Assembly: GCA_963555755.3 (NCBI GenBank)
Contig: OY820905.2
Span: 3,904,001-3,968,000, forward strand
Length of the DNA: 64,000 nucleotides
Direction of reading: 5' to 3'
Source: Nitrospirales bacterium
GTDB taxonomy: Bacteria; Nitrospirota; Nitrospiria; Nitrospirales; UBA8639
Part shown: piece after piece, positions 1 through 64,000 of the stretch
Numbering within the stretch: position 1 is the first letter of the stretch
Layout of the letters: each line of letters opens with the position of its first letter
Translations under genes and position numbers: made by a program
Notes under the pieces: generated by a model
The model's input: the letters and a program-made list of their open reading frames with translations, nothing else
Told to the model about the DNA's origin: nothing
Database searches by the model: none

Positions 1-1
1 T

Positions 2-559
2 GCGTCGGCATCGGTGCTGGCCATCTACCGAGACCCGCAAACTACCTCTAAAATACTTCGAGATCGGCTGCAGGCAGCCCTTACTCCTCTCATGCCGATC
101 ACCATCATTAGCAATCAGGAATTACGAGCTGAGATTCTCGAAATTTTTGATCGAACCTTCCGGGTCACGCATGGCTTGGAACTAATTGCGGTGCTCGTTG
201 GGCTATTGGGCATCGTCAATACCCTACTCACCGCAATCATCGAACGCCAACGAGAGTTCGCCACCTATCGCGCCATTGGAGCCGGGGTGCGGCAAATTCA
301 AGCCATGGTGTTGTGGGAATCACTAATTCTCGGCGCCATCGGCGCAATCCTAGGCTTACTGGCCGGCCTGCTCCTAGCCGCCCTGCTCATCTTCGTCATC
401 AACAAACAATCCTTCGGATGGACCATCCAATTCGTAGTTTCCTGGGGTACCTTAGTCGGCGCAGTAACGGTCGCCGGCATAGCCGCAATCGTAGCCGGTT
501 ACCTCCCAGCCCGTTGGGTCACCAAAGGCGTCATCGCCGAGGGGTTACGGTATGAGTGA
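2..559 (+). CDS. ABC transporter permease, FtsX/MacB-like, C-terminal part (5' truncated by window)
   Basis: Frame is open from the window edge. Hydrophobic TM segments, 'NTLLTAIIERQREFATYRAIGA' FtsX-type motif and C-terminal 'LPAR...LRYE'. Confidence 0.85.
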   Translation, partial: ASASVLAIYRDPQTTSKILRDRLQAALTPLMPITIISNQELRAEILEIFDRTFRVTHGLELIAVLVGLLGIVNTLLTAIIERQREFATYRAIGAGVRQIQAMVLWESLILGAIGAILGLLAGLLLAALLIFVINKQSFGWTIQFVVSWGTLVGAVTVAGIAAIVAGYLPARWVTKGVIAEGLRYE

Positions 560-597
560 TGGATAAAGAAATCTTGGTTTATTTGCCTTGTCCAATG

Positions 598-616
598 TGC
601 TAGCATCATGCCAGCA
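598..616. promoter_or_regulatory. Putative RHH-antitoxin operator
   Basis: TGCTAGCA (598-605) and TGCCAGCA (609-616) lie 11 bp apart just upstream of the antitoxin and resemble FitA-type half sites. Confidence 0.4.
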
Positions 617-651
617 TAAAACAATGAATCATTTAGCTAAGGAGCATAGCC

Positions 652-876
652 ATGAGCACCCTCACCATTAGAAAAATTCCAGAAGCCATTCTCGATCGGC
701 TCAAAGCAGTTGCCAGTCGGAAGGATCATTCCATGGAACAAGAAGTACGTGAATTGCTTAAAAAAAAGTATGCCACTACTCCCGAGATAGCCTCACGGAT
801 TCAGAAGCGGTGGAAAGAATTACCCAAGACCACCCCTGCGAAAATAAAAACATGGCGCCAAGTCGGTCGTCCCTAA
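652..876 (+). CDS. FitA/Arc-like ribbon-helix-helix antitoxin
   Basis: 74 aa, 'MSTLTIRKIPEAILDRLKAVA...SMEQEVRELL' RHH pattern. AAGGAG RBS; lies directly upstream of a PIN toxin. Confidence 0.85.
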   Translation: MSTLTIRKIPEAILDRLKAVASRKDHSMEQEVRELLKKKYATTPEIASRIQKRWKELPKTTPAKIKTWRQVGRP

Positions 877-889
877 AGAGGTCTACCTG

Positions 890-1303
890 GTGGTTGTAGA
901 TACCATGGTCTTTGCCTACGCGCTCCTTGGAGTCTCACGTTTTCGTGACGAATCCCTCTCGGTATTAACCAATGTTGAAGATATCCTGGTTCCCGATAGC
1001 TTCCGAGCCGAACTCGTGAATGTGGTATGGCAATGGACGCGCGAAAACCAATTGACCCTTGAGGTTGGCATGAATGTGCTGGCAGATGCGGATGCCCTAA
1101 TCACCCATGCGGCTCCTGCGGACGAGTTGTGGGAACGTGCGCTTGAGTTGTCTGTGGCCGCGAATCATCCAGCCTATGACACCCTGTTCGTAGCACTAGC
1201 CGAGAGAGAAGGGACCGGCCTCATTACCTACGACACAAAATTGCGCAAAAAGTTTCAGGATCAGACTATCTCGCCCTCGGACTTTCTTGCCAATCTGTCT
1301 TGA
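890..1303 (+). CDS. vapC: PIN-domain VapC/FitB-type toxin
   Basis: 'VVDT' N-terminus, conserved E, 'AYDTLFVALA' and 'LITYD' acidic PIN motifs. Confidence 0.9.
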   Translation: MVVDTMVFAYALLGVSRFRDESLSVLTNVEDILVPDSFRAELVNVVWQWTRENQLTLEVGMNVLADADALITHAAPADELWERALELSVAANHPAYDTLFVALAEREGTGLITYDTKLRKKFQDQTISPSDFLANLS

Positions 1304-1334
1304 TAGAAATTGTTCAAAATCCATATGAAATAAC

Positions 1335-1460
1335 GTCATTTCTCCGAGCACCCTCATTGGAGCAGTCACCGTAGCAGGCGTCGCCGCAATCGCCGCCGCC
1401 TACCTCCCAGCCCGCTGGGTCACCAAAGGCGTCATCGCCGAGGGTTTGCGGTATGAATGA
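1335..1460 (+). pseudogene. Diverged second copy of the ABC permease 3' end
   Basis: Translates VISPSTLIGAVTVAGVAAIAAAYLPARWVTKGVIAEGLRYE*, 34/41 aa identical to 434-559, with many synonymous changes. Confidence 0.92.
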
Positions 1461-1576
1461 TAGGCAGGTGACGAGTTTATTTGCACCTAGCATTTGTTTA
1501 TACTCTTCCTCATGAAGTTAGTTGCCATTTATTAAAATCACATCAGCTGGATTCAATTTCATTTCTATCTGACATC

Positions 1577-4378
1577 ATGACCACACCGGAAGACCAAGCC
1601 CGCGAAACTATTGACAAACTCTTGGAACAAGCAGGGTGGAGCGTTCAGGATGCCAAGCAAGTCAACTTGAGTGAAGCGCAGGGAGTAGCGATTAGAAACT
1701 TCTCTTTGGAGCACGGGCATGGCTTTGCGGATTACCTCCTTTATGTAAATGGGAAAGCTGCAGGAGTCGTCGAAGCCAAAAAAGAGGGCCATACGCTCAC
1801 AGGCGTAGAAATTCAGAGCGGGAAGTATAGAGACGGCTTGCCAGTGCACTTGCCAGCGCATACCCGCCCCTTGCCATTTCTCTATCAAAGCACTGGGATC
1901 GAAACCCGCTTTACCAACGAACTTGATCCGGAACCGCGAAGCCGTCTCACCTTTGCCTTTCATAAACCAAAAACCCTGGCGGACTGGCTAGCCGAAGCAA
2001 ACATTCCACAAGCCGAACCAAAACCAACCCAACTGGCCGCAGAGCACCGCGAGACTTATAAAACCTACTCCACCGTTCGAAAACGCCTCCAGCAATTACC
2101 AACGCTTATTGAAGAAGGCCTCTGGCCCGCGCAAAAGATTGCCATCAAAAATCTGGAACAGTCGCTGGCCCAAGACCGCCCCCGTGCCCTCATTCAAATG
2201 GCCACCGGCAGCGGCAAGACTTTCACTGCCATTACCGCCATCTATCGCCTCATCAAATTCGCCGGAGCCCGGCGCGTCTTATTCTTGGTGGATCGGGGCA
2301 ACCTGGGCGACCAAACCCTCAAAGAATTCCAGCAGTATGTCTCGCCGTATAACAACTTTAAATTCACCGAAGAATTCATCGTCCAGCGACTCAGCAGCAA
2401 CACGCTCGACACCACCGCACGGGTGTGCATCAGCACCATCCAACGCATGTACTCCATGCTCAAGGGCAAAGAACTCTCGGATGAAGACGACGAAGCGTCC
2501 ATTGGTGGCCTGGAAAATCTTTTCAAACAACCGGAACCTCTTGAATACAACCCGGCCATCCCCATCGAAACCTTCGACGTCATCATCACCGACGAATGTC
2601 ACCGCTCCATCTATAATCTCTGGGCACAAGTGCTCGAATACTTCGATGCCTACCTCATCGGCCTCACTGCCACACCCAGCAAGCAAACCTTTGGCTTCTT
2701 CCACCAAAACCTGGTCATGGAATATCCCCACGAGCAGGCCGTGGCCGATGGCGTCAACGTCAACTACGACGTGTATCGCATCCGCACCGCCATCTCCCAA
2801 GCCGGCTCAAAAGTGGACGCAGGACTCTTTGTGGAAAAGCGCGAACGAGAAACCCGAAAAACACGGTGGGAACAACTCGAAGACGACTTCGCCTACGACC
2901 CCAACCAACTCGATCGCGACGTCGTCGCCCCGGACCAAATCCGCACCATCGTCAAAACCTTCCGGGACAAACTGTTCACCGAGATCTTCCCAGGCCGCAC
3001 CGAAGTACCCAAAACACTCATTTTCGCCAAAGACGATGCCCACGCCGAAAACATCGTCGAAATCCTGCGAGAAGAATTCGCCAAGGGCAACGACTTCGCC
3101 CAAAAGATCACCTATCGCACCACCGGGGCCAATCCCAAGGACCTCATCAAGTCGTTCCGAAACAGCTATCACCCGCGCATCGCCGTTACCGTGGATATGA
3201 TCGCTACCGGCACCGACATCAAACCCGTGGAAATCGTCGTCTTCATGCGGGCCGTCAAATCCCGCTCGTTCTTTGAACAAATGAAAGGGCGCGGCGTGCG
3301 CGTCATCAAGGCAGACGACCTAAAAGCCGTCACCCCGGATGCCACCACCAAAGATCACTTCGTCATCGTGGATGCGGTGGGCGTCTGTGAGCAGGATAAA
3401 ACCGACGCCCGCCCCATGGAGAAAAAACCCAGCGTCTCCTTTGAAAAACTGCTGCAAGCGGTCTCTCTGGGCAACACCGAAGAAGACGTCCTCACCACCA
3501 TCGCAGGACGCCTAGCCCGCATGGAACACCGCCTCACCAAAGAAGACGAACAAACCATTGTGAAGGCCAGTGGAGGGTTAAACCTCAAAGACCTCAGCCA
3601 CCGCCTCTTGGAAGCCGTCGATCCCGATAAACTCGACACTACTTCCCTAGACGAAAAAGGTGCCGATGCCCTACGAGCCAAACTCATCCAAGACGCCGTC
3701 AAACCCTTTCACGATCCCAAACTACGGGAACTCCTCGTCGACATCAAAAAGAAAAACGAAATCACCATCGACCACGTCAGCCAAGATCAAATCATCGAAG
3801 CAGGGTTCAGTGCCGAAGCCCTTGACCGAGCCAAAGGCATCGTCCACTCCTTCGAACAATTCATACAAGACCACAAAGACGAAATCACCGCCCTTCAGGT
3901 GCTGTACAGTAAACCCTACAAGGCAAGACTCACCTTCGAGCACATCAAGGAACTCGCCGCAGCCATCGAAAGGCCACCCTATCTCTGGAACGAATCACAA
4001 CTCTGGCAAGCCTATGCTGCGCTGGAGGAGTCGAAGGTCAAAGGGACCAGTGCCAAGCGTATTCTCACGGATTTGGTTTCCTTGGTTCGGTTCGCCATCC
4101 ATCAGGACAATGAACTGATTCCCTTCCCCGAGAAAGTCCAGGTCAACTTCAAGGCATGGATGACCCAGCAAGAAGCATCAGGAAAAACATTCACCGAGGA
4201 GCAGGGACATTGGCTAGAAATGATCCGCGACCACATCGCTGCCAATCTGAGCATCGACACAGAAGATTTTGACTATGCACCGTTCGCTCAGGAAGGTGGA
4301 TTAGGGAAAGTGCATCAAGTATTTGGAGAAAAGCTGAATGGGATCATTGAAAAATTGAATGGGGCATTAGCGGCATGA
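1577..4378 (+). CDS. hsdR: Type I restriction enzyme R subunit (EcoEI/EcoAI-like)
   Basis: 'ADYLLY...VVEAKK' nuclease, 'MATGSGKT', 'DECHRS', 'TATP', 'FEQMKGRGVR'. Start placed at ATG 1577 (MTTPEDQAR). Confidence 0.95.
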   Translation: MTTPEDQARETIDKLLEQAGWSVQDAKQVNLSEAQGVAIRNFSLEHGHGFADYLLYVNGKAAGVVEAKKEGHTLTGVEIQSGKYRDGLPVHLPAHTRPLPFLYQSTGIETRFTNELDPEPRSRLTFAFHKPKTLADWLAEANIPQAEPKPTQLAAEHRETYKTYSTVRKRLQQLPTLIEEGLWPAQKIAIKNLEQSLAQDRPRALIQMATGSGKTFTAITAIYRLIKFAGARRVLFLVDRGNLGDQTLKEFQQYVSPYNNFKFTEEFIVQRLSSNTLDTTARVCISTIQRMYSMLKGKELSDEDDEASIGGLENLFKQPEPLEYNPAIPIETFDVIITDECHRSIYNLWAQVLEYFDAYLIGLTATPSKQTFGFFHQNLVMEYPHEQAVADGVNVNYDVYRIRTAISQAGSKVDAGLFVEKRERETRKTRWEQLEDDFAYDPNQLDRDVVAPDQIRTIVKTFRDKLFTEIFPGRTEVPKTLIFAKDDAHAENIVEILREEFAKGNDFAQKITYRTTGANPKDLIKSFRNSYHPRIAVTVDMIATGTDIKPVEIVVFMRAVKSRSFFEQMKGRGVRVIKADDLKAVTPDATTKDHFVIVDAVGVCEQDKTDARPMEKKPSVSFEKLLQAVSLGNTEEDVLTTIAGRLARMEHRLTKEDEQTIVKASGGLNLKDLSHRLLEAVDPDKLDTTSLDEKGADALRAKLIQDAVKPFHDPKLRELLVDIKKKNEITIDHVSQDQIIEAGFSAEALDRAKGIVHSFEQFIQDHKDEITALQVLYSKPYKARLTFEHIKELAAAIERPPYLWNESQLWQAYAALEESKVKGTSAKRILTDLVSLVRFAIHQDNELIPFPEKVQVNFKAWMTQQEASGKTFTEEQGHWLEMIRDHIAANLSIDTEDFDYAPFAQEGGLGKVHQVFGEKLNGIIEKLNGALAA

Positions 4379-5844
4379 GCATAACCAAGGCACAGGTAAG
4401 CGCTGATCTGAGCTTAAGGTTTGAGACACAAAAAATCGAGGATGTTGCGGACGTCAATCCACGCATAGACAAGTCGGCGATTCCAGAGGATCTGCTAGTT
4501 TCGTTTGTTCCCATGCCCGCCGTTGGCCCAGGCGATGGGACTATTAATGTTCAAGAGACACGGCCGGCCGGAGAAGTGAAGAAAGGCTTTACTTCTTTCC
4601 TAGAAAGGGACGTGCTGTTTGCCAAGATTACGCCCTGCATGGAAAACGGAAAGATGGCTGTTGTACCGAGACTCATAAACGATTACGGCTTTGGTTCAAC
4701 TGAATTCCATGTCCTTCGCCCACAACCAGGAATGGATGCCAAGTATCTTTATTATTACGTGTCTAGTAGGAACTTTCGCTCGGAAGCCGAACGGTATATG
4801 ACCGGAGCAGTTGGGCAAAGGAGGGTCCCAACAACTTATCTTAAGGAATCCAAGATTCCAGTAGCACCACCCGAACAACAAAAATGTATCGTTGCGGAAA
4901 TCGAAAAACAATTCTCCCGCCTCGACGAAGCCGTCGCTAACCTCAAACGGGTCAAGGCCAACCTCAAACGCTACAAAGCCGCCGTCCTCAAAGCCGCCGT
5001 CGAAGGCAAACTCACCGAAGCCTGGCGAAAAGCCCACCCCGACGTCGAACCCGCAAGTAAACTCCTCGAACGCATCCGCACCGAACGCAGAGCGAAGTGG
5101 GAAAAGACCGAAATCAACAAAATGGAAATAAAAGGCCAGGTGGCTATCAGTGATCAATGGAAGAATCGCTATAAGGCACCTTTAAAGTTAGATGAGGACG
5201 TGATTGCCAACATTCCACCAACGTGGGAGGAGGTCTCCCTTGATTCCATATCTAGCTTGATTACTGATGGCAAACACGGCGATTGTAACGACGAGACTGG
5301 GTCAGGGTATTACTTTCTTAGCGCAAAGGATGTTCATGACGGTAAGCTACACTACTCAAAAGCCAGGCAAATCAACAAAGATGAGTTCATGGAGGTTCAC
5401 TACAGAACAAACCTTGAATTAGATGACGTTTTAATTACAAATGCAGGAACAATAGGACGCGTCGCAATAGCTAAAGATAAACAAAAGCTGCCATTTACGA
5501 CTTTTCAAAAAAGTGTCGCAATAATCAAGCCCATTAAGACATTTGTGTCTTCGGGTTTTCTTGCATATCACCTCGAAGCGAATGTGAACAAAATGCAAGC
5601 GAAGTCTGCAGGTACTGCTGTGAAGAACTTGTTGCTAAGCACACTTAAGGCTACCCCCTTTTGCCTCCCCCCCCATGACGAGCAATTACAAATAGTGGAG
5701 GATGTTGAGCGCCGATTATCCATCATCGAGGAATTCGAAGCCACCGTCGAAGCCAACCTCACCCGCGCCGAGCGGCTGCGACAGTCAATCCTTAGCCGAG
5801 CATTTACCGGTCAGTTGATTGTGCAAGCTTTGGTGTCGCGATGA
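4375..5844 (+). CDS. hsdS: Type I R-M specificity subunit
   Basis: Two target-recognition domains (TRDs), each followed by conserved 'PP.EQ..IV..IE' helices. ATGA overlap with hsdR. Confidence 0.95.
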   Translation: MSITKAQVSADLSLRFETQKIEDVADVNPRIDKSAIPEDLLVSFVPMPAVGPGDGTINVQETRPAGEVKKGFTSFLERDVLFAKITPCMENGKMAVVPRLINDYGFGSTEFHVLRPQPGMDAKYLYYYVSSRNFRSEAERYMTGAVGQRRVPTTYLKESKIPVAPPEQQKCIVAEIEKQFSRLDEAVANLKRVKANLKRYKAAVLKAAVEGKLTEAWRKAHPDVEPASKLLERIRTERRAKWEKTEINKMEIKGQVAISDQWKNRYKAPLKLDEDVIANIPPTWEEVSLDSISSLITDGKHGDCNDETGSGYYFLSAKDVHDGKLHYSKARQINKDEFMEVHYRTNLELDDVLITNAGTIGRVAIAKDKQKLPFTTFQKSVAIIKPIKTFVSSGFLAYHLEANVNKMQAKSAGTAVKNLLLSTLKATPFCLPPHDEQLQIVEDVERRLSIIEEFEATVEANLTRAERLRQSILSRAFTGQLIVQALVSR

Positions 5845-6743
5845 GCACGTGGGAAGACTTATTTCGGTCATGGGCTCAAGGACCTGGAAAGACGGAAAGC
5901 GATAAATGCGAGAATGCCGAAGTGGCAGTGCGAAAAGCAATTAATGCTGACAGGGCACTTTCAAAATTGGACGTTAGCGTGTTTGCACAAGGTTCATACA
6001 AGTCCAGAACGAACGTGAAACAAGATAGCGACGTGGATATTTGTATTCGTTATAACGAAGCGTTTTTCCCAGAATATCCCGATGGGAGATCTAGTGATGA
6101 CTTTGGGAACGTTGATTCTGGCTTAAAGTTTTTCGATTTCAAAGAAATCGTTGAAAAGGCCCTTAAATCCTATTTTGGGTCATCGGCAGTTAGGCGGGGC
6201 AATAAGGCATTTGACATCCATGCCAACACATATCGTATCGATGCAGATGTTGTCCCGACCTACGAGTATAGGTGTTACACAGGTGGATTGGATAGGGATG
6301 GGAACCACGATTATCTTTCAGGTGTGGCGTTTCTTACTGATGAAGGCAAGAAGATTATCAACTGGCCTCAACAGACCTTCGATAATGGAGTGGAACGGAA
6401 TACTGAAACAGGGAGGCGGTACAAGCGCGTCATTAGAATTCTTAAGCGGCTCCGAAACGCCATGCAAGAGGACGGGATATCAGAATCTGAGAATGTGGCT
6501 TCATTTCTCATAGAATCCATTGTATGGAATGCACCAGTAGAGGACTTCCAGCATGACACATATACCGCCGATGTACAGAATGTAATCGCGGATATTTTTA
6601 ATCGAACCCTCACTGAAAAGGAGTGCTCCGAATGGGGTGAGGTGAACGAACTCAAGTATCTCTTTCGAGCATCTCAGCCTTGGACAAGAGAACAGGCCAA
6701 CCAGTTTCTTGACGCAGCCTGGCACTATATAGGATTCGAATGA
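5841..6743 (+). CDS. cdnE: CBASS CD-NTase, CdnE-like cyclic dinucleotide synthase
   Basis: 300 aa, 'QGSYKSRTNVKQDSDVDI' (GS...DxD), 'DADVVP', 'IINWPQQ', 'YKRVIRILKRLRN', 'SFLIESIVWN'. Confidence 0.9.
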   Translation: MSTWEDLFRSWAQGPGKTESDKCENAEVAVRKAINADRALSKLDVSVFAQGSYKSRTNVKQDSDVDICIRYNEAFFPEYPDGRSSDDFGNVDSGLKFFDFKEIVEKALKSYFGSSAVRRGNKAFDIHANTYRIDADVVPTYEYRCYTGGLDRDGNHDYLSGVAFLTDEGKKIINWPQQTFDNGVERNTETGRRYKRVIRILKRLRNAMQEDGISESENVASFLIESIVWNAPVEDFQHDTYTADVQNVIADIFNRTLTEKECSEWGEVNELKYLFRASQPWTREQANQFLDAAWHYIGFE

Positions 6744-7396
6744 AAAACCTTCACCTGAAGCGATTTGCCCTGGTTCTGTTTGGTGTATTCGCTATTAGCT
6801 TCATATGTGTTGCACTCCAAAGTGGAAAGACTGTCCAAGATCTATGGAGTGCACTCGCTATCGCTTACAAGACAATCCCCATACTTTTGGTAGCGTTAGG
6901 AGTATTTATCAATTGGGCGTGGCGTTGGAAAATCTTCTGCGGCTGGCTGGTTCCATTTCCAGACCTTAACGGTACATGGCAAGGTACGATTCAGACTACA
7001 TGGAAAAACCCAGAGACTGGAGAAGTCCCTGGCCCCATACCTGTCATCCTTACAATTAAGCAGTCCTTCACTCGAATCAGTTGTGTCATGCGCACAGCCG
7101 AAATGACCAGTCGCAGTTATCTGGCTGATTTTTGGTTGGATGGAGATGAGCAAATACGAAAACTCGGCTACAGTTACCACAGTAAACCATTGCCCTCGGT
7201 GGCAGATCGTAGTCAGCCACACGATGGAACCATAGTGTTTGAAATAGTTGGAACTCCCGTAGAAAAGCTGAAAGGGGTTTATTGGACCGAAAGAAAGTCC
7301 AAAGGCGAAGTTACCCTTCGTTTCAGGGAAAAGCATTTGCTAGAAGAATTCCCAAAGAATCTCGGTATTCATCCCGTGGCAGGAAAGCGGCAATGA
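6740..7396 (+). CDS. cap15: CBASS Cap15-like 2TM + beta-barrel membrane effector
   Basis: Two N-terminal TM helices, then 'PDLNGTWQGTIQTTW' and a beta-rich domain ending 'LKGVYWTERKSKGEV'. ATGA-coupled to the CD-NTase. Confidence 0.85.
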   Translation: MKNLHLKRFALVLFGVFAISFICVALQSGKTVQDLWSALAIAYKTIPILLVALGVFINWAWRWKIFCGWLVPFPDLNGTWQGTIQTTWKNPETGEVPGPIPVILTIKQSFTRISCVMRTAEMTSRSYLADFWLDGDEQIRKLGYSYHSKPLPSVADRSQPHDGTIVFEIVGTPVEKLKGVYWTERKSKGEVTLRFREKHLLEEFPKNLGIHPVAGKRQ

Positions 7397-7512
7397 ATAA
7401 CAGTTCCTCTACAGCATCAACCCAAATCGTCCAAAAACTCTGGAACTACTGTAATGTCCTCCGCGACGACGGGATGAGCTACGACATTCAATGTAAAGAT
7501 TTCAGCCAATAA
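7393..7512 (+). pseudogene. Truncated duplicate of the hsdM 5' end
   Basis: MNNSSSTASTQIVQKLWNYCNVLRDDGMSY then diverges. 7423-7481 matches 9225-9283 at 56/59 nt, and the 3 differences are synonymous. Confidence 0.92.
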
Positions 7513-7519
7513 TTGGACC

Positions 7520-8164
7520 ATGACCCCAATTCCTACCTCGATACTTCGTTTTACGCACGTGGATAACCTGGCCACAATCATCCAGCGAGGTGGACTTCAT
7601 GCACCAAACCTCGTGCCCGATGATGGATTGAATTATCGCTTCTGTCACAGTGCCGAAGTTCAGGGAGCCCGTGCTGAGGTACCTATTCATCTAGGACCGG
7701 GTGGGACCATTCATGACTATGTGCCGTTCTATTTCGGGTATCTGTCGCCCATGATGTTAAACCTGAGGACCGGCCGCGTGGAAGGTTATACCGAAGGACA
7801 GGAACCTCTGATCTATCTCGTCGCCTCGGCTCAAGCTATTGAAGCGGCTGGCATCAGGTTTGTGTTTTCAGATGGGCATGGCCTTGCTATTTTCACTGAA
7901 TGGTTTGATGATTTTGCCAAATTAGATGCTATTGATTGGACGTTGGTGTATGAGCGATATTGGTCGGACAATATTAATGATATGGATCGCCAGCGAAAGA
8001 AACAGGCTGAATTTCTTGTGCATCAGTTTTGTCCTTGGTCGATAATCCATGAAATTGTAGTGATCGATTCGGCCATGCAGCAGCGCGTGGAGACGATTCA
8101 GGCAGCCTTCCCTGCAGATCAAAGAAAGGTAGTCAGGATTGATCCAAATTGGTACTATTGGTGA
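7520..8164 (+). CDS. darT: DarT DNA ADP-ribosyltransferase toxin (DUF4433)
   Basis: 'FTHVDNL..I...GL', 'DYVPFYF..LSPM', 'FSDG', 'KQAEFLV' with the catalytic Glu. Confidence 0.93.
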   Translation: MTPIPTSILRFTHVDNLATIIQRGGLHAPNLVPDDGLNYRFCHSAEVQGARAEVPIHLGPGGTIHDYVPFYFGYLSPMMLNLRTGRVEGYTEGQEPLIYLVASAQAIEAAGIRFVFSDGHGLAIFTEWFDDFAKLDAIDWTLVYERYWSDNINDMDRQRKKQAEFLVHQFCPWSIIHEIVVIDSAMQQRVETIQAAFPADQRKVVRIDPNWYYW

Positions 8165-8172
8165 CCTAACTT

Positions 8173-9213
8173 ATGATTAGAAACGCGACAGGTAATCTCC
8201 TTCAGGTTGACGCCGAAGCCCTGGTTAATACCGTCAACTGTGATGGTTTCATGGGCAAGGGCATTGCTCTGCAATTCAAGCAAGCCTGGCCCGAGAACTT
8301 CGAGGCCTATGCCCGTGCATGTCGTGGGAAAGAAGTCCGACCTGGAGAGATGTTTATCTGGGAAACCGGACGCATGATGAACCCGAAGTACATCATCAAC
8401 TTCCCAACTAAACGACACTGGCGAGGTAAATCTCGAATGGAAGACATCCGCAGCGGGCTGCACGCCTTGGTTGCAGACATGCGTCGCTTGGGAATTCACT
8501 CAATCGCTGTCCCGCCGTTAGGATGTGGTAACGGTGGACTTGATTGGCAAGAGGTTCGTCCCCTCATTGAATCCGCGTTTGCCGAAGTACCCGACGTGGC
8601 TGTTCAGTTGTTCGGCCCCCTTGGCGCACCTGATGCGAAGACCATGCCGGTGAACACGAAAAAACCTTCGATGACTATCAGTCGCGCCTTGTTCGTCAAG
8701 GTCATGCACCAATATGAAACCTTGAGTTATCGCCTTACATTATTAGAGGTTCAAAAACTGGGATACTTTCTCCAAGAAGCTGGGGAACCTCTTAGATTGA
8801 GATTTCAGGCAGGATTGTACGGACCCTATGCCGCGAATTTGAATAAAGTGTTGGAACGAATCGAAGGACATTTTATTCGTGGTTACGGTGATACCCAAAA
8901 ACCGGATACCGACATTGAACTGCTTCCCGGTGCGATTGAAGAAGCCAACAAGTTTCTTAGCGAGCACCCGATACCCATCTCACGGTTGAACCGAGTGGGC
9001 GATCTTATCCAAGGGTTTGAGACACCATATGGTATGGAGTTACTGTCCTCAGTCCATTGGGTTTCCACGTATGGCAAGCCGAAGGCCACTACCTTGGAGA
9101 TGGCCGTAGAGTCCATTCATTCGTGGAATGAGAGAAAGCAGAAGATGTTCCGCCCTGAACATATTCACATTGCCTATCAGCGCCTCCATGAGCTTTCTTG
9201 GATAGCCAAGTGA
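8173..9213 (+). CDS. darG: DarG macrodomain antitoxin
   Basis: 'GNLL...AEALVNTVNC.G.MGKGIALQFK', 'IINFPTKRHW', 'PPLGCGNGGL', plus C-terminal 'LEVQKL.YFLQ...YGPYA'. Confidence 0.95.
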   Translation: MIRNATGNLLQVDAEALVNTVNCDGFMGKGIALQFKQAWPENFEAYARACRGKEVRPGEMFIWETGRMMNPKYIINFPTKRHWRGKSRMEDIRSGLHALVADMRRLGIHSIAVPPLGCGNGGLDWQEVRPLIESAFAEVPDVAVQLFGPLGAPDAKTMPVNTKKPSMTISRALFVKVMHQYETLSYRLTLLEVQKLGYFLQEAGEPLRLRFQAGLYGPYAANLNKVLERIEGHFIRGYGDTQKPDTDIELLPGAIEEANKFLSEHPIPISRLNRVGDLIQGFETPYGMELLSSVHWVSTYGKPKATTLEMAVESIHSWNERKQKMFRPEHIHIAYQRLHELSWIAK

Positions 9214-10715
9214 GTTCTTCAAATCAAATCGTCCAAAAACTCTGGAATTACTGTAACGTCCTGCGCGACGACGGGATGAGCTATGGCGACTATGTCGAGC
9301 AGTTGACGTATTTGCTGTTTCTCAAAATGGCCGATGAGCGGACGAAGCCGCCCTATTCTCAGCCTAGCGAAATACCAAGCAAATACAGTTGGCCCAGTCT
9401 CTTGAAAAAGGATGGTGACGAGCTCTTCGACCACTACCGCCATCTCCTTGAAGAGCTAGGGAAAGAAAAGGGCCTTCTCGGACTGATCTTCACCAAGGCC
9501 CAGAACAAGTTTCAGGACCCGGCCAAGCTACGGCGATTGATCGTCGATTTGATCGATAAGGAAAATTGGTCGGTGATGAGTGCCGATGTGAAAGGTGATG
9601 CCTATGAAGGGCTCCTAGAGAAGAATGCGCAGGATACCAAGACCGGCGCCGGGCAGTACTTCACCCCGCGTCCACTGATCCAAGCTATTGTCGATGTAAT
9701 TCAACCCAAGCCTGGCGAAACACTTTGTGACCCTGCTTGCGGGACAGGTGGCTTTCTTTTGGCGGCTCACGATTACCTTGTGAAGCAAAATCCGAATCTC
9801 ACGAAGGATCAAAAGAAGCAACTGAAGGAAAGCACGCTCAGGGGATGTGAGCTGGTCCAGGGCGTGGCCCGATTGTGTGCCATGAATTTGCTCCTCCACG
9901 GTATCGGGAGTCAGGATTATGAGCCGATTGTCGTATCGGATTCATTAGCCGCTGATCCTGGCGATCGGTATGACATTGTCTTGACCAATCCACCGTTTGG
10001 GAAAAAGAGCAGCACCACGATTGTAGGAGAAGAAGGGAAAGTCTCAAAGGAACGGGACATTGTTGAGCGGGATGATTTTTGGGCGAGCACTTCCAATAAA
10101 CAGCTCAACTTTATCCAGCATGTAAAGACCCTGCTGAAACAACACGGCCGAGCGGCCGTGGTCGTGCCGGATAACGTCCTCTTCGAAGGCGGCGCAGGAG
10201 AGACGATCCGGCGGAAGCTTTTGCATGAGTGTGATGTGCACAGCCTACTCCGTCTACCCACCGGTTTGTTTTATGCCCAAGGTGTGAAAGCCAACGTGTT
10301 GTTTTTCGATAAACGACCTGGCGGGGAATCGGCATCCACCCAAAAACTGTGGATCTACGACCTGCGCACGAATAAACATTTTACCTTGAAGACCGGCCCG
10401 TTAAAACGTGAAGACCTGGATGAGTTTGTAAAATGTTACAATCCGGCCAATCGGCATACTCGCAAACCGACCTGGTCAGAGAAGAACCCCGAAGGCCGCT
10501 GGCGGTCTTACGACTATGACGAATTAGTCGCCCGCGACAAAGCCAGCCTTGATCTCTTCTGGCTCAAAGACGACTCTCTCGAAGACTCTGCTAATTTGCC
10601 CGATCCCGATGTGATCGCCCAAGAAATCGTCGACGACCTCGAAGCCGCACTTGAACAGTTTCGCGAAATCGCCAATGACTTAGGTGACGAAACAGAAATA
10701 CCGAAAGTTACCTGA
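9210..10715 (+). CDS. hsdM: Type I R-M N6-adenine methyltransferase subunit
   Basis: 'GQYFTPR', 'DPACGTGGFL', 'NPPFG'. GTG start at 9210 overlaps the darG TGA. Confidence 0.96.
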   Translation: MSSSNQIVQKLWNYCNVLRDDGMSYGDYVEQLTYLLFLKMADERTKPPYSQPSEIPSKYSWPSLLKKDGDELFDHYRHLLEELGKEKGLLGLIFTKAQNKFQDPAKLRRLIVDLIDKENWSVMSADVKGDAYEGLLEKNAQDTKTGAGQYFTPRPLIQAIVDVIQPKPGETLCDPACGTGGFLLAAHDYLVKQNPNLTKDQKKQLKESTLRGCELVQGVARLCAMNLLLHGIGSQDYEPIVVSDSLAADPGDRYDIVLTNPPFGKKSSTTIVGEEGKVSKERDIVERDDFWASTSNKQLNFIQHVKTLLKQHGRAAVVVPDNVLFEGGAGETIRRKLLHECDVHSLLRLPTGLFYAQGVKANVLFFDKRPGGESASTQKLWIYDLRTNKHFTLKTGPLKREDLDEFVKCYNPANRHTRKPTWSEKNPEGRWRSYDYDELVARDKASLDLFWLKDDSLEDSANLPDPDVIAQEIVDDLEAALEQFREIANDLGDETEIPKVT

Positions 10716-10810
10716 TCTTTTATCCAAACCCGGAGTCTCCTATGGGCACAGATCTCCTCAGGAAACACATTCAAGAATATGTTTAACACGCTTAAAGCAG
10801 GAGAAACGAT

Positions 10811-11023
10811 ATGGCCCAAAAAGTAAAAATTTGGTTTGATCCTGAAGGAGATTTTCTGGAAGTCCAGTTCAAGGATGCCCCTGGTTTCATGCGTCCGACT
10901 GCCCACGATGCTGTCATGGAACGTGTCGATGAGCAGGGCCGCGTGCTTGGATTTAGCGTACAGGGTGTGAGCCGTTTTCGAAAAGACCATCCTCTAGAAG
11001 CCGAACTTGTCGCAGGAGAATAA
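10811..11023 (+). CDS. DUF2283-like small protein (putative antitoxin)
   Basis: 70 aa, 'KIWFDPEGDFLEV...VDEQGRVLGFSV' pattern; GGAG RBS. Confidence 0.75.
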   Translation: MAQKVKIWFDPEGDFLEVQFKDAPGFMRPTAHDAVMERVDEQGRVLGFSVQGVSRFRKDHPLEAELVAGE

Positions 11024-11068
11024 TCCTCCTTCTTTTTCCTCTTTGACAAGGTTTTCTCTTCAGCCCCG

Positions 11069-11100
11069 CTTGACTCATAACTTGACTTACACTTGACTTA
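11069..11100 (+). promoter_or_regulatory. Three direct CTTGACT repeats upstream of the Fic gene
   Basis: CTTGACT at 11069, 11081 and 11092 (12 and 11 bp period). Confidence 0.5.
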
Positions 11101-11127
11101 TTCGAAGGCCCCTACTAACCTAAGGGG

Positions 11128-12132
11128 ATGCCATTTCAGCCCACATTCACTATCACCCCACGTTTACTGACCCTTATCGAGGAAATCTCCGCATTCCGGG
11201 AGAAGATTCTCTCGGCCACGATTCAGGTTCCTTGGATTCCGACCCTCCAAAAGGATGCGCGGGTTCGAAACACCCACAGTTCTACGGCCATCGAGGGTAA
11301 TCCTCTCACGCTTGAACAAGTCCGCCTGTTAGAAGAGGGGCAGTCTCTTCCCACTGAGCCCCAACGTGCGACACGTGAGGTGCTCAACTATTTCTCTGGT
11401 CTGCGCTTCATTGAAAAACTTCCACCAGATAAGCCCACCGCCCATAAAGAAATTTTTTCACTCCATTCCCTTGTGGCGTCAGATGTGATGGATCAGGGGA
11501 AAGCCGGCCGGTATCGTGATATTCATGTGCAGGTCGGTCGCTATGTGCCACCCCCGCCTGAGATTGTATCTGGTTTAATGGCTGAACTGTTGGATTGGTG
11601 GAATAAAAACTTCTCACCGTGGTCTCCTGTGATCTCGTCGGCAATCATTCATTATCAGTTTGAGGATATCCATCCCTTTGCAGATGGTAATGGTCGTACT
11701 GGCCGGCTTCTAGCACTTTGGGAATTATATCGCCGTGGTTTCGACACCCACCATATCTTTTCCGTAGATGATTATTTTTGGAAGGATCGAGACCGGTATT
11801 ACACATCCCTGGCTGCCGTCAGAAAAGAGGGCGGCGATTTAACCAGTTGGCTTGAATATACAGCCGAGGCCATTCATGTCTCATTAGAACAAGTTTGGGA
11901 TCGGATTCAACATCTTTCTGCTGGCACGGGAAAGAAAAAATTTGTGTTGCGACCCAAGCAGGAACAGCTCCTCCGACTTCTCCGTGATCGACAAAGTCTT
12001 ACCCCACAGGAAATCCGTGAGGGAATTGGTGTGTCCAAACAAGGTGCGATGGATTTATTGAATCCACTCCTAGAGGCAGGCTTGGTTCAACGGGTGGGAA
12101 CAAGAAAGTCAGGACGATATATTTTGTCTTGA
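11128..12132 (+). CDS. Fic family protein with C-terminal winged HTH
   Basis: Canonical HPFADGNGRTGR, N-terminal inhibitory 'STAIEGN', C-terminal wHTH-like region. Confidence 0.92.
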   Translation: MPFQPTFTITPRLLTLIEEISAFREKILSATIQVPWIPTLQKDARVRNTHSSTAIEGNPLTLEQVRLLEEGQSLPTEPQRATREVLNYFSGLRFIEKLPPDKPTAHKEIFSLHSLVASDVMDQGKAGRYRDIHVQVGRYVPPPPEIVSGLMAELLDWWNKNFSPWSPVISSAIIHYQFEDIHPFADGNGRTGRLLALWELYRRGFDTHHIFSVDDYFWKDRDRYYTSLAAVRKEGGDLTSWLEYTAEAIHVSLEQVWDRIQHLSAGTGKKKFVLRPKQEQLLRLLRDRQSLTPQEIREGIGVSKQGAMDLLNPLLEAGLVQRVGTRKSGRYILS

Positions 12133-12204
12133 AGAGGGTCACCCCTAAAAACCAAATCCAAAATCTCCTCCCCTTCTTAAATTTCACAGACTAAAGCTGG
12201 GAAG

Positions 12205-12481
12205 TTAAGCTGGAGCCGGAGAATTCACCTGAACCTCAAATCCCATGTCTTGGATCATTTGTTGGACTTCGTTGGCCGGGGCTCCCGGGGTGGTGAGGTA
12301 GCCGTTGACGAATAGGGAGTCAGCGACGTACAGCGCCAGGGGTTGGAGAGAGCGTAGGTTGAATTCACGTCCTCCTGCTGCGCGGAGTTCTCGTTTGGGG
12401 TGGAAGAATCGGACCATGCTCATGATCTTCAGGCAGCGTTTTGGCGTTAAATGGTTCGAGTCTACCAAGGGTGTCCCGGAT
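12205..12481 (-). pseudogene. Diverged second copy of the bioB 3' end
   Basis: About 91 open codons (SGTPLVDSNHLTPKRCLK...FEVQVNSPAPA*) homologous to 13452-13731, with about 9 aa differences and many synonymous changes. Confidence 0.95.
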
Positions 12482-12538
12482 AGGGGTAGTCCTTTTCAGG
12501 GGTTTTCCGTTTGATCCAACCGGTGTACAATTGAGTTC

Positions 12539-12724
12539 ATGTCTACAGAACAGTCGTCATCCCCTACCCGTCCCACTCGTCGCCCCAGTCCTTTGAGTGA
12601 ACGTTTGACTCAGGAGAAACTCGAAGAGGCTCGGGCCTTGTCTCCCACACAGCGTTTACTCCTTGCCCTTCAACTCTCTGATACTTGCCTTGAGTTACAG
12701 CGCTCGTGTTCGACCAAGCATTAA
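12539..12724 (+). CDS. Small putative antitoxin (MenA1-like position)
   Basis: 61 aa helical protein ('LSPTQRLLLALQL') overlapping the downstream NTase. Confidence 0.6.
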   Translation: MSTEQSSSPTRPTRRPSPLSERLTQEKLEEARALSPTQRLLLALQLSDTCLELQRSCSTKH

Positions 12725-13251
12725 CAACTATCACTCGCCGTTTGGATGAGGCTAAAGCTCAAGGCTTTTTAAAAGACTATGCTTTGATTGGTGGATTTGC
12801 CGTTTCTGCCTGGGGCATCCCTCGCGCCACGCAGGATGTGGACTTTGCATTGGTCTTAGGCTCAGCCGACCCAGAGGGCTTATCGCGCCATCTCGATTCG
12901 GAGTTTTTGCCTGGAGATGGGGACGATCCTTTGCGAGGTGTCTTTCAGCTCAAACTTTCTATTGAGGATCAGAGAGTTCCCGTTCAGCTAATCTTGCTTC
13001 CCCCTCGGTGGACCTCCATTATAATCGATGGCATTGTGACCCTGTCAGTGTTGGGCTGCAGTGTTCCGGTTATCTCCTGGGAAGGGCTTATCCTCCTGAA
13101 GTTGTATGCCGGGGGCCCTCAAGACCTTCTTGATGCTCAACACATTTTTGCCGTCCGAAAACCCACGGTAAACGAGATCGAGAAACTGTCTAAGTTGGCG
13201 GTTCAGGTTGATCTGTTGGGTGCTTTTCGTGATCTTGTTAATCGACTCTAA
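12706..13251 (+). CDS. Nucleotidyltransferase toxin, MenT1/AbiEii-like
   Basis: 'YALIGGFAVSAWGIPRATQDVD' and 'LILLKLYAGGPQDLLD' motifs. Confidence 0.8.
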   Translation: MFDQALTTITRRLDEAKAQGFLKDYALIGGFAVSAWGIPRATQDVDFALVLGSADPEGLSRHLDSEFLPGDGDDPLRGVFQLKLSIEDQRVPVQLILLPPRWTSIIIDGIVTLSVLGCSVPVISWEGLILLKLYAGGPQDLLDAQHIFAVRKPTVNEIEKLSKLAVQVDLLGAFRDLVNRL

Positions 13252-13338
13252 TCGTCTACTTTTCAACATTTCTCATCGACCAAAGAACGATGAAAGATTT
13301 GGCCTATCTATAGTGTTTTAACTTTTGGAGAAGAGAAC

Positions 13339-13373
13339 CCCTCACCCCAACCCTCTCCCCACAGGGGCGAGGG
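13339..13373. repeat. REP-like hairpin, family H (CCCTCTCCC..GGG type)
   Basis: ccctcaccccaaccctctccccacaggggcgaggg. Related copies near 32411, 37272, 39000, 39095, 51455-51600, 54672-54762, 55163-55293 and 60158-60277. Confidence 0.7.
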
Positions 13374-13451
13374 AAAATTGAGGTCTCCCAGTTGAAAGTC
13401 AAAAAACTATCAAAAGGCAAATTCCAACGATGGACTGCTTTGGCCCGGAAG

Positions 13452-14444
13452 TTAGGCTGGGCAAGCAGGCGAATTTACCTGAACCTCGAAACCCATGTCT
13501 TCAATCATTTGTTGGACTTCGTTGGCGGGTTGGCCGGGGGTGGTGAGGTAGCCGTTGACGAAAAGGGAGTCTGCGACATAGAGGGCTAAGGGTTGAAGGG
13601 AGCGTAGGTTAAATTCACGTCCTCCGGCTGCGCGTAGTTCCCGTTTGGGGTGGATGAAGCGGAACATGCACATGATTTTCAGACAGCGTTGCGGTGTTAA
13701 ATGGTTGGAGTTTTCTAATGGTGTCCCGGATGCGGGGTGGAGCATATTGAGTGGAATGGAATCCGGATTAAGTTCGCGCAGGGAAAACGCTAAATCCACG
13801 AGGTCTTCGTCTTGTTCACCCATGCCCACGATACCACCCGAACAGAGCTCAAGCCCTGCGGCTCTGGCGTTGTTTAACGTGGTCACCCGATCTTGAAAGG
13901 TATGTGTGGTGCAAATAGACGCGTGGTATGCTTCGCTGGTGTTCAGGTTGTGATTGATTCGATCAACCCCTGCGGCTTTGAGTCGCTTGGCTTGTGGCTC
14001 GGTGAGTAGGCCGAGGGAGCAGCATACTTGAATGGGCAACTCGTCTTTTATTTGGCGAACAGCTTTGGAGATTTCCTCGATTTCCCGATCTAGCGGGCTT
14101 CTTCCGCTAATCACGACACAGTAGCGTTGGGCTTTGGCCTCGACAGCGCGTCTGGCGGCTTTGAGCATTTGTTCGGGCTCGACGAGGGCATAGCGATCAA
14201 TCGGTGCTGTGGAAATTGACGATTGCGAGCAGTAATGGCAATCTTCCTGGCAGGCCCCGCTCTTTGCATTGAACAGCATTTGTAAAGTCACCATGTTGCC
14301 GAAATGCCGGTGGCGGATTCGGTACGCGGCGTTGATCAACCCCAGCAATTCCTCATCCGGGGTTTGGAGCAGGGACAGGCTTTCCTCGCGTGTAATTTCT
14401 TCATCCCGCAACACGTTGTCGGCAAGCTGGGTATAGGGTGTCAT
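13452..14444 (-). CDS. bioB: Biotin synthase
   Basis: Radical SAM 'CQEDCHYCSQS', 'NHNLNTS', 'CSGGIVGMGE', 'GYLTT'. Confidence 0.97.
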   Translation of the reverse strand: MTPYTQLADNVLRDEEITREESLSLLQTPDEELLGLINAAYRIRHRHFGNMVTLQMLFNAKSGACQEDCHYCSQSSISTAPIDRYALVEPEQMLKAARRAVEAKAQRYCVVISGRSPLDREIEEISKAVRQIKDELPIQVCCSLGLLTEPQAKRLKAAGVDRINHNLNTSEAYHASICTTHTFQDRVTTLNNARAAGLELCSGGIVGMGEQDEDLVDLAFSLRELNPDSIPLNMLHPASGTPLENSNHLTPQRCLKIMCMFRFIHPKRELRAAGGREFNLRSLQPLALYVADSLFVNGYLTTPGQPANEVQQMIEDMGFEVQVNSPACPA

Positions 14445-14550
14445 GAGTTTGCTCCGTGCAATAAGAAGTCGGGTTTGTCTTAGGATTGCAGTACTGCGAT
14501 GGCTAGGCTGTCACGGATTTGTTGAATGGGTTGTCGGCAAGCAGAGGTTA

Positions 14551-14707
14551 GGGTTCGCGAAAGAATAACTACTCATGTTTGGGTGCTGAGACGCCTGTCT
14601 GGCAAGGCGCGAGGACTGCGCATACTCCTCGTATGGAAAGGACGAGCAACGCCGCCAGACTGGATGGATCGACGCCCAAACATGAGTAGTTATTCTTTCG
14701 CGAACCC
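14551..14707 (+). mobile_element. MITE family A, copy 1 (157 bp)
   Basis: Perfect 33-bp TIR gggttcgcgaaagaataactactcatgtttggg, flanked by TTA on both sides. The right TTA is the rsfS stop. Confidence 0.9.
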
Positions 14708-15133
14708 TTAACTTGCTTGGTGAATAAGCGCAGCACTTCCTCGGTTGCGTGAGTCGAGAGAAGGCTGCGAGGGGATCGAATCAAATTCTGATTGTGGTAT
14801 TGGGTTGGCGTCTCGCCACATGTTCTCAATTCCATAAAAGGCGCGTATGTTTTCATGGAAGATGTGGACGATGGTATCGCCATAATCCAAGAGAACCCAC
14901 GTTCCAGATGATGTACCTTCGACGTTGGCCCGAGCATTGAAAACTTTTTGGAGCTCACCCTGAATTGCATCAGCGATGGCGTTGACTTGGCGTTCTGAGC
15001 TACCTGAACAGAATACGAAGAAATCTGCGATTGAGGTCAGATGGCCGACCTCAAGCATCAGCACGTCTGAAGCGTTCTTTTCCAGGGCCACCCGGCCCAT
15101 GGCGAGGGCTTTAATTTTTATCCCGTCAAAAAT
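14708..15133 (-). CDS. rsfS: Ribosome silencing factor
   Basis: 'DFFVFCSGSSERQVNAIAD', 'WVLLDYGDTIVHIF', 'FYGIENMW'. Start is ATT 15133 (after AAGGAG) or ATG 15100. Confidence 0.93.
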   Translation of the reverse strand: MFDGIKIKALAMGRVALEKNASDVLMLEVGHLTSIADFFVFCSGSSERQVNAIADAIQGELQKVFNARANVEGTSSGTWVLLDYGDTIVHIFHENIRAFYGIENMWRDANPIPQSEFDSIPSQPSLDSRNRGSAALIHQAS

Positions 15134-15135
15134 AA

Positions 15136-15807
15136 CTAGTCTCCTTTATTCGCACCATACAAGTGATTTTCGATTATATAAGATTCAATAGGGCTCGGCA
15201 ACCAATCGGCCACACTTCCACCCTTTTGTAGGCGGTCACGAATGGCGGATGCCGAGATGTGACATGGGGGCAGCGCCAGCAATGTGAGGGTTGATCCATG
15301 TGAGGTTGGAATTTCGAGATGGTCTCGTATTCCTTTGTCGAGGTCAGCTAAATCGTGTTCCGAAAGAGGCGGGAGCATGGCAATCGATGTGATCTGAGAG
15401 AACCGAACCTCAGGTCGTGAGATGACCACAAAATTGGTTGCGGATAATAATTCGTTGCCTAACTTCCAGGTTGGGAAATCAAGAAAAGCGTCGAGACCGA
15501 GGAGGAAATATAATTCGCCTTCGAGTTGGCTTCGAAGTGAATTGAGTGTGTCAATGGTATAGGAAGTCTCTGAGGACGTTGCTTCAATATCTGACACCTG
15601 AAAGTGGGGAATGTCCTGGATCGCCAACTTGGCCATTGCGAGTCGATGGTGTGCGGGAGCGAGAGTCTCGCCAGATTTGTGAGGCGGATCTCCCGTTGGA
15701 ATAAAGAAGATTTGGTCAAACCCAAGTCGTACGCGGGCCTGCTCGGCAATGTGCAGATGACCAAGATGGATAGGATTGAACGTGCCGCCGAGGAGACCGA
15801 TACGCAT
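15136..15807 (-). CDS. nadD: Nicotinate-nucleotide adenylyltransferase
   Basis: 'GGTFNPIHLGH', 'SYTIDT', 'ISASAIR'. Confidence 0.96.
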   Translation of the reverse strand: MRIGLLGGTFNPIHLGHLHIAEQARVRLGFDQIFFIPTGDPPHKSGETLAPAHHRLAMAKLAIQDIPHFQVSDIEATSSETSYTIDTLNSLRSQLEGELYFLLGLDAFLDFPTWKLGNELLSATNFVVISRPEVRFSQITSIAMLPPLSEHDLADLDKGIRDHLEIPTSHGSTLTLLALPPCHISASAIRDRLQKGGSVADWLPSPIESYIIENHLYGANKGD

Positions 15808-15859
15808 GGGTTATTGCTGGACAAAAAAACCTTTAGAAGTGAGGTGTGTTGCCAATCTC

Positions 15860-15938
15860 GTGAAGCGTAATGCGTAAGGAATTATGAGTAGATGAACTTC
15901 TCTTCACGTATCACGCTTTACGCATAACGGTTTACGTC
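15860..15938. repeat. Heptamer-periodic hairpin, family G
   Basis: cgtgaag-cgtaatg-cgtaagg ... ttcacg-tatcacg-ctttacg. Related arrays near 29693-29772, 30708-30739, 43696-43779, 47814-47892 and 63398-63452. Confidence 0.75.
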
Positions 15939-15942
15939 TCCA

Positions 15943-17064
15943 TTATAGGAGCGCGAGGTTGTCACGATGAATGACTTCCTCATACTCCTTGCCACCTAAG
16001 ATTTCCTGGACCTCTTTGGTTTTCCGTCCTTTGATCTTTGCGAGTGACTGCGATGACATATTGACAAGCCCTTTGGCAAATTCTTTTCCGTTGGAGTCGA
16101 CACAAGAAACCGGGTCGCCAGAGGAAAATTCTCCTATGATATTGAGGATGCCGGCGGGGAGTAAACTCTTCCCTCGATATCGCAACGCTTCGACCGCGCC
16201 ATCATCGAGAATCAGTTGCCCCTTGGACCGCAGCGTAAACGCAATCCAATGTTTTCGGCTGGGCATGCGTCGGCTTTGGGGTAGAAACAGGGTGCCTTGG
16301 CCTTCTCCAGCAAACACCTGTGCCAACAACTGAGGCGTCTCGCCATTCATGATGAGCGTGGGCACACCAAATTGTCCGACGTGTTTGGCTGCTTGAATTT
16401 TGGTGACCATGCCTCCTCGGCTCTCCTGGCTTCGTGACGTTCCGGCTCCCTGTTCGATCTGCGATGTGATTTCTTCAACGACCGAAATCAATTCGGCTTG
16501 AGGATTCAGATGCGGGTCTTCGGTGTATAGCCCATTTACGTCGGATAAAATCACAAACAGGTCGGCATCCACCAAGTGGGCCACTTGTCCGGCCAATGTG
16601 TCGTTGTCGCCAAATCGAATTTCCTCGACCGAAACCGTATCATTTTCGTTAATGATGGGAATGACATGTAACTCGATTAAGGTGGTCAGAGTATGCCGTG
16701 CGTTGAGAAAGCGTTTGCGATCGGCAAGGTCTTGGTGTGTGAGCAGGACCTGCGCGACTTTTTGTCCCGCCTCTTGAAAACATTTTTCGTACGCATGGAT
16801 TAAATGGCTCTGTCCCGCCGCTGCCGCCGCTTGTTTCAACGGGATGCTTTGCGGATAGTTTTTTAATCCTAATTTCTCAATGCCGGCCACAATGGATCCC
16901 GACGAGACTAGGACGATCTCGCGTTCCGGGGTATTCAGTTCGGCGATTTCTTGAGAGAGCCGCGCAATGAGATCATGCCGTAAGCCGAAATCTCGAGAGG
17001 CCACGAGGCTACTCCCAATTTTCAGGACCACGCGTTTTGCGCCGGTGATTAGCTGATGGTGCAT
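15943..17064 (-). CDS. proB: Glutamate 5-kinase
   Basis: 'VVLKIGSS', 'PIINENDTV', 'GDNDTL', 'GGMVTKI', C-terminal PUA domain. Confidence 0.97.
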   Translation of the reverse strand: MHHQLITGAKRVVLKIGSSLVASRDFGLRHDLIARLSQEIAELNTPEREIVLVSSGSIVAGIEKLGLKNYPQSIPLKQAAAAAGQSHLIHAYEKCFQEAGQKVAQVLLTHQDLADRKRFLNARHTLTTLIELHVIPIINENDTVSVEEIRFGDNDTLAGQVAHLVDADLFVILSDVNGLYTEDPHLNPQAELISVVEEITSQIEQGAGTSRSQESRGGMVTKIQAAKHVGQFGVPTLIMNGETPQLLAQVFAGEGQGTLFLPQSRRMPSRKHWIAFTLRSKGQLILDDGAVEALRYRGKSLLPAGILNIIGEFSSGDPVSCVDSNGKEFAKGLVNMSSQSLAKIKGRKTKEVQEILGGKEYEEVIHRDNLALL

Positions 17065-18068
17065 GATTCTTTGGCTTCATCCATGCGGGAAACAATATAG
17101 GTTACGAGGGCGTCGAGCCCTTCGCGTGTGGCCGAAGAAATCGTCAGAAAGGGCAATTGGTGTTCGTCGCAATAATGCTGGAGTTTCAACAGATTGTCGC
17201 CATTGCCTCGGAGGTCGTGTTTGGTGCCGATGATTGCGTAGGGCCGTTCTCCCAGATGATCATCGAATGCTGCCAATTCGCGCCGGAGAATCGTCAGTGC
17301 CTCCAAAGGCTCATCCGGCGCCCATTCCGAAATGTCGATCAGATATAACAAAAATGCCGTGCGTTGAATATGCTTTAAAAATTGAATACCCAACCCCTTG
17401 CCCGTGTGCGCGCCTTCAATTATGCCAGGAATGTCTGCCATCACAAAGCTGCGATATTCTCCAAACGGAACTACGCCGAGGTGGGGTCGCAACGTGGTAA
17501 AGGGATAATTGGCGACTTCCGGCCGCGCGGCTGAGACCGCTGAAATCAAGGTTGATTTGCCGGCATTGGGAAAGCCCACCAATCCGACATCGGCCAGCAG
17601 CTTTAATTCCAGATTTAACGATAACTCCTCGCCAGGCATTCCCGGTTCGTGTTTTCGGGGCGCCCGGTTGGTCGATGTGGTAAATCGTGCATTGCCTCGG
17701 CCGCCTTTCCCGCCACGGGCTATGATAATTGTTTGCCCGTCCTCGATCATATCCGCCAAGACTTCGTCGGTTTCATGGTTTTTAATGATGGTCCCCACCG
17801 GCACGGTCACCGTGACGTCGCCACCGTTGCGTCCATGTTTATTGGTACTTTCTCCCGGGCGTCCATGTTTGGCTTTGTAGTGGCGAAGATATTTCAAGTC
17901 CAGCAGTGTCGTGGCTCGGGTGGCGGCTCGTAAAACCACGTGCCCTCCGTTCCCGCCATCGCCCCCATCGGGGCCACCATGCGGCACATACTTTTCCCGG
18001 CGAAAACTGCTAGCGCCTGTGCCGCCGTTCCCGGCTTTGACATAGATTTTGGCTTGATCGATAAACAT
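17049..18068 (-). CDS. obgE: GTPase Obg/CgtA
   Basis: 'MFIDQAKIYVKAGNGG', Gly-rich Obg fold, 'GFPNAGKST', 'YPFTT', 'DIPG'. Confidence 0.97.
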   Translation of the reverse strand: MFIDQAKIYVKAGNGGTGASSFRREKYVPHGGPDGGDGGNGGHVVLRAATRATTLLDLKYLRHYKAKHGRPGESTNKHGRNGGDVTVTVPVGTIIKNHETDEVLADMIEDGQTIIIARGGKGGRGNARFTTSTNRAPRKHEPGMPGEELSLNLELKLLADVGLVGFPNAGKSTLISAVSAARPEVANYPFTTLRPHLGVVPFGEYRSFVMADIPGIIEGAHTGKGLGIQFLKHIQRTAFLLYLIDISEWAPDEPLEALTILRRELAAFDDHLGERPYAIIGTKHDLRGNGDNLLKLQHYCDEHQLPFLTISSATREGLDALVTYIVSRMDEAKESCTIS

Positions 18069-18158
18069 AAGTAATTCTGTCGCAAGTTGGCCGCACCAAC
18101 CTGGGTAAAACACTGGATGGGAAGATTATAGAGGAACGAATGGTAAAACAGGAAGGTA

Positions 18159-18413
18159 TTACGCGGAAGGGTACACGCTGATTTTTTTTCGGGCTTCATA
18201 GCCCTCAAACTTGACGATTCCGTGGGCTTTGGCAAACAGGGTGTGGTCTTTGCCCATTCCCACATTAAGCCCAGGGTGAAATTTGGTTCCACGTTGACGT
18301 ATTAAGATATTGCCAGCCTTGACTTGTTCGCCCGCGTATTTTTTAACGCCAAGATATTGAGGATTGCTATCTCGTCCGTTTCGTGATGATCCTCCGCCTT
18401 TTTTATGTGCCAT
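18159..18413 (-). CDS. rpmA: 50S ribosomal protein L27
   Basis: '[16 protein letters not shown]'. Confidence 0.99.
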
Positions 18414-18437
18414 GGGGTCTCTTCAATCCTCTATTTG

Positions 18438-18752
18438 TCAGCTTACGATAATTTCTTCAATTCTGATTTGGGTGAAACCTTGGCGATGTCCTTTGGTGCG
18501 CCGATACCCTTTCCGCCGTTTCTTCTTAAATATTGTGATGGAGCGGGTTCTGCCATTTCTCACCACGGTGGCTTTGACATGGGCTTGGTCAACCTCAGGT
18601 TGTCCAAGGGTCGACCCATCATCCCCTGAAATAAACCGCACTGGTTTTAATTCAAGAGTTTGACCTTCTTCGGCATGAAGTAATTCAACTTCAAGCGTGG
18701 CCCCTGGCTCCACTCGATATTGCTTTCCACCTGTTTCTAAAATTGCATACAT
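18438..18752 (-). CDS. rplU: 50S ribosomal protein L21
   Basis: 'MYAILETGGKQYRV', 'GHRQ'. Confidence 0.98.
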   Translation of the reverse strand: MYAILETGGKQYRVEPGATLEVELLHAEEGQTLELKPVRFISGDDGSTLGQPEVDQAHVKATVVRNGRTRSITIFKKKRRKGYRRTKGHRQGFTQIRIEEIIVS

Positions 18753-18918
18753 AAATTTCCTCACCTCCCAAGCCGAACAAAAATATCATATAGGGTGAAA
18801 GGCTGTCAAGGAATCCAGGCTATTTGGGTTGCCAAAATCCTTGATGAACTGTTGAATTATTAAAAAATTCACAGTACCCAATCCATCTGACAGAACCCTT
18901 GAAACATCATAAGCAAAG

Positions 18919-19037
18919 GGCCTGTTCAAAAAGGCTCGTCCAGCAAGGCCGCAGGACCTTTGGCGCGCGCAGCCTACAGGAGTAGGTGAGCACGACTAAG
19001 GTCCGAGAACGCCGCTGGCGGCCTTTTTCAACAGGCC
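18919..19037 (+). repeat. ERIC-like element family I, copy 1
   Basis: TIR ggcctgttcaaaaagg/cctttttcaacaggcc around core cagcaaggccgcagg...agcctacaggagtaggtga...aacgccgctgg. Confidence 0.8.
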
Positions 19038-19127
19038 ACTTGATTGACAGGGTTTTGTTGCCTGGGCTATATACGACGAGGTTGCCACAAGCCTCCATCG
19101 TGATACACTAGAGAATAAGGGCACTAT

Positions 19128-20042
19128 ATGGTTACGACAAGTGACAAAATTTGGATGGACGGCCAATTTGTGAATTGGAATGAGGCGAATGTCCATGTCC
19201 TCACTCATGCCCTGCATTATGGGTTAGCGGCGTTTGAGGGCATTCGTTGTTATAAGGGCATAAAGGGGTCGGCCATCTTTCGTTTGAACGAGCACGTTGA
19301 CCGTCTGTTCGAGTCAGCCCACATCATGGCCATGAAAGTGCCCTATAATAAAAAAGAGGTGTTTGAGGCGATTATCGAAACCGTTCGCGTCAACCGGTTG
19401 GAGTCGTGCTATATCCGCCCTTTGCTCTACGTGGGTTATGGGGAAATGGGACTGTTCCCAGGAAACAATCCCATTAAATTAAGCATTGCGGCTTGGCCCT
19501 GGGGGACGTATTTGGGTGAGGATGCGTTGGAGCAGGGCATCCGGGCTAAGTTGTCATCCTTCACTCGCCACCATGTGAATGTGTCGATGACGCGTGCCAA
19601 GGTCTCAGGGTATTATGTGAATTCGATCCTGGCTAAATGTGAGGCGAAAAACTCAGGCTATGATGAGGCAATCCTTCTGGATCCCGAGGGATACGTCGCT
19701 GAGGGAACCGGGGAGAATATATTTATTGTAAAAAAAGGTGTGCTGAAAACAACTCCGTTGACCTCCATTCTCGAAGGTATCACCCGAGATGCCATTATGA
19801 AGCTGGCTCAGGAGCGAAAAATCCCCGTGGTCGAAGAACGATTCACTCGTGATGCCATGTACGTAGCAGATGAAGTGTTTTTAACAGGAACGGCTGCCGA
19901 GGTGACGCCAGTTCGGGAGATAGACGATCGGGCAGTTGGCGAAGGTACGCGCGGGCCAGTGACGACGCTTCTGCAAAAAGCGTTCTTCGATATTGTAAAA
20001 GGCGAAGATTCGACTCACCAAAATTGGTTGGCCCCGGTTTAG
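19128..20042 (+). CDS. ilvE: Branched-chain amino acid aminotransferase
   Basis: 'HALHYG..FEGIR', 'YIRPL', 'EGTGENIF', 'ILEGITR', 'GTAAEVTPV'. Confidence 0.97.
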   Translation: MVTTSDKIWMDGQFVNWNEANVHVLTHALHYGLAAFEGIRCYKGIKGSAIFRLNEHVDRLFESAHIMAMKVPYNKKEVFEAIIETVRVNRLESCYIRPLLYVGYGEMGLFPGNNPIKLSIAAWPWGTYLGEDALEQGIRAKLSSFTRHHVNVSMTRAKVSGYYVNSILAKCEAKNSGYDEAILLDPEGYVAEGTGENIFIVKKGVLKTTPLTSILEGITRDAIMKLAQERKIPVVEERFTRDAMYVADEVFLTGTAAEVTPVREIDDRAVGEGTRGPVTTLLQKAFFDIVKGEDSTHQNWLAPV

Positions 20043-20079
20043 CGTCAGGCCAACCCCTGTCTTTCGTTCCTTCCTTTAA

Positions 20080-20242
20080 CCTAGAAACAGCAGTTGGATC
20101 ACAAAAGTCCGCGCAAGCTCTTGGCGCACCTGATAAAATACAAAAATGTCTTATCACCACCGAGGTGACTACGACTTTTTGTATTTCACCATGCACACCA
20201 ATATCTTACACGGCTTTTTTGCGCCCAACTGCCGTTTCTAGG
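20080..20242 (+). mobile_element. MITE family C, copy 1 (163 bp)
   Basis: TIR cctagaaac.gcagttgg; 5-bp TSD TTTAA on both sides. Confidence 0.92.
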
Positions 20243-20306
20243 TTTAAGGCTATTCCGATTAACCCAACTTCCGTTCTTTCAACGGATGGCGGAAGAACCA
20301 TAGAGT

Positions 20307-20487
20307 AAATCCGAAACTCGAATTTCGAAATCCGAAACAATTTCAAATGACAAAATGACCAATACCCAAAACGTCTAAAACAGCCAGTACGCCCTTTTCG
20401 GTGCGATTCTGCAACATTGGGCAGGATGGGTTTGAAACATTTGAATTTCAGATTTGTTTCGGATTTCGATATTCGGATTTCGAGTTT
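20307..20487. repeat. Heptamer-periodic long hairpin, family F, copy 1
   Basis: (CGAAATC/CGAAACT)-like units at left and complementary (GATTTCG) units at right. Confidence 0.8.
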
Positions 20488-20527
20488 ATGGGACGATATG
20501 TGGAGTGAAAAGGATTACTTGGGCTGG

Positions 20528-20872
20528 TTATTCGGAACTCTCAGCCGGTTTTTCGGAGGAAGTTTCGGTGGTAGGGGGTGTCGAAGCTGGTGTAGGTATT
20601 GACTCACTCGAAGTGGATGGAACATCAATCACGGAGGAAGCATGTTCTTGTCTCGACAGCATGGCCAAAGTTAAGGATGTGAGCATAAAGACGATCGCCG
20701 CACCAACTGTGACTTTGCTGAGGAACGTGCCTGGCCCTCGACTTCCAAAGACCGTTTGACTTGATCCGCCAAACGCCGCGCCGATTTCGGCCCCTTTGCC
20801 GGCCTGAAGCAGGATGGAGACAATCATGAGAAAGCACACAAAGAGGTGAACGATGACGGCGAGAGTGTACAT
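20528..20872 (-). CDS. secG: Preprotein translocase subunit SecG
   Basis: 'ILLQAGKGAEIGAAFGGSSQTVFGS', two TM segments; follows tpiA. Confidence 0.96.
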   Translation of the reverse strand: MYTLAVIVHLFVCFLMIVSILLQAGKGAEIGAAFGGSSQTVFGSRGPGTFLSKVTVGAAIVFMLTSLTLAMLSRQEHASSVIDVPSTSSESIPTPASTPPTTETSSEKPAESSE

Positions 20873-20892
20873 GTTTTTAGATTCTTGAATGT

Positions 20893-21660
20893 TTAATGAG
20901 AAGCCTGATCTGCAAGACAACAAATACTAGCAAAGCTGGTAGGGTCAAGACAAGCTTTTCCTACTAATGCCCCATCGATGTCTGCACAGTGAAACAAGGC
21001 CTCGGCATTTTGGGGGGACACGCTTCCTCCATACACAATTCGAACATCTTGAGCGACTGGTCCCCATTCAGCCGTGACGATCGAGCGAAGAAAGGCATGA
21101 ATCTCTTCAGCTTGTTCGACCGTAGCGGCTCGTCCGGTTCCAATGGCCCAAATGGGTTCATAGGCGATCGTGATCGTGGAAATTTTTTCGGCATCAAGAC
21201 CCGAAAGCCCTTTGATCAACTGATCTTTGACGATAGCTTGCGTGTGTCCGGCTTCGCGTTCCTCTAAGGTTTCGCCAATGCACACAATAGGAAGCAATTG
21301 ATGCTCCAATGCGGCTTTCACTTTTTTATTCACTTCTTCGTTACTCTCTCTGAACAGTTGCCGCCGTTCAGAATGCCCAACTATCACAGAGGAGCAACCC
21401 AGGGCTTGTAACATCGCACCAGAGATTTCGCCTGTGAAGGCTCCCTCAGCTTCCCAATGGAGATTTTGTGCCGCCAGCGCAAACCGATCATCAGTCGTCA
21501 TAGCCTGTTGAACGGCATACAGGCTGATAAAAGGTGGAGCTAAGAGAATGTCGATGTTGGTTGAAGTCGGCACGACCTTTCGGAATTCATGCACAAACTC
21601 CACGGCTTCCGTCGCGGTCTTGTGCATTTTCCAATTACCGGCAATGAGGCGAGTTCTCAT
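20893..21660 (-). CDS. tpiA: Triosephosphate isomerase
   Basis: 'AGNWKM', 'GHSERR', 'AYEPIWAIGTG', 'YGGSV'. Confidence 0.98.
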   Translation of the reverse strand: MRTRLIAGNWKMHKTATEAVEFVHEFRKVVPTSTNIDILLAPPFISLYAVQQAMTTDDRFALAAQNLHWEAEGAFTGEISGAMLQALGCSSVIVGHSERRQLFRESNEEVNKKVKAALEHQLLPIVCIGETLEEREAGHTQAIVKDQLIKGLSGLDAEKISTITIAYEPIWAIGTGRAATVEQAEEIHAFLRSIVTAEWGPVAQDVRIVYGGSVSPQNAEALFHCADIDGALVGKACLDPTSFASICCLADQASH

Positions 21661-21753
21661 GGGTGTGTGAAATACGATCGAAAAAAATCAAGTCAGATTG
21701 GGGCTAAAGGAATTTTGGTACTCATAAGTTGAACGGATTTGTTTCTGTCGTAC

Positions 21754-22046
21754 ACTCGAAATCCGAATATCGAAATCCGAAAAAAATCCAAAACTCGAAT
21801 GATCCAAACGGAGAATTTGGGTTTATGCAGTCAAGTATTTTTTTATTTTCAATTTGGGGCACCTCTACAAACCGTCCTTTTCCGTGATGGCGGCGTCAGC
21901 CGCGTGCTCACATCCTCATGTATTCGCCCATACACTCCGGTTTTCCGCGCGCGGCTTCCTTGCCCTCACAAAAAATGCCTGGTTTGTAGAGGTGCCCTTT
22001 GGTCATTAATAGTTGTTTCGGATTTCGATATTCGAGTTTCGGATTT
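21754..22046. repeat. Family F copy 2, containing MITE B copy 1
   Basis: ctcgaaatccgaatatcgaaatccgaa ... ttcggatttcgatattcgagtttcggattt. Confidence 0.8.
21857..21997. mobile_element. MITE family B, copy 1 (141 bp)
   Basis: TIR gggcacctctacaaacc; 4-bp TSD TTTG; near-identical to 26248-26388. Confidence 0.9.
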
Positions 22047-22070
22047 GTTCAACGTATTTCTGCGCAGAAT

Positions 22071-23264
22071 CTAACGATTGGGCAGAGCGGCGAGGCCGGG
22101 CATTTCCCCCCTCTCAAGAAGTTGGAGTGCGGCACCGCCACCGGTAGAAATAAACGACATGCTGTCGGTTTCTCCTGCACGATGGACAGCTAAGGCGGTA
22201 TCGCCACCGCCGACGATCGTCAGGGCGTAGGCATTAGCTACAGCATGAGCCATGGCTTGGGTCCCGCGCGCAAAGGCATCTCGTTCAAACATGCCCATGG
22301 GGCCATTCCATAAAATCGTTTTGGCATTTTGAACGGCTTCAGAAAACAATTTCACCGAAGCCGGGCCGATATCCAATCCATACCATCCTTCCGGAATTTC
22401 CTGGGTCGTGACAATTTTGGTTTCCGCTCCCGGATCGAGACTGGCGGCGATTACGCAATCCACCGGCAGATAAAATTTTATCCCGCGATCTATGGCATGT
22501 TGTTGAATGCCTTTGGCAAAATCCAGCATGTTCTCTTCGACGAGAGATTGGCCGATTTCCATGCCCATGGCTTTGATAAAGGTGAAGGCCATCCCGCCAC
22601 CGATAATGACCTTGTCCACCTTTTTGCCTAAATTCTCAATGACACCAATTTTGCCGGAGACTTTGGCTCCTCCAAGAATTGCCACAAAGGGTCGTATGGG
22701 ATTTTCCACCGCACCTTCAAGGTATTCGACTTCCCGTTTCATCAAATAGCCGGCGGCGGAGGCCTTGATGAATTTTGTGATTCCGGCTATTGAGGCATGG
22801 GAACGATGGGCTGCGCCAAAAGCATCGTTGATATACACGTCACCCAGGGAAGCGAGCTCCGACGCAAACTGATCATCATTTTCTTCTTCTTCAGAATGGA
22901 ATCGAAGATTTTCAAGCAGAAGTACGTCGCCCGGCTTCAGTTGGCTCACAAGGTTTTTCACTTTTGAGCCAACGCAGTCCGGAGAAAAAATGACATCTTT
23001 TCCCATGAAACGTCTGAGACGTTTGGCCACTGGCGCGAGGCTCAATTCTGGACAGGGTTTCCCTTTTGGGCGTCCAAGGTGAGAGCAGAGGATGACGCTT
23101 CCACCTTCGTCTACGGTGTGGTTGATTGTCGGAAGAGCGGCGCGAATACGTGAATCATCCGTGATTTGCAGGGAGTCATCCAGTGGCACATTAAAATCCA
23201 CCCGAATGATGACACGCTTGCCGCGAAGGTCAATCTGATCAATGGTTTTTTTGGTGATACGCAC
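22071..23264 (-). CDS. pgk: Phosphoglycerate kinase
   Basis: 'RVDFNVP', 'SHLGRP', 'LLENLRF', 'WNGPMG', 'STGGGA'. Confidence 0.98.
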   Translation of the reverse strand: MRITKKTIDQIDLRGKRVIIRVDFNVPLDDSLQITDDSRIRAALPTINHTVDEGGSVILCSHLGRPKGKPCPELSLAPVAKRLRRFMGKDVIFSPDCVGSKVKNLVSQLKPGDVLLLENLRFHSEEEENDDQFASELASLGDVYINDAFGAAHRSHASIAGITKFIKASAAGYLMKREVEYLEGAVENPIRPFVAILGGAKVSGKIGVIENLGKKVDKVIIGGGMAFTFIKAMGMEIGQSLVEENMLDFAKGIQQHAIDRGIKFYLPVDCVIAASLDPGAETKIVTTQEIPEGWYGLDIGPASVKLFSEAVQNAKTILWNGPMGMFERDAFARGTQAMAHAVANAYALTIVGGGDTALAVHRAGETDSMSFISTGGGAALQLLERGEMPGLAALPNR

Positions 23265-23324
23265 GAGGAATCCTTTCTACCCTCATGGTTTCCTGCAAAC
23301 GAGGGGACAGAAAAGACTTACGTT

Positions 23325-24356
<1,032 letters not shown>

Positions 24357-24504
24357 TCAAATTCACGTGGAAAAAGACCCAGAACCCCATAGTACTTTTG
24401 GGGGGGTATTAAGTCAAGCAATTGACCACTTGAAGATTGTGTGGGTAGCAGAGAAATGAAACTGAAGAGGATGGAACAGAATGTAACGTAAGAGGCATCG
24501 TTCC

Positions 24505-25485
24505 CTAGATCTTCATCGCATCCTTTACTTCGGCCAGGGTTTGGCGGGAGACCTCAGTGGCACGCTGGCATCCGCTCTGAACCACGTCTTCCAGCCGTTT
24601 TGGGTTGGCTTCGAGGGTTTTTCGGGATTCCCAAATGGGCGCCAGCCGTTCAACCATGGAGTCGGCCACAAATGTTTTGCAGTCGATGCAGCCGATTTCA
24701 GCAGTCCGGCATTCTTTGTTCACTTGGTCGAGGATTGCGGTGGTAGAGTAGATTTTGTGGAAATCATACACCGGGCAGATTTCAGGGTTCCCCGGATCCT
24801 TCCTCCTTACCCTAGCCGGGTCCGTGACCATGGTTTTGAGTTTTTGGCGAACCTCCGGTTCCGAATCTGAGAGGTTGATAGTATTCCCATAGCTCTTGCT
24901 CATTTTCCGACCGTCGGTTCCGATCACTTTGGGAAATTTCGTTAACAATTCTTTTGGTTCGACTAGTACCGGGGAATAGAGACTATTAAATCGTCTGGCT
25001 ATTTCCCGGGTGAGTTCGAGATGAGGCAGTTGGTCCTTGCCAATAGGCACCGCGTCGGCTTTATACAACAAAATATCAGCAGCCTGAAGAACGGGGTATC
25101 CCAAAAAACCATGCGTGGACAGGTCGCGGCCTTCGATGTGTTCTTGTTTTTCCTTGTAGGTGGGATTTCTCTCAAGCCAGGGTACAGGGGTGATCATCGA
25201 GAGCAGCAAATTCAAAATAGCGTGCTCGGGGACATGAGACTGGATGAACACCGTGGCACGTTCAGGATCAATGCCGGTAGCCAGCCAGTCAATCAACAGT
25301 TCATGAATGAAGGCTTGGAGTTGGCTGGTATCCTCATAATTTGTGGATAAGGCATGCCAGTCCGCGACAAAAAAGAAGCATTCATTGTCTTCCTGAAGCT
25401 TTCTCCAATTGTCAAGAGCCCCTAACAGATTGCCAAGATGCAGCCGCCCGCTGGGCTGCATGCCACTTAATACGCGTTGTGGCAA
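24505..25485 (-). CDS. trpS: Tryptophan--tRNA ligase
   Basis: 'SGMQPSGRLHLGN', 'YPVLQAADIL', 'KMSKS'. Confidence 0.98.
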   Translation of the reverse strand: MPQRVLSGMQPSGRLHLGNLLGALDNWRKLQEDNECFFFVADWHALSTNYEDTSQLQAFIHELLIDWLATGIDPERATVFIQSHVPEHAILNLLLSMITPVPWLERNPTYKEKQEHIEGRDLSTHGFLGYPVLQAADILLYKADAVPIGKDQLPHLELTREIARRFNSLYSPVLVEPKELLTKFPKVIGTDGRKMSKSYGNTINLSDSEPEVRQKLKTMVTDPARVRRKDPGNPEICPVYDFHKIYSTTAILDQVNKECRTAEIGCIDCKTFVADSMVERLAPIWESRKTLEANPKRLEDVVQSGCQRATEVSRQTLAEVKDAMKI

Positions 25486-25509
25486 CGTTCTCTCCTTATT
25501 CGTAAAAGA

Positions 25510-26217
25510 TCAGGACGACAAGAGCTCACTGGGGAGAATGGTCGCCGTTAAGATTTGAAACACCGTCATGAGTATCGTTCGGATAAAATGGTGGTAAGAG
25601 TCCGTCATGATCAACCCAATGAAAATTAACATGCCGTAAGGTTCCAGGCGTCGAAGGTGCAAGGCAGATTGAGGTGGCAGAAGGCTTACCAGGATTCGCC
25701 CGCCATCCAGAGGAGGAATGGGTATCAAATTGATGACCATTAAAATGGTGTTAATCAAGATTGAAAATTGCGCCATCGCTGCTATGGGCAGCAGGATGGT
25801 ATGAGCGAGACTGGTCTGGGATTCCCCTTCGGCTTGAGATGGGTCAAAGGATAGGATGAGGCTTAACACAATGGCGCTGACGATGAGAAGGAATAAGTTC
25901 ATGGCAGGGCCAGCGGCTGCCACGAAAGCCATGTCCCTTCGAGGGTTGTGTAAATTGGCAGAATTGATAGGGACTGGCTTTGCCCATCCCACGAGAAAAC
26001 TTCCCGGAGCCAATAGGCACAACACGGGGACAATGATGGTTCCCAAGAGGTCGATATGCGGGAGAGGATTCAGGGTTAAGCGCCCCAGATCTTTGGCCGT
26101 GGAGTCCCCAAAGAAATTTGCCACCCATCCGTGCGCATACTCGTGGAAGACGATGGCCAAGAGTAAAGGCAACGCCATATAGGAAATGGTGGAAAGAATT
26201 TGGCTTAGGGAATTCAT
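25510..26217 (-). CDS. Site-2 protease family (M50) protein
   Basis: 'HEYAHG', 'AGPAMN', 'NLIPIPPLDGG'. Confidence 0.93.
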   Translation of the reverse strand: MNSLSQILSTISYMALPLLLAIVFHEYAHGWVANFFGDSTAKDLGRLTLNPLPHIDLLGTIIVPVLCLLAPGSFLVGWAKPVPINSANLHNPRRDMAFVAAAGPAMNLFLLIVSAIVLSLILSFDPSQAEGESQTSLAHTILLPIAAMAQFSILINTILMVINLIPIPPLDGGRILVSLLPPQSALHLRRLEPYGMLIFIGLIMTDSYHHFIRTILMTVFQILTATILPSELLSS

Positions 26218-26247
26218 GAAGGTACTGTGACAATGGAAATAAATCTA

Positions 26248-26388
26248 GGGCACCTCTAAAAACCGTCCTTTTCTGTGATGGCGGCGTCAGCCGCGTGCTC
26301 ACATCCTCATGTATTCGCCCATACACTCCGGTTTTCCGCGCGCGGCTTCCTTGCCCTCACAAAAAATGCCTGGTTTTTAGAGGTGCCC
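26248..26388. mobile_element. MITE family B, copy 2 (141 bp)
   Basis: TIR gggcacctctaaaaacc; 4-bp TSD TCTA. Confidence 0.9.
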
Positions 26389-26434
26389 TCTAGGCTTGAG
26401 AAGCTACACAAAAATGAACATGTGGGTCATCAAC

Positions 26435-28426
26435 CTAATTAATTTGCACAAACCGACCGTTCGCGACCTGAATCATATACACTTTGCGATCGAGAACGCC
26501 ACCTTCTCCAAATGACGCGAGCCCTCCCAGTGTCGGAAGGTCGTGCCGAATGAATAGCTGGTCACGGACTTCTTGCCCGGTGGTGGCCCCATGGCTGATG
26601 GTATCCAGGATTATCCGCATGGCGTCATACGCTTGGGCCGCGAAGATGGATGGATCAAGATGAAATTGCTCTCGATACTTCCGAATAAACTCCTGAACTT
26701 CAGAGTCCGTGCTTTGGAGGAATAGCACATCGCCAAAGGTCCCACCATTTAGCGTGCTCCGTCCCCACTTGAGCAAATCGGGATGATTCCAGGTGTTGTT
26801 GCCCAATAAGGGCACCTTCACATCGTAGAAGGCAAGTTGGGCGGAAAGGAAGGCCACATCAATAGGAGTGCCCGGCAGGAAGAGCGCATCAAACCCTGGG
26901 GTATAGACCAACAGTTCTTTCTCTTCTTTTTGTGGCTCTTCGGTTGGTTGTTCTTCGGTTTTTTCGGTTTCATAGGGGAGCATCTCGCCGTAGAGGCTAA
27001 GGTCCTTATCTTTTATCCGTAGAATTTGGGCCGAGGTATCGGTTGTTCCACGCTGATACGATTCCGCCGCAATGATTTCGCCTCCATTTTGGATGACGGT
27101 TTCCTGAAAGTGTTGGGCTAATTGTTTGCCATATCGGGAATCGGGGGAGAGCACGCAAAATCGAGTATAGCCAAGCGTTTGCATGGCATGTTCGATCAAT
27201 TTGTTGACTTGCAAGTGTGTCGTCAACGCGGTACTGAACCAAAACCGTCCAAATTGTTTGACATCGGACAGGCTGGCTGTGGGTGTGATAAACGGCGTTT
27301 CCGTCCAGTCGGGAAGATCCGCGACGTGTTGCACTTGCCGAGCCAGCAGCGGACCGATTAACGCAATCGGTACAAACTCCTTGAGGACCTTTTCGAATTC
27401 ATGATGCAACTGGGCGGGAGGCAGGGCGCTGTCTTTGACCACGATACCCACGGTATTCGATCCGAGCTGAGCCCGCCCCTCTTGCAGGGCAAGCCGAATG
27501 CCGTTGAGCGCATCGGTTCCAAAGAGTTTCATCTTTCCCGAGAACGGAAGGACTGCTGCGATGACATATCGATGGGCTTTAATCTTCAAGATAAACGATT
27601 GCATGAGTGCGACAGCCGTTTGCGCGTAGGGATGATGAGGAAACCGATGGAGAAACGCCCGAATGTCTCTCTCAGCCAACACTTCATCACCTAGGGCGGT
27701 GTGAAGCTCGATCAAACGAATCAGGGCCAAGTCGCCTGGAAAGGTGGTGGGGAAGGTCTCCAATAAATCTCCAAGCGCCCGTTCAGACATTTTTTGTAAA
27801 ATCAGACTTTTGATATAATCCAATAACTCTCCGCGCTCGTCCTCCCTGGTTGTATTCAGTTGCTTCATGGCCATGTGAACGGCCTTGGTATGCTCGCCCT
27901 TGAGTTCGTAGGCCTGGTGAAGGAGGTGCAGGCCTTTCGTTTGAGTTGAGGGGTTGGATGATCGATTCAGGGCTTTGGTCAGCACGGTGATGGCTCGGTG
28001 AGCCAGTTTGGATTCGATATACATCGTGCCGAGCAACAGTCGGGCCTCGTCTGTGCGAGAAGAGATCGGGTATTCTTCCAGAAATTGTTCTAAAATAATG
28101 ATAGCCTGTTTGGTCTCCCCTTTGGCCTGAAGCGCTCGGGCGTGGAGAAATGTGAAAGCGTCGGTTCGGGAAGAGGTGGATCCAGACTCGATAAAGTTCT
28201 CAAGCATGATCAAGGCCTGGTCAGTCTGCCCCCGTTCCAGAAGGGATTGAATGTGATTCATACGTTCATCTGCGGCGGCAATCAGCGGGTCGATATCTTC
28301 CAAAGGAGGGTCGTGTAATTGGCCGACGGCATGTTGAGGAAGGACAACGGTCATGCAGACGAACCATACAAGACAGGCGAATCCCGTGAAGATTCTGGGG
28401 CGAGAGAATTGTTGGCTATGAGGCAT
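26435..28426 (-). CDS. TPR + periplasmic-binding-fold protein (LpoA/LppC-like)
   Basis: Signal/TM segment, TPR-like helices, then 'AVLPFSG', 'IGPLL', 'AAQAYDA' type I PBP fold. Confidence 0.75.
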   Translation of the reverse strand: MPHSQQFSRPRIFTGFACLVWFVCMTVVLPQHAVGQLHDPPLEDIDPLIAAADERMNHIQSLLERGQTDQALIMLENFIESGSTSSRTDAFTFLHARALQAKGETKQAIIILEQFLEEYPISSRTDEARLLLGTMYIESKLAHRAITVLTKALNRSSNPSTQTKGLHLLHQAYELKGEHTKAVHMAMKQLNTTREDERGELLDYIKSLILQKMSERALGDLLETFPTTFPGDLALIRLIELHTALGDEVLAERDIRAFLHRFPHHPYAQTAVALMQSFILKIKAHRYVIAAVLPFSGKMKLFGTDALNGIRLALQEGRAQLGSNTVGIVVKDSALPPAQLHHEFEKVLKEFVPIALIGPLLARQVQHVADLPDWTETPFITPTASLSDVKQFGRFWFSTALTTHLQVNKLIEHAMQTLGYTRFCVLSPDSRYGKQLAQHFQETVIQNGGEIIAAESYQRGTTDTSAQILRIKDKDLSLYGEMLPYETEKTEEQPTEEPQKEEKELLVYTPGFDALFLPGTPIDVAFLSAQLAFYDVKVPLLGNNTWNHPDLLKWGRSTLNGGTFGDVLFLQSTDSEVQEFIRKYREQFHLDPSIFAAQAYDAMRIILDTISHGATTGQEVRDQLFIRHDLPTLGGLASFGEGGVLDRKVYMIQVANGRFVQIN

Positions 28427-28458
28427 CGTGGGGATTTTTCGGACGTATTTTTTCCTAA

Positions 28459-28606
28459 GGGTTCGCGCAAGGATAATTTCCCATGTTTGGGCGTCGATTC
28501 ATCCTGTCTGGCGGCGTTGCTCGTCCGAGGAGTATGCGCAGTCCTCGCGCCTTGCCAGATAGGTGTCTCAACAACCAAACATGGGAAATTCTCCTTGCGC
28601 GAATCC
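28459..28606 (-). mobile_element. MITE family A, copy 2 (small internal deletion)
   Basis: Reverse copy of the family A core, flanked TAA/TCA, in the divergent promoter region before xerD. Confidence 0.85.
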
Positions 28607-28742
28607 TCACTTCGTATATACGGCCAGCCTCCTCTACTGTCAAGAAAACTCTTTGGGCGTGGGGATTCCTCAATAAAGGTTGAGAAAAATGAAAGGGTAT
28701 GATCCTCCACAAAGACAAGGTCAAGCGAGCAAAGGACTGAGC

Positions 28743-29690
28743 GTGATGAAGGAACAGGTAGGAGCAGGAAGCGAACTCGATCACCTTCTGAATCACTATA
28801 CCACGATTCTGCGGGCGGAACGTGGTTTGGCCAACAATACCCTGGATGCGTATCGCCGAGATCTCGCGAAGTTTAAAGGTTACTGTGCCAAGAAGAGCCT
28901 TCTCGGCCCCACGGATTTGACGAATCATACGGTGTTGGGGTTCCTCCAATTCCTCCGGGAGCAGGGCCTTTCCTCGACTTCCGTCGCGCGTTGCATGGCC
29001 GCCATTCGAGGCTTTTGTCGGTTTTTGACTACCGAAAAGGGACTGCCTGACGTATTGGCTCAGATTCCGCGTTCTTCCAAGCAATGGCTGAAATTACCCA
29101 AAACACTGACGGAAACTGAAATTACCCACTTGCTCGAGTTGCCCTCCAGGGAGGGTCCCGAGGAAGTACGGGATGCCGCGATGGTCGAATTGTTGTATGC
29201 CACCGGCCTGCGCGTGTCTGAGTTGATCAGCGTGGATCTCTCACAGGTCAATTTGGAGGTGGGCTATGTATTGGCAACCGGCAAACGGGACAAACAACGA
29301 ATGGTGCCCATGGGCGAAATTGCCCGAAAGAAAATTGAGCTCTACTGCCAAGAAGCCAGATCGGTTCTGCTCAAACATCACAACTCATCGGCCTTGTTTG
29401 TGACTCGTCGGGGACAACCAATGACGCGACAGAGTTTTTGGAACATTCTTCGGGCGCGAGCGGTACGTGCTGGCATCGTCAAACGAATTTTTCCTCATAT
29501 GCTTCGGCACTCGTTCGCCACCCACCTCCTGGATCACGGGGCTGACTTGCGTGCGGTCCAAATGATGCTCGGCCATGCCGACATTGCCACCACGCAAATT
29601 TATACTCATGTGGAGCAGCGCCGCCTCAAGGATGTTCATACGAAGCATTTCCCCAGGACCCAACGCCGTCGATCAAGTGGAAAGGCCTGA
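28743..29690 (+). CDS. xerD: Tyrosine recombinase XerD
   Basis: '[16 protein letters not shown]', '[11 protein letters not shown]', '[39 protein letters not shown]'. Start uncertain (28680-28746). Confidence 0.93.
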
Positions 29691-29879
29691 AATCGTGATC
29701 CGTCATCTGTGATGCGTGATCCGTAAAGAACAAAGTTGTTTCCCCTTCCCGTGCTTCACTAATCACTACGCTGGGTTTTTCTTTAAGAATTTATATTGCA
29801 GGGTTTCGTCCCCGCGCGACGAGGCACTGTTGTTTCGGCAAAAGGACCCAAAACCATGTTTGCCCGTGCGCGGCCCTAC

Positions 29880-30002
29880 AGAGAATGATCAAAACGTCTG
29901 TCAGCAAGGCCGCAGGCGCTTTGGCGCGCGCAGCGTACGTGGTAGTACGTGAGCACTGCAAAGGGTCGAAAACGCCGCTGACGGACGTTTTGATCATTCT
30001 CT
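29880..30002 (+). repeat. ERIC-like element family I, copy 2
   Basis: Same core as 18919-19037 but TIR agagaatgatcaaaacgtc/gacgttttgatcattctct. Confidence 0.85.
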
Positions 30003-30032
30003 TCCGGGTGCCTCCGCCTCCGTCCCGAATCA

Positions 30033-30189
30033 GGGTTCGCGCAAGAATAACTTCCCCTGTGTGGGTGGTGAGACGCCTGTCTGGCAAGGCGCGAGGACTG
30101 CGCAGACTCCTCGTATGAAAAGGACGAGCAACGCCGCCAGACAGGATGAATCGACGTCCAAACAGGGGAAGTTATTCTTGCGCGAACCC
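30033..30189 (+). mobile_element. MITE family A, copy 3
   Basis: Perfect 28-bp TIR gggttcgcgcaagaataacttcccctgt; flanks TCA/TAA. Confidence 0.9.
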
Positions 30190-30326
30190 TAAGATGGCTC
30201 AGGAACTCGCTCTGCTCAAACAGCCTTCGCCGAGAAGTCGATTCGGGACGGAGGCTCCGCCGTGCCCCACACAAGGAAGTGCTCTCCCCGAGGGACAACA
30301 AAAAGAAAAAATCCATTCCAAAGCAT

Positions 30327-30622
30327 TGTCATTTCGAACGGAGAGAGAAATCTAGAACGCTGCCGACCCACACATGTTAACGAGGGATGGATCAAAAGTC
30401 AGCCAAAAAGAGCGGTCATCCCCGCAAGTGTTTAGCGGGGACCCACCACCTTCCGTCATCCCCGACGTTAGTAATCGGGGATCCATCCGAATTGGGTTTT
30501 TACTGCTTGTCATTTCGAACGGATGTGAGAAATCTTTACACATCGAACGGGCAAAGATTTCTCCCGTTGGTCGAAATGACAGCAAGCAACCTGGATTCCC
30601 GATTAAAAACGTCGGGAATGAC
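30327..30622. repeat. Cluster of GTCAT-type REP-like palindromes (family K)
   Basis: tgtcatttcgaacgga..gagaaatct (x2) with its complement, and gtcatccccg..cgggga(t/c)cca (x2) with complement tggattcccg..cgggaatgac. Another doublet at 46854-46951. Confidence 0.75.
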
Positions 30623-30781
30623 GCGGTGGGAGTTGGATGGGAGGTAATTGTGTTGGTTGAGCCTTTACCTCTTTTATCCATATAGAATTTTGCTGTTTTC
30701 CCATTTTGCGCTTCACGCATTACGCCTCACGCTTCACGGTATTCCAGAGTTGCATTGGAAAAATCCTCTGTGGCAGGCTTA

Positions 30782-30959
30782 GGACCTGAGCGAAAATAAC
30801 TTGGACATCTCGCATCCAATCTTCGGGCCATCTTTGAACGGGCCTCAATCGAAACACCCTCACCATAGCTGTGCTATGCCTCGGGTTTTTCTCAATCGTT
30901 CCGTCCAAATCCGACCCAAATCTTGGCGCGGGATGTCCAAGTTATTTTCCCTCAGGTCC
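30782..30959. mobile_element. MITE family E, copy 1 (178 bp)
   Basis: TIR ggacctgag.gaaaataacttggacatc; TTA on both sides. Confidence 0.88.
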
Positions 30960-31010
30960 TTAGCTCATTGAAAATGTTTGAATAATCGGTGTTTCTGAAG
31001 GAGGAAGAGC

Positions 31011-31196
31011 ATGAAGATGAAGCGGCAAGTTCATTATGTGAGGGGGGTGTTTGTGTGTCCCCAATGTAATCAAACGTTTGTCCAAGAGAACTGGATTGAA
31101 GAGAGGCGTGTTCGGTGCCATAAATGTGACTATCGTGGGACGTTGACGCATGTGTCCGTCGAGGAACACATGGAAGAGGAAACCGAACGGGTATAA
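31011..31196 (+). CDS. Small zinc-ribbon protein
   Basis: 61 aa with CPQC and CHKC; strong GGAGG RBS; the stop TAA is the TSD of MITE E copy 2. Confidence 0.6.
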   Translation: MKMKRQVHYVRGVFVCPQCNQTFVQENWIEERRVRCHKCDYRGTLTHVSVEEHMEEETERV

Positions 31197-31543
31197 GGAC
31201 CTGAAAGAAAATAACTTGGCCATCTCGCATCCAATCTTCGGGCCATCATTGAACCTAGAAGCAGCAGTTGGATCACAAAAGTCCGCGCAAGCTCTTGGCG
31301 CACCTGGCACAATACAAAAAGGTCTCATCACCACCGAGGTGACCACGACTTTTTGTATTGCACCATGCACACCAATTTCTTACACGTCTTTTTTGCGCCC
31401 AACTGCCGTTTCTAGGTTGAACGGGCCTCAATCGAAACACCCTCAACATAGCTGTGCTATGTCTCGGATTTTCCTCAATCGTTTCGTCCAAATCTGCCCC
31501 AAATCTTGGCGCGATATGGTCCAAGTTATTTTCTTTCAGGTCC
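31197..31543. mobile_element. MITE family E, copy 2, interrupted by family C copy 2
   Basis: TIR ggacctgaaagaaaataacttgg; TAA on both sides. Confidence 0.88.
31254..31416 (+). mobile_element. MITE family C, copy 2 (163 bp)
   Basis: TSD TTGAA. The empty site (single TTGAA) is visible in E copy 1. Confidence 0.93.
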
Positions 31544-31711
31544 TAACGATCAGGGTCGTTGCCTGGTTTGCCCACAACATATTGTGCCGGGCACGGTTTC
31601 TTTTTTCTGCCAGAAAACGGGATGTGTGGGTGAGGCCGTCAGATCATTCCAAGGCATACAACATCATGCCAGATCCTATGCCCCCAGTGTCTTTTTACGC
31701 GAGTCGTCTTC

Positions 31712-32356
31712 ATGCATAACAGACTCTTTCTCAGATACCTGATAGTCTGGGTGAATGGTTTTGTGTGTCTTTCACTCGCTGTTGTTGTCCAACCTGTACA
31801 AGCAGATCAACAAGTCACGGTATTAGTCGCCTATCATTCGGTTTCAGGGCATACCGAAAAGATGGCACATGCGGTAGCTGAAGGGGCGCAGTCTGTTTCG
31901 GGGACACGCGTGCAAGTGGAACGCGTTGAGAAAGTCACTGCGAATGTGTTGTTTGCCGCTGATGCCTTGGTCGTCGGCTCGCCGGTGTATTGGTCGAATA
32001 TGGCTGGTGAGGTCAAAACGTTTTTTGACAATTGGCAATTCAAGTTTGGCGTGTGGCCGGAATTCAAAATGCGGAATAAAGTAGGCGCGGCGTTTGCCAC
32101 CGGGGGCCAGGTGTCGGGTGGCAAGGAAGTCACCATGCTGACGATTCTGGCGGCGATGCTGGGCAATAAAATGATTATCGTGAGTGGTGGTGGAGTGTTT
32201 GGGGCGTCTGCGACGACGGAAGGAGACAGCCCAGGGATTAACGAGCAAGAACTAGCCGATGCGCGCGCGTTAGGAAAGCATGTTGCGGAAGTAGCCTGGA
32301 TGGTGAAACGAGGAAACGTGAACCGGGAAATCGAAGAGATCGAGGTCGCGAAGTAG
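31712..32356 (+). CDS. Flavodoxin-fold NAD(P)H-dependent oxidoreductase, WrbA-like, with N-terminal signal/TM
   Basis: 'VAYHSVSGHTEKMA', 'GSPVYWSNMA', 'KVGAAFATGG'. Confidence 0.85.
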   Translation: MHNRLFLRYLIVWVNGFVCLSLAVVVQPVQADQQVTVLVAYHSVSGHTEKMAHAVAEGAQSVSGTRVQVERVEKVTANVLFAADALVVGSPVYWSNMAGEVKTFFDNWQFKFGVWPEFKMRNKVGAAFATGGQVSGGKEVTMLTILAAMLGNKMIIVSGGGVFGASATTEGDSPGINEQELADARALGKHVAEVAWMVKRGNVNREIEEIEVAK

Positions 32357-32467
32357 TTTGATAAAGAGTTCTTGTAAAAGTGTTGAAGGCATTGAAGATC
32401 CCTCTTCTTTCCCTCGCCCCTTTGGGGAGAGGGTAGGGTGAGGGGGTCTTGGAGAAAACATTTGCCT

Positions 32468-33166
32468 ATGATCGAAGCACCGGACATCAGTGATTTTCAG
32501 TGGCCAATTTATTGGGAACGTGAGTATACAACGGCGATTGCTCCGGAACGCCTGAAACTCGAGATGAATTCGCATCGTCCCTCTCTCACCAATATGCCTT
32601 TAACCGAGCAACGGGAATTGGCCGCCAGTGGGTACAAGGTGCTCCCCGATGATTGCGGCCCCGTGCGGATGGTGAGTCAATATGGCTGGTTGGTGCGTTG
32701 TCCGGTTGATTGTAAATTGCGTCGCACCAAAGATGGATTCAAATGGCAAGCTCCGGAAATCAAACCAGAAGAGCGATTGTTGGGGTACAAATCATTTTCG
32801 GGGATGTATGTCGATACGATTCTCAATAGTGGGTATGCCAAACTGTGCTGCGGGATTCGGTTTTATTACCCCAAACAAATTGGCATCATGCTGAAAGATA
32901 TTCCCAATCATTTTTATCATTACCCCGAGCGCACGTTTTCGGTTTGGGAAGGAATTAAATCACAAGAATATAAGCTCACCCCCAATCTTTATGACTTTCT
33001 GCCAGACTATGATGCGTTTGTCGCCAATGTGTTGCTACAATTGAATAAGCCCACGACCCTCAAACGGGGTGATCCCATCGCTCTTGTCGTGCCGGTCCTT
33101 CTCCCCAAACAATTTCGCTTGGAGGAACTGACTCCCGATCGGAAGCAGTCCGAACCTCCGCGTTAA
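32468..33166 (+). CDS. Hypothetical protein, possibly DUF6065/dUTPase-like fold
   Basis: Long ORF with GGAG RBS; 'CGPV...QYGWLVRCP' and 'KRGDPIALVVP'. Confidence 0.5.
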   Translation: MIEAPDISDFQWPIYWEREYTTAIAPERLKLEMNSHRPSLTNMPLTEQRELAASGYKVLPDDCGPVRMVSQYGWLVRCPVDCKLRRTKDGFKWQAPEIKPEERLLGYKSFSGMYVDTILNSGYAKLCCGIRFYYPKQIGIMLKDIPNHFYHYPERTFSVWEGIKSQEYKLTPNLYDFLPDYDAFVANVLLQLNKPTTLKRGDPIALVVPVLLPKQFRLEELTPDRKQSEPPR

Positions 33167-33167
33167 T

Positions 33168-33373
33168 GGGAATGTTGAAAAAAGCCGCCAGCCTTCGCCA
33201 AGGCTACGGCAGACAAGCCAGCGGTTCCATGCCTGCCGAAGCGGCTTCGCGCAGGCAGGTCGCCATTTTGCCGTGCTCAGGTACTATGAGTACGCTCCGC
33301 GCGTCAAAATGGCTACGGCCTTGCTGGATGGACCCTTCGGAAAGACTCAGGGCATGCTTTTTTGAACATTCCC
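33168..33373 (-). repeat. Family I copy 3 with nested ~25-bp mini-palindromes
   Basis: TIR gggaatgtt.aaaaaagc. Reverse core plus inserts such as cctgccgaagcggcttcgcgcaggcagg and cccttcggaaagactcagggc. Confidence 0.7.
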
Positions 33374-33485
33374 TCCCACTGAGGATGCTTAACTCATCTG
33401 GAGCCTTTATTGGCTATTGACGTGAAAAATTCAACAGTCTCTTAATTTCCCCTTTCTCTTCGTTCCTGATCGATCGAGTCTCATC

Positions 33486-34478
33486 ATGCCCCTTCCGACT
33501 TTTCAGGATGTGCAACGTGCTGCGGCGCTCTTAACAGGCATTGCCCATAACACGCCTATTCACACCTCCCGACAGCTCAATGAAATTTCGCAAGCCACCG
33601 TCTTCTTGAAGTGCGAAAACTTTCAGCGAGTCGGGGCGTTTAAGTTTCGAGGCGCGTATAACGCCGTGGCTAATCTCCAATTAGACAAGCCGGTGATAGC
33701 CCTGTCTTCCGGGAATCATGCACAAGGCATTGCGCTCGCCTCTCAGTTGTTAGGAAAAGACGCGCATATCGTGATGCCGGAACCCATCAATCCTGTGAAG
33801 CGCGCAGCAGTTCAAGGATATGGTGGAATCGTACATATTCCTGGCAATCCTCAAGAGGCGGAATCGTTCTCCCAAGATCTTGCGCGAGAAGTGCAGGGTG
33901 AATGGATCGAAGCCTTTAACGATCCTCATGTGATCGCGGGGCAAGGAACAGCCGCGTTGGAATTGCTTGAACAAGTCGAAGATCTGGATGTCTTGCTTGG
34001 CCCTATAGGCGGCGGCGGGTTGTTATCTGGAACCTGCTTAGCTGCACATGGTGTCAATTCCAAAATTCAAGTCTACGCATGTGAGCCGGCAGGGGCTTTG
34101 GATGCCATGTATTCCGTGAAAGAAAATCGAATCGTGTCTCAAGATAATCCGCAGACCATCGCCGAGGGTTTGCGAACGAGTGTGGGGACCCTTACGCTTC
34201 CCATTCTACGCGAACACCTGGCAGGATTTTTTGTGGTAGAGGAGCAGGAAATCGTGAAGGCCATGCGTTTCATCTACGAACGCATGAAGCTCATCATCGA
34301 ACCAGCCAGTGCGGTGGCGATTGCACCGCTTCTTCGGCAAGAACCGGACTTGCAAAACAAGCGTGTGGGCGTGATTATTTCTGGAGGCAATGTGGATTTG
34401 TCCCGGTATTTTGATTGGTTCAATAGGCGAGGAAAAGGGAAATCTGGTGCGAACATCCAATCATCGAAGAACGTTTGA
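33486..34478 (+). CDS. PLP-dependent serine/threonine dehydratase / serine racemase family
   Basis: 'KCENFQRVGAFKFRGA', 'SSGNHAQG', 'GQGT', 'IGGGGL', 'SGGNVD'. Confidence 0.93.
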   Translation: MPLPTFQDVQRAAALLTGIAHNTPIHTSRQLNEISQATVFLKCENFQRVGAFKFRGAYNAVANLQLDKPVIALSSGNHAQGIALASQLLGKDAHIVMPEPINPVKRAAVQGYGGIVHIPGNPQEAESFSQDLAREVQGEWIEAFNDPHVIAGQGTAALELLEQVEDLDVLLGPIGGGGLLSGTCLAAHGVNSKIQVYACEPAGALDAMYSVKENRIVSQDNPQTIAEGLRTSVGTLTLPILREHLAGFFVVEEQEIVKAMRFIYERMKLIIEPASAVAIAPLLRQEPDLQNKRVGVIISGGNVDLSRYFDWFNRRGKGKSGANIQSSKNV

Positions 34479-35283
34479 GAAAGCCTTGGGCGACCGTGAA
34501 AAAGCTGCAAAGAAAAGTGCCCAAGCGGCAGTAAAAACATTTGATAAGAAATGGCGCCAGTTGCAAGCCCTCTGCCCGGATCCAGATAGCCAGCATCGAT
34601 TGACGTGGTTGCAACAACAATTTTCAAAAAAGCAGCGCGGGGCTATGGAAGCAGCCCAGGCGGAAATCGATACGGCCACACTGCTGATACAAGCTGGTTT
34701 TGGGCTTTCGTTTGTGAAAGAGACTCAATTAAGAACAGCAGATTTAGAGTGTTACTTTGAACATGACCGACTGTTTGTCGAAGTCACGGTGATTGTGCCA
34801 ACGGAGCCTGACCGGTCAAAAGATGGCGTGCCACATCATGGGGCAAAGGCAGAAGAAGAGAGTTCGGATTTTTTTAAAGATGCTTTAGTGAAACGCATGC
34901 TTGCTCGGATCAACGAGAAATCAGTACAGCTTGTCGATTATTGCGCCCCGGTGCTCTTGGCCTTAACCATCGTTCATCAAGAGCAAACCCCCTTGCCCAA
35001 TGGAAAAATGAACAGTCGAAAAATGGCGCTGGATCTTCAACAGTTGGGAGGAGTCATCACCGCGGCGTTGGGGAGCGTTCCACAACTCAGCGGCGTGTTG
35101 TTCACACTGTGGAATATTCAACCAGCGGAGTCACGATCGAATATTCGGTTAAGCAATGTCTCGGTTGGGGAATGGGTCTCGGAGCCAAAAGGATTTTCCC
35201 AGGTCCGTTGTTTCGCTGTAAACCCAACAGCCAGCTATCCAATAGAACCCGATGCATGTATCGCCCTAAAGCGGGCGTTATAA
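34447..35283 (+). CDS. Hypothetical protein, possible PD-(D/E)XK-like fold
   Basis: Long ORF with 'TADLEC...LFVEVT'; start uncertain. Confidence 0.55.
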   Translation: MRTSNHRRTFEKALGDREKAAKKSAQAAVKTFDKKWRQLQALCPDPDSQHRLTWLQQQFSKKQRGAMEAAQAEIDTATLLIQAGFGLSFVKETQLRTADLECYFEHDRLFVEVTVIVPTEPDRSKDGVPHHGAKAEEESSDFFKDALVKRMLARINEKSVQLVDYCAPVLLALTIVHQEQTPLPNGKMNSRKMALDLQQLGGVITAALGSVPQLSGVLFTLWNIQPAESRSNIRLSNVSVGEWVSEPKGFSQVRCFAVNPTASYPIEPDACIALKRAL

Positions 35284-35401
35284 AGCCGATAGCGATAAAA
35301 AGTTTCCTGTGCTACTGTCCCTTTCATTTTGAGGGCCGCGAGTCTAACCGAACATCATCTCTCCGAATTTCTTCTTGTTAGCAATTGGTAAGAAATCGGT
35401 A

Positions 35402-36763
35402 ATGGGAACATTAGAAAGCTTTCTCAACACGTTAAGCGGAATTATTTGGGGCCCTGTTATGCTCACCCTTCTTGTGGGGGTGGGCATTTACCTGACGATT
35501 GGGCTTAGAGCGATCCCATGGCGACGGGTAGGCTATAGCTTTTGCTTGCTCTGGCAGGGACGGTCCTCGAAGACGCAAGAGCCAGGTGAGATTTCACCAT
35601 TTCAAGCTCTCATGACTGCCTTGGCCGCGACCGTTGGCAGTGGAAACATCGCTGGCGTGGCGACAGCTATTTTTCTGGGTGGTCCTGGTGCGGTGTTTTG
35701 GATGTGGGTGACGGCTCTCTTTGGCATGGCGACGAAATATGCCGAGGCAGTGTTGGCTGTACACTATCGGGAAGTGGATGAATTGGGTCATCACGTGGGT
35801 GGCCCGATGTATTACATCCAAAACGGATTAGGCTCAAACTGGCGATGGCTGGCGGTGTCGTTCAGCCTCTTTGGAATGCTGGCAGCATTTGGGGCTGGGA
35901 ATACCGTTCAATCCAATACCGTCGCCAGTGCGGTGGAGGCCTCCTTCAATATCCCACCCTGGATTTCTGGACTGGTGATGGCAGCCTTAACAGGAATAGT
36001 CCTCATTGGTGGCATTCGACGGCTGGGGTCTGTTGCCGCCCGCTTGGTACCTTTTATGGCGGTGACCTACATTGTCGGAGCCTTGATGATTATCTTGGCA
36101 AATGTCGATCAAGTTCCCTCAGCGTTGATGACCATCATTTCGCATGCCTGGACGGGGAGCGCCGCTGTGGGAGGATTCGCGGGTGCCAGTGTCATGATGG
36201 CAATCCAATTTGGCGTGGCGCGAGGGCTCTTCTCCAATGAAGCAGGGCTGGGCAGTGCTCCCATTGCTCATGCCGCGGCCAAAACCAATGATCCTGTGCG
36301 CCAGGGCATGATCGCCATGTTAGGCACGTTTATCGATACTATTGTCGTATGCAGCATGACCGCACTCGTGATTATTGTGACCGGTGTTTGGACCAGCGGA
36401 AGCACAGGAGCCGTCCTCACAACACAAGCGTTTGATACCGGGTTTTCCCAGGTGGGTGGAGTGGTGGTCACTATAGCACTGATGCTGTTTGCTTTTACAT
36501 CGCTATTGGGCTGGAGTTACTACGGCGAACGGTGCACCGAATATTTATTTGGCGTTCGAGTGATCAAAGTCTACCGTGTGTTGTGGATCATCGCGATTCC
36601 TATTGGAGCCGTGGGAAAGTTGGAACTCGTCTGGCTCATCGCCGATATTTTAAATGGACTCATGGCCATCCCTAATTTAATTGCATTGGTGGCATTAAGC
36701 CCACTGATTTTTCGGCTGACGCGGGAACATTTTGTTTCTTTTGGAAAAGGTAAAACTGGATGA
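35402..36763 (+). CDS. Alanine/glycine:cation symporter (AGCS)
   Basis: 'GSGNIAGVATAI..GGPGAVFWMW', 'GGPMYYI', 'RGLFSNEAGLGS'. Confidence 0.95.
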   Translation: MGTLESFLNTLSGIIWGPVMLTLLVGVGIYLTIGLRAIPWRRVGYSFCLLWQGRSSKTQEPGEISPFQALMTALAATVGSGNIAGVATAIFLGGPGAVFWMWVTALFGMATKYAEAVLAVHYREVDELGHHVGGPMYYIQNGLGSNWRWLAVSFSLFGMLAAFGAGNTVQSNTVASAVEASFNIPPWISGLVMAALTGIVLIGGIRRLGSVAARLVPFMAVTYIVGALMIILANVDQVPSALMTIISHAWTGSAAVGGFAGASVMMAIQFGVARGLFSNEAGLGSAPIAHAAAKTNDPVRQGMIAMLGTFIDTIVVCSMTALVIIVTGVWTSGSTGAVLTTQAFDTGFSQVGGVVVTIALMLFAFTSLLGWSYYGERCTEYLFGVRVIKVYRVLWIIAIPIGAVGKLELVWLIADILNGLMAIPNLIALVALSPLIFRLTREHFVSFGKGKTG

Positions 36764-36997
36764 TATTGTGTTGGGGTTTGAGGTGGGTTCCAAACGACTT
36801 TTCTTATAAGGAATTTTTTATTTAAAAGCCGGGTTTCGCCCCGGCACGACGAGGCCCTTTTGTTTTGGCAAAAGGACCTCGTCTGCAGTGGCGAAACCCG
36901 GCATCTAATAATTCTCAAACAGACCCAGTTATCAAAACCTCACTTTATCTTTTCTATTTTTACGGGTGCGTATTTCCCCTTGCCCATCCGTCCCTTC

Positions 36998-37007
36998 TGT
37001 TATAACA
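36998..37007. promoter_or_regulatory. Palindrome over a -10-like box, putative AbrB operator
   Basis: TGTTATAACA about 30 bp upstream of the antitoxin start. Confidence 0.45.
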
Positions 37008-37037
37008 TTTGGAATAACATGAGGAGGGCTAGAATTT

Positions 37038-37265
37038 ATGCTGGATTTGAAGGTTAGGAAAGTTGGGAATTCGTTGGGGGTGGTGTTGCCTAAGGAAGTG
37101 TTGTCTCGGTTGAATTTGCATGATGGGGATCGGGTGTTTCTCACTGAAGCCCCAGATGGCAGTTACCGAATTACGCCGTATGATCCGGAGTTTAAATCCT
37201 ATGTAAAGGTGGCCAAAAAAGGCATGGCGAAATATCGGAATACTCTTCGGGCACTTGCTAAGTAA
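37038..37265 (+). CDS. AbrB/MazE-type antitoxin
   Basis: 'LKVRKVGNSLGVVLPKE', C-terminal 'YRNTLRALAK'. Confidence 0.92.
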   Translation: MLDLKVRKVGNSLGVVLPKEVLSRLNLHDGDRVFLTEAPDGSYRITPYDPEFKSYVKVAKKGMAKYRNTLRALAK

Positions 37266-37341
37266 GTTTTCCCCTCATCCCAAAGGGACGAGGGAGTAGG
37301 ATCGAATTGTAAATTGTAAAAGGTTAAAAGACTACAGGTTT

Positions 37342-37722
37342 ATGAAAGAGCCTGCTTGGGTTCCTAATGATTTTGTTCTCGCTTTGCATGAGGACTTACT
37401 GGTTGGATATGGCGGCGCTCCTGGTATTCGAGAGGACGCGCTTTTAGAATCTGCTCTGGCCCGTCCTCACCATCTGTTTGCCTATGATAAACCTGATTTG
37501 TTTGCTCTGGCGGCGTCCTACATCTCTGGTCTTGTTCGTAACCATCCTTTCATCGATGGGAATAAGCGAACAGCTTTTATGGTTGGCTATTCCTTTTTAA
37601 GCAGAAACGGAAAAGAGCTGAGTGCCCCAGAACCAGAAGCGACGGCGATCATTCTGGATTTAGCGAGCAGGAAGATTACAGAGGAGGATCTGGCTGTCTG
37701 GCTTCGGAAGAATTGCGAGTAG
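37342..37722 (+). CDS. doc: Doc (death-on-curing) family toxin
   Basis: 'HPFIDGNKRTAF', 'LLESALARP'. Confidence 0.92.
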   Translation: MKEPAWVPNDFVLALHEDLLVGYGGAPGIREDALLESALARPHHLFAYDKPDLFALAASYISGLVRNHPFIDGNKRTAFMVGYSFLSRNGKELSAPEPEATAIILDLASRKITEEDLAVWLRKNCE

Positions 37723-37850
37723 GGATTTTCTAGAGAGCCGATTTGGTAACCCCGGCAAAGGCCATTCCTTGTTGAGTTAATTGTTTTTCCATTCGTCACT
37801 TCATGGGAGTGATGCTATAATTATTTGCCAGTGAGGAAGCAAGTTCCCTA

Positions 37851-38063
37851 ATGGAAAAACCAAAATTAATCATGGCAAAATTGGGTCGGATCGATGAGAT
37901 GAACCGGGATTTCGATTTGGAATTCTGGCAGCGTCAATCACCGGCGGCTCGAATGGCCGCTGTGTGGGACATGACAGTCTTTCACCATAAATTAAAACGT
38001 CGCAACCCCAATGAACTCAGACTTGATCGAACTGTTGGGCATCTTTGCCCGCGAGAAGGTTAA
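37851..38063 (+). CDS. Small putative antitoxin of the downstream NTase
   Basis: 70 aa, 'DLEFWQRQSPAARMAAVW...RLDRT'; overlaps the NTase start. Confidence 0.65.
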   Translation: MEKPKLIMAKLGRIDEMNRDFDLEFWQRQSPAARMAAVWDMTVFHHKLKRRNPNELRLDRTVGHLCPREG

Positions 38064-38532
38064 ATATCTCATTATCGATGGGTATGCGGTGTCGTTTCAT
38101 GCCGAGCCCCGATACACCAAAGACATTGACTTGTTCATTGCCACCGATGGTGAAAATGCACAGGCAGTTTATCAGGCTCTGGCTGAGTTTGGAGCGCCGC
38201 TCGAAGATGTGACGCCTGAAGATTTTGGGAATACGGAATACTACTATATGATTGGTGTTGCCCCCAATCGCATTGATATCATGATGGGGATTCCCGGTTT
38301 GGAATTTCCTCCTGCTTGGGAAAACCGAGTGGAAGCCGAGATTGACGGGGTCACGATTTATTATATTTCCCGCGATGATCTTCTGACGGCGAAGCGGGCA
38401 TCTGGTCGGGATCAAGATCTGTTGGATGTCAAAGCGCTTGAAGAAGCCAAAAGGCTTTCACCTGGGCAGGAGTCATCAAGCCAGCTGCCACCAGGGCCAT
38501 TGCCTGATAGGTCAAGTGACTATGATCAATAA
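38011..38532 (+). CDS. Nucleotidyltransferase, DUF6036/MenT-like
   Basis: 'YLIIDGYAVSFHAEPRYTKDID', 'KRASGRDQDLLDV'. Confidence 0.8.
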   Translation: MNSDLIELLGIFAREKVKYLIIDGYAVSFHAEPRYTKDIDLFIATDGENAQAVYQALAEFGAPLEDVTPEDFGNTEYYYMIGVAPNRIDIMMGIPGLEFPPAWENRVEAEIDGVTIYYISRDDLLTAKRASGRDQDLLDVKALEEAKRLSPGQESSSQLPPGPLPDRSSDYDQ

Positions 38533-38557
38533 GCCAATCTTTATTCCCTATTTGGTT

Positions 38558-38872
38558 TTAACTGAGCGAATCTCTTAACTCTTCTAAATTTTTGATCACC
38601 ATTAGGTCGCCGTTGGTGGTGGCGATTTCGATGCCTTGGGCGCAGACTTCTCGGCATTTGTCTGGTTGGTTATTGTTTTTGAGGGATTGGGCTAAGGCAA
38701 AAATGGCTGCGGAGTAGGTGGGTTTCACTTTGATGCAGCTTTCTAATGCTGGGATGGCTTCTTCCCAATTTTCGTCTCCCATGTAAGCCTTTCCCAGACC
38801 AAACCAGAGGGTCTCGTCATTGGGATCCATTTTTAGTACTTTTTTGAATTTCTCTATTTTGGGGTCGGGCAT
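38558..38872 (-). CDS. Small TPR protein
   Basis: 'DPNDETLWFGLGKAY', 'KPTYSAAIFALAQ'; GGAG RBS before ATG 38872. Confidence 0.85.
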   Translation of the reverse strand: MPDPKIEKFKKVLKMDPNDETLWFGLGKAYMGDENWEEAIPALESCIKVKPTYSAAIFALAQSLKNNNQPDKCREVCAQGIEIATTNGDLMVIKNLEELRDSLS

Positions 38873-39196
38873 AATATTTTCTCCAAAAATTTTGGGTGTA
38901 CATCTTTCTTTGTTGAACGAATTTAGCACTGACCTCTTCGCGTTGTCTAACCTCATACCCTGTGCTACCATCCTTTTCTTATTTTTTCTTCTCAATTTAC
39001 CCCTCCTTTGTAAGGAGGGGCGTAGGGGAGGTAGAGTCTTAGGAATTGGAGCATCGCTCCCTACATTGAGGAATCTAGCTGTTCGGGTTTTCTACCCCTC
39101 CTAGCCTCCCCTTACAAATGTGAGGGATCCGATGTGCATTCTATCCTCCAAGGAAAAGCATTTTTGAGGAAATCCCCTATTCAAAAAGGTTGATGT

Positions 39197-40141
39197 ATGG
39201 GCCGTGTTGGCATCGTTACGCATCCTGCGTTTTTGGAACATGATATGGGTCGGCAACATCCGGAGTCGCCGGAGCGGTTGCGGGCGATATTGGCTCGGCT
39301 TGAATCGTCCGGGACAATGTCGAAGTTGACACGGATTGAGCCACGAAAAGCTGCGAACGAGTGGATTACCCGTATTCATGATCCTGCCTATGTGCAGCGG
39401 CTGGAAGAGAACGCTCCGAATGCGGGTTATGCTTCTCTTGATCCAGACACGTCCATGTCGCCTGGTTCATTGCCGGCTGCCTATTTAGCTGCTGGTGGGG
39501 CGATGGCAGCTGTTGATGCGATCATGGATAACCAAGTGGATCAGGTGTTTTGTGCGGTTCGTCCTCCTGGCCATCATGCCGAAGCCAATCGAGCCATGGG
39601 CTTTTGTTTGTTGAACAATGTGGCGATTGCGGCTCGGTATATTCAAGAGCGTCATGGCCTCAAGCGCGTATTGATTGTGGACTGGGATGTGCACCATGGT
39701 AATGGCACCCAGCATGTGTTTGAAGATGATCCGTCTGTTCTCTTTTTTAGCACGCACCAATATCCGTATTATCCTGGTACGGGGTCCGACAAGGAACGAG
39801 GCCGAGGTGAGGGCGAAGGTGCAACGATCAATGTGCCCATGTCTGGTGGGCAGGGGACAGACGACTTTCGAGAGATTTTCCAAAAAGTGTTACTCCCGGC
39901 GGCAGATGCATTTAAACCAGAGTTCGTCTTGATCTCCGCGGGCTTCGATGCCCATGAGGATGATCCCTTGGCGAGCATGAGCATTACCGATGAAGGCTAT
40001 GGCGAACTGACTCGCCTGGTTGTGGGCATTGCCAATACCCATTGTCATGGGCGGATCGTGGCGTGTTTGGAAGGGGGCTATGACCTTCGGGCGTTGTCGG
40101 CTTCCGTGGATCAACATCTTATGGCTTTGATGGACGCATAA
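39197..40141 (+). CDS. Histone deacetylase family amidohydrolase
   Basis: 'HPESPERL', 'RPPGHHA', 'DWDVHHGNGTQ', 'SAGFDAH', 'LEGGY'. Confidence 0.96.
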   Translation: MGRVGIVTHPAFLEHDMGRQHPESPERLRAILARLESSGTMSKLTRIEPRKAANEWITRIHDPAYVQRLEENAPNAGYASLDPDTSMSPGSLPAAYLAAGGAMAAVDAIMDNQVDQVFCAVRPPGHHAEANRAMGFCLLNNVAIAARYIQERHGLKRVLIVDWDVHHGNGTQHVFEDDPSVLFFSTHQYPYYPGTGSDKERGRGEGEGATINVPMSGGQGTDDFREIFQKVLLPAADAFKPEFVLISAGFDAHEDDPLASMSITDEGYGELTRLVVGIANTHCHGRIVACLEGGYDLRALSASVDQHLMALMDA

Positions 40142-40144
40142 CCC

Positions 40145-41473
40145 ATGTTCAGACGGCGACGAAGAAGACACCGAAGAGGTAAAAGAAATTGGCTTGTTCT
40201 TTTGGGCTTTCTGTTTGTTGCCCCTGTGGTGGTCTATTTTTTTTATACGGAAATTCGACCGACCGTTATTTTTGGCCTCCGCGATGATTATGCTCATGCC
40301 ATTCCTTTCCAAGAAGTGCCCGTTGGGTTAGAGAGCCTCAAAGCGGAAGAATGTGGCCGGTGTCATCAAGACATCTACGAAGAGTGGAAGACCAGTATTC
40401 ATGCTCACGCGTATAAAGATCCTTTCTTTCAAGCCTATTGGAAAAGGGATGACAATGTGTGGGTCTGCCTGAACTGTCATACGCCGTTAGAGAACCAACA
40501 ACCCACGCTCATTCAAAGCATTCCGAATAATCGTGTGGAGAAGGCTATTCAAGTCAAAAACCCGAGGTATGATCATGCCTATCAGCAGGAAGGTGTGAGC
40601 TGTGCAGCCTGTCATGTACGCAATGGGGTGATTTTTGGACCCTTCGATGATTCGGTCGCGCCGCATCCCACGGAATATGACCCGGCTTTTCGGACCACGG
40701 CCATGTGTTATCGCTGTCACAACGTGGTTTCGGGGCCATTTCAGTTTTATAATGTCGGCCCCTGTGGGACCTATCCCGAATATGAAGGTGAGTTCTTCAT
40801 GAAGGAAAAAGGCCATATCTGCCAAACGTGCCATATGCCGGAGGTGTCGAGACCTGCGGCGAAAGGCGGCCCCATTCGACAAGGACGGAAACATCTATGG
40901 CGGGGTGGGCATGATCCCGAAATGATCAAACGGGCCGTGGCCATTCAAGTTCAGGCTAATCCGCCCAACCCTAAGCCCGGCGATACCGTGAATATGACTC
41001 TCACGTTGATCAATGCCGGCGCGGGTCATAAAATTCCAACTGGGGATCCGGATCGTCATTTTACCGTGGAATTTTATGTGAAAGACAAGGCCGGTACGGT
41101 GTTGGAAGAGCAAACGGAGACTATGGGCCGGTGGATTCTTTGGCAGCCTGTGATCGTGGAATTATACGACAACCGGTTGTTGCCGCTGGCCAGCCGGGAC
41201 TACCAATTTTCCTATCAAATCCCTCGAGGACGTGAAGACTTGGTTGTCGAGGCTCGAGTTCGCTATCATATCCTCACAGATGGTCAGCATGCCATGTTAC
41301 GGGATACCTATGGAATGCGATCCGATGAACCGTATCGCTTTCAGATTTATCAGCGCGAGTTCCCCTTAGGCGAGAAGCTGAGTGTGGCGCTGAATGATCA
41401 ACCCGTGGATCCACGGATTGGGTGCTCAAAGGATTCACAGGATCTCAGTTTACAACATGGCTCTTTAGGTTAA
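40145..41473 (+). CDS. Membrane-anchored pentaheme c-type cytochrome
   Basis: Five CxxCH motifs (CGRCH, CLNCH, CAACH, CYRCH, CQTCH); Arg-rich N-terminus plus TM. Confidence 0.9.
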   Translation: MFRRRRRRHRRGKRNWLVLLGFLFVAPVVVYFFYTEIRPTVIFGLRDDYAHAIPFQEVPVGLESLKAEECGRCHQDIYEEWKTSIHAHAYKDPFFQAYWKRDDNVWVCLNCHTPLENQQPTLIQSIPNNRVEKAIQVKNPRYDHAYQQEGVSCAACHVRNGVIFGPFDDSVAPHPTEYDPAFRTTAMCYRCHNVVSGPFQFYNVGPCGTYPEYEGEFFMKEKGHICQTCHMPEVSRPAAKGGPIRQGRKHLWRGGHDPEMIKRAVAIQVQANPPNPKPGDTVNMTLTLINAGAGHKIPTGDPDRHFTVEFYVKDKAGTVLEEQTETMGRWILWQPVIVELYDNRLLPLASRDYQFSYQIPRGREDLVVEARVRYHILTDGQHAMLRDTYGMRSDEPYRFQIYQREFPLGEKLSVALNDQPVDPRIGCSKDSQDLSLQHGSLG

Positions 41474-41499
41474 TTTAGCTGAGGAATAGGAACACATTT

Positions 41500-42369
41500 A
41501 TGACCAGTGCATGGTTAATTGATACGGAAACCCTAGCTCAGAATTTGGGTCGGGATGATTTGGTGATTATTGATGTCCGTGGGCCAGGTGCCTATTCGTC
41601 GCATATTCCAGGTGCGATCAACAGCACCTGGCATGAGTATAGCGATCCCGAGGCCACCGCCAAGGGGGTGTTGGATCCGGATATTTCTCGTTTGGAACAA
41701 CGGTTACGGGCGTTGGGCATTAATAACTCCAGCGATATCGTCATCTATTGCAATCCTTTTGATAATTGGGGTGACGAAGGCAGAATGTTTTGGATGCTGC
41801 AGTACTTGGGACATCCCAGCGTCAAGGTCTTAGATGGGGGATGGGTAAAATGGACAACTGAAGCACGCCCCTATGGACATGATCCAGTCAAACTTCCTCC
41901 TGGCGATTTTACGGCTTCGCCCAACCCTGAAGTCATGATGTTGAAAAATGAGCTCAAAAAACTCGTGAAACGACCCCACGCCGAATCGGTTGTGCTCGAT
42001 GCCAGAAGCGTCGAAGAATATGCCGGGAAGGAAATTGATGGGCTTCCCCGAGCGGGCCATATTCCCTCAGCCCTCAACATTCCCTGGAATGGGTTTCTCA
42101 ATCACGACGGAACGTTGAAGGAGTTGTCCGTTATTCGTGATATATTCCAGGACCGTGGTCTGCATCCGAGCCAAGAGGTGATTACCTATTGTTTGGGCGG
42201 TGTTCGATCCGCGTGGGTCTATTTTGTCCTGAAATTGGCTGGGTATGAAAAGGTGAGGAATTATCCGGGATCGTGGTGGGAATGGAGCCGGGATTTCGCG
42301 GCTCCTGCGGAAAAGGACGTCAAACTCCTTCATAAAGTGTCGGGTCAATCCCAAGCGCAATCTTCTTGA
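41500..42369 (+). CDS. Tandem-rhodanese sulfurtransferase
   Basis: 'HIPGA', 'VLDGGW', 'YCLGGVRS', 'YPGSWWEW'. Confidence 0.93.
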   Translation: MTSAWLIDTETLAQNLGRDDLVIIDVRGPGAYSSHIPGAINSTWHEYSDPEATAKGVLDPDISRLEQRLRALGINNSSDIVIYCNPFDNWGDEGRMFWMLQYLGHPSVKVLDGGWVKWTTEARPYGHDPVKLPPGDFTASPNPEVMMLKNELKKLVKRPHAESVVLDARSVEEYAGKEIDGLPRAGHIPSALNIPWNGFLNHDGTLKELSVIRDIFQDRGLHPSQEVITYCLGGVRSAWVYFVLKLAGYEKVRNYPGSWWEWSRDFAAPAEKDVKLLHKVSGQSQAQSS

Positions 42370-42398
42370 TGTCACACGAAAAGCATGCGAGGATGTAC

Positions 42399-42428
42399 CA
42401 ACAAGGGAAGTTATTCTTGTGCGAACCC
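42399..42428 (+). repeat. Solo arm of MITE family A
   Basis: caacaagggaagttattcttgtgcgaaccc followed by TAA. Confidence 0.7.
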
Positions 42429-42485
42429 TAAGGTCTGATCATTCGTGGAAGTTATTCTTAACCATATCTTAGTGGAGGTCTGAAA

Positions 42486-42824
42486 ATGGGGCAAAGAGTT
42501 CTTTTCGCAGCGATGTTGATAGGTGCAGTGTTGTTTATTTCCAGTCCAGTATTCGCAGGGATGAATGCTCATGTTGCAGAAGCCATTACTCATGCGGAAC
42601 AAGCGGTCGACCATGGGGGCCAGGGGCATGCCGGAGTGCTTGTGGAACATGCCCAAGAAGCCTTGGGGCATGCGCATGCCGCGCAAAAAGAAGTGACAAA
42701 TCCACACTTGGATGCCGGTGTGGAAGAATTGGAAAAAGCGATTGACCATGGTGGACAAGGCCATGCTGGAGTTGCGACCAAGCATGCTCAGAGTGCGGTC
42801 GGGCATCTTAAAGAAGTGCCCTGA
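42486..42824 (+). CDS. smbP: Small metal-binding protein SmbP-like
   Basis: Signal peptide and periodic His repeats ('HAEQAVDHGGQGHA'). Confidence 0.85.
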   Translation: MGQRVLFAAMLIGAVLFISSPVFAGMNAHVAEAITHAEQAVDHGGQGHAGVLVEHAQEALGHAHAAQKEVTNPHLDAGVEELEKAIDHGGQGHAGVATKHAQSAVGHLKEVP

Positions 42825-42854
42825 TTACGATTCTTTTTCAGGAATCATGAGCGG

Positions 42855-42885
42855 AAAAACGGGCAGGGTGTACCTGCCCGTTTTT
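42855..42885. terminator. Rho-independent terminator
   Basis: aaaaacgggcagg-gtgta-cctgcccgttttt. Confidence 0.8.
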
Positions 42886-42906
42886 ATTTGAGGGGCTGGA
42901 CCAATA

Positions 42907-43716
42907 TTGAAAGTTGGCTATTTTCAATCTCATCCAGAATTTGGTGAAGTCAAAAAAAATCTGGACCAGTTTGCTTCACGATTGGGAACGGTTGATTGTG
43001 AACTGCTCGTTCTTCCTGAGTTGGCCTTTTCCGGGTATCAGTTTGTGAGTCAGGAGGAAGTGCTCGACCTTTCCGAACCGGTCCCGGATGGCCCCACAAC
43101 CCAAACGTGTCTTGATCTGGCTCGGCAACATGGCATGCACTTGGTTATCGGGTTGCCTGAGCGGGAAGGCAATCAGTGTTACAACTCCGCAATCGTAGTG
43201 GGGCCTTCGGGGTATGTGGGGTGCTACCGCAAAACGCATTTGTTTTTCGAAGAGACTTTGTTTTTCATGCCTGGCAACTCGGGCCTTCAAGTCTGGGATA
43301 TTGGGCAGGCCCGGATTGGGGTCATGGTTTGTTTTGATTGGTATTACCCGGAAGTGGCCAGAACGTTGGCGCTCAACGGTGCAGACATTCTGTGTCACCC
43401 TTCGAATTTAGTCCTTCCCCATTGTCCCGATGCTATGGTGACTCGATCGTTAGAAAATCGAGTCTTTACCGTGATGGCGAATCGAATTGGGCAAGAAGCC
43501 CGAGGAGGTAAAGCACCGCTCACCTATATTGGAAAAAGCGAAGTGGTCTCACCCAAAGGGAAGATCCTTAACCGGGCGCCGATTGATCGAGAAGAATTGA
43601 AGGTCGTGAACATCGATGTCAATGAAGCCCGCGACAAATGCATTAATCCGTACAATGATTTGTTGAAAGATCGCCGGCCTGAGATGTATGTCTCGGACGT
43701 AAAGCGTAATCCGTGA
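42907..43716 (+). CDS. Carbon-nitrogen hydrolase (nitrilase superfamily)
   Basis: 'VLPEL', 'YRKTHLF', 'VCFDW' E-K-C triad. Confidence 0.93.
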   Translation: MKVGYFQSHPEFGEVKKNLDQFASRLGTVDCELLVLPELAFSGYQFVSQEEVLDLSEPVPDGPTTQTCLDLARQHGMHLVIGLPEREGNQCYNSAIVVGPSGYVGCYRKTHLFFEETLFFMPGNSGLQVWDIGQARIGVMVCFDWYYPEVARTLALNGADILCHPSNLVLPHCPDAMVTRSLENRVFTVMANRIGQEARGGKAPLTYIGKSEVVSPKGKILNRAPIDREELKVVNIDVNEARDKCINPYNDLLKDRRPEMYVSDVKRNP

Positions 43717-43779
43717 TGCGTAATGAGTAAAAGAGTAATGTGTTTTTACGCCTTACGCATCACGCTTCATGCATCACGA

Positions 43780-44664
43780 TTAGATCACGAGCAAGATTAT
43801 CGTGCCGAGAACGACGCGGTAATAGCCAAAGACTTTGAGCGTGTGTCGTTTGACGTAGGTTAAGAAAGATGCGATGACCGCCCACGCCACGAGGAAGGAC
43901 ACGAACATGCCAATCAGTAGCGCAAAGATATCGTCGGCGCCAAACAGATGAATGGATTGCGCGAGTTTATAGATGGTCGCGGCAAACATGGTTGGCAAGG
44001 CGAGAAAGAACGAAAATTCAGTGGCGACCTTTCGGTCTAGGCCAAGCAGCAACCCCCCGACAATGGTTGATCCGGAGCGGGACATGCCTGGAATGAGAGC
44101 CATACATTGGGCGATTCCCACACCGACTGCTGCAGTGAGCCCGACCTGTTCGAGTTGAGTAATTTTGACGGTTTTAGGCCACGTTTCCACCACGAGAATA
44201 ATGACTCCGCCAATGATTAAGCTGATGCCCACGGTATTGGGGGAAAAGAGATGGGTTTCGATCCACTCATGCGTCAAAAGGCCTACCACGGCCGCGGGTA
44301 TAAACGCGGCTCCCAGACCCAACAGGAACCACATATTTCGATGGTTGCGTATAGACTGGCGAAGATACGATTGCCATGACTGCCGGCTTCCTGGGGTGCG
44401 TGTCGCCATAATGCCCTGTCGGAATTCATGTTGTTCACGAAGACCATGGCAGACCAATCCAAAAATTTTTCCCCGTTCATATACAACAACGGCCAGGACC
44501 GCACCAATTTGAATGCAGATCTCTACACTAATGGCCATGTCCCCGGTAAAACCGAGATAATGTCCCAAAAGAATGAGATGGCCGGTTGACGAGACGGGCA
44601 GGAATTCGGTGAGTCCTTCTAAAAATCCGAGCAGTGCCGCTAATCCCGGTCCAAATTGTTCCAT
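43780..44664 (-). CDS. uppP: Undecaprenyl-diphosphate phosphatase
   Basis: 'EGLTEFLPVSSTGHL', 'PGMSRSGSTI', 'FSFFLALP'. Confidence 0.96.
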   Translation of the reverse strand: MEQFGPGLAALLGFLEGLTEFLPVSSTGHLILLGHYLGFTGDMAISVEICIQIGAVLAVVVYERGKIFGLVCHGLREQHEFRQGIMATRTPGSRQSWQSYLRQSIRNHRNMWFLLGLGAAFIPAAVVGLLTHEWIETHLFSPNTVGISLIIGGVIILVVETWPKTVKITQLEQVGLTAAVGVGIAQCMALIPGMSRSGSTIVGGLLLGLDRKVATEFSFFLALPTMFAATIYKLAQSIHLFGADDIFALLIGMFVSFLVAWAVIASFLTYVKRHTLKVFGYYRVVLGTIILLVI

Positions 44665-44787
44665 GCGAGAAATCTTTCTGGGGAAAATGTGAAAATATTA
44701 GGTGATGGGTGACTCTGAAAGGACTCTTTCGGCGGATTCGGGCTCGAAATGGAGGGGTTGATAGGGTAAAGGCCACAGATGTTTTGT

Positions 44788-46691
44788 CAGGGCTATTTCA
44801 TATTAAAGTGTAACTTTATAGATAATAAGGAATAATCGATTTAGGCTGGCTTTTTCTTTTCGTTTACGGCATACTCTTTTGCATGCCAGACGAATCGCCA
44901 AGCGGACAGCCGGACATTGATCTGAGGCAAGTCGTGGTTCGCCCAATTGTCCGAGACGAAAAGGACGCCTTCAAGACCCTTCTCGACAGACACCACTACC
45001 TCGGTCATGCCCCGCTGATTGGCCAATCGATACAATATCTCGCCTGTGTGCAGGATCGCTGGCTGGCCTTGCTGGTGTTTGCGGCGGCGGCCCTCAAATC
45101 GAGACCGCGAGACCACTGGATCGGCTGGCCCCCCTGTTTTCAATGGCAACGACTCCATTTACTGGCCAACAACACCCGGTTTCTCATGCTGCCGGGCTGT
45201 TCGCAAAAGAACCTCGCCTCGAAAGTCCTGTCGCTCTGCGCGAAACGGATCTCGTCCGATTGGCAACTGTACCACGGCTACCCCTTGCTCCTCTTAGAGA
45301 CCTTCGTCGATCCTGCCCGCTTCACCGGGACCTGCTATCGGGCCGCCGGGTGGCACGAGCTCGGTCTGACACGAGGGTTTCGCAAGTCGAACACGTGTTA
45401 TGTTCAGCATGAGAGACCGAAGCGCATCCTAGTCGTGCGGCTGCATCCCCAAGCCCGAGAGATCCTTGCACGCCCGATGCTTGATCAGCCCTATCAGAAA
45501 GGAGAAGCGCCTCAGATGAGATTGAATACAAAACAGACGGACTCCCTCTTTACGTATGTGGTGCAGCTGACCGATCCCCGCCATTTGCAAGGGCAACGGC
45601 ACACCCGACGCGCCCTCACGGCGATCATGTTCTGTGCCACCTTGTGCGGCGCGCGCGGCTATGAAGCGATCTCGGACTGGGCCCAGCAGTTATCGCAGCC
45701 GATGCGCAAGCGGCTAGGCTGTACTCAGCGAGGGGGGCGCTACCTCGTCCCGAGCCGCAGCACTCTTTACCGCTTTATCACGGCCGTCGACCCCTGTGAA
45801 GTCGATACCCTGCTCGGCCGGTGGCTGGACACCTTCGGCGGGGAGGATCAGGGCATTGCCATTGATGGGAAGACCATGCGGGGGACGTCGAAGGTCCCAA
45901 GCGAACAGCCCCACGTCCTCAGCGCCGTCACCCATCAAGCCGGGCGCCACCTCACCCAAAAAAAGTTCACTCCAAGACCAATGAGATCCCCTGCGTGCGG
46001 CCCCTGTTAGATGCGCTCGAGATCGCAGGGAAGGTGATCACGGCGGATGCGCTCCTCACCCAGAAAGAGATTGCCGAGTACCTGGTGCACGAACGCGGCG
46101 CCGACTTCGTCTTCACCGTCAAGGGAAACCAGCCCACCTTGAAGCACGACATTGAGGCCTTAGCGTTGCGAGCACGCCGGTGCGATTATGCCACCACCGA
46201 GAAAGGCCATGGGCAGATCACGACCCGCAGGATCTGGTGCGATGACTCCCTGAATGCCTATGTCAACTTTCCTCATGTCCAGCAAGTCTTCTGCATTGAG
46301 AGGGAAGTGACGCATCTCAAGCAGGGCCTCACGACCGTCGAAGCGGTCTGCGGTGTCACGAGTCAGTCCAAAGACAAGGCGGGGCCGAAGACCATCCTCT
46401 CGCAAAACCGAAAGCATTGGAGTGTGGAGAATAAGCAGCATTATGTGTTGGACGTCACCTTTGATGAAGACAGGAGTCAGATACGAAGTCTCAATGGCCC
46501 AATGGTCATGACCTGTCTGAGACGCTATGCCATCAGTCTCTTACGCCTGAAAGGCTACACCAATATCGCGCAGGCGTGTAGACTGCTCTGGGGCAAGCCC
46601 CATTTAGCCATCCGCATGGCCCTGCCCTGAAAAAGAGGGCACAAAAAACCTCATGGAATCCCTTGCTTATAAAAAGAATGAAATGGCCCTG
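44788..46691 (+). mobile_element. ISAs1-family insertion sequence (1904 bp)
   Basis: IRs cagggctatttcat / atgaaatggccctg (13/14 match). Perfect 10-bp TSD gatgttttgt at 44778-44787 and 46692-46701. Confidence 0.95.
44883..46630 (+). CDS. DUF4338-fused ISAs1 DDE transposase, with -1 frameshift at 45959-45965
   Basis: N-terminal 'HHYLG...NNTRFL...LETFVD..RFTGTCYRAAGW', then 'AIDGKT'. The -1 frame supplies 'KTNEIP', 'ITADA', 'VKGNQPTL', 'HWSVEN', 'LDVTFDED'. Confidence 0.9.
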
Positions 46692-47020
46692 GATGTTTTG
46701 TGGGGAGCTATTGACAAAAATTTGTTCCCCTTTATGCTAGGCCTCTCTACCTAGTGAGAGAGCCTAGGCATGCAAACCAAATCGGACCATGAATCCATTT
46801 TGGAAGACCGAAAAGTCTAGCCTGTCCGGGATAAATGATCGTCAGTCCCATTCTGTCATTTCGAGTGCAAGGAGAAATCTCTCCGTTGGTGGTAGGATCC
46901 ATTACCAAGCGTGGCAGGGAAAGGGAGATTTCTCCCAAGGGTCGAAATGACCAGGGCTGGTCCCCCAAGGTTGCCAGCCTGTCATAGTGAAGATAACCTT
47001 TTTGACACAATGAGGGCCAG

Positions 47021-47806
47021 ATGAACAGGAAACACGATGAACGTGGGCCAGTCACTCGACTGTTGATGATGATCAGTCTGATGGTGTTGGCGGGTCTGAT
47101 GCTGAGTGGCTGTTTGGTTTCAGAAAAGAAATACAAAGCCGCGGTGGCTGATATGGAATCCGCCAAAATTGACCTTGAAAAAAGTCGGATGATGCGGGAA
47201 GCCGTGGAACAGGAAAATGACAAACTGAGAAATGAAAATGAAAAAGTAGCGATGGATCTGGAAATGATGGCTGTGGAAATCCAACGGATTAAAGAAGGCC
47301 GGGAGAATGAACGGGATCTTCTGTCCACGCGTGAAGCCGAAGTGGTCAAAAAGGGCCACATGATCACGGCCAAGTTCGGAAAACTCAAGCAAAATCATCA
47401 AAAACTCAAAAGCCAAAACCGCGCATTGAAAGATACGGTTCGCCGGTATCAAAAAGAGTTAAAAGAGGCTCGACAGGCGAAAGCCAAACAGGTCGCGAAG
47501 GTCCCGGCGTCGATGACACCCAAGGCGCCGCTGTCTAGAACGAAAGCCAGGGTGGCGTCCAAACCCAAACCGTCGTCCGCATCGGTTCCTGTCGTGACCC
47601 CGATCAAGGGTGGCCTCGCTCCCGTGAATATCAATACAGCTTCGGTCAATGATTTGGTCCTCTTTTTGGGACTCACGAAAAACATGGCCGAAAAAGTCAT
47701 TGCCAATCGGCCCTACCGTCTTCGCGGAGAGTTGGTCGCCAAGCAGGTCGTACCCAAGGCCACATTCGATGTGATTAAGGATCGGATTTCAGCGGCGCGG
47801 AAGTAA
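47021..47806 (+). CDS. Coiled-coil lipoprotein with C-terminal helix-hairpin-helix domain
   Basis: Lipobox 'LSGC', heptad region, ComEA-like 'VNINTAS..L..FLGL...AEKVIANRPY'. Confidence 0.75.
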   Translation: MNRKHDERGPVTRLLMMISLMVLAGLMLSGCLVSEKKYKAAVADMESAKIDLEKSRMMREAVEQENDKLRNENEKVAMDLEMMAVEIQRIKEGRENERDLLSTREAEVVKKGHMITAKFGKLKQNHQKLKSQNRALKDTVRRYQKELKEARQAKAKQVAKVPASMTPKAPLSRTKARVASKPKPSSASVPVVTPIKGGLAPVNINTASVNDLVLFLGLTKNMAEKVIANRPYRLRGELVAKQVVPKATFDVIKDRISAARK

Positions 47807-47887
47807 ATCGTTGGCGTGAAGCGTAATGCGTGATGAGTAGGGAGAAAACCAATTTTTATTTACGCGTGACGCGTCACGGATCACGCT

Positions 47888-48592
47888 TCACGTCTCTGTC
47901 CCATCAGTTATTTTCCCATCCACAATATGAATGATGCGGTCTGCCTGGTCCGAGAGACGTTCGTTGTGTGTCACAATCACAATGGCCGTTCCTCGTTTCT
48001 GATTCAGGGTTCTCAATATCTCAAAGATTGACTGGCCCGTGTGTGCGTCTAAATTCCCTGTGGGCTCGTCTGCTAAGACCAGATCGGGATTTTGAATTAA
48101 GGCACGCGCCACAGCCACCCGCTGTTGTTCACCACCAGACAATTCGCCAGGTTTGTGATGTACGCGATGGCCCAGGCCAACTTCTGACAGGAGGGTGGTC
48201 GCTTCTTCAAGGATTTCGTGTTTTGGACGTTTTTGCATCAAAGCGGGAAGGTACGTGTTTTCAAGAGCCGTGAATTCCGGCAGGAGATGATGAAATTGAA
48301 ACACGAACCCGATTCGTCGGTTTCGAAATGTGGCTAATTGGGTTTCAGAGAGACGAAATACATCTTGTCCTTCATACAAGACCGTCCCGCTGGTGGGGTG
48401 ATCGAGTGTGCCAAGGATGTGGAGAAACGTACTTTTGCCTGCACCGGATGCCCCGACCATTGCGAGCATTTCGCCTCGATGAAGGGTAAAGTTGATCCCG
48501 TTCAACACGTCCACGGTTTGAGTGCCAAGCACGAACGATTTATACACATCGTTCACCTGGAGAAACGGGCTGTCCACGTTAGCGTGACTCAT
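47888..48592 (-). CDS. lolD: Lipoprotein-releasing ABC ATPase
   Basis: 'GASGAGKST', 'GFVFQFHHLLPEF', 'LSGGEQQR', 'DEPTGNLD'. Confidence 0.93.
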   Translation of the reverse strand: MSHANVDSPFLQVNDVYKSFVLGTQTVDVLNGINFTLHRGEMLAMVGASGAGKSTFLHILGTLDHPTSGTVLYEGQDVFRLSETQLATFRNRRIGFVFQFHHLLPEFTALENTYLPALMQKRPKHEILEEATTLLSEVGLGHRVHHKPGELSGGEQQRVAVARALIQNPDLVLADEPTGNLDAHTGQSIFEILRTLNQKRGTAIVIVTHNERLSDQADRIIHIVDGKITDGTET

Positions 48593-48597
48593 AAAAA

Positions 48598-49857
48598 TTA
48601 TTCATACCGAAGGGCACTGACCGGAGCGAGTTTTGCCGCTTGCCAGGATGGGTAAAGGGTAGCCGCAAAGCTGATGAGGAGCGCCGAACAGGCCACCAGC
48701 AAGACATCCAAGCCTTGAACATGGACGGGAATGTGGGAGATGTAATACACCGTCTGGTCGAAAGTCCAATAATGTTCAATGAGCCAAAGAAACGTGTAGC
48801 CCAATGGAATGCCAATGGCCGTTCCCGTCAATCCAATTACCAAACCGTTTAACATGAAAATTTGCATGATAGCCTTGGGTGTCGCGCCCATGGCTTTGAG
48901 AATGGCTATTTCTCGTTGTTTCTCGGTCACGATCATCGTGAGCGTGCTCACGATGTTAAATGATGCCACCAAGGTAATCAGGACGAGTAGCAGGAACATC
49001 ATGGTCTTTTCAAGCTTCAGGGCAGAGAAGAGATTTCGGTTCAATTCCATCCAATCTCTGGCGGAATAGCCGGGGCCGAGTGTGGCATTCAGACGTGTAG
49101 CAATAACGTTGGCAGTAAACACGTCTTCAACTTTGACTTGAATGCCTGTGACGGTATTGCCCAGACTGAAAAATTTTTGTGCTTCCTTTAACGAGATATA
49201 GGCCAAAGAGGAATCGTACTCATACATGCCCGATTCAAAAATGCCTACGACTTGAAAAGGTCGAATCTTCGGCGTCATGCCCAGGGCGCTAATTGGACCA
49301 ACTGGCGACACCACATTCACACGGTTGCCAACAAACAGCCCGAGACGCAATGCCAATTCTTTTCCCAAAATAATCCCTGGCTGGGAATTAGCTAAAGACC
49401 CGTCTTCTGTTGTCACGACAGGCGGATTGGCCAAATCCTTGACCTTTCCATACTTCACGTTCTCAGCCACTTCTGTCACGTCCGGTTCTTTGTCAGGGTC
49501 GATGCCACGAAGAATAATGCCCTGGACCCCTGTTTTCGAGGTCAGCAAGACTTGCTTGAAAATGTAGGGAGTGGCGGCAATGACTCCCGGCACACCTTCC
49601 ACCTTGGTCACGAGGTCGGTGTGTCCAGCCATGGTTTGACGACCGCGTTCTTGGATCACGATGTGAGACGTTGTGCCTAAGATCTTGGCCTGCATGTCTT
49701 CCTTAAAACCCGTCATGATTCCCAACGTGCCAATGAGTGCGGCGACGCCAAGGGTAATTCCTGCGATCGAAATAAAGGTATTAAACGAAATGGTGCGAGT
49801 GCGGCGTTTTGCTCGCAAGTAACGAAGCCCGATAAAAATTTCGTAAGGCAGAGTCAC
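48598..49857 (-). CDS. lolC: Lipoprotein-releasing ABC permease LolC/E
   Basis: 'IGLRYLR', '[10 protein letters not shown]', '[14 protein letters not shown]'; adjacent to lolD. Confidence 0.9.
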
Positions 49858-51341
49858 GAAAGTTTCTCCGGCCGAAGTTGGGGAAAGAGAATCACGTCAC
49901 GAATAGAGGCTTGATTGGTAAACAGCATGACCATGCGGTCGATTCCAATGCCTTCCCCAGCGGTTGGGGGCATGCCATATTCCAAGGCGCGGACAAAGTC
50001 TTCATCCAAATAATGTGCCTCGTCATCGCCAGCTTCGCGCTGGGCCATTTGTGCTTCAAAGCGTTGGCGTTGATCGATTGGATCATTCAACTCCGAAAAT
50101 CCATTTGCCAACTCACGACTCGCAATAAACAATTCAAACCGGTCCGTGAGTGACGGATCCGAATCCTTTCTCCGCGACAGTGGAGAAATCTCGGTGGGAT
50201 AGTCCGTGATGAACGTGGGTTGAATCAGTTTCGATTCCACGGTTTCCTCAAAGATGAGATTCAGAATGCCAATGAGGCTTGCGTCTTTGGGGATAGCGAG
50301 GCCGAGCTGTGTGGCTGCGGCTTCCGCCGCATCACGACTTTCCAACACGGTTCGATCGAATTGATTGTATTCTAACACGGCATCGAAATACGGAAGCCGT
50401 CGCCATGGAGGTGTTAGGTCGATCGTCTGGCCTTGGCATTCTAATTTCATGGTCCCACAAATGTCTTGCGCCAGTTTTCCAAAGAGCTGTTCGGTCAAAG
50501 CCATCAGGTCATTGTAGTCGGCATAGGCCTGGTAAAACTCCAGCATGGTGAATTCGGGATTATGAATTGTGGAGATGCCTTCGTTTCGAAAATTCCGATT
50601 AATTTCAAACACGCGCCGAAAGCCACCGACGATTAAACGTTTGAGATACAGCTCAGGGGCAACCCGCAGATACAAGTCGGTATCCAGCGCATTATGGTGG
50701 GTCACGAAGGGCCGGGCCGTGGCTCCGCCGGGGATAGGATGCATCATTGGTGTTTCGACTTCGAGAAAACCATTTTCCGTGAAATAGTTTCGGATGCCAG
50801 TGATCAACCGGCTCCGTGTCTCAAAAATTTTATGCACATCGGGATTCGCAATGAGATCCACGTACCGTTGGCGATAACGGGTTTCAATGTCCGTCAATCC
50901 ATGCCACTTCTCTGGCAGCGGGCGAAGGCCTTTCGATAAAAACGTCAGCTTCTGGACCTCGATTGTCAGCTCATCAGTCTTCGTGCGAAACAAGTGTCCC
51001 TCTACGCCGACCCAATCCCCCAAATCCAATTCTTGGGAAAGCTGAAAGTTGTCATCCCCAAGCACATCCTTTTTAAGGTACACCTGCAATCGATGTGCAC
51101 CGTCTTGGAGAGACGCAAACGCGGCCTTACCGAATCGGCGAAGCGCGACGATGCGCCCGGCAATGCGGCATTCAATTTTGTCTTGTTCCAGTTCCTCTTT
51201 GGTTTTCGATCCGTGAGAATTCACCAGCGGTTGTATTTGATGTGTTTCATCAAAGCGTGTGCCATAGGGTTGGATACCCATTGCTCTCAGCGTCTCGAGC
51301 TTTTGAATGCGTTGCGTACGTTGTTCGTTTATGTCTTCCAT
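49854..51341 (-). CDS. lysS: Lysine--tRNA ligase (class II)
   Basis: 'YRQRYVDL', 'FRNEGI', 'HNPEFT', '[14 protein letters not shown]'. Confidence 0.98.
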
Positions 51342-51649
51342 GAATCCATTCCGATGTGAAAAAAAGTTCGTGTCCGAAGGATAAATCTTCTTATTCCACG
51401 GTGCTTGCTACAGGGTGACCCATGAGGCCTGCCCTGAGTGTTATCGAAGGGTTCCCCAATTGGAAAAGGGGGGTAGGGGGATTTTCAAATTATGTATTCC
51501 TTTCAATACCCTGCTATTTGGGCCGGGGAGTATTTATTAAAATCCCCCTCAATCCCCCTTTTCCAAAGGGGGAGATTAAACGGAGGGTCGAGGGGGGATC
51601 TTATGGAGGATTTAATAATGCCTACGGTAAAGTCACCTGTTCAAAATGG

Positions 51650-52760
51650 TTACGATGTCTTCGAGGCCATCTGGTGTTTTAAATACGCTTCAATAAATGG
51701 ATCGAGCGCGCCATCCATGACGGATGCGACATTGCCCGACTCCTGGTTCGTTCGATGATCTTTGACCATTTGATAGGGTTGAAACACATACGATCGAATT
51801 TGGCTTCCCCAGGCAATGTCCTTTTTCTCACCAATAATATTTTGGAACTCCGCATCTTTTTTCTGCTGTTCGACTTCGTAGAGTTTCGATTTGAGTACCT
51901 TCATGGCATTCAACCGGTTTTGCAACTGTGAGCGTTCGTTCTGGCATTGCACCACAATACCCGTTGGAAGATGTGTCATGCGGATGGCGGTTTCCACTTT
52001 ATTCACGTTCTGGCCGCCGGCTCCACCGGCCCGAAACGTATCCACCCGAAGATCCTTGTCGTCAATCACAACCACCACTTCATCGTCGAGTTCGGGACAG
52101 ACCGAAACTGCGGCAAAGGATGTATGCCGGCGTTTGTTGGCGTCAAATGGCGAGATGCGCACCAAGCGATGCACGCCAGCTTCCGACTTCAAATAGCCAT
52201 AGGCGTATTCACCTTCAATCTGCAGCGTCACACTCTTAATACCAGCCTCGTCGCCAGGTTGTAAATCAATCGTGCTGACTTTGAACCCACGTTGTTCGGC
52301 CCAGCGAACAAACATGCGCATGAGCATTTGTGCCCAGTCTTGTGATTCCGTCCCACCTGCCCCGGGGTTGACGCCGAGAATAGCTGAGTTGGCATCGTGC
52401 TCACCGGATAGCAATTGCTCCGTGTGGAGTTGGTCGAGCACGGTCTCGAGTTCTTGAATGCCCTGGGTGAGTTCGAACTGAAGGTCGGGATCGTCTTCTT
52501 CACCAACAAGTTCCAGCGTGGCTTCGAGATCCGCTTGCTGGCGTTCAAAATCAGTGATGCGGGTCATCTCCCGTTCAATACTGGCTTTGCGGCGGCCGAC
52601 CTTGGTGGCCATTTGGGTGTTGTTCCAAAAACCGGGCTGAGCGCTTTCCCGCTCGAGTTCTTCTAATTCGTTGCGAAGCCGAGGCAGGTCAAAGACACCT
52701 CCGTAACTCTTGAATGTGGTCCCCGGTGGTTTGCAAACGAGATCGAATGTCCTCAAGCAT
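51650..52760 (-). CDS. prfB: Peptide chain release factor 2 with programmed +1 frameshift
   Basis: ATG 52760 gives 23 codons to CTT-TGA-C (52694-52688), preceded by GGAGG. The +1 frame carries SPF and GGQ. Confidence 0.97.
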
Positions 52761-52763
52761 GCG

Positions 52764-54386
52764 TCACTCCTTTGTGTCTCTGCGTGGTGAAGGGTATTGA
52801 AAGATGGTGTCTACCGCGGATGGTTTGCGGAAGAATCGTGTGAACAATAGCAAAAACACAGTCATTATAACACAGGCCCAGGCAAACACATCGCCAAATC
52901 GTGTGTAAAACGTTGAAGACGTGCCTAGTGGAATCGATCCAGTGATGGCTTGCTCGGTGAAAATGGGCGTGACGGCGATGATGTGTCCTGAAGGATCGAT
53001 GAATCCGGAAATGCCAGTATTCGCCGCGCGAGCAAAGGCCATTCGATTTTCTACGGCCCGAAACACCACCATGGCAAAGTGCTGGTACGGAGCTACAGTG
53101 TTGCCAAACCACGCATCATTCGTGATCGTCACCAAAAAATTGGAGCCTGCATGTGCCAGTTGCCGAACGAGATTAGGAAAAATCACCTCGTAACAAATCG
53201 CCACGCCGAATTGAACCTGTTGTTGGTCAGGCCCATGTGGAATTGAAAGCAAGGTCGGGCCTGGGCCTGGCTGAAAGTCACCAATGCCCACCACGAGTTT
53301 GTCCAGGAAGAAAAGAAATTGTTTGAGAGGAATGTATTCTCCGAAGGGGACAAGATGTTGTTTGTCATACCGCCCCGTGAGTTCACCGTCAGGCTGAAGC
53401 ACATAAGCGCTATTGAGTAAATACGGTCGGCCATCGTCATACCGACGAAGCGCCGGGCTTCCAAATATCAAGGGCAACTGCGCTTTCTCAACCATCTCCA
53501 CCACAAGAGACTGATAGCCCTGTTCCTGTTCGAACAGGAACGGTGTCGCGGCTTCAGGCCAGATGATCACATCAGCCCCTTCAGTCACTGTTTTCGTAAG
53601 TCGAACATATCGTTCAAGCGTGTCCACACGATACGCTGTGTCCCACTTGCGCGCCTGATCGATATTCGCCTGAACCACCCCGACGCGAAGTTTGGGTGCG
53701 CCGGAGAAGCTAGAAGAGTTGAGGAAAAAAAATCCGTAGAGCCAGACCACCAGTATAATCACGGTGGCTGCAGCTACGGGCTGCCAAGGTTGAAGAAGAG
53801 TGGCGCGAATCTTGGCCTTAGCCAAGATCCAACGGAGCAGAATAAAGAGCGCAACGTTGGCGAGAACAATGATAAACGATACGCCATAGACGCTGGTGAT
53901 GTCGGAAATTTGAATAATCGGAAGCCATTGAAATTGGGAGTATCCCAAGAGTCCCCATGGTAGGCCACTAAAAGCATAGGTCCGGAGGAATTCAAGCGAG
54001 ACCCACAAACACGGCGCCAGAATCCAGGCTACGTTGCCCCAGCGCTGCTCCATCCACACAAAGCCCCATGCATACATACCCACAAAGAGGCCAAGGTAGA
54101 CCGTCAGCAGAAACATGAGCGCGATGCTCATTGGAAGTGGGACTTGCCCATAGAGATGCATTGAGACCACGACCCAGTATATGGTCCCGGTGAACACGAA
54201 AAACCCAGCCAACCATCCCCGCCGAAAGGCCTGCCCAGACGTCACACCAATGAGCACCCGATGAAGAGGTACCAACGCAATCCAGGCAAGAATGCCCCAA
54301 TGAACACCCTCAAACAGGTTGGAAACGGACAGCGAATACCCTATACCCGTAAGCAGGCAATAGAACCACACACGTGTTTTCGACAT
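52764..54386 (-). CDS. lnt: Apolipoprotein N-acyltransferase
   Basis: 'IWPEAA', '[10 protein letters not shown]', 'ICYE', 'TNDAWFG', 'ANTGIS'. Confidence 0.97.
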
Positions 54387-54438
54387 GACGCGGTACGGTA
54401 GGAGAAATGACTAAGAGATGCAAGGGAGGGGCATTCAA

Positions 54439-54601
54439 CCTAGAAACCGCAGTTGGATCACAAAAGTCCGCGCAAGCTCTTGGCGCACCTGGCACAATAC
54501 AAAAATGTCTCATCACCACCGAGGTGACCACGACTTTTTGTATTTCACCATGCACACCAATATCTTACACGTCTTTTTTGCGCCCAACTGCCGTTCCTAG
54601 G
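54439..54601 (+). mobile_element. MITE family C, copy 3 (163 bp)
   Basis: TSD TTCAA on both sides. Confidence 0.92.
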
Positions 54602-54671
54602 TTCAAAGACCCATCTGAAGCCGTTCTTAAAAAAGAGCGTGAGGGGAATTTTAAGGATTGAGAATTATGAG

Positions 54672-54762
54672 AAAATCTCCCCCAACCCCTCTTTTCCAAA
54701 GAGGGGAGCGTGGAGAGTCTTTCTTACTCCCCCTTTGGAAAAGGGGGACACAGGGGGATTTT
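54672..54762. repeat. Family H REP doublet, left of DUF559
   Basis: aaaatctcccccaacccctcttttccaaagagggg ... ccccctttggaaaagggggacacagggggatttt. Confidence 0.85.
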
Positions 54763-55147
54763 AAGTTTTCAATTCAGAAGAGCTCGAAGCCAATTGCGAC
54801 GTGACGTGTTGGTAGATAGCCTCAATGACATTTTCAGTCTCTTGTAGCACTTGGCCGTTATGAAACCGCAGGACCGTCAACCTTTGATTGGCGAGAAAGG
54901 CATCGCGTTGGTGGTCTTTAACTTCGTGCTGGTGTTCGAAATGCTGTGCCCCATCAACTTCGATGACTAATTTTGCGGTAGGCGCATAGAAGTCCACGAT
55001 GTAATTCCCAATACGTGTTTGTCGGTAGAATTGGACTCCTTGGATCTGTTTTCTCCGTAAATGCCTCCACAATTTTAGCTCGGCCTCGGTCATGGATTTC
55101 CGAAGAGTTTGTGCCTGTTGCTTGAGTCGAGGGTTGTATTTCAGCAT
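54761..55147 (-). CDS. DUF559 / Vsr-like endonuclease
   Basis: 'LRKSMTEAELKLW..LR', 'FYRQ..IGNYIVDFY', 'IEVDGAQH', 'RD..L...VLRF.N'. Confidence 0.92.
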   Translation of the reverse strand: MLKYNPRLKQQAQTLRKSMTEAELKLWRHLRRKQIQGVQFYRQTRIGNYIVDFYAPTAKLVIEVDGAQHFEHQHEVKDHQRDAFLANQRLTVLRFHNGQVLQETENVIEAIYQHVTSQLASSSSELKT

Positions 55148-55205
55148 CAAAACCGTTCCTCATTCCCCCTTAAGTAGGGGGATTTAAAAGGTTTGGAATG
55201 ATCGT

Positions 55206-55293
55206 AAAATCTCCCCTAACCCCTCTTTTCCAAAGAGGGGCGAAAAAAGAAATCATCTTTCCCCCTTAGAAAAAAGGGGACACAGGGGGATTT
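55206..55293. repeat. Family H REP doublet, right of DUF559
   Basis: Direct repeat of 54672-54762 with a different spacer. Confidence 0.85.
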
Positions 55294-55334
55294 AAAAGAC
55301 CTACAATCGCAACCACAATCTCGTCTAGCTTCAA

Positions 55335-55763
55335 CCTAGAAACGGCAGTTGGATCACAAAAGTCCGCGCAAGCTCTTAGGGTCCGTCACGAAATAACCGG
55401 GACAATTGGCCGAGACGATTTTGGAGCGAGCCAAGGAGCGAAGAGCGCGCATACCGGGAGTATGGAAGCGATGAGCGACGCCGGCGGAGCCCAAAAGCGT
55501 CCGGCCCTCCGGGGAGGCCCATCTTTGGCCCGGGGCAGCGTTGCTCCTCGGTCACATAGCCCCGCTAGGCTCCCTCGTCGCGCCTTGCCCCGATCACAAA
55601 TCTGGGCCTCCCAATTGTCCCGGTTATTTCGTGACGGACCCTGAGCGCACCTGGCAAAATACAAAAAGGTTTCATCACCAGAGAGGTGACCACGACTTTT
55701 TGTATTTCACCATGCACACCAATATCTTGCACGTCTTTTTTGCGCCTAACTGCCGTTTCTAGG
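55335..55763 (+). mobile_element. MITE family C, copy 4, interrupted by element D
   Basis: 429 bp = 163 + 263 + 3. Confidence 0.88.
55379..55641. mobile_element. MITE family D (263 bp) with two opposed ERIC-like cores
   Basis: 31-bp TIR gggtccgtcacgaaataaccgggacaattgg; flanks TTA/TGA. Confidence 0.88.
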
Positions 55764-55810
55764 ATCATGAATAGCCAGAATGGTAAATCATTCCAGGCTA
55801 ATGTAACAAA

Positions 55811-56707
55811 CTAGTTCAAGTGTGTGGTGAAAAAGTCCAGAACTCGAAGTTCGTAGGTTATCCCGGCAATGGCGTGGGCGTGACCGTGATCTGCCCCTGG
55901 AATGAGCCAGAGGGTGGTCAGTTCAGGATTCGCTTTGGCGAGAAGGGTCCGTGAATGATTGGCTGGAATTTGCGAGTCAGTCTCTCCATGGATGAGGAGG
56001 AGAGGGGTCGCAAGGGAGTGAATGGTATTTTCCGGCGATGCCTGATCTATGTCTAACCCTAACAACCCTTTGGCGTACAAACTAGTGAGGGCCACAATGG
56101 CCCAATTGAGAGGGCCGGGAATGAAGAAAAATTGGCTCTCCACGATTTTGGCGAGCGAGGCGAACGGACTATCCGCGACAATGGCTCGAATGCGTGGATC
56201 TTGAGCCACAATAAAGGTTGACCCACTCATGGAAAAGCCCATGGCCCCGATTCGAGTCGAATCGATATCCTTTCGCTGTTGAAGGTAGTCCAGGGCCGCT
56301 TGCACATCCAACTGTTCTCGAATGCCGACAGTGGTCATCCATCCGTCGCTTTCCCCGAAATACCGGAAATCTATCAACAATAAATGAAATCGTTGATGCA
56401 AAAAGAGAACGTGTCCCAGGATATTGGCTTTGTCGAACGGATATCCGTGACCGACGACAATAGTAGGAACTGCTTCTTTTTCTCCTGTTGCCTCCTGACC
56501 GGGTGCGCGTGCGAAAGGGGCCGCAGGAATAAACCAACCTCGGATGATGAGCTGATCCTTCGTGGTAAATGCCACTCGTTCATACGAAAGCCCAAAGCGG
56601 CTTGGATCGGCATCGGTTTTAAACCTGAAGGGGTGAATCCCTAATAGGAGGTTCAAAAGGGGAATGAGAAGCATGAATCCGAGAAAAAAGAGGAAATATT
56701 TATACAT
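55811..56707 (-). CDS. Alpha/beta hydrolase with N-terminal TM
   Basis: 'DFRYFGESDG', 'GFSMSG', 'LIHGETD', 'GADH'. Confidence 0.9.
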   Translation of the reverse strand: MYKYFLFFLGFMLLIPLLNLLLGIHPFRFKTDADPSRFGLSYERVAFTTKDQLIIRGWFIPAAPFARAPGQEATGEKEAVPTIVVGHGYPFDKANILGHVLFLHQRFHLLLIDFRYFGESDGWMTTVGIREQLDVQAALDYLQQRKDIDSTRIGAMGFSMSGSTFIVAQDPRIRAIVADSPFASLAKIVESQFFFIPGPLNWAIVALTSLYAKGLLGLDIDQASPENTIHSLATPLLLIHGETDSQIPANHSRTLLAKANPELTTLWLIPGADHGHAHAIAGITYELRVLDFFTTHLN

Positions 56708-56920
56708 GGAGGATCGCAAGTGTCGGGAGGCATTCAGAGTGAGGTTTGAGGTTCACCAAAGGAAACGTGCCGTTGGTAAGGGTCCGAGGGAAGCCATCCT
56801 TCAAGTGAGTGTCAGGGGCCGGCCTTTCTTGCCGTATCCGTCATGACGATGAAGGGTCGGTTGAATATTTCACGCCCTTGGCCAATACATGGTCGTGATA
56901 AGCAGACCATCATCAGGTGG

Positions 56921-57050
56921 AGGGAATGTTCAAAAAAGTTCGTTGTCTGACCCACCCTACCCAAGCGCGCCAACGGGCCTGCGGCCTTGCTGGACCTGGC
57001 TCCGCCGAAGCGGCTTCGCGAAGGCGAGCGGACCTTTTTGAACAGCCCCT
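56921..57050 (-). repeat. Family I copy 4 (degenerate)
   Basis: agggaatgttcaaaaaag...ctgcggccttgctgg...ctttttgaacagcccct. The flank 56860-56920 resembles the reverse complement of 33374-33440. Confidence 0.65.
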
Positions 57051-57278
57051 TACGTCTGGCATCTTAGGTTATTGGAAAGTTGTCGGTAATTTGAAAAATT
57101 TTGGAATTATTCAACAGATCCTCCTTATGATTTTGCAGCTGCACGTAGCGATAGCATCCTCCAAACGGGGGGTCCGGTCAAGAGGTAAAATAGCCCCTGC
57201 GGCCTTGCAGAACTCGAGAGTCTGACCTAGGATGTCGTCACCAAATTTTACATTCAATTAATCTGGAGAAGTCCGTCC

Positions 57279-58199
57279 ATGCCTCGTGTCGTGTCGTTAA
57301 TCCCTAGCGCTACTGAATGGGTGTGTGCTTTAGGCGCACGGGACGATTTAGTGGGGCGATCGCATGAATGTGACTACCCTCAGAGTGTGACCGCTCTTCC
57401 CGTCTGCACATCCCCGAAATTCGATCCGCAAGGCAGCAGCCGGGACATTGATGATCGTGTTAAGAATCTTCTGCGTGATGCCGTTTCGGTCTATCGCGTG
57501 GATGTCCAACAACTCCGGGCCTTACATCCTGATTGTATCCTGACCCAAGCGCAGTGTGAGGTGTGTGCCGTGAGTCTGTCTGATGTGGAACAGATGGTCG
57601 GGGATTGGATAGGCACCAGGCCTTCGATTGTCTCGCTGTCGCCGAATCAGTTGCACGAGGTGTGGGACGATATCGGGCGAGTGGCTGGGGCTTTGGGTCG
57701 GAAGGAAGAAGGTGAGGCCTTATTGTCCACGCTTCGAAACCGCGTCGAGATCATCAGTGCACAAACCCGTCAGATTGGAGATCGTCCAACCGTTGGTTGT
57801 ATTGAATGGCTCGATCCTCTCATGGCCTCGGCCAACTGGATGCCCGAGCTGATCGATTACGCCGGCGGACAGAATGTGTTTGGTCATGCCGGTGAGCATG
57901 CACCATGGCTCACATGGGAGGCGGTTCAGAAGGAAGACCCTGATATTCTTCTATTGCTCCCCTGCGGCTTTTCTATCCCGCGGACACGCGAAGAAATTCA
58001 TCTTTTGACAGGCCAACCGGGGTGGAGTGACCTCAAAGCCGTGCAACAGGGGAGAGTCTATCTCACGGATGGCAATCAATATTTTAATCGTCCCGGACCT
58101 CGGCTGGTTGAGTCGGTGGAAATTCTGGCTGAGATCTTTCATCCGACCCTGTTTACGTTCGGGCACGAGGGAAAGGGCTGGGAGCGAGCTGTCAATTAG
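57279..58199 (+). CDS. Cobalamin-binding/BtuF-like protein
   Basis: 'RVVSLIPSATE', 'GRSHECDYP', 'YFNRPGPRL'. Confidence 0.88.
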   Translation: MPRVVSLIPSATEWVCALGARDDLVGRSHECDYPQSVTALPVCTSPKFDPQGSSRDIDDRVKNLLRDAVSVYRVDVQQLRALHPDCILTQAQCEVCAVSLSDVEQMVGDWIGTRPSIVSLSPNQLHEVWDDIGRVAGALGRKEEGEALLSTLRNRVEIISAQTRQIGDRPTVGCIEWLDPLMASANWMPELIDYAGGQNVFGHAGEHAPWLTWEAVQKEDPDILLLLPCGFSIPRTREEIHLLTGQPGWSDLKAVQQGRVYLTDGNQYFNRPGPRLVESVEILAEIFHPTLFTFGHEGKGWERAVN

Positions 58200-58220
58200 G
58201 TTCCCGGGCAGGTCAGGTTA

Positions 58221-58367
58221 GGGTTCGCGCAAGAATCACTTCCCCTGGTTGGGTGCTGAGAAACCTGTCTGGCAAGGCGCGAGGACTACGCATATTCCTC
58301 GGTATGGAAAGGACGAGTACGGGGTGGATTGACGCCCAAACTGGGGGAGGTATTTTTGTACGAGCCC
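58221..58367 (+). mobile_element. MITE family A, copy 5 (degenerate)
   Basis: Family A core; TTA on both sides. Confidence 0.85.
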
Positions 58368-58556
58368 TTATTCTTGGAGGGGGGGCTTTCCCTCATCATG
58401 CTCATCGCTCAATTGCTTCACCCGTTCAATGAGCCGACCCAGTTCGTCCATGGTTCCGTATGCCTGGTTCAGCATTTCTTGAAAGCGATCGTGCTGATCC
58501 AGTTCCGCAAGGTTGCGGACAAGGCGAGCGTAACCATGGCGAGTGCGATCGTCCAT
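58368..58556 (-). CDS. Small hypothetical helical protein
   Basis: 62 aa ORF between two MITEs; its stop coincides with the TSD. Confidence 0.4.
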   Translation of the reverse strand: MDDRTRHGYARLVRNLAELDQHDRFQEMLNQAYGTMDELGRLIERVKQLSDEHDEGKPPLQE

Positions 58557-58608
58557 TAGACGGGTCAAGGTCCCTTTGGGTGGTAGCGGTGGCGTGGGGT
58601 TTGATAAT

Positions 58609-58772
58609 CCTAGAAACGGCAGTTGGATCACAAAAGCCCGTGCAAGTTCTTGGCGCACCTGGCAAAATACAAAAAGGTCTTATCACCAGATGAGGTAACA
58701 CGACTTTTTGTATTTCACCATGCACACCAATATCTTACACGTCTTTTTTGCGCCCAACTGCCGTTTCGTAGG
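58609..58772 (+). mobile_element. MITE family C, copy 5
   Basis: Family C sequence; imperfect TSD ATAAT/AAAAT. Confidence 0.88.
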
Positions 58773-58913
58773 AAAATGAACTCTTCTATATCCCTCTCGT
58801 CACTTTAGAAAAATTTCTTGCAATTGAGGAGTTGATTGCCATTTTTGAGATCTGTAGAATGCGCATCAATGTTGCCTCAAGAAATAAATGGCCGCAGAAC
58901 GTGGCCTAATCGA

Positions 58914-59546
58914 ATGAGGGGATTCTTGGATTATGTGAGAAAGACAGTGATAGTGGTGCTCCTGTTCGTGGGCCTGATCGGGAGTCTGCCTGCGCAATCG
59001 TTTGGTGCCGTGGAAGCTCAGAACATCATTGAGGCTGGGACCGTTGAGGTTGGAATCCAAGCGGGCTACTGGCAAGCATTCACGGGATTGGGCAATGCCG
59101 ATTCCTCTAACCGTAGTGCGGTCTTTGTCCTTCCACAGTTTGGGCTCGTCGTAACTGATAAAATTGAGTTGGGATATTTCAGCGGAGCGATTGAAGTCCT
59201 GGTCGAACCGGTCGCCGCCCAATTTTTCGAACCCTTTGATGCCACGTTGGCAGGGGTGTCTTTCGTGGGACGATATAATTTCCTGTCATTTGGGCGCTGG
59301 ATGCCGTATTTTGATTTTGGCGTGGGTCTGTCTTGGACCGACTTGGCCCCAAGGATCCCGGAACAAAGCACCCCGTTTGAATTCTTGTTAGAAACTGGTC
59401 CGGGCCTGCAATATTTCATTACGCAAGAAATGGCGATCACCGGCGCCCTTCGTTTGCACCATATCTCCAATGCCGCTTTAGGTGACCGCAATACTGGCAT
59501 CAATGCCATCCTCGGATTGATTGGATTTTCATATTACATCGATTAG
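58914..59546 (+). CDS. Acyloxyacyl hydrolase / PagL-like outer-membrane beta-barrel
   Basis: Signal peptide, amphipathic beta-strands, 'HHISNA...NTGIN'; start uncertain. Confidence 0.82.
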   Translation: MRGFLDYVRKTVIVVLLFVGLIGSLPAQSFGAVEAQNIIEAGTVEVGIQAGYWQAFTGLGNADSSNRSAVFVLPQFGLVVTDKIELGYFSGAIEVLVEPVAAQFFEPFDATLAGVSFVGRYNFLSFGRWMPYFDFGVGLSWTDLAPRIPEQSTPFEFLLETGPGLQYFITQEMAITGALRLHHISNAALGDRNTGINAILGLIGFSYYID

Positions 59547-59579
59547 CCTGATGGTGCGCATCACTTCGTTTGACCATCA

Positions 59580-60167
59580 ATGAATCCCTTCCTGCCTTTA
59601 AGCACAGGCGCACGATTCTACGAAGAAATTGAACCTCGCCTCTCGGCCTTGGGTCTCGTTCGTGGACAGGCGACTCAAGCTAATCTCGTTCATGAGATTC
59701 AATCAACCTCCCTACCTGAACTGTTCGGCCAGAATGTGACGAGTGCTCCGATGGGGGCAGCCGTCAAAGCTGGCCTGTGTGTGGCCTTGGATGCGTGGGA
59801 TGACGCGCATGCCATTGCGCAAGATCTTGACACAGTTGAAGGCAGTTACTGGCATGGAATCGTTCATCGTCGGGAGCCGGATGCAGGGAATGCAAAATAT
59901 TGGTTTCGGCGCGTGGGCCAACATCCCGTCTTTCAACAATTAGGAAGTCATGAGACTCGTCAAACCCTGCCGGACACAACAGCCTTTGACCAAATCGTCC
60001 AATCTGGTTCGTGGGAACCATTTACCTTCATCGATCTCTGCATGGCATGTGAGAGGGGAAAAAAGACTGTACTCAATACGGAATTGCTGGCCCTTCAAAC
60101 CAAAGAAATCAAACTGTTGCTGAAGCATTGCATTCAAGGCACAATTGAACTCCAACTTCCCCCTTAG
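59580..60167 (+). CDS. Conserved hypothetical protein
   Basis: 'AHAIAQD...[22 protein letters not shown]'. Confidence 0.75.
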
Positions 60168-60287
60168 AAAAAGGGGGATTGAGGGGGATTTAACAATCCG
60201 TGTCTCCGTCATCAATTCTAGCTCAAGAAAAGCTCATCATAAAATCTCCCCCAACCCCTCTTTTTCAAAGAGGGGAGTAAGAGTGCC

Positions 60288-61292
60288 ATGAATAGTCTGA
60301 CTCTTTCCCAAAATATCATTCAGAGGTTTTGCGCAGAATATCTCACTTCTGTTTCTCCGATCATTGAACATGCCTCAACAGTTTCGCTGGCACAGCGCTG
60401 GAATTTGCTCTTTCAATGTTCGATTCAACCCAAATCTGAGTTGATCGATCCGGAAGTTCAAACCATGTTGATGGACCTGTATCAGGTGGCGACCCTGGAG
60501 GACTTATCCCCAAAATATGTGGGCGAGGGAGAGCGCTGGGGGGCGATCATTTCCCCTCGAATCGGGACATGGGCAAGGAAACGCGTCGCATGTATCGATC
60601 ATTGGTTTGTCGCCAATCCGGCTGACTTTTTTACCATGCTCGATCGTGTGAAGACGGAGTGGCCTTTTCCCTGTGATGCCATTCAACTTCCTATTTCCCC
60701 GAATCATCGTTCGGTTTCTTTTCTGGCGGAGTGGCCTCAGGCATGCTTGGAAGAATGTGTGTATATCGCTGACTGGGGTGCTACACGACCACCGTTGCTT
60801 TCCTCCAAAGTGTTCAAAGAGTTTTCTTTTGTTCACGATCAAGATCTAGATGCCTGGTGGCCAGACTTTTGCCACCTGTTAGAGCCAGAGTCCTTGGGAC
60901 TTGAGTCTGAGAACGTAACAAGTCAGTTACGAAAAGGCATGGAGCGAAGTCTCCACAGTGGAGGCATTCTCAACGTATATGACCATCAAGGCCTTGCAGG
61001 CCATGTGTCGTGGTATCGAGGCAGCGATGCGGAACTACTCATTCCGGAATGTTGGCAGATTCACTATATCTTGGTCCGCCCCAATCTTCGTGGTCAGAAA
61101 GTCGCTCAGTATCTCTATGCCTTGGCCGCTCGACGCATGAAATTGGAGCAAGTTTCTCTCGTGTGTGCACGTGTGCAAGGTGCCAATTTTCACAGTAGGA
61201 AAGCGCTCAAGGCTGTAGGTGCTGAAAATGTGTTGGAGTATTACACATTCCAGAGCGACTCCCAGGAAAGGTCCCGAAATTTTCTGCATTAA
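60288..61292 (+). CDS. Hypothetical protein with C-terminal GNAT domain
   Basis: 'ILVRPNLRGQKVAQ' acetyl-CoA motif A and 'N..SRKAL..VG'. Confidence 0.65.
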   Translation: MNSLTLSQNIIQRFCAEYLTSVSPIIEHASTVSLAQRWNLLFQCSIQPKSELIDPEVQTMLMDLYQVATLEDLSPKYVGEGERWGAIISPRIGTWARKRVACIDHWFVANPADFFTMLDRVKTEWPFPCDAIQLPISPNHRSVSFLAEWPQACLEECVYIADWGATRPPLLSSKVFKEFSFVHDQDLDAWWPDFCHLLEPESLGLESENVTSQLRKGMERSLHSGGILNVYDHQGLAGHVSWYRGSDAELLIPECWQIHYILVRPNLRGQKVAQYLYALAARRMKLEQVSLVCARVQGANFHSRKALKAVGAENVLEYYTFQSDSQERSRNFLH

Positions 61293-61553
61293 ATTGTAAT
61301 TCCTTTTTAAAATGGGGTCAGACTCGATTTTTTGTCCGGGAAGGTGTTAGCGGAGATGAGGAAAAGAAAGTGGACCCGACCCTCGGGCTTGGGCGAAGTG
61401 GCTAGGAAGGCTGAAAGCCGTCGCTGACGCGCCAAAACTGCTATGGCGGAGGCGTTTCACGTTTTTTGGCTCTAACGCTTCAAGGCGCAAATACGCAGGT
61501 TGACCTTCCCGAGAGGGCGAGGGAGAAGATATCCGTGGTCGGGAGGGATGGTG

Positions 61554-62918
61554 TTAAAACACCCCGATAGCGTGGAGGAGGACGATGGTGACGGCGATGG
61601 GGGCGATGAAGCGAATGAGTATTCGCCAGATGGAATAGCCTACCTCACTTTTCATGTCGAGCTCATCTTGGCTGGTGTCTTTGGTCATTAACCAACCGGC
61701 AAACACGGCAATAAAAATCCCGCCTAATGGCAACATGAGATTTGAAGTGAGGTAGTCGAGGTTTTCGAAAAACGTCATCCCAAACACTGTGGTTTCCGAC
61801 CAGATATTGAACGAAAACGCCGTGCCAAATCCTAACAACCATGTGGCGAGACCAGTCCAAAGAGCCGCTTGCCGGCGGGTCATGTTGAAATTTTCGATCA
61901 TCATCGTGACGGCTGGTTCTAGGAGTGAAATCGATGACGTCCAGGCCGCGACCAGGAGCAACACAAAAAAGAGCGTCCCAAATAGGGTTCCGGCGACCAT
62001 GTTGCCGAAGGCCACGGGGATGGTTTCAAAAATGAGGCTGGGTCCTGCTCCAGGTTCGAGGGCATTGGCGAACACGATCGGGAAAATGGCCATGCCCGCG
62101 AGGAGAGCCACCATCGTATCGAAAATAGCAATGGCTATCGAGGTACTCGCGATGGATGTCCCTTTGGGAACGTACGAGCCGTAAATCATGATTATGCCTA
62201 TGCCGAGGCTCAAACTGAAAAACGCCTGGCCCATGGCCGCGTGAATGCTGGCGCCAGTGAGTTGGTTGAAGTCAGGCGTGAAGAGGTAGTCGAGCCCTTT
62301 CATGAAGTAGCCCGTGGTCATGGCATAGCCTACGAGCACGAGGAGTAGCACGAACAGCGCTGGCATAAGATAGGTGACAGCCTTTTCCAATCCGCTTTTC
62401 ACCCCTCGGGCCACGATATACACGGTGATGATCATGAACACCGTATGCCAGCCCACCTGAACGAATGGATTGCCGACGAAGTCTCCAAATAAGGTCGAAG
62501 CGTCATTGCCGTTTAAGTTAGAAAAATTGCCTGTGACCGAATGGAGGATATACCCAAGAGTCCACCCGCCGATGACGCTGTAATAGGAAAGGATCAGCAT
62601 GCTGGCTAAGGTGCCGAGCCATCCGATGAGCTGCCAGCCTTGGCTGGCATTGTTTTCTGCCGCCAATGCCCGCATGGTGTTGACCGGTGTCTGTTTTCCG
62701 CGACGACCGATCATCACCTCGGCCATCATCATGGGAATGCCCAATGCCGCGACACAGAGGATATAGATCAAGACAAACGCGCCTCCGCCGTGGATGCCCG
62801 TGAGATAGGGGAATTTCCAAATGTTCCCGAGGCCTACCGCCGCGCCGGTGGCGGCCATGATAAAGGTCCAGCGTGATGCCCATTGGCCGTGGATCGATTG
62901 TTGGTCGGAAGAAGGCAT
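61554..62918 (-). CDS. Sodium-dependent transporter (NSS/SNF family)
   Basis: 'GAAVGLGNIWKFPY', 'GQAFFSLSLG', 'TSSISLLE'. Confidence 0.95.
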   Translation of the reverse strand: MPSSDQQSIHGQWASRWTFIMAATGAAVGLGNIWKFPYLTGIHGGGAFVLIYILCVAALGIPMMMAEVMIGRRGKQTPVNTMRALAAENNASQGWQLIGWLGTLASMLILSYYSVIGGWTLGYILHSVTGNFSNLNGNDASTLFGDFVGNPFVQVGWHTVFMIITVYIVARGVKSGLEKAVTYLMPALFVLLLVLVGYAMTTGYFMKGLDYLFTPDFNQLTGASIHAAMGQAFFSLSLGIGIIMIYGSYVPKGTSIASTSIAIAIFDTMVALLAGMAIFPIVFANALEPGAGPSLIFETIPVAFGNMVAGTLFGTLFFVLLLVAAWTSSISLLEPAVTMMIENFNMTRRQAALWTGLATWLLGFGTAFSFNIWSETTVFGMTFFENLDYLTSNLMLPLGGIFIAVFAGWLMTKDTSQDELDMKSEVGYSIWRILIRFIAPIAVTIVLLHAIGVF

Positions 62919-62991
62919 GAAGGATCCTTAAAGGGTGCTTTGGCGGCGGAGTGTATCGTTCACGTTCGATGCTTGCAAGGGTTTTTTCTTA

Positions 62992-63147
62992 GGGCTCGCA
63001 CAAAAATAACTTCCCATGTTTGGCCTCGATCCATCCCGTTTGGCGGTGTTGCTCGTCCTTTCCATACGAGGAGTATGCGCAGTCCTCGTGCTTTGCCAGA
63101 CAGGTATCTCAGCACCAAAACATGGGAAGGTAGTCTTGCGCGAACCC
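62992..63147 (-). mobile_element. MITE family A, copy 6
   Basis: Reverse core; TTA on both sides. Confidence 0.88.
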
Positions 63148-63221
63148 TTAAGTTACACTGGCTAAAATACTGCCGACTTGAGATCGGGAAGGGGGCTGAT
63201 TATAGTTGGTCGGCTTGGTAA

Positions 63222-63378
63222 GGGCTCGCGCAAGAATACCTTCCCCTGTTTGGGCCTCGATCCATCCCGTTTGGCGGTGTTGCTCGTCCTTTCCATACGA
63301 GGAGTATGCGCAGTCCTCGTGCTTTGCCAGACAGGTGTCTCAGCACCAAAACAGGGGAAGGTATTCTTGCGCGAGCCC
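63222..63378 (-). mobile_element. MITE family A, copy 7
   Basis: Perfect 30-bp TIR gggctcgcgcaagaataccttcccctgttt; TAA on both sides. Confidence 0.9.
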
Positions 63379-63559
63379 TAATCCGTGTGAGGCATAGATG
63401 TGAAGCGTGAAGCGTAGGACTAATGAATAATTGGCTCCCTCATCACTCCTTACAAAACTGGCTTGCGTGAGCAGGTGACGATCCACAAGGTCTTCATAGA
63501 TCACCGAACCTTGGAGAATTAGCTTGGCGCAGTCTCAACATCAAGAAGAGGTCGAGAAC

Positions 63560-64000
63560 ATGTCGTCTGATGAGAAAACCGCTCGTCGTGTGTTCGTGCT
63601 GGCTCCGATGCCTCCGGAAAAGGCGGCCTATGCTCTTGCGCGGTATAGCCGCTCTCCGGATTCCATTGAAGAAAGTTTGAAATGGGTGCACGGGCATTCG
63701 TCGGAAAAGTTTTGGGAACAATTTTATTTTGCCTATGGCCATGGCTCGATTGCGGATCTGGGGCATGTCACGATTTCTTTGGAACAAATTTCGGAGCTGG
63801 CCGCGATTCGAGTCGAGGACGAGCCTCTATGGGATGGGCAAGCCAAATCCAGTCGGTACCAAAATTTTGCCGTCTCGGGTTGTTACGTCCCTTCGACGAT
63901 TGAAGGAACGGAAACTGAAGCAGTGTATCGGGGCGTGTTGGGGAGTTTGTTCAATCTGTATCGGACTTTTCACGATCCCTTGCAGCAGTTTCTTCGCGAG
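63560..64000 (+). CDS. thyX: FAD-dependent thymidylate synthase (3' truncated by window; not in ORF track)
   Basis: Read directly: MSSDEKTARRVFVLAPMPPEKAAYALARYSRS...FYFAYGHGSIADLGH...GQAKSSRYQ. Confidence 0.85.
   Translation, partial: MSSDEKTARRVFVLAPMPPEKAAYALARYSRSPDSIEESLKWVHGHSSEKFWEQFYFAYGHGSIADLGHVTISLEQISELAAIRVEDEPLWDGQAKSSRYQNFAVSGCYVPSTIEGTETEAVYRGVLGSLFNLYRTFHDPLQQFLRE

Follow-up and report, generated by a model that had tools for sequence, protein, structure and literature searches.

Toxin-antitoxin pairs between live and spare ends of core genes in a Nitrospirales genome

Roughly one sixth of the toxin-antitoxin (TA) pairs in the genome of this marine Nitrospirales bacterium sit, without an integrase, between the live end of a gene and a diverged spare copy of that end. 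We consider it somewhat better than an even bet (about 55%) that these pairs arrived by insertion-duplication through host homologous recombination. The arrangement likely reflects selfish pairs that spread by the cell's own recombination and use a gene end as their handle. In the window, by which we mean the whole 64,000-nt stretch analysed (contig OY820905.2, positions 3,904,001 to 3,968,000), three direct repeats each flank TA cargo: the 3' end of a permease gene, the 5' end of hsdM and the 3' end of bioB (Table 1).

Organization and authenticity of the locus

The window repeats are present in two copies and are 65-285 nt long, and the inserts between them measure 0.8-1.7 kb. The whole permease ORF encodes 861 aa and starts 2 kb ahead of the window. 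Its spare begins at junction 1333/1334, 30 nt past the stop of the PIN toxin, and the junction of the bioB spare (12486/12487) lies 53 nt ahead of the 61-aa ORF. The hsdM stub keeps 28 in-frame codons, followed by unrelated sequence. Its ATG overlaps the cap15 stop (ATGA) and the GTG of intact hsdM overlaps the darG stop (GTGA); coupling of both hsdM starts to the preceding gene is expected if darTG brought its own start. The CBASS pair within the restriction operon was overlooked in the first-pass annotation of this DNA. The nucleotidyltransferase scored 23 bits against PF08843, just over the cut-off of 22.5, and its sole PDB match was chain 8an4_A (E 4e-5), which we take to be MenT1. Systems of the MenAT (MenT1) type consist of a DUF1814/AbiEii-like nucleotidyltransferase preceded by a small antitoxin. 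No family matched the 61-aa ORF in profile searches, and the two ORFs together are designated a putative MenAT-like pair.

Table 1. Features of the left part of the window (window coordinates)
Feature	Position	Strand	Basis and remarks
FtsX-type ABC permease gene, 3' part	14..559	+	PF02687; core gene, left anchor
Permease 3' end, live, repeated part	433..560	+	Repeat detection and alignment; 433-560 against 1334-1461, 128 nt, 80% identity
FitA-like ribbon-helix-helix antitoxin	652..876	+	PF22513 over cut-off
PIN-domain toxin (VapC/FitB type)	890..1303	+	PF01850 over cut-off
Permease 3' end, spare, 42 codons and stop	1334..1461	+	Repeat detection and alignment
Type I restriction hsdR and hsdS	1577..5844	+	Pfam, PADLOC; hsdR start 1481 or 1577
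CBASS pair: oligonucleotide cyclase and Cap15-type 2TM effector	5841..7396	+	PADLOC PDLC00801, PDLC00702; PF18153
hsdM 5' stub, homology 7417-7481	7393..7512	+	Repeat and translation; 7417-7481 against 9219-9283, 65 nt, 92% identity
darT and darG	7520..9213	+	NF048013, NF048014 over NCBIfam cut-offs, adjacent
Intact hsdM	9210..10715	+	PF02384, PF12161
DUF2283 gene and Fic-HTH gene	10811..12132	+	Family scan of ORFs
bioB 3' end, spare, about 93 codons and stop	12200..12486	-	Repeat detection and alignment; 13447-13736 against 12200-12486, about 285 nt, 85% identity
Putative MenAT-like pair: 61-aa ORF 12539-12724 overlapping 181-aa nucleotidyltransferase 12706-13251	12539..13251	+	PF08843, PDB match
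Multi-copy C-rich/G-rich hairpin repeat	13334..13375		Depth spike, loose contig ends
bioB, biotin synthase; repeated part 13447-13736	13452..14444	-	TIGR00433 over cut-off; core gene, right anchor

The three-cassette observation is genuine. The first-pass annotation had described three arrangements of gene-end copy, TA pair and gene within 13 kb, and all three were confirmed as direct repeats. A strain-chimeric assembly, which it had named as one outcome that would undo this, is not the case, as mismatch-free contigs bridge the three junctions. Contigs with 0 differences cover 1-4313 and 4319-10918 in run X2, 514-1429 and 5742-9311 in run X1, 10906-12583 in X1, X2 and X3, and 10889-13330 in X6; the spanning contigs come from runs of two studies, and the assembly itself may derive from one of them. 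None of the contigs listed crosses the hairpin at 13334-13375, and the link between the nucleotidyltransferase and bioB is based on the assembly and on similar depths. The same hairpin element also adjoins the metG junction. Neither an excised circle nor an empty-site joint was seen among the 15 joints listed of 38, which derive from assembled contigs, a source that drops rare forms.

The cassettes had been described as free of integrase and transposase, and no such family was found among the 18 ORFs scanned (14-15100), serine recombinases being sought via the Pfam scan of ORFs only. Tyrosine recombinases gave 16 matches in the genome, and the one closest to the cassettes starts at window position 29103, approximately 15 kb away. 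At 24 junctions there was no shared att core or motif, and duplicate lengths ranged from 29 to 876 nt, which speaks against the trans-acting site-specific recombinase that had also been proposed. An integrase-driven island at a gene 3' end fits poorly: no integrase was found in or beside the element, there is no fixed attachment core, and the junctions at bioB and der differ between genomes.

Genome-wide distribution of gene-end copies

Gene-end repeats occur in this genome beyond chance. A low-copy copy of the 3' end in direct orientation was found downstream of 36 of 2905 genes, against 4 with an upstream copy and 5 with an inverted one, and copies of the 5' end lay upstream of 17 genes and downstream of 7. 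This polarity fits insertion-duplication. TA loci lay between a gene 3' end and its spare copy in 17 of 96 cases, against 0 of 200 control genes (Fisher p = 2e-9), the controls including core genes, which makes the comparison with other accessory genes less exact. The scan for TA cargo among gene-end duplications that the first-pass annotation had called for thus returned an enrichment; about 79 of the 96 TA loci carry no such scar. A recognisable TA pair occupied the first interval in 15 of the 29 scars within 3.5 kb. Across scars, at least eight families of type II/IV-like TA pairs make up the cargo, and most do not cut DNA; the host genes include metG, der, gltA, nuoN and bioB. A few long scars, of 14-29 kb, are also present among the gene-end copies of the genome.

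Allelic differences between live and spare copies

The permease and bioB spares keep the gene frame without an internal stop, and their mismatches by codon position 1/2/3 (6/3/17 and 9/3/31, respectively) bear out the earlier description of in-frame duplicates with mostly synonymous differences. Pooled over 20 cassettes the counts were 96/61/307, so that 307 of 464 mismatches fell at the third position; the nuoN spare differed from the live copy by 0/0/20 (20 synonymous changes and none other) and acs by 0/0/9. Since the differences are mostly at third positions, the copies are alleles of different lineages, and the alleles of relatives interleave with them, in agreement with the earlier view of the duplicates as orthologous alleles and not neutral local duplications.

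The match to the closest relative was followed from 5' to 3' along the repeat at nine loci. It lay with the live copy on the 5' side and with the spare on the 3' side at cobW (p = 0.0003), DUF255 (p = 0.008), nuoN (p = 0.014) and DLH (p = 0.04), and the nine loci combined gave p = 0.0016, a value to be read with the caveat that sites within one tract are not independent and that the references are other species of about 83-96% identity. The switch was not significant at five of the nine loci, acs ran in the reverse direction, and at the window loci the signal was weak (bioB, p = 0.23; permease, p = 0.32 against L091 and 0.015 against G006). On this pattern, live and spare copies often appear to be reciprocal mosaics. 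The informative sites in comparisons with the closest relatives favoured the live copy over the permease and bioB spares (20/3, 20/5 and 29/12), which suggests that these two spares are mostly foreign allele and that equating a spare with the old end is too simple. The bioB gene is mosaic along its entire length, and later allele exchange could also yield its synonymous differences. The spares of cobW, nuoN and DLH contain allele runs that are common to other species and absent from the live copy.

Empty sites and alternative cargo in relatives

The permease and bioB genes lie less than 400 nt apart in 29 of the 52 genomes in which both were seen (an empty site), and in G004 they abut with a 12-nt gap. 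No empty site for the hsdM stub was found among relatives. At bioB the cargo is the MenAT-like pair here, Phd-PIN in G003, Fic in G006 and DUF433 in G022, and the four junctions differ (about 285, 221, 195 and 198 nt). The permease is followed by FitAB here and by zeta and DUF2283 in G003, again with different junctions, and der by another VapBC in G006, at a different junction. In G003 the permease end is present three times and each layer holds another TA, as anticipated by the proposal that islands grow by layers without breaking host genes; the idea of gene ends as recombination anchors likewise held. In a TPR (CcmI-like) gene, junctions 231 and 114 nt ahead of the stop occur in opposite order in G000 and G006, with the same most distal end. 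DNA matching the MenAT-like pair was found in 12 of the 80 family genomes, chiefly at loci other than this one. Layouts of donor type that lack a spare also occur, namely kinase-DUF433/DUF5615 in G005 and DUF255-VapBC in G006.

Over 70 nt the permease spare and that of G002 share 96% identity, DUF2283-fic is 85% identical to G002 at the nucleotide level, and a near-identical co-occurring strain has a joint from 11102 to 12494 (X1, X2 and X3), giving the order DUF2283, MenAT-like pair, bioB, with neither fic nor the bioB spare. These observations support in part the alternative in the first-pass annotation that the whole inner block was imported with its flanks. In the near-identical strain the 90 nt right of the bioB-spare junction carry 9 changes, so fic and the spare were exchanged by a double crossover, and this gives no date for the junction.

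Proposed mechanism and alternatives

Under insertion-duplication by host recombination, a fragment from a related lineage, consisting of the last 30-900 nt of a core gene and the adjoining TA pair, would have been closed or joined once by a rare illegitimate, sequence-independent join. As the mosaics suggest, a crossover inside the recipient's gene end would then give the live gene the donor's last part and leave a spare made up of donor sequence beside the junction, followed by the old resident end. Cargo, junction and anchor move together as a unit in the comparisons between genomes, presumably because both homology arms lie within one core gene end, and entry of this unit ahead of resident content would produce stacked layers with the host gene whole. 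Putatively, only anchors that include the stop or start leave the gene intact, and addiction together with a repeat mismatch of 5-20% would delay loss by pop-out and thereby account for the predominance of TA pairs in the scars that survive. Genes for ComEC (880-aa open frame) and DprA are present; genes for competence are no proof of transformation. We advance only tentatively the wider idea of a class of enzyme-free mobile cassettes, in which cargo, one junction and a core-gene-end copy would form a self-targeting unit that circularises or re-enters via host recombination and gives rise, at the ends of housekeeping genes, to integron-like arrays open to re-ordering; it would be a main route of TA spread, with addiction selecting for persistence.

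Homology-facilitated illegitimate recombination (HFIR) of linear DNA, which the first-pass annotation had suggested, would in its one-sided form pair the donor end with the gene and join the far end of the TA fragment inside the resident gene, the spare being the displaced old end. A homologous anchor is indeed present on one side (gene ends 80-98% alike), 20 of 27 informative sites in the DLH spare agree with the cassette-free G006 allele, the C-terminus of the bioB spare is short as in the empty-site genome G004, and the hsdM stub is coupled to cap15. HFIR features a short microhomology at the illegitimate join; a 3-nt overlap (ATA), possibly such a microhomology, could explain the G003 permease junction, whereas the kinase junction, the sole one with donor-type sequence in hand, has none. 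The plain one-sided form predicts a wholly native spare, but at permease and bioB the spare mostly differs from the closest relatives; nor does this form predict the switches inside the repeat at cobW and nuoN or cross-species junctions in changed order, and we regard it as rather unlikely. A resident TA pair might instead act as a barrier: neighbouring DNA anchored on its far side would bring a donor gene end, recombinants deleting the addictive pair would die, and the survivors' donor end would be joined just outside the pair. The gene order of the near-identical strain agrees with this, as do the many junctions 80 nt or less from the closest cargo ORF and the DUF255 series (DUF255-VapBC-YefM/YoeB without a spare in G006, DUF255-YefM/YoeB in G005, and both with an 875-nt spare in G000). 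However, that strain's swap does not date the junction, and a barrier should leave the live gene native throughout, contrary to DLH, cobW and nuoN, so that this reading is unlikely.

A single-strand (HUH) transposase of the TIRtron kind could cut at TGACCCC ends and make the non-homologous join, with recombination completing the other end. Of the Y1 transposase genes checked, several have TGACCCC at their flanks (17 Y1 family matches in the genome), homology of the kinase cassette with G005 stops 3 nt after the motif, and the motif was found no more than 25 nt from 3 of 24 junctions, compared with 1 of 168 control sites (p = 0.006 in a post hoc test). Against this, the motif is missing at the other 21 junctions, including those of permease and bioB, and at 19 of 19 in relatives, and junctions show no excess of multi-copy repeats overall (6/24 versus 56/168), so that this route is quite unlikely. 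Local long target duplication at insertion, with the live end later replaced by ordinary allele exchange, would suit the kinase repeat, whose first 119 nt are identical, and the mosaic genes of this genus; the allele runs that the cobW, nuoN and DLH spares share with other species, and the purely synonymous changes of nuoN, render it very unlikely. Gene-end replacement is the usual footprint of integrative elements, and the long scars may be decayed islands, whose integrase would have entered at the 3' end of a gene, supplied a new end and then disappeared. As a general account this is the least probable of the readings, given the lack of a shared core at the 24 junctions, the four bioB junctions in four genomes, and cassettes of 0.7-1.4 kb with 95-98% repeats in which no integrase remnant was found.

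Implications and comparison with known systems

The route by which TA pairs reach chromosomes without an adjoining mobile element is called 'poorly characterised' in a passage of PMC13617665 (2026). This genome offers approximately 20 dated scars and a testable rule, namely that the handle is a housekeeping gene end, often of an essential gene. DNA cleavage by the cargo is no longer required for insertion with long target duplication, and in core genes beside TA islets the last 100-300 nt may differ in history from the remainder. What is new relative to earlier work is the TA enrichment and the crossover evidence, the scar type being already known from restriction systems.

The closest known system is the insertion with long target duplication of restriction-modification genes. 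An earlier paper, Nobusato 2000, is reportedly associated with this type of event. According to the passages of Furuta, Abe and Kobayashi 2010 (PMC2853133) that describe it, the two systems agree in a cargo of two selfish genes that lacks a mobility gene, in empty sites in relatives, and in low-copy direct repeats, tens to hundreds of bases in length, which frequently take in a start or stop codon and keep the gene intact; the species concerned there are mostly competent. By the marks used in that paper, the present case shows an insert under 20 kb, a duplicated target over 30 bp, no mobility gene, a low-copy repeat and an empty site, with TA pairs as cargo in place of restriction and modification genes. 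Those passages link the insertion to some property of restriction systems, for instance double-strand breaks, whereas most TA cargo here is non-cutting, and the word 'toxin' is absent from the main text. The repeats here are also more diverged (80-98%), with alleles of two lineages, stacked layers and changes of order.

Passages of Kirchberger 2017 (PMC5361080) explain C-terminal displacement and orphan arrays at rhs, cdi and T6SS effector-immunity loci by HFIR. Serial insertion at a conserved anchor, older units pushed downstream and the lack of an integrase are common to both, and those arrays later move by homologous recombination; the anchor there is a toxin gene whose end is swapped for a new function, whereas here it is a housekeeping gene with a synonymous end and an unrelated TA operon. 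Long imperfect direct repeats without a recombinase are also shared with integrase-free circularising elements, the microcin H47 island and 'unconventional circularizable structures' (PMC5426353; Palmieri 2013 as cited there). In the passages concerned their repeats are 148 bp long and 77% identical, and excision and re-entry proceed through them; these are single elements with circles evidenced by PCR, H47 being RecA-independent, whereas here many small loci, seen in assembled sequence, have coding gene ends as repeats. Belot 2026 (PMC13617665) describes small TA islets that lie apart from mobile elements in a TA-rich chromosome, with spread proposed via homologous recombination at flanking core genes. 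That model involves two different flanking genes, with first entry by transposons and no duplicated gene end left, and the terms 'direct repeat' and 'illegitimate' are absent from the main text. Finally, darTG was placed between hsdS and hsdM in type I restriction operons by Jankevicius 2016 (PMC5179494), in a passage that gives no insertion mechanism, whereas the hsdM stub described here would be the footprint of one.

Organization of the permease-bioB island

The genome (4.62 Mb, two contigs) contains the window as C1:3904001-3968000, and the island in it is flanked by two core genes that converge, an FtsX-type ABC permease gene and bioB. Three gene-end repeats surround toxin-antitoxin (TA) cargo, all located where the first-pass annotation had placed them; each pairs a live copy, the intact gene's own end, with a spare, a diverged extra copy. 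The inner block additionally carries hsdR, hsdS, a CBASS pair, DUF2283 and fic. The annotation had also described the cassettes (TA pairs between live end and spare) as free of integrases and transposases, and this held: 18 ORFs were scanned without a mobility gene being detected, the closest tyrosine recombinase being 15 kb distant. Neither terminal inverted repeats nor a shared att core was found at the repeats or at the junctions (the cargo-side edges of the spares). A strain-chimeric assembly, raised beforehand as a possible artefact, was ruled out, as contigs of two studies, one of which may be the assembly's own source, span each junction with 0 differences; no contig among those listed spans a hairpin at 13334-13375. 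Runs containing part of this stretch are labelled sediment or marine.

Features of the window and of other loci examined (window positions unless a locus, L, is named; G003 and G006 are related genomes)
Feature	Position	Identity	Content
Permease end repeat	433-560 + 1334-1461	80%	FitA + PIN toxin
hsdM start repeat	7417-7481 + 9219-9283	92%	DarT + DarG
bioB end repeat	13447-13736 + 12200-12486	85%	Small ORF + nucleotidyltransferase like PDB 8an4 (MenAT-like pair)
CBASS cyclase and Cap15-type effector	5841-7396		Within type I restriction operon; coupled to hsdS as well as to the former hsdM start; top NCBIfam hit DS2_2 anti-phage nucleotidyltransferase, under cut-off
Miniature element upstream of bioB	14545-14713		Very high copy; 39-nt inverted arms, 91 nt between
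Same site in G006	L003:4048-13370		First 53 codons only of hsdR, then SNF2 helicase, AIPR, type III restriction pair
MenAT-like pair in G003	L001:12561-12839		Nucleotidyltransferase cut after 23 codons, then DUF6883-DUF4926
Permease-end insert, distant Nitrospiraceae	L267:11020-14017		LemA + GIDE-domain gene, non-TA cargo
Scar at ABC ATPase	L039:1184-1979		Filled by three small ORFs, none matching Pfam or NCBIfam
23-kb region bracketed by 90-nt copy of NFACT gene end	L042:10044-17605; L043:1181-4354		RHS/FG-GAP genes, two group II intron reverse transcriptases
DUF559 locus	L051:1454-3491		DUF559 alone, then again fused to front of peptidyl-arginine deiminase ORF; may be gene-call artefact
Tandem TGACCCC runs after rapA stop	L041:2400-2520; L057		As beside Y1 transposase genes; gene-end scar contains DEAD-box helicase

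Both core genes were seen in 52 genomes, of which 29 have them less than 400 nt apart and 23 carry an insert, indicating that this interval is an insertion spot whose empty state is common. A spare gene end is present in 4 of those 23. Beyond the genus, a permease or bioB spare was seen in metagenome loci, about 10 of the 80 compared. In distant Nitrospiraceae (L267, L122, L127, L145, L152, L272) an insert of 2.3-2.9 kb at the permease end also has a spare permease end. DarT relatives occur in 11 of 80 family genomes at 27-35% identity, and no donor for darTG-hsdM emerged from this comparison.

Gene-end repeats across the genome

Low-copy copies of gene ends were counted for 2905 genes of at least 450 nt. 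Direct copies of 3' ends lie downstream of 36 genes and upstream of 4, with 5 inverted, and copies of 5' ends lie upstream of 17 genes and downstream of 7, which is the polarity expected where insertion-duplication leaves the gene whole. A recognisable TA pair occupies the first interval of 15 of the 29 3' scars (gene-end direct repeats) within 3.5 kb, one of the 29 being unannotated: five PIN pairs, three DUF433/DUF5615, two DUF4160/DUF2442, and one each of MazEF, HicAB, MNT-HepT, HigBA and the MenAT-like pair. Host genes of scars include metG, der, gltA, nuoN, hflC and a TolC-type gene.

A local iterated search with 23 seed families gave about 96 TA-family loci on contig C1, after 20 of 116 matches had been dropped (shadow ORFs or E >1e-6). 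The predicted enrichment of TA cargo at gene-end duplications was observed: a repeat brackets 17 of 96 TA loci, one of them doubtful (HicA at 3641671) and one a lone AAA-DUF4143 gene, versus 0 of 200 control genes, which were small and had core genes among them (p 2e-9). Such a scar is missing from the majority of TA loci; three further bracketed loci (HicAB, ParDE, and FitAB at 4141750) were lost to the copy-number filter. In other genera, 3 of 28 DUF433 loci (L280, L284, L287) resemble gene-end repeats. The small ORFs of L039 may be an unnamed TA pair, to judge from one of them having a 41% relative next to DUF2283 in L093's bioB island. The second contig, C2 (14 kb), repeats C1:4141231-4153174 almost exactly and adds a 2.2-kb repeat that occurs at some ten sites; an assembly duplicate or an excised circle may account for it.

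Allelic nature of the copies

Mismatches between live and spare copies in 20 cassettes fall at first, second and third codon positions 96, 61 and 307 times (0, 0 and 20 in nuoN), in agreement with the mostly synonymous divergence reported initially, and the bioB copies (85%) are as distant as alleles of other species in the genus. At hsdM the live start overlaps the darG stop and that of the stub, the partial 5' copy, overlaps the cap15 stop, so each was formerly a working start. Judged by sequence, live and spare copies are alleles. Which of them is native varies by locus: at DLH, the spare agrees at 20 of 27 sites with a relative that lacks the cassette, and at permease and bioB the closest relatives are nearer to the live copy (20/3, 20/5 and 29/12 sites, live/spare). 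The view that the spare is the old end, taken from a C-terminal indel in bioB, was thus too simple. The permease spare is 96% like that of the related genome G002.

Along the repeat the match moves from live to spare in cobW and nuoN, and in the same direction in DUF255 and DLH, a switch that a single crossover within the repeat yields; five loci have no significant trend and acs is opposite in direction. The combined p of 0.0016 is overstated, the sites being linked, and covers neither metG nor cytochrome c, whose rows have no spare-type site. The comparison of cobW with G005, where the contig ends inside the gene, was set aside, and in G006 nuoN stops at a contig end, such that this site is perhaps not empty. 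Stop counts, which for several loci outside the window were offset artefacts, were not used.

Rearranged junctions and a second strain

At a CcmI-like TPR gene, the order in this genome is gene, two IS, HTH, spare (231 nt), ParDE, spare (114 nt), spare, and in G006 gene, ParDE, a remnant at the 114-nt junction, VapBC, HTH, spare (231 nt). Both genomes have the same junctions, in reverse order, and share their last end. In G003 the permease end is present three times, and successive layers hold a zeta-type pair and FitAB. Other cargo with new junctions was found at bioB (Phd-PIN in G003, Fic in G006, DUF433 in G022), and a different VapBC with a new junction at der in G006. The FitAB junction is at the same column in this genome, G002 and G003, with distances from spare start to stop of 127, 67 and 64 nt; this could equally reflect a defined right end or a deletion flush with the junction. 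The nuoN and MazEF cassettes were not found in 5 congeners, nor a match to the gltA end in 6, several of these genomes being 59-82% complete.

Window positions 10906-12583 in contigs of sequencing runs X1, X2 and X3, from both studies, revealed a near-identical second strain in the same samples. It shares the MenAT-like pair and bioB but has neither fic nor the bioB spare, and joins 11102 to 12494 via 59 other letters; the divergence of about 10% in its flanks suggests a double crossover between accessory genes. In run X1, a second contig has a diverged left side too (joints 560-652, 680-1232 and 1257-1473). The small-share runs X8, X9 and X10 contributed no result. Import of the inner block together with its flanks, the alternative offered by the first-pass annotation, is therefore supported for part of the block; at bioB, either fic or the MenAT-like pair may be the newcomer.

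Origin of the cassettes

We favour, at a probability of roughly 0.55, a rare illegitimate join followed by entry through a homologous crossover within the gene end. The entering DNA would be a circle, or a linear piece whose two arms both lie in that gene end, and addiction would be a putative filter on the surviving units; circles and recA dependence are hypothetical. ComEC and DprA genes are present in the genome. The VapBC pair at gltA is 93% identical to one at an unrelated site in G006, suggesting that a first arrival beside a gene would need a homology-free step. One-sided homology-facilitated illegitimate recombination would make the join at the moment of entry and is unlikely given the live-to-spare switches, and the TA pair acting as a resident barrier is slightly less likely again. 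Duplication of the neighbouring gene's end on the spot is improbable in view of the allele-like distances, and decayed islands that would have lost an integrase are the least probable reading. It may be that several routes operated at different loci.

The trans-acting recombinase proposed at first found no support: no dedicated enzyme is evident, and the 24 junctions have no common core motif and repeat lengths of 29-876 nt. Multi-copy repeats as junction makers were rejected, with 6 of 24 junctions versus 56 of 168 controls and hence no enrichment. A join made by a TIRtron, a single-strand (HUH, Y1) transposase element with TGACCCC ends, ranks just ahead of local duplication and is quite improbable as the general origin. 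The word is present at 3 of 24 junctions, those of permease and bioB being without it, and at none of the 19 from relatives; as a general cassette end it was rejected and retained as a minor route. It may mark the maker of some joins, such as that of the kinase cassette, in which the match to G005 stops just past TGACCCC.

Comparison with known systems

Among the articles listed by searches of the open literature, supplements aside, none was found to describe TA pairs lying between duplicated coding ends. In two papers, one TA pair lies between identical 152-bp intergenic repeats (PMC7935541), and duplications are bounded by IS (PMC3784515). The cassettes work in the manner of insertion with long target duplication, described for restriction systems (PMC2853133), although the cargo here is not that by which the class is defined. 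Orphan arrays at rhs and T6SS loci (PMC5361080) also work alike, whereas the anchors here are housekeeping genes.

Follow-up and report, generated by a model that had tools for sequence, protein, structure and literature searches.

On the forward strand of the window, by which is meant the entire 64,000-nucleotide stretch of Nitrospirales DNA analyzed here, a type I restriction-modification (R-M) system, a two-gene CBASS, and a DarTG pair form one co-oriented block extending from position 1577 to 10715. The block is probably a type I R-M operon in which two abortive-infection cassettes, each complete in itself, are lodged upstream of hsdM, with the three systems predicted to work independently and likely to share one transcript. 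The stacking of two abortive systems in one restriction operon is clearly exemplified here.

Gene content and junctions

The gene order is hsdR, hsdS, a CdnE-type cyclase, Cap15, a short 5' stub of hsdM, darT, darG, and hsdM. Coordinates are provided in Table 1.

Table 1. Features of the block, in window coordinates
Feature	Position	Strand	Basis
Untranslated leader and left edge of the variable block	1462..1576	+	Homology breaks to G002 and R-M backbones
hsdR, type I restriction subunit, 933 aa	1577..4378	+	Pfam, PADLOC, motifs
hsdS, specificity subunit, 489 aa, two target-recognition regions	4375..5844	+	Pfam, PADLOC
CD-NTase, CdnE group, 300 aa	5841..6743	+	PADLOC, solved structures
Cap15 effector, 218 aa, two N-terminal hydrophobic helices and a cyclic-dinucleotide receptor domain	6740..7396	+	Pfam, PADLOC
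hsdM 5' stub, open 39-codon frame	7393..7512	+	PADLOC MTase_I 3.6e-8, direct repeat, L103 collinearity
darT, ssDNA thymidine ADP-ribosyltransferase toxin, 214 aa	7520..8164	+	Pfam, PADLOC, structure match
darG, macrodomain antitoxin, 346 aa	8173..9213	+	PADLOC, Pfam, structure matches
hsdM, methyltransferase subunit, 501 aa from GTG 9210	9210..10715	+	Pfam, PADLOC

By gene content the R-M genes are of type I, with methylation and restriction predicted. HsdR combines a nuclease N-terminus with an SF2 motor (Pfam HSDR_N, ResIII at 7.6e-39, Helicase_C, and EcoEI_R_C at 1.7e-41; PADLOC REase_I at 1.4e-48), and its translation contains the GSGKT and DECH motifs. Pfam Methylase_S is matched by HsdS in two stretches, and residues 19-485 match PADLOC Specificity_I (1.2e-131). 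The HsdM translation, which matches Pfam N6_Mtase (9.3e-69) and HsdM_N (6e-14) as well as PADLOC MTase_I (1.6e-202), displays the NPPF motif within 'LTNPPFGKK'. Besides the GTG, hsdM has another possible start codon in the same frame, a TTG at 9198.

The cdn-cap15 pair is likewise a type I CBASS by gene content, consisting of cyclase and effector only, and infection-triggered signalling is predicted for it. Residues 1-300 of the cyclase align with profile positions 2-295 of PADLOC PDLC00801 (6.6e-126), and the protein matches the solved CdnE structures 7x4f (5.7e-74), 7x4a, 7x4c, 6e0m, and 6e0k. Its translation follows the CD-NTase pattern GS...DxD...D through 'QGSYKSRTNVKQDSDVDIC' and 'IDADVVP', which we take to hold the catalytic motif residues. 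The Pfam receptor domain of Cap15 (Cap15_CD_rec, PF18153, 8.7e-20) spans residues 72-194, and PADLOC assigns a 2TM effector (8.2e-82). With Pfam and PADLOC, no Cap2/Cap3 or HORMA/TRIP13 accessory genes were found among the eight frames of 1577-10715.

DarT matches Pfam PF14487 (1e-55), PADLOC DarT (1.1e-63), and, over its full length, the Thermus DarT structure 7omv (2.7e-43). In 'kkqaEflv' it has a glutamate where the crystallized 7omv chain has an alanine; this is presumably the catalytic glutamate position. Encoded directly after it, DarG consists of an N-terminal macrodomain (Pfam Macro, 1.1e-26; structure 5m3i, 3.6e-51) and a C-terminal DarT-binding domain (7yk3_B, 1.5e-19), with PADLOC matching residues 1-340 at 2.1e-134. 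When the five closest DarG relatives were fetched with wide flanks, four proved to lie within or beside a full type I R-M system; in the fifth, G224, darTG has an hsdS fragment on one side and an hsdM stub on the other. Together with the DarTG2 of EPEC (PMC12255303), these neighborhoods bear out the statement of an earlier note on this DNA that darTG occurs in type I R-M operons.

Each of the seven full-length genes is intact, with family matches to Pfam, PADLOC, and solved structures that are full-length or nearly so. The profile matches begin at residues 1-4, which supports the start codons chosen. The gene identities proposed in the earlier note, for which it had suggested a PADLOC check, hold with both Pfam and PADLOC.

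Five of the seven internal junctions are 4-nt overlaps, and the largest internal gap is 8 nt. As read directly at the junctions, an ATGA is common to both genes at hsdR/hsdS (4375-4378), hsdS/cdn (5841-5844), cdn/cap15 (6740-6743), and cap15/stub (7393-7396), and a GTGA is shared at darG/hsdM (9210-9213). The stub and darT are separated by 7 nt, and darT and darG by 8 nt. The same four ATGA overlaps, single GTGA overlap, and two gaps of less than 10 nt had been listed in the earlier note, and its placement of two abortive systems between hsdS and hsdM with no intergenic room for promoters also agrees with the junctions.

Homology to G002, a genome of the same genus, covers window positions 1-1300 and 1392-1461 and resumes at 10792, and homology to other R-M backbones begins at 1575-1577. 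The untranslated leader between these limits is likely the place of the operon promoter; the promoter scan called no plus-strand promoter-like site in it. The operon is absent from this site in G002.

Transcription of the block

From the sequence, we infer that the block would be co-transcribed and translationally coupled. Transcription would begin upstream of hsdR, and ribosomes would move from gene to gene by termination-reinitiation, with the stub frame linking cap15 to darT. Expression of hsdM may depend on read-through from the cargo, as the earlier note proposed. The Shine-Dalgarno matches of the internal genes are weak or absent. Metatranscriptome contigs that align without mismatches are confined to portions of hsdR, darG, and hsdM, possibly through DNA carry-over, and none of these contigs bridges an internal junction.

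Classical type I loci have more than one promoter. Several transcription units are accordingly conceivable here, with promoters inside upstream coding sequences driving cdn-cap15, darTG, or hsdM separately and with the tight spacing reflecting compaction after insertion; we consider this arrangement possible but doubtful. The ORF coordinates of G021 and G013, whose hsdR and hsdM are the closest to those of the window (∼85% at the nucleotide level), leave gaps of ∼200-265 nt before hsdM that could hold a promoter. Within the block itself, where promoters in coding sequence are possible, plus-strand promoter-like sites lie at 6487-6516, 6553-6581, and 8149-8177, but their rate is not above that of shuffled sequence. 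Indeed, 11 promoter-like sites were found versus 11.6 expected from shuffled sequence, and the promoter and terminator scan as a whole gave no excess of sites. The stop/start codon overlaps at five junctions also argue against separate units, as does the geometry of the darG/hsdM overlap, which is conserved in four other loci (L093, L094, L015, and L100).

The hsdM stub and the probable arrival of darTG

The 'hsdM fragment' of the earlier note is real. In addition to the profile match of its 39-residue product, it shares with the complete hsdM a 65-nt direct repeat (7417-7481 versus 9219-9283) in which 60 of the 65 positions, or 92%, are identical. The uninterrupted form of this region is preserved in metagenome contig L103, which displays the order hsdS-cdn-cap15-hsdM (cdn 69% and cap15 88% identical) and in which cap15 runs directly into an hsdM that continues for at least 97 aa. 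The window and L103 agree at 51/63 positions in the 3' end of cap15, 16/24 in stub codons 1-8, and 59/65 in the 65-nt block. Past base 7481 the identity drops to 14/38, which places the break at 7481/7482. Thus, after hsdM codon 30 the window leaves the uninterrupted form and continues with darT and darG, followed by a second, complete hsdM that overlaps darG. The same R-S-cdn-cap15-M order without darTG is observed in L021, L105, and L107.

Because the window matches L103 up to position 7481 and then breaks, darTG appears to have come with its own hsdM start. A CBASS-bearing R-S-M operon would have gained a darT-darG-hsdM segment by recombination, with one crossover where the conserved block of the hsdM 5' region ends, and the former hsdM 5' end would have remained as the open stub. 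L103 and the window would then represent a before/after pair for stacking. Within hsdM itself, no clear mosaic break was apparent. In G366 the order is hsdR-hsdS-ORF380-HerA-like-stub-darT-darG-hsdM; the first cargo differs, and the stub break lies within ∼2 nt of that in the window. This locus is a sign that the stub-darTG-hsdM cassette may travel as a module. It also allows the reverse history, in which cdn-cap15 would have been swapped in upstream of an existing stub.

For a survey of stubs, a 50-aa hsdM N-terminal query was run against 301 genomes of the order, 74 of which matched. At least two copies of the hsdM start, on one contig and strand and within 3.5 kb, are present in 28 of these 74 genomes, and the weaker copy always lies upstream. 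Two to three stubs are arrayed between cassettes in G502, G570, and G334. The break points vary by locus (after MSY, MSYG, GDY(F), codon 18, or codon 47), a pattern more in keeping with recombination at a conserved block than with the action of a site-specific enzyme. The uninterrupted form in L103 and the recurrence of the stubs are new here, and such scars suggest that, as a general route, defence cassettes can build up in R-M operons and be carried along with them without a recombinase. An integron-like cassette platform was considered and rejected, given that Pfam and PADLOC reveal no recombinase in or beside the block and that the stub break points vary.

Relation of the three systems to one another and to known examples

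Independent action of R-M, CBASS, and DarTG is predicted by analogy with relatives. The R-M system would cut unmethylated DNA; upon infection, a cyclic dinucleotide produced by CdnE would open Cap15 in the membrane; and DarT would ADP-ribosylate DNA after control by DarG fails. By being embedded, the systems would be inherited, transferred, and expressed together, rather than being linked at the molecular level. The block is a compact natural construct for asking whether embedded systems interact or are merely co-expressed.

Embedding in type I R-M operons is already published (Payne 2024; EPEC DarTG2; Staphylococcus schleiferi CdnE03-Cap15), and as an instance of defence genes lodged in defence operons the window is good yet ordinary. 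Under the phrase 'guilt by embedding', Payne, Hughes, Fineran, and Jackson describe such genes in operons of type I R-M, BREX, DISARM, and Hma systems (bioRxiv 10.1101/2024.01.29.577857), with 96.7% of them co-oriented when the four host types are pooled. As in their cases, a known defence system in the window is same-strand cargo between host defence genes, a setting for which the preprint discusses co-regulation and back-up roles; unlike the cases in its main text, the window stacks two different abortive systems in one slot. The word 'recombination' does not occur in that main text. Systems with pseudogenes were filtered out of their survey (for Hma, each gene also had to be present once), and gene-end stubs would therefore have escaped it.

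The EPEC RRDM island, a phage-defence island with an active promoter upstream, encodes RptR, an M48 peptidase, and a type I R-M system whose hsdS and hsdR flank DarTG2 (PMC12255303). It resembles the window in having DarTG inside a type I R-M operon. Its genes, however, run M-S-DarTG-R behind a dedicated repressor gene, whereas those of the window run R-S-cargo-M with a CBASS pair in addition; no RptR-like gene was seen in the block. The type I-B CBASS CdnE03-Cap15 of S. schleiferi is flanked by type I R-M genes and defends when cloned alone (PMC10686824). That pair was studied apart from its R-M genes. Among solved chains, the window cyclase is most similar to 7x4f and 7x4a (labels: cyclic dipyrimidine nucleotide synthase and ClCdnE), and its product may differ from that of the S. 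schleiferi enzyme. TgvAB, a GmrSD-like system within the type I R-M cluster of Vibrio cholerae VPI-2 (PMC11411939), is similarly a second autonomous defence system embedded in such a cluster, although it is a type IV restriction system rather than an abortive one. Finally, PrrC in EcoprrI is, like the window cargo, an abortive effector encoded within a type I R-M operon, but its function is coupled to the restriction complex and the T4 Stp peptide is its trigger (PMC12707154); such a coupling is unlikely in the window.

The window cyclase falls within a well-supported clade of six (100/99), the other members of which come from MAGs that bear the labels of three phyla. The six cyclase genes all follow closely behind an hsdS gene or an hsdS remnant, in two operon orders, R-S-M and M-S-R; a clade with this property is new here. 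Were the slot purely promiscuous, a less persistent association would be expected. Overall, hsdS is beside the cyclase relatives in 6/42 genome loci and in 7/53 of the metagenome loci examined, and L104, in which the 3' end of hsdS was found by tblastn, is an additional hsdS-cdn-cap15 locus. In the other 36 of the 42 genome loci no type I R-M gene lies beside the cassette. Outside the clade, most relatives lack a neighboring type I R-M gene, and many instead have a LexA-like S24 gene and DUF2188 upstream.

The cargo of related backbones is varied. Eleven homologous operons, a survey proposed in the earlier note, contain many different sets in the slot. G021 and G013 carry ORF230 (230 aa), a stub, DUF433, DUF6883, and DUF4926, and GmrSD cargo occurs in L016, L023, L024, and L096. 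The hsd gene-end stubs can be used as landmarks that delimit unknown cargo, such as ORF230 or the ORF380 and HerA-like genes of G366.

These observations bear on the suggestion of the earlier note that the cargo serves as a layered or guard defence against phage anti-restriction proteins. In that arrangement the restriction complex would silence one or both cargo systems, which would fire when an anti-restriction protein disables the complex. The invariable position of the clade behind hsdS, the further hsdS-cdn-cap15 loci in metagenomes, and the PrrC precedent (PMC12707154; bioRxiv 10.1101/2024.01.29.577857) are in its favor. A purpose-built guard is nevertheless unlikely, because wholly different cargo occupies the same slot of near-identical backbones and most cyclase relatives reside outside R-M operons. 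In addition, CdnE03-Cap15 works alone and senses phage RNA (PMC10686824), and EPEC DarTG2 was assayed jointly with its R-M genes as one island, with no dependence reported in the available text of that account (PMC12255303). As stated, the suggestion is thus not supported. Quite improbable, too, is a broader scheme in which a CdnE-Cap15 lineage confined to the position after hsdS in type I R-M operons has moved among unrelated R-M architectures. Its cyclase would sense the state of the restriction complex, for example a DNA-mimic anti-restriction protein on HsdM-HsdS, as a guard in the manner of PrrC. In parallel, the hsdM 5' block would be a docking site that gives rise to recombinase-free cassette arrays, with stub frames passing ribosomes between cassettes.

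Independent systems thus remain the preferred reading. Decay is seen among the relatives: hsdR is frameshifted in G013 and G005, the GmrSD gene is broken in G005, and G224 retains only hsdS and hsdM fragments flanking darTG. That insertions likewise crippled the R-M system of the window, for example through a poor supply of HsdM, and set the block on a course to loss would accord with these relatives and with the missing operon in G002, but it is highly improbable given that the seven full-length genes are open, match their profiles over all or nearly all of their lengths, and keep the catalytic motifs that were checked.

Organization and setting of the operon

Eight frames abut one another on the forward strand from position 1577 to 10715. 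The earlier note had described these as one operon that combines type I R-M with CBASS and DarTG, and that observation is right. A reading of every junction reproduced the claimed geometry, namely overlaps of ATGA at four junctions and of GTGA at one, with the genes at the other two separated by 7 and 8 nt. The gene identities were likewise borne out by Pfam and PADLOC, with each gene matched over all or nearly all of its length. On the basis of solved structures, the cyclase groups with the CdnE enzymes (best match 7x4f, 5.7e-74). DarT matches Thermus DarT (7omv) at 2.7e-43, with glutamate at a position occupied by alanine in the crystallised mutant. DarG is similar to the DarG macrodomains and to the DarT-binding C-terminal domain of known structure. 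No sequence relative of Cap15 was found among solved chains.

Genes of the operon and the evidence for their assignments
Feature	Position	Strand	Evidence
hsdR	1577-4378	+	Pfam, PADLOC
hsdS	4375-5844	+	Pfam, PADLOC
CD-NTase (cyclase, cdn)	5841-6743	+	Pfam/PADLOC; CdnE structures
cap15	6740-7396	+	Pfam, PADLOC
39-codon frame (hsdM stub)	7393-7512	+	PADLOC MTase_I 3.6e-8
darT	7520-8164	+	Pfam/PADLOC; Thermus DarT 7omv
darG	8173-9213	+	Pfam/PADLOC; DarG structures
hsdM	9210-10715	+	Pfam, PADLOC

The locus is a well-preserved example of an already known kind. Defence genes embedded in type I R-M operons are described by Payne et al. (bioRxiv 10.1101/2024.01.29.577857). DarTG2 has been characterised within a type I R-M system of EPEC, with a promoter and a repressor upstream (PMC12255303), the type I R-M system of V. 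cholerae contains TgvAB (PMC11411939), and EcoprrI contains PrrC (PMC12707154).

A scan of positions 500-12500 yielded 11 promoter-like sites versus 11.6 in shuffled sequences and 14 terminator-like sites versus 13.7, thus no excess of either, and nothing in 1-14000 matched Rfam at the gathering threshold. Shine-Dalgarno matches span 0-5 bases for the internal genes versus 0-5 for the flanking genes, a comparison that would weakly back coupling. From the overlaps, the absence of intergenic space, and the weak Shine-Dalgarno matches, we infer that the block is co-transcribed and coupled by termination-reinitiation. Four RNA runs (X8, X17, X18, and X19) were compared with positions 1300-11200. 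Exact contigs came from X8 only (3288-3422, 8184-8551, 9327-9493, 9882-10250, and 10397-10884); they cover pieces of hsdR, darG, and hsdM, bridge none of the internal junctions, and may represent DNA carry-over. The cdn, cap15, and darT genes are uncovered by RNA-run contigs. The DNA runs X1-X7 contain 98-100% of the sequence words and may be the source samples.

The window corresponds to G000:C1:3904001-3968000 of a 4.62 Mb genome in two contigs. The flanks of the block (window 1-1300, 1392-1461, and 10792-12132) are conserved in G002, a genome of the same genus, where the 9.3-kb block gives way to a 2.3-kb segment with different genes (SNF2 fragment, DUF4258, DUF2283, and HTH gene). The block thus varies within this genus. 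Its location is a TA-rich stretch with an FtsX-like permease gene on one side and bioB on the other, and downstream of the block come a DUF2283 gene and then a SoFic-like gene. The DUF2283 gene (10811-11023) has relatives of 78-84% amino acid identity in G013, G502, G570, and G334 (loci L014, L100, L101, and L102), where they occupy the cargo slot, ahead of hsdM or one of its stubs.

Both neighbouring genes have duplicated ends. The FtsX-like permease gene (2-559) has its 3' end copied past a vapB-PIN pair (652-1303), as seen in a direct repeat of 128 nt (80%) at 433-560 and 1334-1461. This TA cassette is therefore flanked by copies of a core-gene end, a scar of the same kind as the hsdM stub. 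A second direct repeat of 273 nt (85%) at 12214-12486 and 13464-13736 includes a duplicated bioB 3' end, present as a BATS-domain fragment ORF at 12205-12468 (-). The bioB-end copies enclose a small cassette consisting of a 61-residue ORF and a weak AbiEii-like nucleotidyltransferase match at 12706-13251.

The hsdM stub and assembly of the stack

The chief value of the locus lies in its direct before-and-after evidence of cassette stacking at the start of hsdM. The 39-codon frame genuinely duplicates the hsdM start: it hits MTase_I (3.6e-8), and its bases 7417-7481 form a 92% direct repeat with bases 9219-9283. The closest relative of cap15 is encoded on the metagenome contig L103 (88% amino acid identity for Cap15, 69% for the cyclase). 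The order there is hsdS-cdn-cap15-hsdM, with an ATGA common to cap15 and hsdM, and the latter continues for at least 97 residues. Compared base by base, the window and L103 agree at 51/63 positions of the cap15 3' end, 16/24 in the first eight stub codons, and 59/65 in the conserved block. Beyond 7481 the identity falls to 14/38, and the hsdM of L103 carries on with sequence found in the window past 9283. The stub is therefore the former hsdM start of a CBASS-bearing operon. Operons with the order hsdR-hsdS-cdn-cap15-hsdM and lacking darTG also occur in L021, L105, and L107; L021 is a Pseudomonadota MAG whose HsdR and HsdM are 75% and 78% identical in amino acid sequence to those of the window.

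The darT-darG pair would have arrived with a different hsdM start, one overlapping darG. The same darG/hsdM overlap geometry is observed in L093, L094, L015, and L100. In G366, whose cargo locus is L093, a stub-darT-darG-hsdM arrangement breaks within ∼2 nt of the window's position and follows a different first cargo. The stub-darTG-hsdM module may move as a unit, in which case the stub and hsdM would be its homology arms; alternatively, the cargo 5' of it may have been swapped. The window's lineage may therefore have gained its CBASS pair and darTG in either order. Sliding identity along hsdM and hsdR revealed no clear mosaic break from a darTG insertion, G021 and G013 being nearest throughout. 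In the metagenome locus L104, the break lies a few bases further along than in the window. Site-specific, integron-like insertion is rejected given the variable break points between loci and the absence of a recombinase gene, and for the same reasons the stacking most likely occurred by ordinary or homology-facilitated recombination. In the main text of the Payne preprint the word "recombination" is absent; its supplements may list CBASS or DarTG as type I R-M cargo. Searches of the literature for hsd gene-end stubs or fragments as insertion scars found no paper describing them.

Such stubs were surveyed with a 50-residue hsdM N-terminal query against 301 genomes of the order, 74 of which contained a match. 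Of these 74, 28 have at least two copies that share a contig and strand and lie no more than 3.5 kb apart, and in all 28 the best copy is preceded by the weaker one. G502 has five matches, with three stub positions ahead of the full hsdM at its locus. In the window, G366, G025, and G013 the stub has an open frame that abuts its neighbours; in G021 and G224 the frame is broken.

Cargo of related operons

The earlier note had suggested that the cargo may serve as a layered or guard defence against phage anti-restriction proteins. In the homologous operons, the contents between hsdS and hsdM differ from relative to relative, and these comparative data make such a guard role unlikely. The hsdR and hsdM genes of G021 and G013 are the nearest to those of the window over their whole length (∼85% nucleotide identity), yet these two operons hold other cargo; cargo turnover is therefore faster than divergence of the backbone.

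Cargo in the hsdS-hsdM slot of related operons
Genome	Contents
G021 and G013	ORF230, stub, DUF433, DUF6883, DUF4926
G025	darTG, stub, then DUF6883/DUF4926
G005	broken GmrSD gene
G037	DUF4258 + MqsA-like gene
G024	AlbA_2/HATPase_c_4 protein
G017	empty
G366	ORF380, HerA-like ATPase, stub, then darTG
G192 and G502	Mrr_cat-like ORF304, then darTG + stubs
G570 and G334	stub-separated cassettes: DUF2283, Fic, AlbA_2, DUF6883-DUF4926

The 230-residue ORF immediately 3' of hsdS, conserved in G021 and G013 (L013:4799-5491 (-) and L014:5756-6451 (+)), has no match in Pfam or PADLOC and is a candidate for uncharacterised defence cargo. The two genes that stand in place of cdn-cap15 in G366 encode a 380-residue protein without a family match (L093:10235-11377 (-)) and a 320-residue HerA/mad8-like ATPase (L093:9119-10081 (-)). 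A second slot, between hsdR and hsdS, is occupied by TA pairs (ParE/Unstab_antitox or MazF/DUF2281) in L016, L017, L094, and L100, and by a GIY-YIG gene in L102. Behind the cargo of this slot lies a copy of the final 30-90 hsdR codons, and L105 also has an hsdR-end copy. In L021, hsdM fragments at 12249-12329 and 13689-13901 lie 3' of the full-length gene, between NERD and two Fic genes, and stub-bounded cassettes can therefore reach beyond the operon end.

Lineage and neighbours of the CBASS pair

Relatives of the cyclase were collected from 42 genome loci, and up to two neighbouring frames per side were viewed in those without an adjacent hsdS. In six of the 42, hsdS or its remnant lies just 5' of the cyclase gene: directly upstream in L021, L022, L024, and L029, separated by one Abi_C gene in L023, and frameshifted in L049. 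The other loci have LexA-like S24 and DUF2188, type II/IIG/III R-M, or unrelated neighbours. In a tree of the window and 41 of the 42 loci (L062, a short match, was left out), the window groups with L021, L022, L023, L024, and L049 in a clade supported at 100/99; L029 falls outside. Of 80 metagenome loci, 53 had a testable same-strand upstream frame, and this encodes HsdS in seven (L103, L105, L107, L124, L126, L129, and L130, the last two of which look like a single sequence). The remaining 27 either lacked a frame of this kind or were too short; one of them, L104, displays an hsdS 3' end by tblastn. Given these counts, the association with hsdS is strong within the window's clade and weak beyond it. 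The best cyclase relatives in a plasmid collection are at most 48.5% identical, and the two plasmid loci viewed (Vibrio and Bacillus) are defence-rich and not embedded in type I R-M. In the literature found on CBASS with hsdS or Cap15, a position beside type I R-M appeared only for the S. schleiferi CdnE03-Cap15 operon, which a figure legend gives as flanked by such a system (PMC10686824).

Many cdn-cap15 pairs beyond R-M operons, found largely in candidate-phyla-radiation MAGs, have a gene for a LexA-like Peptidase_S24 and/or DUF2188 upstream of them. These include the genome loci L031, L034, L035, L038, L040, L041, L043, L047, and L059 and the metagenome loci L116, L117, L131, L132, L137, L141, and L155. 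Peptidase_S24 and DUF2188 may act as a pair of regulators in this group of CBASS.

What the first reader, a model, noticed from the sequence alone, without database searches (positions are those of the whole stretch)
18919..63378. ERIC-like core shared by several elements with interchangeable termini
Seen: families I, A, B and D share CAAGG...[short hairpin]...ACGCYG, and family E shares the central hairpin only. The hairpins are AGC-CTAC-agga-GTAG-GTGA (18971), AGC-GTAC-gtggta-GTAC-GTGA (I copy 2), CATAC-tcctc-GTATG (A) and CATAGC-aca-GCTATG-GTGA (E). TIRs and TSD lengths differ between families (3 bp A/E, 4 bp B). I copies 1 and 2 have nearly the same core but largely different TIRs. Established, from memory: enterobacterial ERIC has AGC-TTAC-ATAA-GTAA-GTGA flanked by CAAGG and AACGC. 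Inference: a conserved structured core that is carried by the ends of different IS families, extending ERIC-like elements far outside Gammaproteobacteria and implying a function for the core.
Basis: partly seen in the sequence, partly recalled or inferred. Interest (0 to 1): 0.72.

Follow-up and report, generated by a model that had tools for sequence, protein, structure and literature searches.

The report
ERIC-type hairpin core in many MITEs
Hundreds of small gene-less jumping repeats in this genome, with four kinds of ends, carry a related central sequence that also sits in E. coli's ERIC and Rickettsia's RPE repeats and in at least ten bacterial phyla; it is predicted to fold on one strand into a hairpin with two mismatch loops one or two helical turns apart, which likely serve as a binding site for a still unidentified host protein.

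Summary
About 580 core matches sit in MITE families with 3-, 4-, 5- and 8-bp target duplications. Family F has the ends of a resident IS66; family B has IS5-type ends. A covariance model built only from this genome's cores gave 6 hits on the whole E. coli K-12 chromosome, all ERIC copies, and hit Rickettsia RPE1/RPE3 loci. The core recurs in 10-11 phyla. It is predicted to form a one-strand rod with two purine-mismatch loops whose spacer is 9-10 or 18-21 nt and never between, although the spacer sequence has turned over. A D/A chimera crosses over inside the shared motif. Corrections: 'I copy 1' is the right part of a 194-bp element starting at 18845; I copies 1 and 2 have related, not unrelated, arms; Correia shares only the basal motif. 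Function is not shown: no overall strand bias, and coreless copies carry target duplications. The scan reported this core before in at least eight other windows, one in this genome. My literature searches found no description of it.

The parts
18845..19038 (+). Family I MITE, 194 bp, 5-bp duplication CTTGA; outer left end, AT-rich linker, then the hairpin 18919-19037
   Evidence: absent at the orthologous site in 5 of 5 relatives
18944..19014 (+). Long core (71 nt) of I copy 1: basal CAAGG/AACGCCG, apical GCAGC-CTAC-loop-GTAG-GTGA
   Evidence: R1 86.5 bits, training member
29881..30001 (+). I-type hairpin (copy 2; core 29905-29977) inside a larger composite repeat; true ends not resolved
33168..33441 (-). 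Family I MITE, 5-bp duplication ATTAA; 3' basal half displaced by small inserted repeats
   Evidence: R1 44.7 bits, held out
14551..14707 (+).
28459..28606 (-). Family A copy with a 9-nt deletion in the core (28512-28554)
30033..30189 (+). Family A copy, core 30085-30136, inserted in the same composite repeat
58220..58370 (+). Degenerate family A copy lacking the 3' basal word
62992..63147 (-). Family A copy
63222..63378 (-). Family A copy
21857..21997 (-). Family B MITE (141 bp, IS5-type ends), long core 21891-21962
26248..26388 (-). Family B MITE, 4-bp duplication, long core 26282-26353
55379..55641 (.). Family D MITE (263 bp) with two short cores on opposite strands, 55432-55483 (+) and 55536-55587 (-), inserted in a family G element
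30782..30959 (-). Family E MITE (3-bp TAA): apical hairpin and tandem G.A loops, no CAAGG/ACGC basal motif
31197..31543 (-). Family E copy split by a family G element (31254-31416)

Best explanation
These are several families of non-autonomous DNA transposons (MITEs) that carry one homologous core, shared with ERIC and RPE repeats, between ends of different IS types; the core is predicted to fold on one strand into a rod with two purine-mismatch loops one or two helical turns apart, and it likely acts in cis, in single-stranded or cruciform DNA at the donor site, as a binding site for a widespread host protein that favours copying or survival of the element. Shown: families, duplications, shared core, fixed spacing, phylum range, one chimera. 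Inferred: ends are moved by DDE transposases in trans; ends change by crossover in the shared basal word, by left-right homogenisation, and by gain of a new outer end. Not shown: the fold, DNA rather than RNA, and the protein.
For: Spacer between the two motifs is 18-21 nt in 110 of 112 distinct GTDB cores (pattern allowed 18-40), and 9-10 nt in 8 or 18-21 nt in 80 of 88 validated metagenome cores with none elsewhere (pattern allowed 5-35). Spacer interiors are 34% identical between elements against 31% shuffled, yet pair with their own partner (score 8.7 against 4.5). Apical 4-bp stem is fully paired in 109 of 112, 30 expected. A non-canonical position covaries C.A/A.G in 91 of 94 and 86 of 88. 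Outside the basal motif purine-purine oppositions outnumber pyrimidine-pyrimidine 272 to 32 on the core strand. No symmetric 2x2 or 3x3 loop was converted to Watson-Crick in any copy of A, B or E. A donor-side benefit predicts no orientation bias among daughters: none in tandem intergenic sites (A 64:52, B 40:32, I/K 59:73, E 32:33, F 9:5). Terminal loops are not RNA-type (GNRA 3, UNCG 2 of 196). Precedent for a protein reading the same A.C/A.G mismatch on a DNA hairpin: TnpA-REP (PMC3479197, passages read). Chimera with crossover in a 12-nt shared word.
Against: The core is not needed to move: three 59-bp coreless B copies each have their own TTAA duplication, and E (88) and G (69) reach high copy number without the basal motif. 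No leading/lagging bias (smallest p 0.069). DDE transposases act on duplex ends (established knowledge). Some orientation signals point to RNA: antisense next to stop codons in family I (27:6 after correcting ends; 14:5 with duplication-defined ends), 7 of 9 Ruminococcus and 5 of 13 E. coli copies; sense in 6 rRNA/tRNA-linked loci. The basal 5' word has drifted in one ERIC subfamily (3 inspected of 22 viral matches). DNA-type GNA loops are also rare (1 of 196). No protein was identified.
Confidence: 0.42

Rival explanations
1. The core works as RNA: in co-transcribed copies the core strand folds and its phased loops steer a double-stranded-RNA-binding protein or nuclease such as the RNase III dimer, making insertions tolerable or changing mRNA stability.
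For: ERIC and Correia are reported to affect transcripts through RNase E and RNase III, with orientation mattering (PMC2229807 sections read; PMC2649163 passages). Invariant G.T pair in 67 of 67 aligned cores, imposed by the search pattern. G.T over A.C 45:22 in closing stems. Core on the transcribed strand in 6 rRNA/tRNA-linked loci, 1 doubtful exception, of 214. Antisense preference next to stop codons in family I, Ruminococcus and E. coli. The C.A/A.G swap fits sheared-pair isostericity in RNA (recalled).
Against: No overall sense bias in any family. Near stop codons A is 20:18, E 13:18 and B is biased the other way, 13:4, so that signal follows the ends rather than the core. Few GNRA/UNCG loops. 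Patchy distribution: 7 of 60 sampled genomes of the Ruminococcus locus's phylum.
Confidence: 0.32
2. The core has no binding partner. It is inherited from one old element, persists because mismatches break up an otherwise toxic palindrome and resist repair, and spreads because the shared word is a crossover point between families.
For: Arms copy each other: rare variants have the partner restored in 54 of 228 (A), 35 of 173 (E), 27 of 84 (I), against 2-3 expected, so covariation can arise without selection. Coreless and basal-less families move. The chimera shows crossover.
Against: In A and E the copying is almost confined to the outer 30 bp (A: 45 of 161 outer, 1 of 93 inner). It does not explain two discrete spacer lengths with randomised sequence or the same loop sequences in 10-11 phyla.
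Confidence: 0.18
3. The core is a substrate of an HUH (RAYT/TnpA-REP-like) single-strand nuclease, which moves or processes it independently of the IS ends.
For: The basal loop has the same A.C, A.G, G-C arrangement as the REP bulge bound by TnpA-REP (PMC3479197). Strand-specific hairpins are typical of HUH systems (same paper).
Against: Only 3 of 17 Y1_Tnp matches have a core element within 1.2 kb, against 4.7 for random genes. Elements have DDE-type ends and duplications. No free cores with their own ends were seen among 582 core matches.
Confidence: 0.08

Closest known systems
ERIC / IRU / RU-1 of Enterobacteriaceae
   Same: Same basal and apical motifs, same spacing class and same apical stem variants in E. 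coli K-12 copies; model from this genome finds only ERIC-type copies in that chromosome.
   Different: ERIC is about 127 bp with TA termini (PMC2229807). The families here are 141-263 bp with 3-, 4-, 5- or 8-bp duplications and other ends.
Rickettsia palindromic elements RPE1 (TIGR01045) and RPE3 (TIGR03775)
   Same: R1 gives 28 hits at E<=0.05 in a Rickettsia genome; 2 of 6 translated Rickettsia hit loci pass the RPE1 (71.7 bits) and RPE3 (85.1 bits) cut-offs.
   Different: RPE1 and RPE3 loci carry the apical motif but an altered basal one; RPEs often fuse in frame into genes, whereas copies here are almost all intergenic (0-2 per family inside called genes).
Correia repeat-enclosed elements (CREE/NEMIS) of Neisseria
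   Same: Viral loci with the CREE end words given in PMC2649163 have a 55-nt CAAGG...AACGCCG core; pairwise z 6.6-6.8 to family A.
   Different: Apical part differs; the short-core model scores them only at E 0.2-0.27. TA ends.
MITEs of IS66 and IS5 families
   Same: F shares its terminal 14-16 bp and 8-bp duplication with a 12-copy IS66 in this genome; B shares its end word and 4-bp duplication with an IS5-type element.
   Different: The interior is not a deleted IS; it is a shared cassette unrelated to the partner IS (no core match in the IS66). A 2011 review states MITE cores of different taxa show no similarity (PMC3184786, passage).
REP / RAYT (TnpA-REP) of E. coli
   Same: Same A.C/A.G mismatch next to a G-C pair.
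   Different: REPs are about 35 nt with a GTAG tag and lie beside rayt; here no link to Y1 genes, one extra loop base, and DDE-type ends.

Membership tests
MITE (non-autonomous DDE element) | Terminal inverted repeats | tested here: met
   Both ends found in 160 of 163 A, 120 of 123 B, 38 of 40 D, 79 of 88 E, 11 of 16 F
MITE (non-autonomous DDE element) | Target-site duplication | tested here: met
   3, 4 and 8 bp; 5 bp in 65 of 250 I-type cores, control 2; 185 unresolved
MITE (non-autonomous DDE element) | Short, intergenic, multi-copy | tested here: met
   141-263 bp, 16-199 copies, 0-2 per family inside called genes
MITE (non-autonomous DDE element) | Cognate transposase with the same ends | tested here: inconclusive
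   Met for F (IS66, same genome) and B (IS5-type, viral contig L043); none found for A, D, E, I
ERIC | Homologous central core | tested here: met
ERIC | About 127 bp with TA termini | tested here: not met
   lengths and duplications; ERIC features from PMC2229807
RPE | Core similarity to RPE1/RPE3 loci | tested here: met
   (apical motif; 2 of 6 Rickettsia loci over cut-off)
RPE | Frequent in-frame insertion in genes | tested here: not met
   with my own gene calls
Correia/CREE | Whole-core homology | tested here: inconclusive
   basal words identical, model score E 0.2-0.27
REP/RAYT | Flanking a rayt gene | tested here: not met
   3 of 17 against 4.7 expected
REP/RAYT | Binding and cleavage by the HUH nuclease | not testable with these tools
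   needs in-vitro assay
Curated RNA family (Rfam 15) | Match at gathering score | tested here: not met
   0 in the window; no match over gathering on a core in 20 loci

The most novel reading that the evidence does not exclude
ERIC, RPE, probably Correia and many undescribed repeats in at least ten phyla form one superfamily defined by their cargo, not their ends: a folded module with two helically phased mismatch loops, read by a conserved host protein, that works as a transposase-independent enhancer and can be refitted with the ends of whichever IS is active.
Probability: 0.35. Interest if true: 0.85.

Novelty: new variant of a known kind. Interest (0 to 1): 0.64.

Why it matters
ERIC, RPE and Correia have been studied for decades as unrelated, genus-specific repeats whose origin and mobilisation are open. 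This genome also holds a matched pair, family F and its IS66, with which the role of the core in transposition can be tested directly. It shifts MITE classification from ends to interior, and shows three routes by which ends can be exchanged.

Tried and rejected
IS630 at C1:2332330 as partner of A: rejected, its near-identical copies lack A arms and it sits between two A left arms. Partners for A, D, E, I: nothing in the genome's DDE hits (20 of 70 PF01609 matches inspected as group representatives), viral scans, plasmids and phages, 300 phylum genomes or 40 relatives. Strong near-stop bias of family I (10:52): partly an artefact of wrong ends; reduced to 6:27 and 5:14. RAYT link: rejected. 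K-turn: no 3-nt bulge beside the tandem G.A pairs (by inspection). Shine-Dalgarno or CsrA sites: the common variants CAAGGC and GCAGC break them (consensus recalled). Within-family G.T against A.C counts were mixed (A 374:186, B 45:40, E 117:140). RNA runs were contigs only and show no strand, ends or level. R1 found no hit at E<=0.05 in 2 of 5 genomes that hold pattern matches. De Gregorio 2005 could not be read; its results are cited through reviews.
Full report
Setting. The window is C1:3904001-3968000 of a 4.62-Mb two-contig genome. The closest named matches to family I are Nitrospira/Nitrospirales records, so the host is probably a Nitrospirota; this is inferred. Rfam has no match at gathering score in the window.

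Census. BLAST with one seed per family gave near-full copies: A 163, B 123, I 156 (199 with the related K seed), D 40, E 88, F 16, G 69, together 107,826 bp or 2.3% of the chromosome. A regex plus arm classification gave 582 core matches, a few possibly double. Duplications are 3 bp for A, D, E, 4 bp for B, 8 bp for F, 5 bp for G. F ends match a 2,413-bp IS66 present 12 times with 8-bp duplications. The B end word bounds a 1.3-kb IS5-type element with a 4-bp duplication in 1 of 9 viral matches. Family I was mis-bounded at first: 111 of 250 I-type hairpins have an outer left end, 60-79 nt further out in 107 of them, and 62 of 250 have a 5-bp duplication with that end, 3 with the hairpin alone, control 2. 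The window copy runs 18845-19038 and is absent in 5 of 5 relatives.

The core. The predicted fold is a rod with a basal loop (C-AA-G facing C-GCN-G, then a 2x2 loop) and an apical loop (GSA facing GA, next to a G.T pair and a 5-bp stem). Long cores (I, K, B, F, ERIC) are 70-75 nt, short ones (A, D) 52 nt. E keeps only the apical part; G has neither word.

ERIC test. E. coli K-12 copies were located with a recalled primer word (13 sites). Model R1 used 13 cores of this genome only. On the whole chromosome it gave 6 hits: 5 at primer sites and a sixth that reads as ERIC. In a 27-locus test all 13 ERIC loci and all 4 held-out F copies were hit. A and D need their own model (R2), which finds 9 of 9 short cores picked from other scans (7 at E<=1.5e-6) but Correia only at E 0.2-0.27.

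Range. One GTDB scan stopped at 120 loci. The pattern left out the 3' basal half, yet 79 of 122 matches have the exact word downstream against 9 in a control window, and 94 of 112 distinct cores have a variant with a closing stem. Record titles span Pseudomonadota, Desulfobacterota, Nitrospirota, Bacillota, Bacteroidota, Balneolota, Acidobacteriota, Planctomycetota, Actinomycetota, Campylobacterota and Myxococcota (phylum assignment from my own knowledge, 10 if Balneolota is merged). R1 gave 68 matches at E<=0.01 in 100 of these 120 loci. Whole-genome R1 searches hit 3 of 5 genomes; in the Rickettsia genome two hit loci are RPE1 and RPE3 by NCBIfam. Distribution is patchy: 7 of 60 further genomes in one phylum. 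Flanks fall in 125 clusters from 191 cores.

Geometry. The left spacer is 19-20 nt in 98 of 112 GTDB cores. With 5-35 allowed, 88 validated of 131 metagenome matches give 9-10 (8) or 18-21 (80); among all 118 with a paired apical stem, 14 are 9-11, 101 are 18-21 and 3 are 25. The viral scan gave 15 validated of 103, one at 25, plus 22 apparent 13-nt cases; the three inspected are ERIC-type copies with a drifted basal word and an internal CAAGG. The step of about 10 nt per strand is one helical turn and does not separate B-DNA from A-RNA. Spacer sequence is near random between elements but self-complementary. Pair counts on the model alignment exceed all shuffles (91.9% against 76.8%), but that alignment is fitted and pattern-selected.

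How ends change. (1) Crossover: a D left arm joined to an A core and A right arm inside a shared 12-nt word, flanked by TAA, once in this genome (1 of 582) and at what looks like the same site in G018. A-type ends also enclose an E-type interior in about 7 copies, and F-type ends enclose an unrelated interior. (2) Left-right homogenisation: rare variants are compensated 10-20 times more often than expected in A, E, I and G but hardly in B (2 of 88), almost only in the outer 30 bp of A and E; gene conversion or template switching would both do this. (3) A new outer end, as in family I.

DNA or RNA. With my own gene calls no family shows strand bias in tandem intergenic sites or by replichore. 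Near stop codons family I is antisense-biased even after correction (6:27, p 0.0003), as are Ruminococcus and E. coli copies, but A and E are not and B is reversed. Six rRNA/tRNA-linked loci are sense. Coreless B copies number 3 against about 120 with core. I therefore favour a donor-side DNA role (0.42) narrowly over an RNA role (0.32). Neither is shown.

Literature. Nine searches found no paper describing a core shared among these repeats; the library lacks most subscription papers, and supplements were not opened. Seen: PMC2229807 (parts 1-2 of 3), passages of PMC10969869, PMC5896051, PMC3184786, PMC2649163, PMC11602168 and PMC3479197. De Gregorio 2005 and Wilson and Sharp 2006 were not read. 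The scan itself reported this core in other windows; these notes are not independent support.

Verdict. Real and widespread; a new variant of a known kind. The elements are MITEs, not ERICs or RPEs by membership, but their core is homologous to both. Interest 0.64.

Noticed in passing
window 55330-55760, 31197-31543, 29800-30260: Nested insertions: D inside G, G inside E, A inside a composite repeat; D inserts mostly at one site of G genome-wide.
   Followed up: partly
G000:C1:226959 and 20 other sites: A 1,469-bp IS4-type element with 21 copies whose 10-bp duplications were nearly the same word in the 5 copies printed, pointing to strong target specificity.
   Followed up: no
L007; window 44883-46630; G000:C1:1963627: DruA-like (PF14236) sequence rides on a 12-copy IS66 and is fused to a DDE_Tnp_1-associated domain in the window; a similar N-terminus appears by eye on a 13-copy DDE element.
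   Followed up: no
G000:C1:2332330-2333549 (L006): IS630 flanked by two family A left arms in inverted orientation, a ready-made composite with A ends.
   Followed up: partly
L057, L146, L148, L545, L546, L569, L572: In Bacillus and Sporosarcina the core lies in rRNA operon leaders, spacers and a tRNA cluster, always on the transcribed strand.
   Followed up: partly
L068; L467; L048: A nearly family-F-like core and inner arms in a Eubacteriales genome, and B-type ends around a different core in Pseudomonas and a viral contig, suggest transfer across phyla.
   Followed up: no
window 33168-33441 and other I copies: Small hairpin inserts of 20-50 nt recur in the arms of I elements.
   Followed up: no
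window 54642-55296, 51453-51572, 60158-60275: C-rich/G-rich palindromic repeats, two sets flanking a DUF559 gene at 54761-55150.
   Followed up: no
window 20080-20242 (family G, minus strand): G lacks the motif words but has the same one-strand purine-mismatch pattern (fold -97.6 against -60.7 for the other strand).
   Followed up: partly
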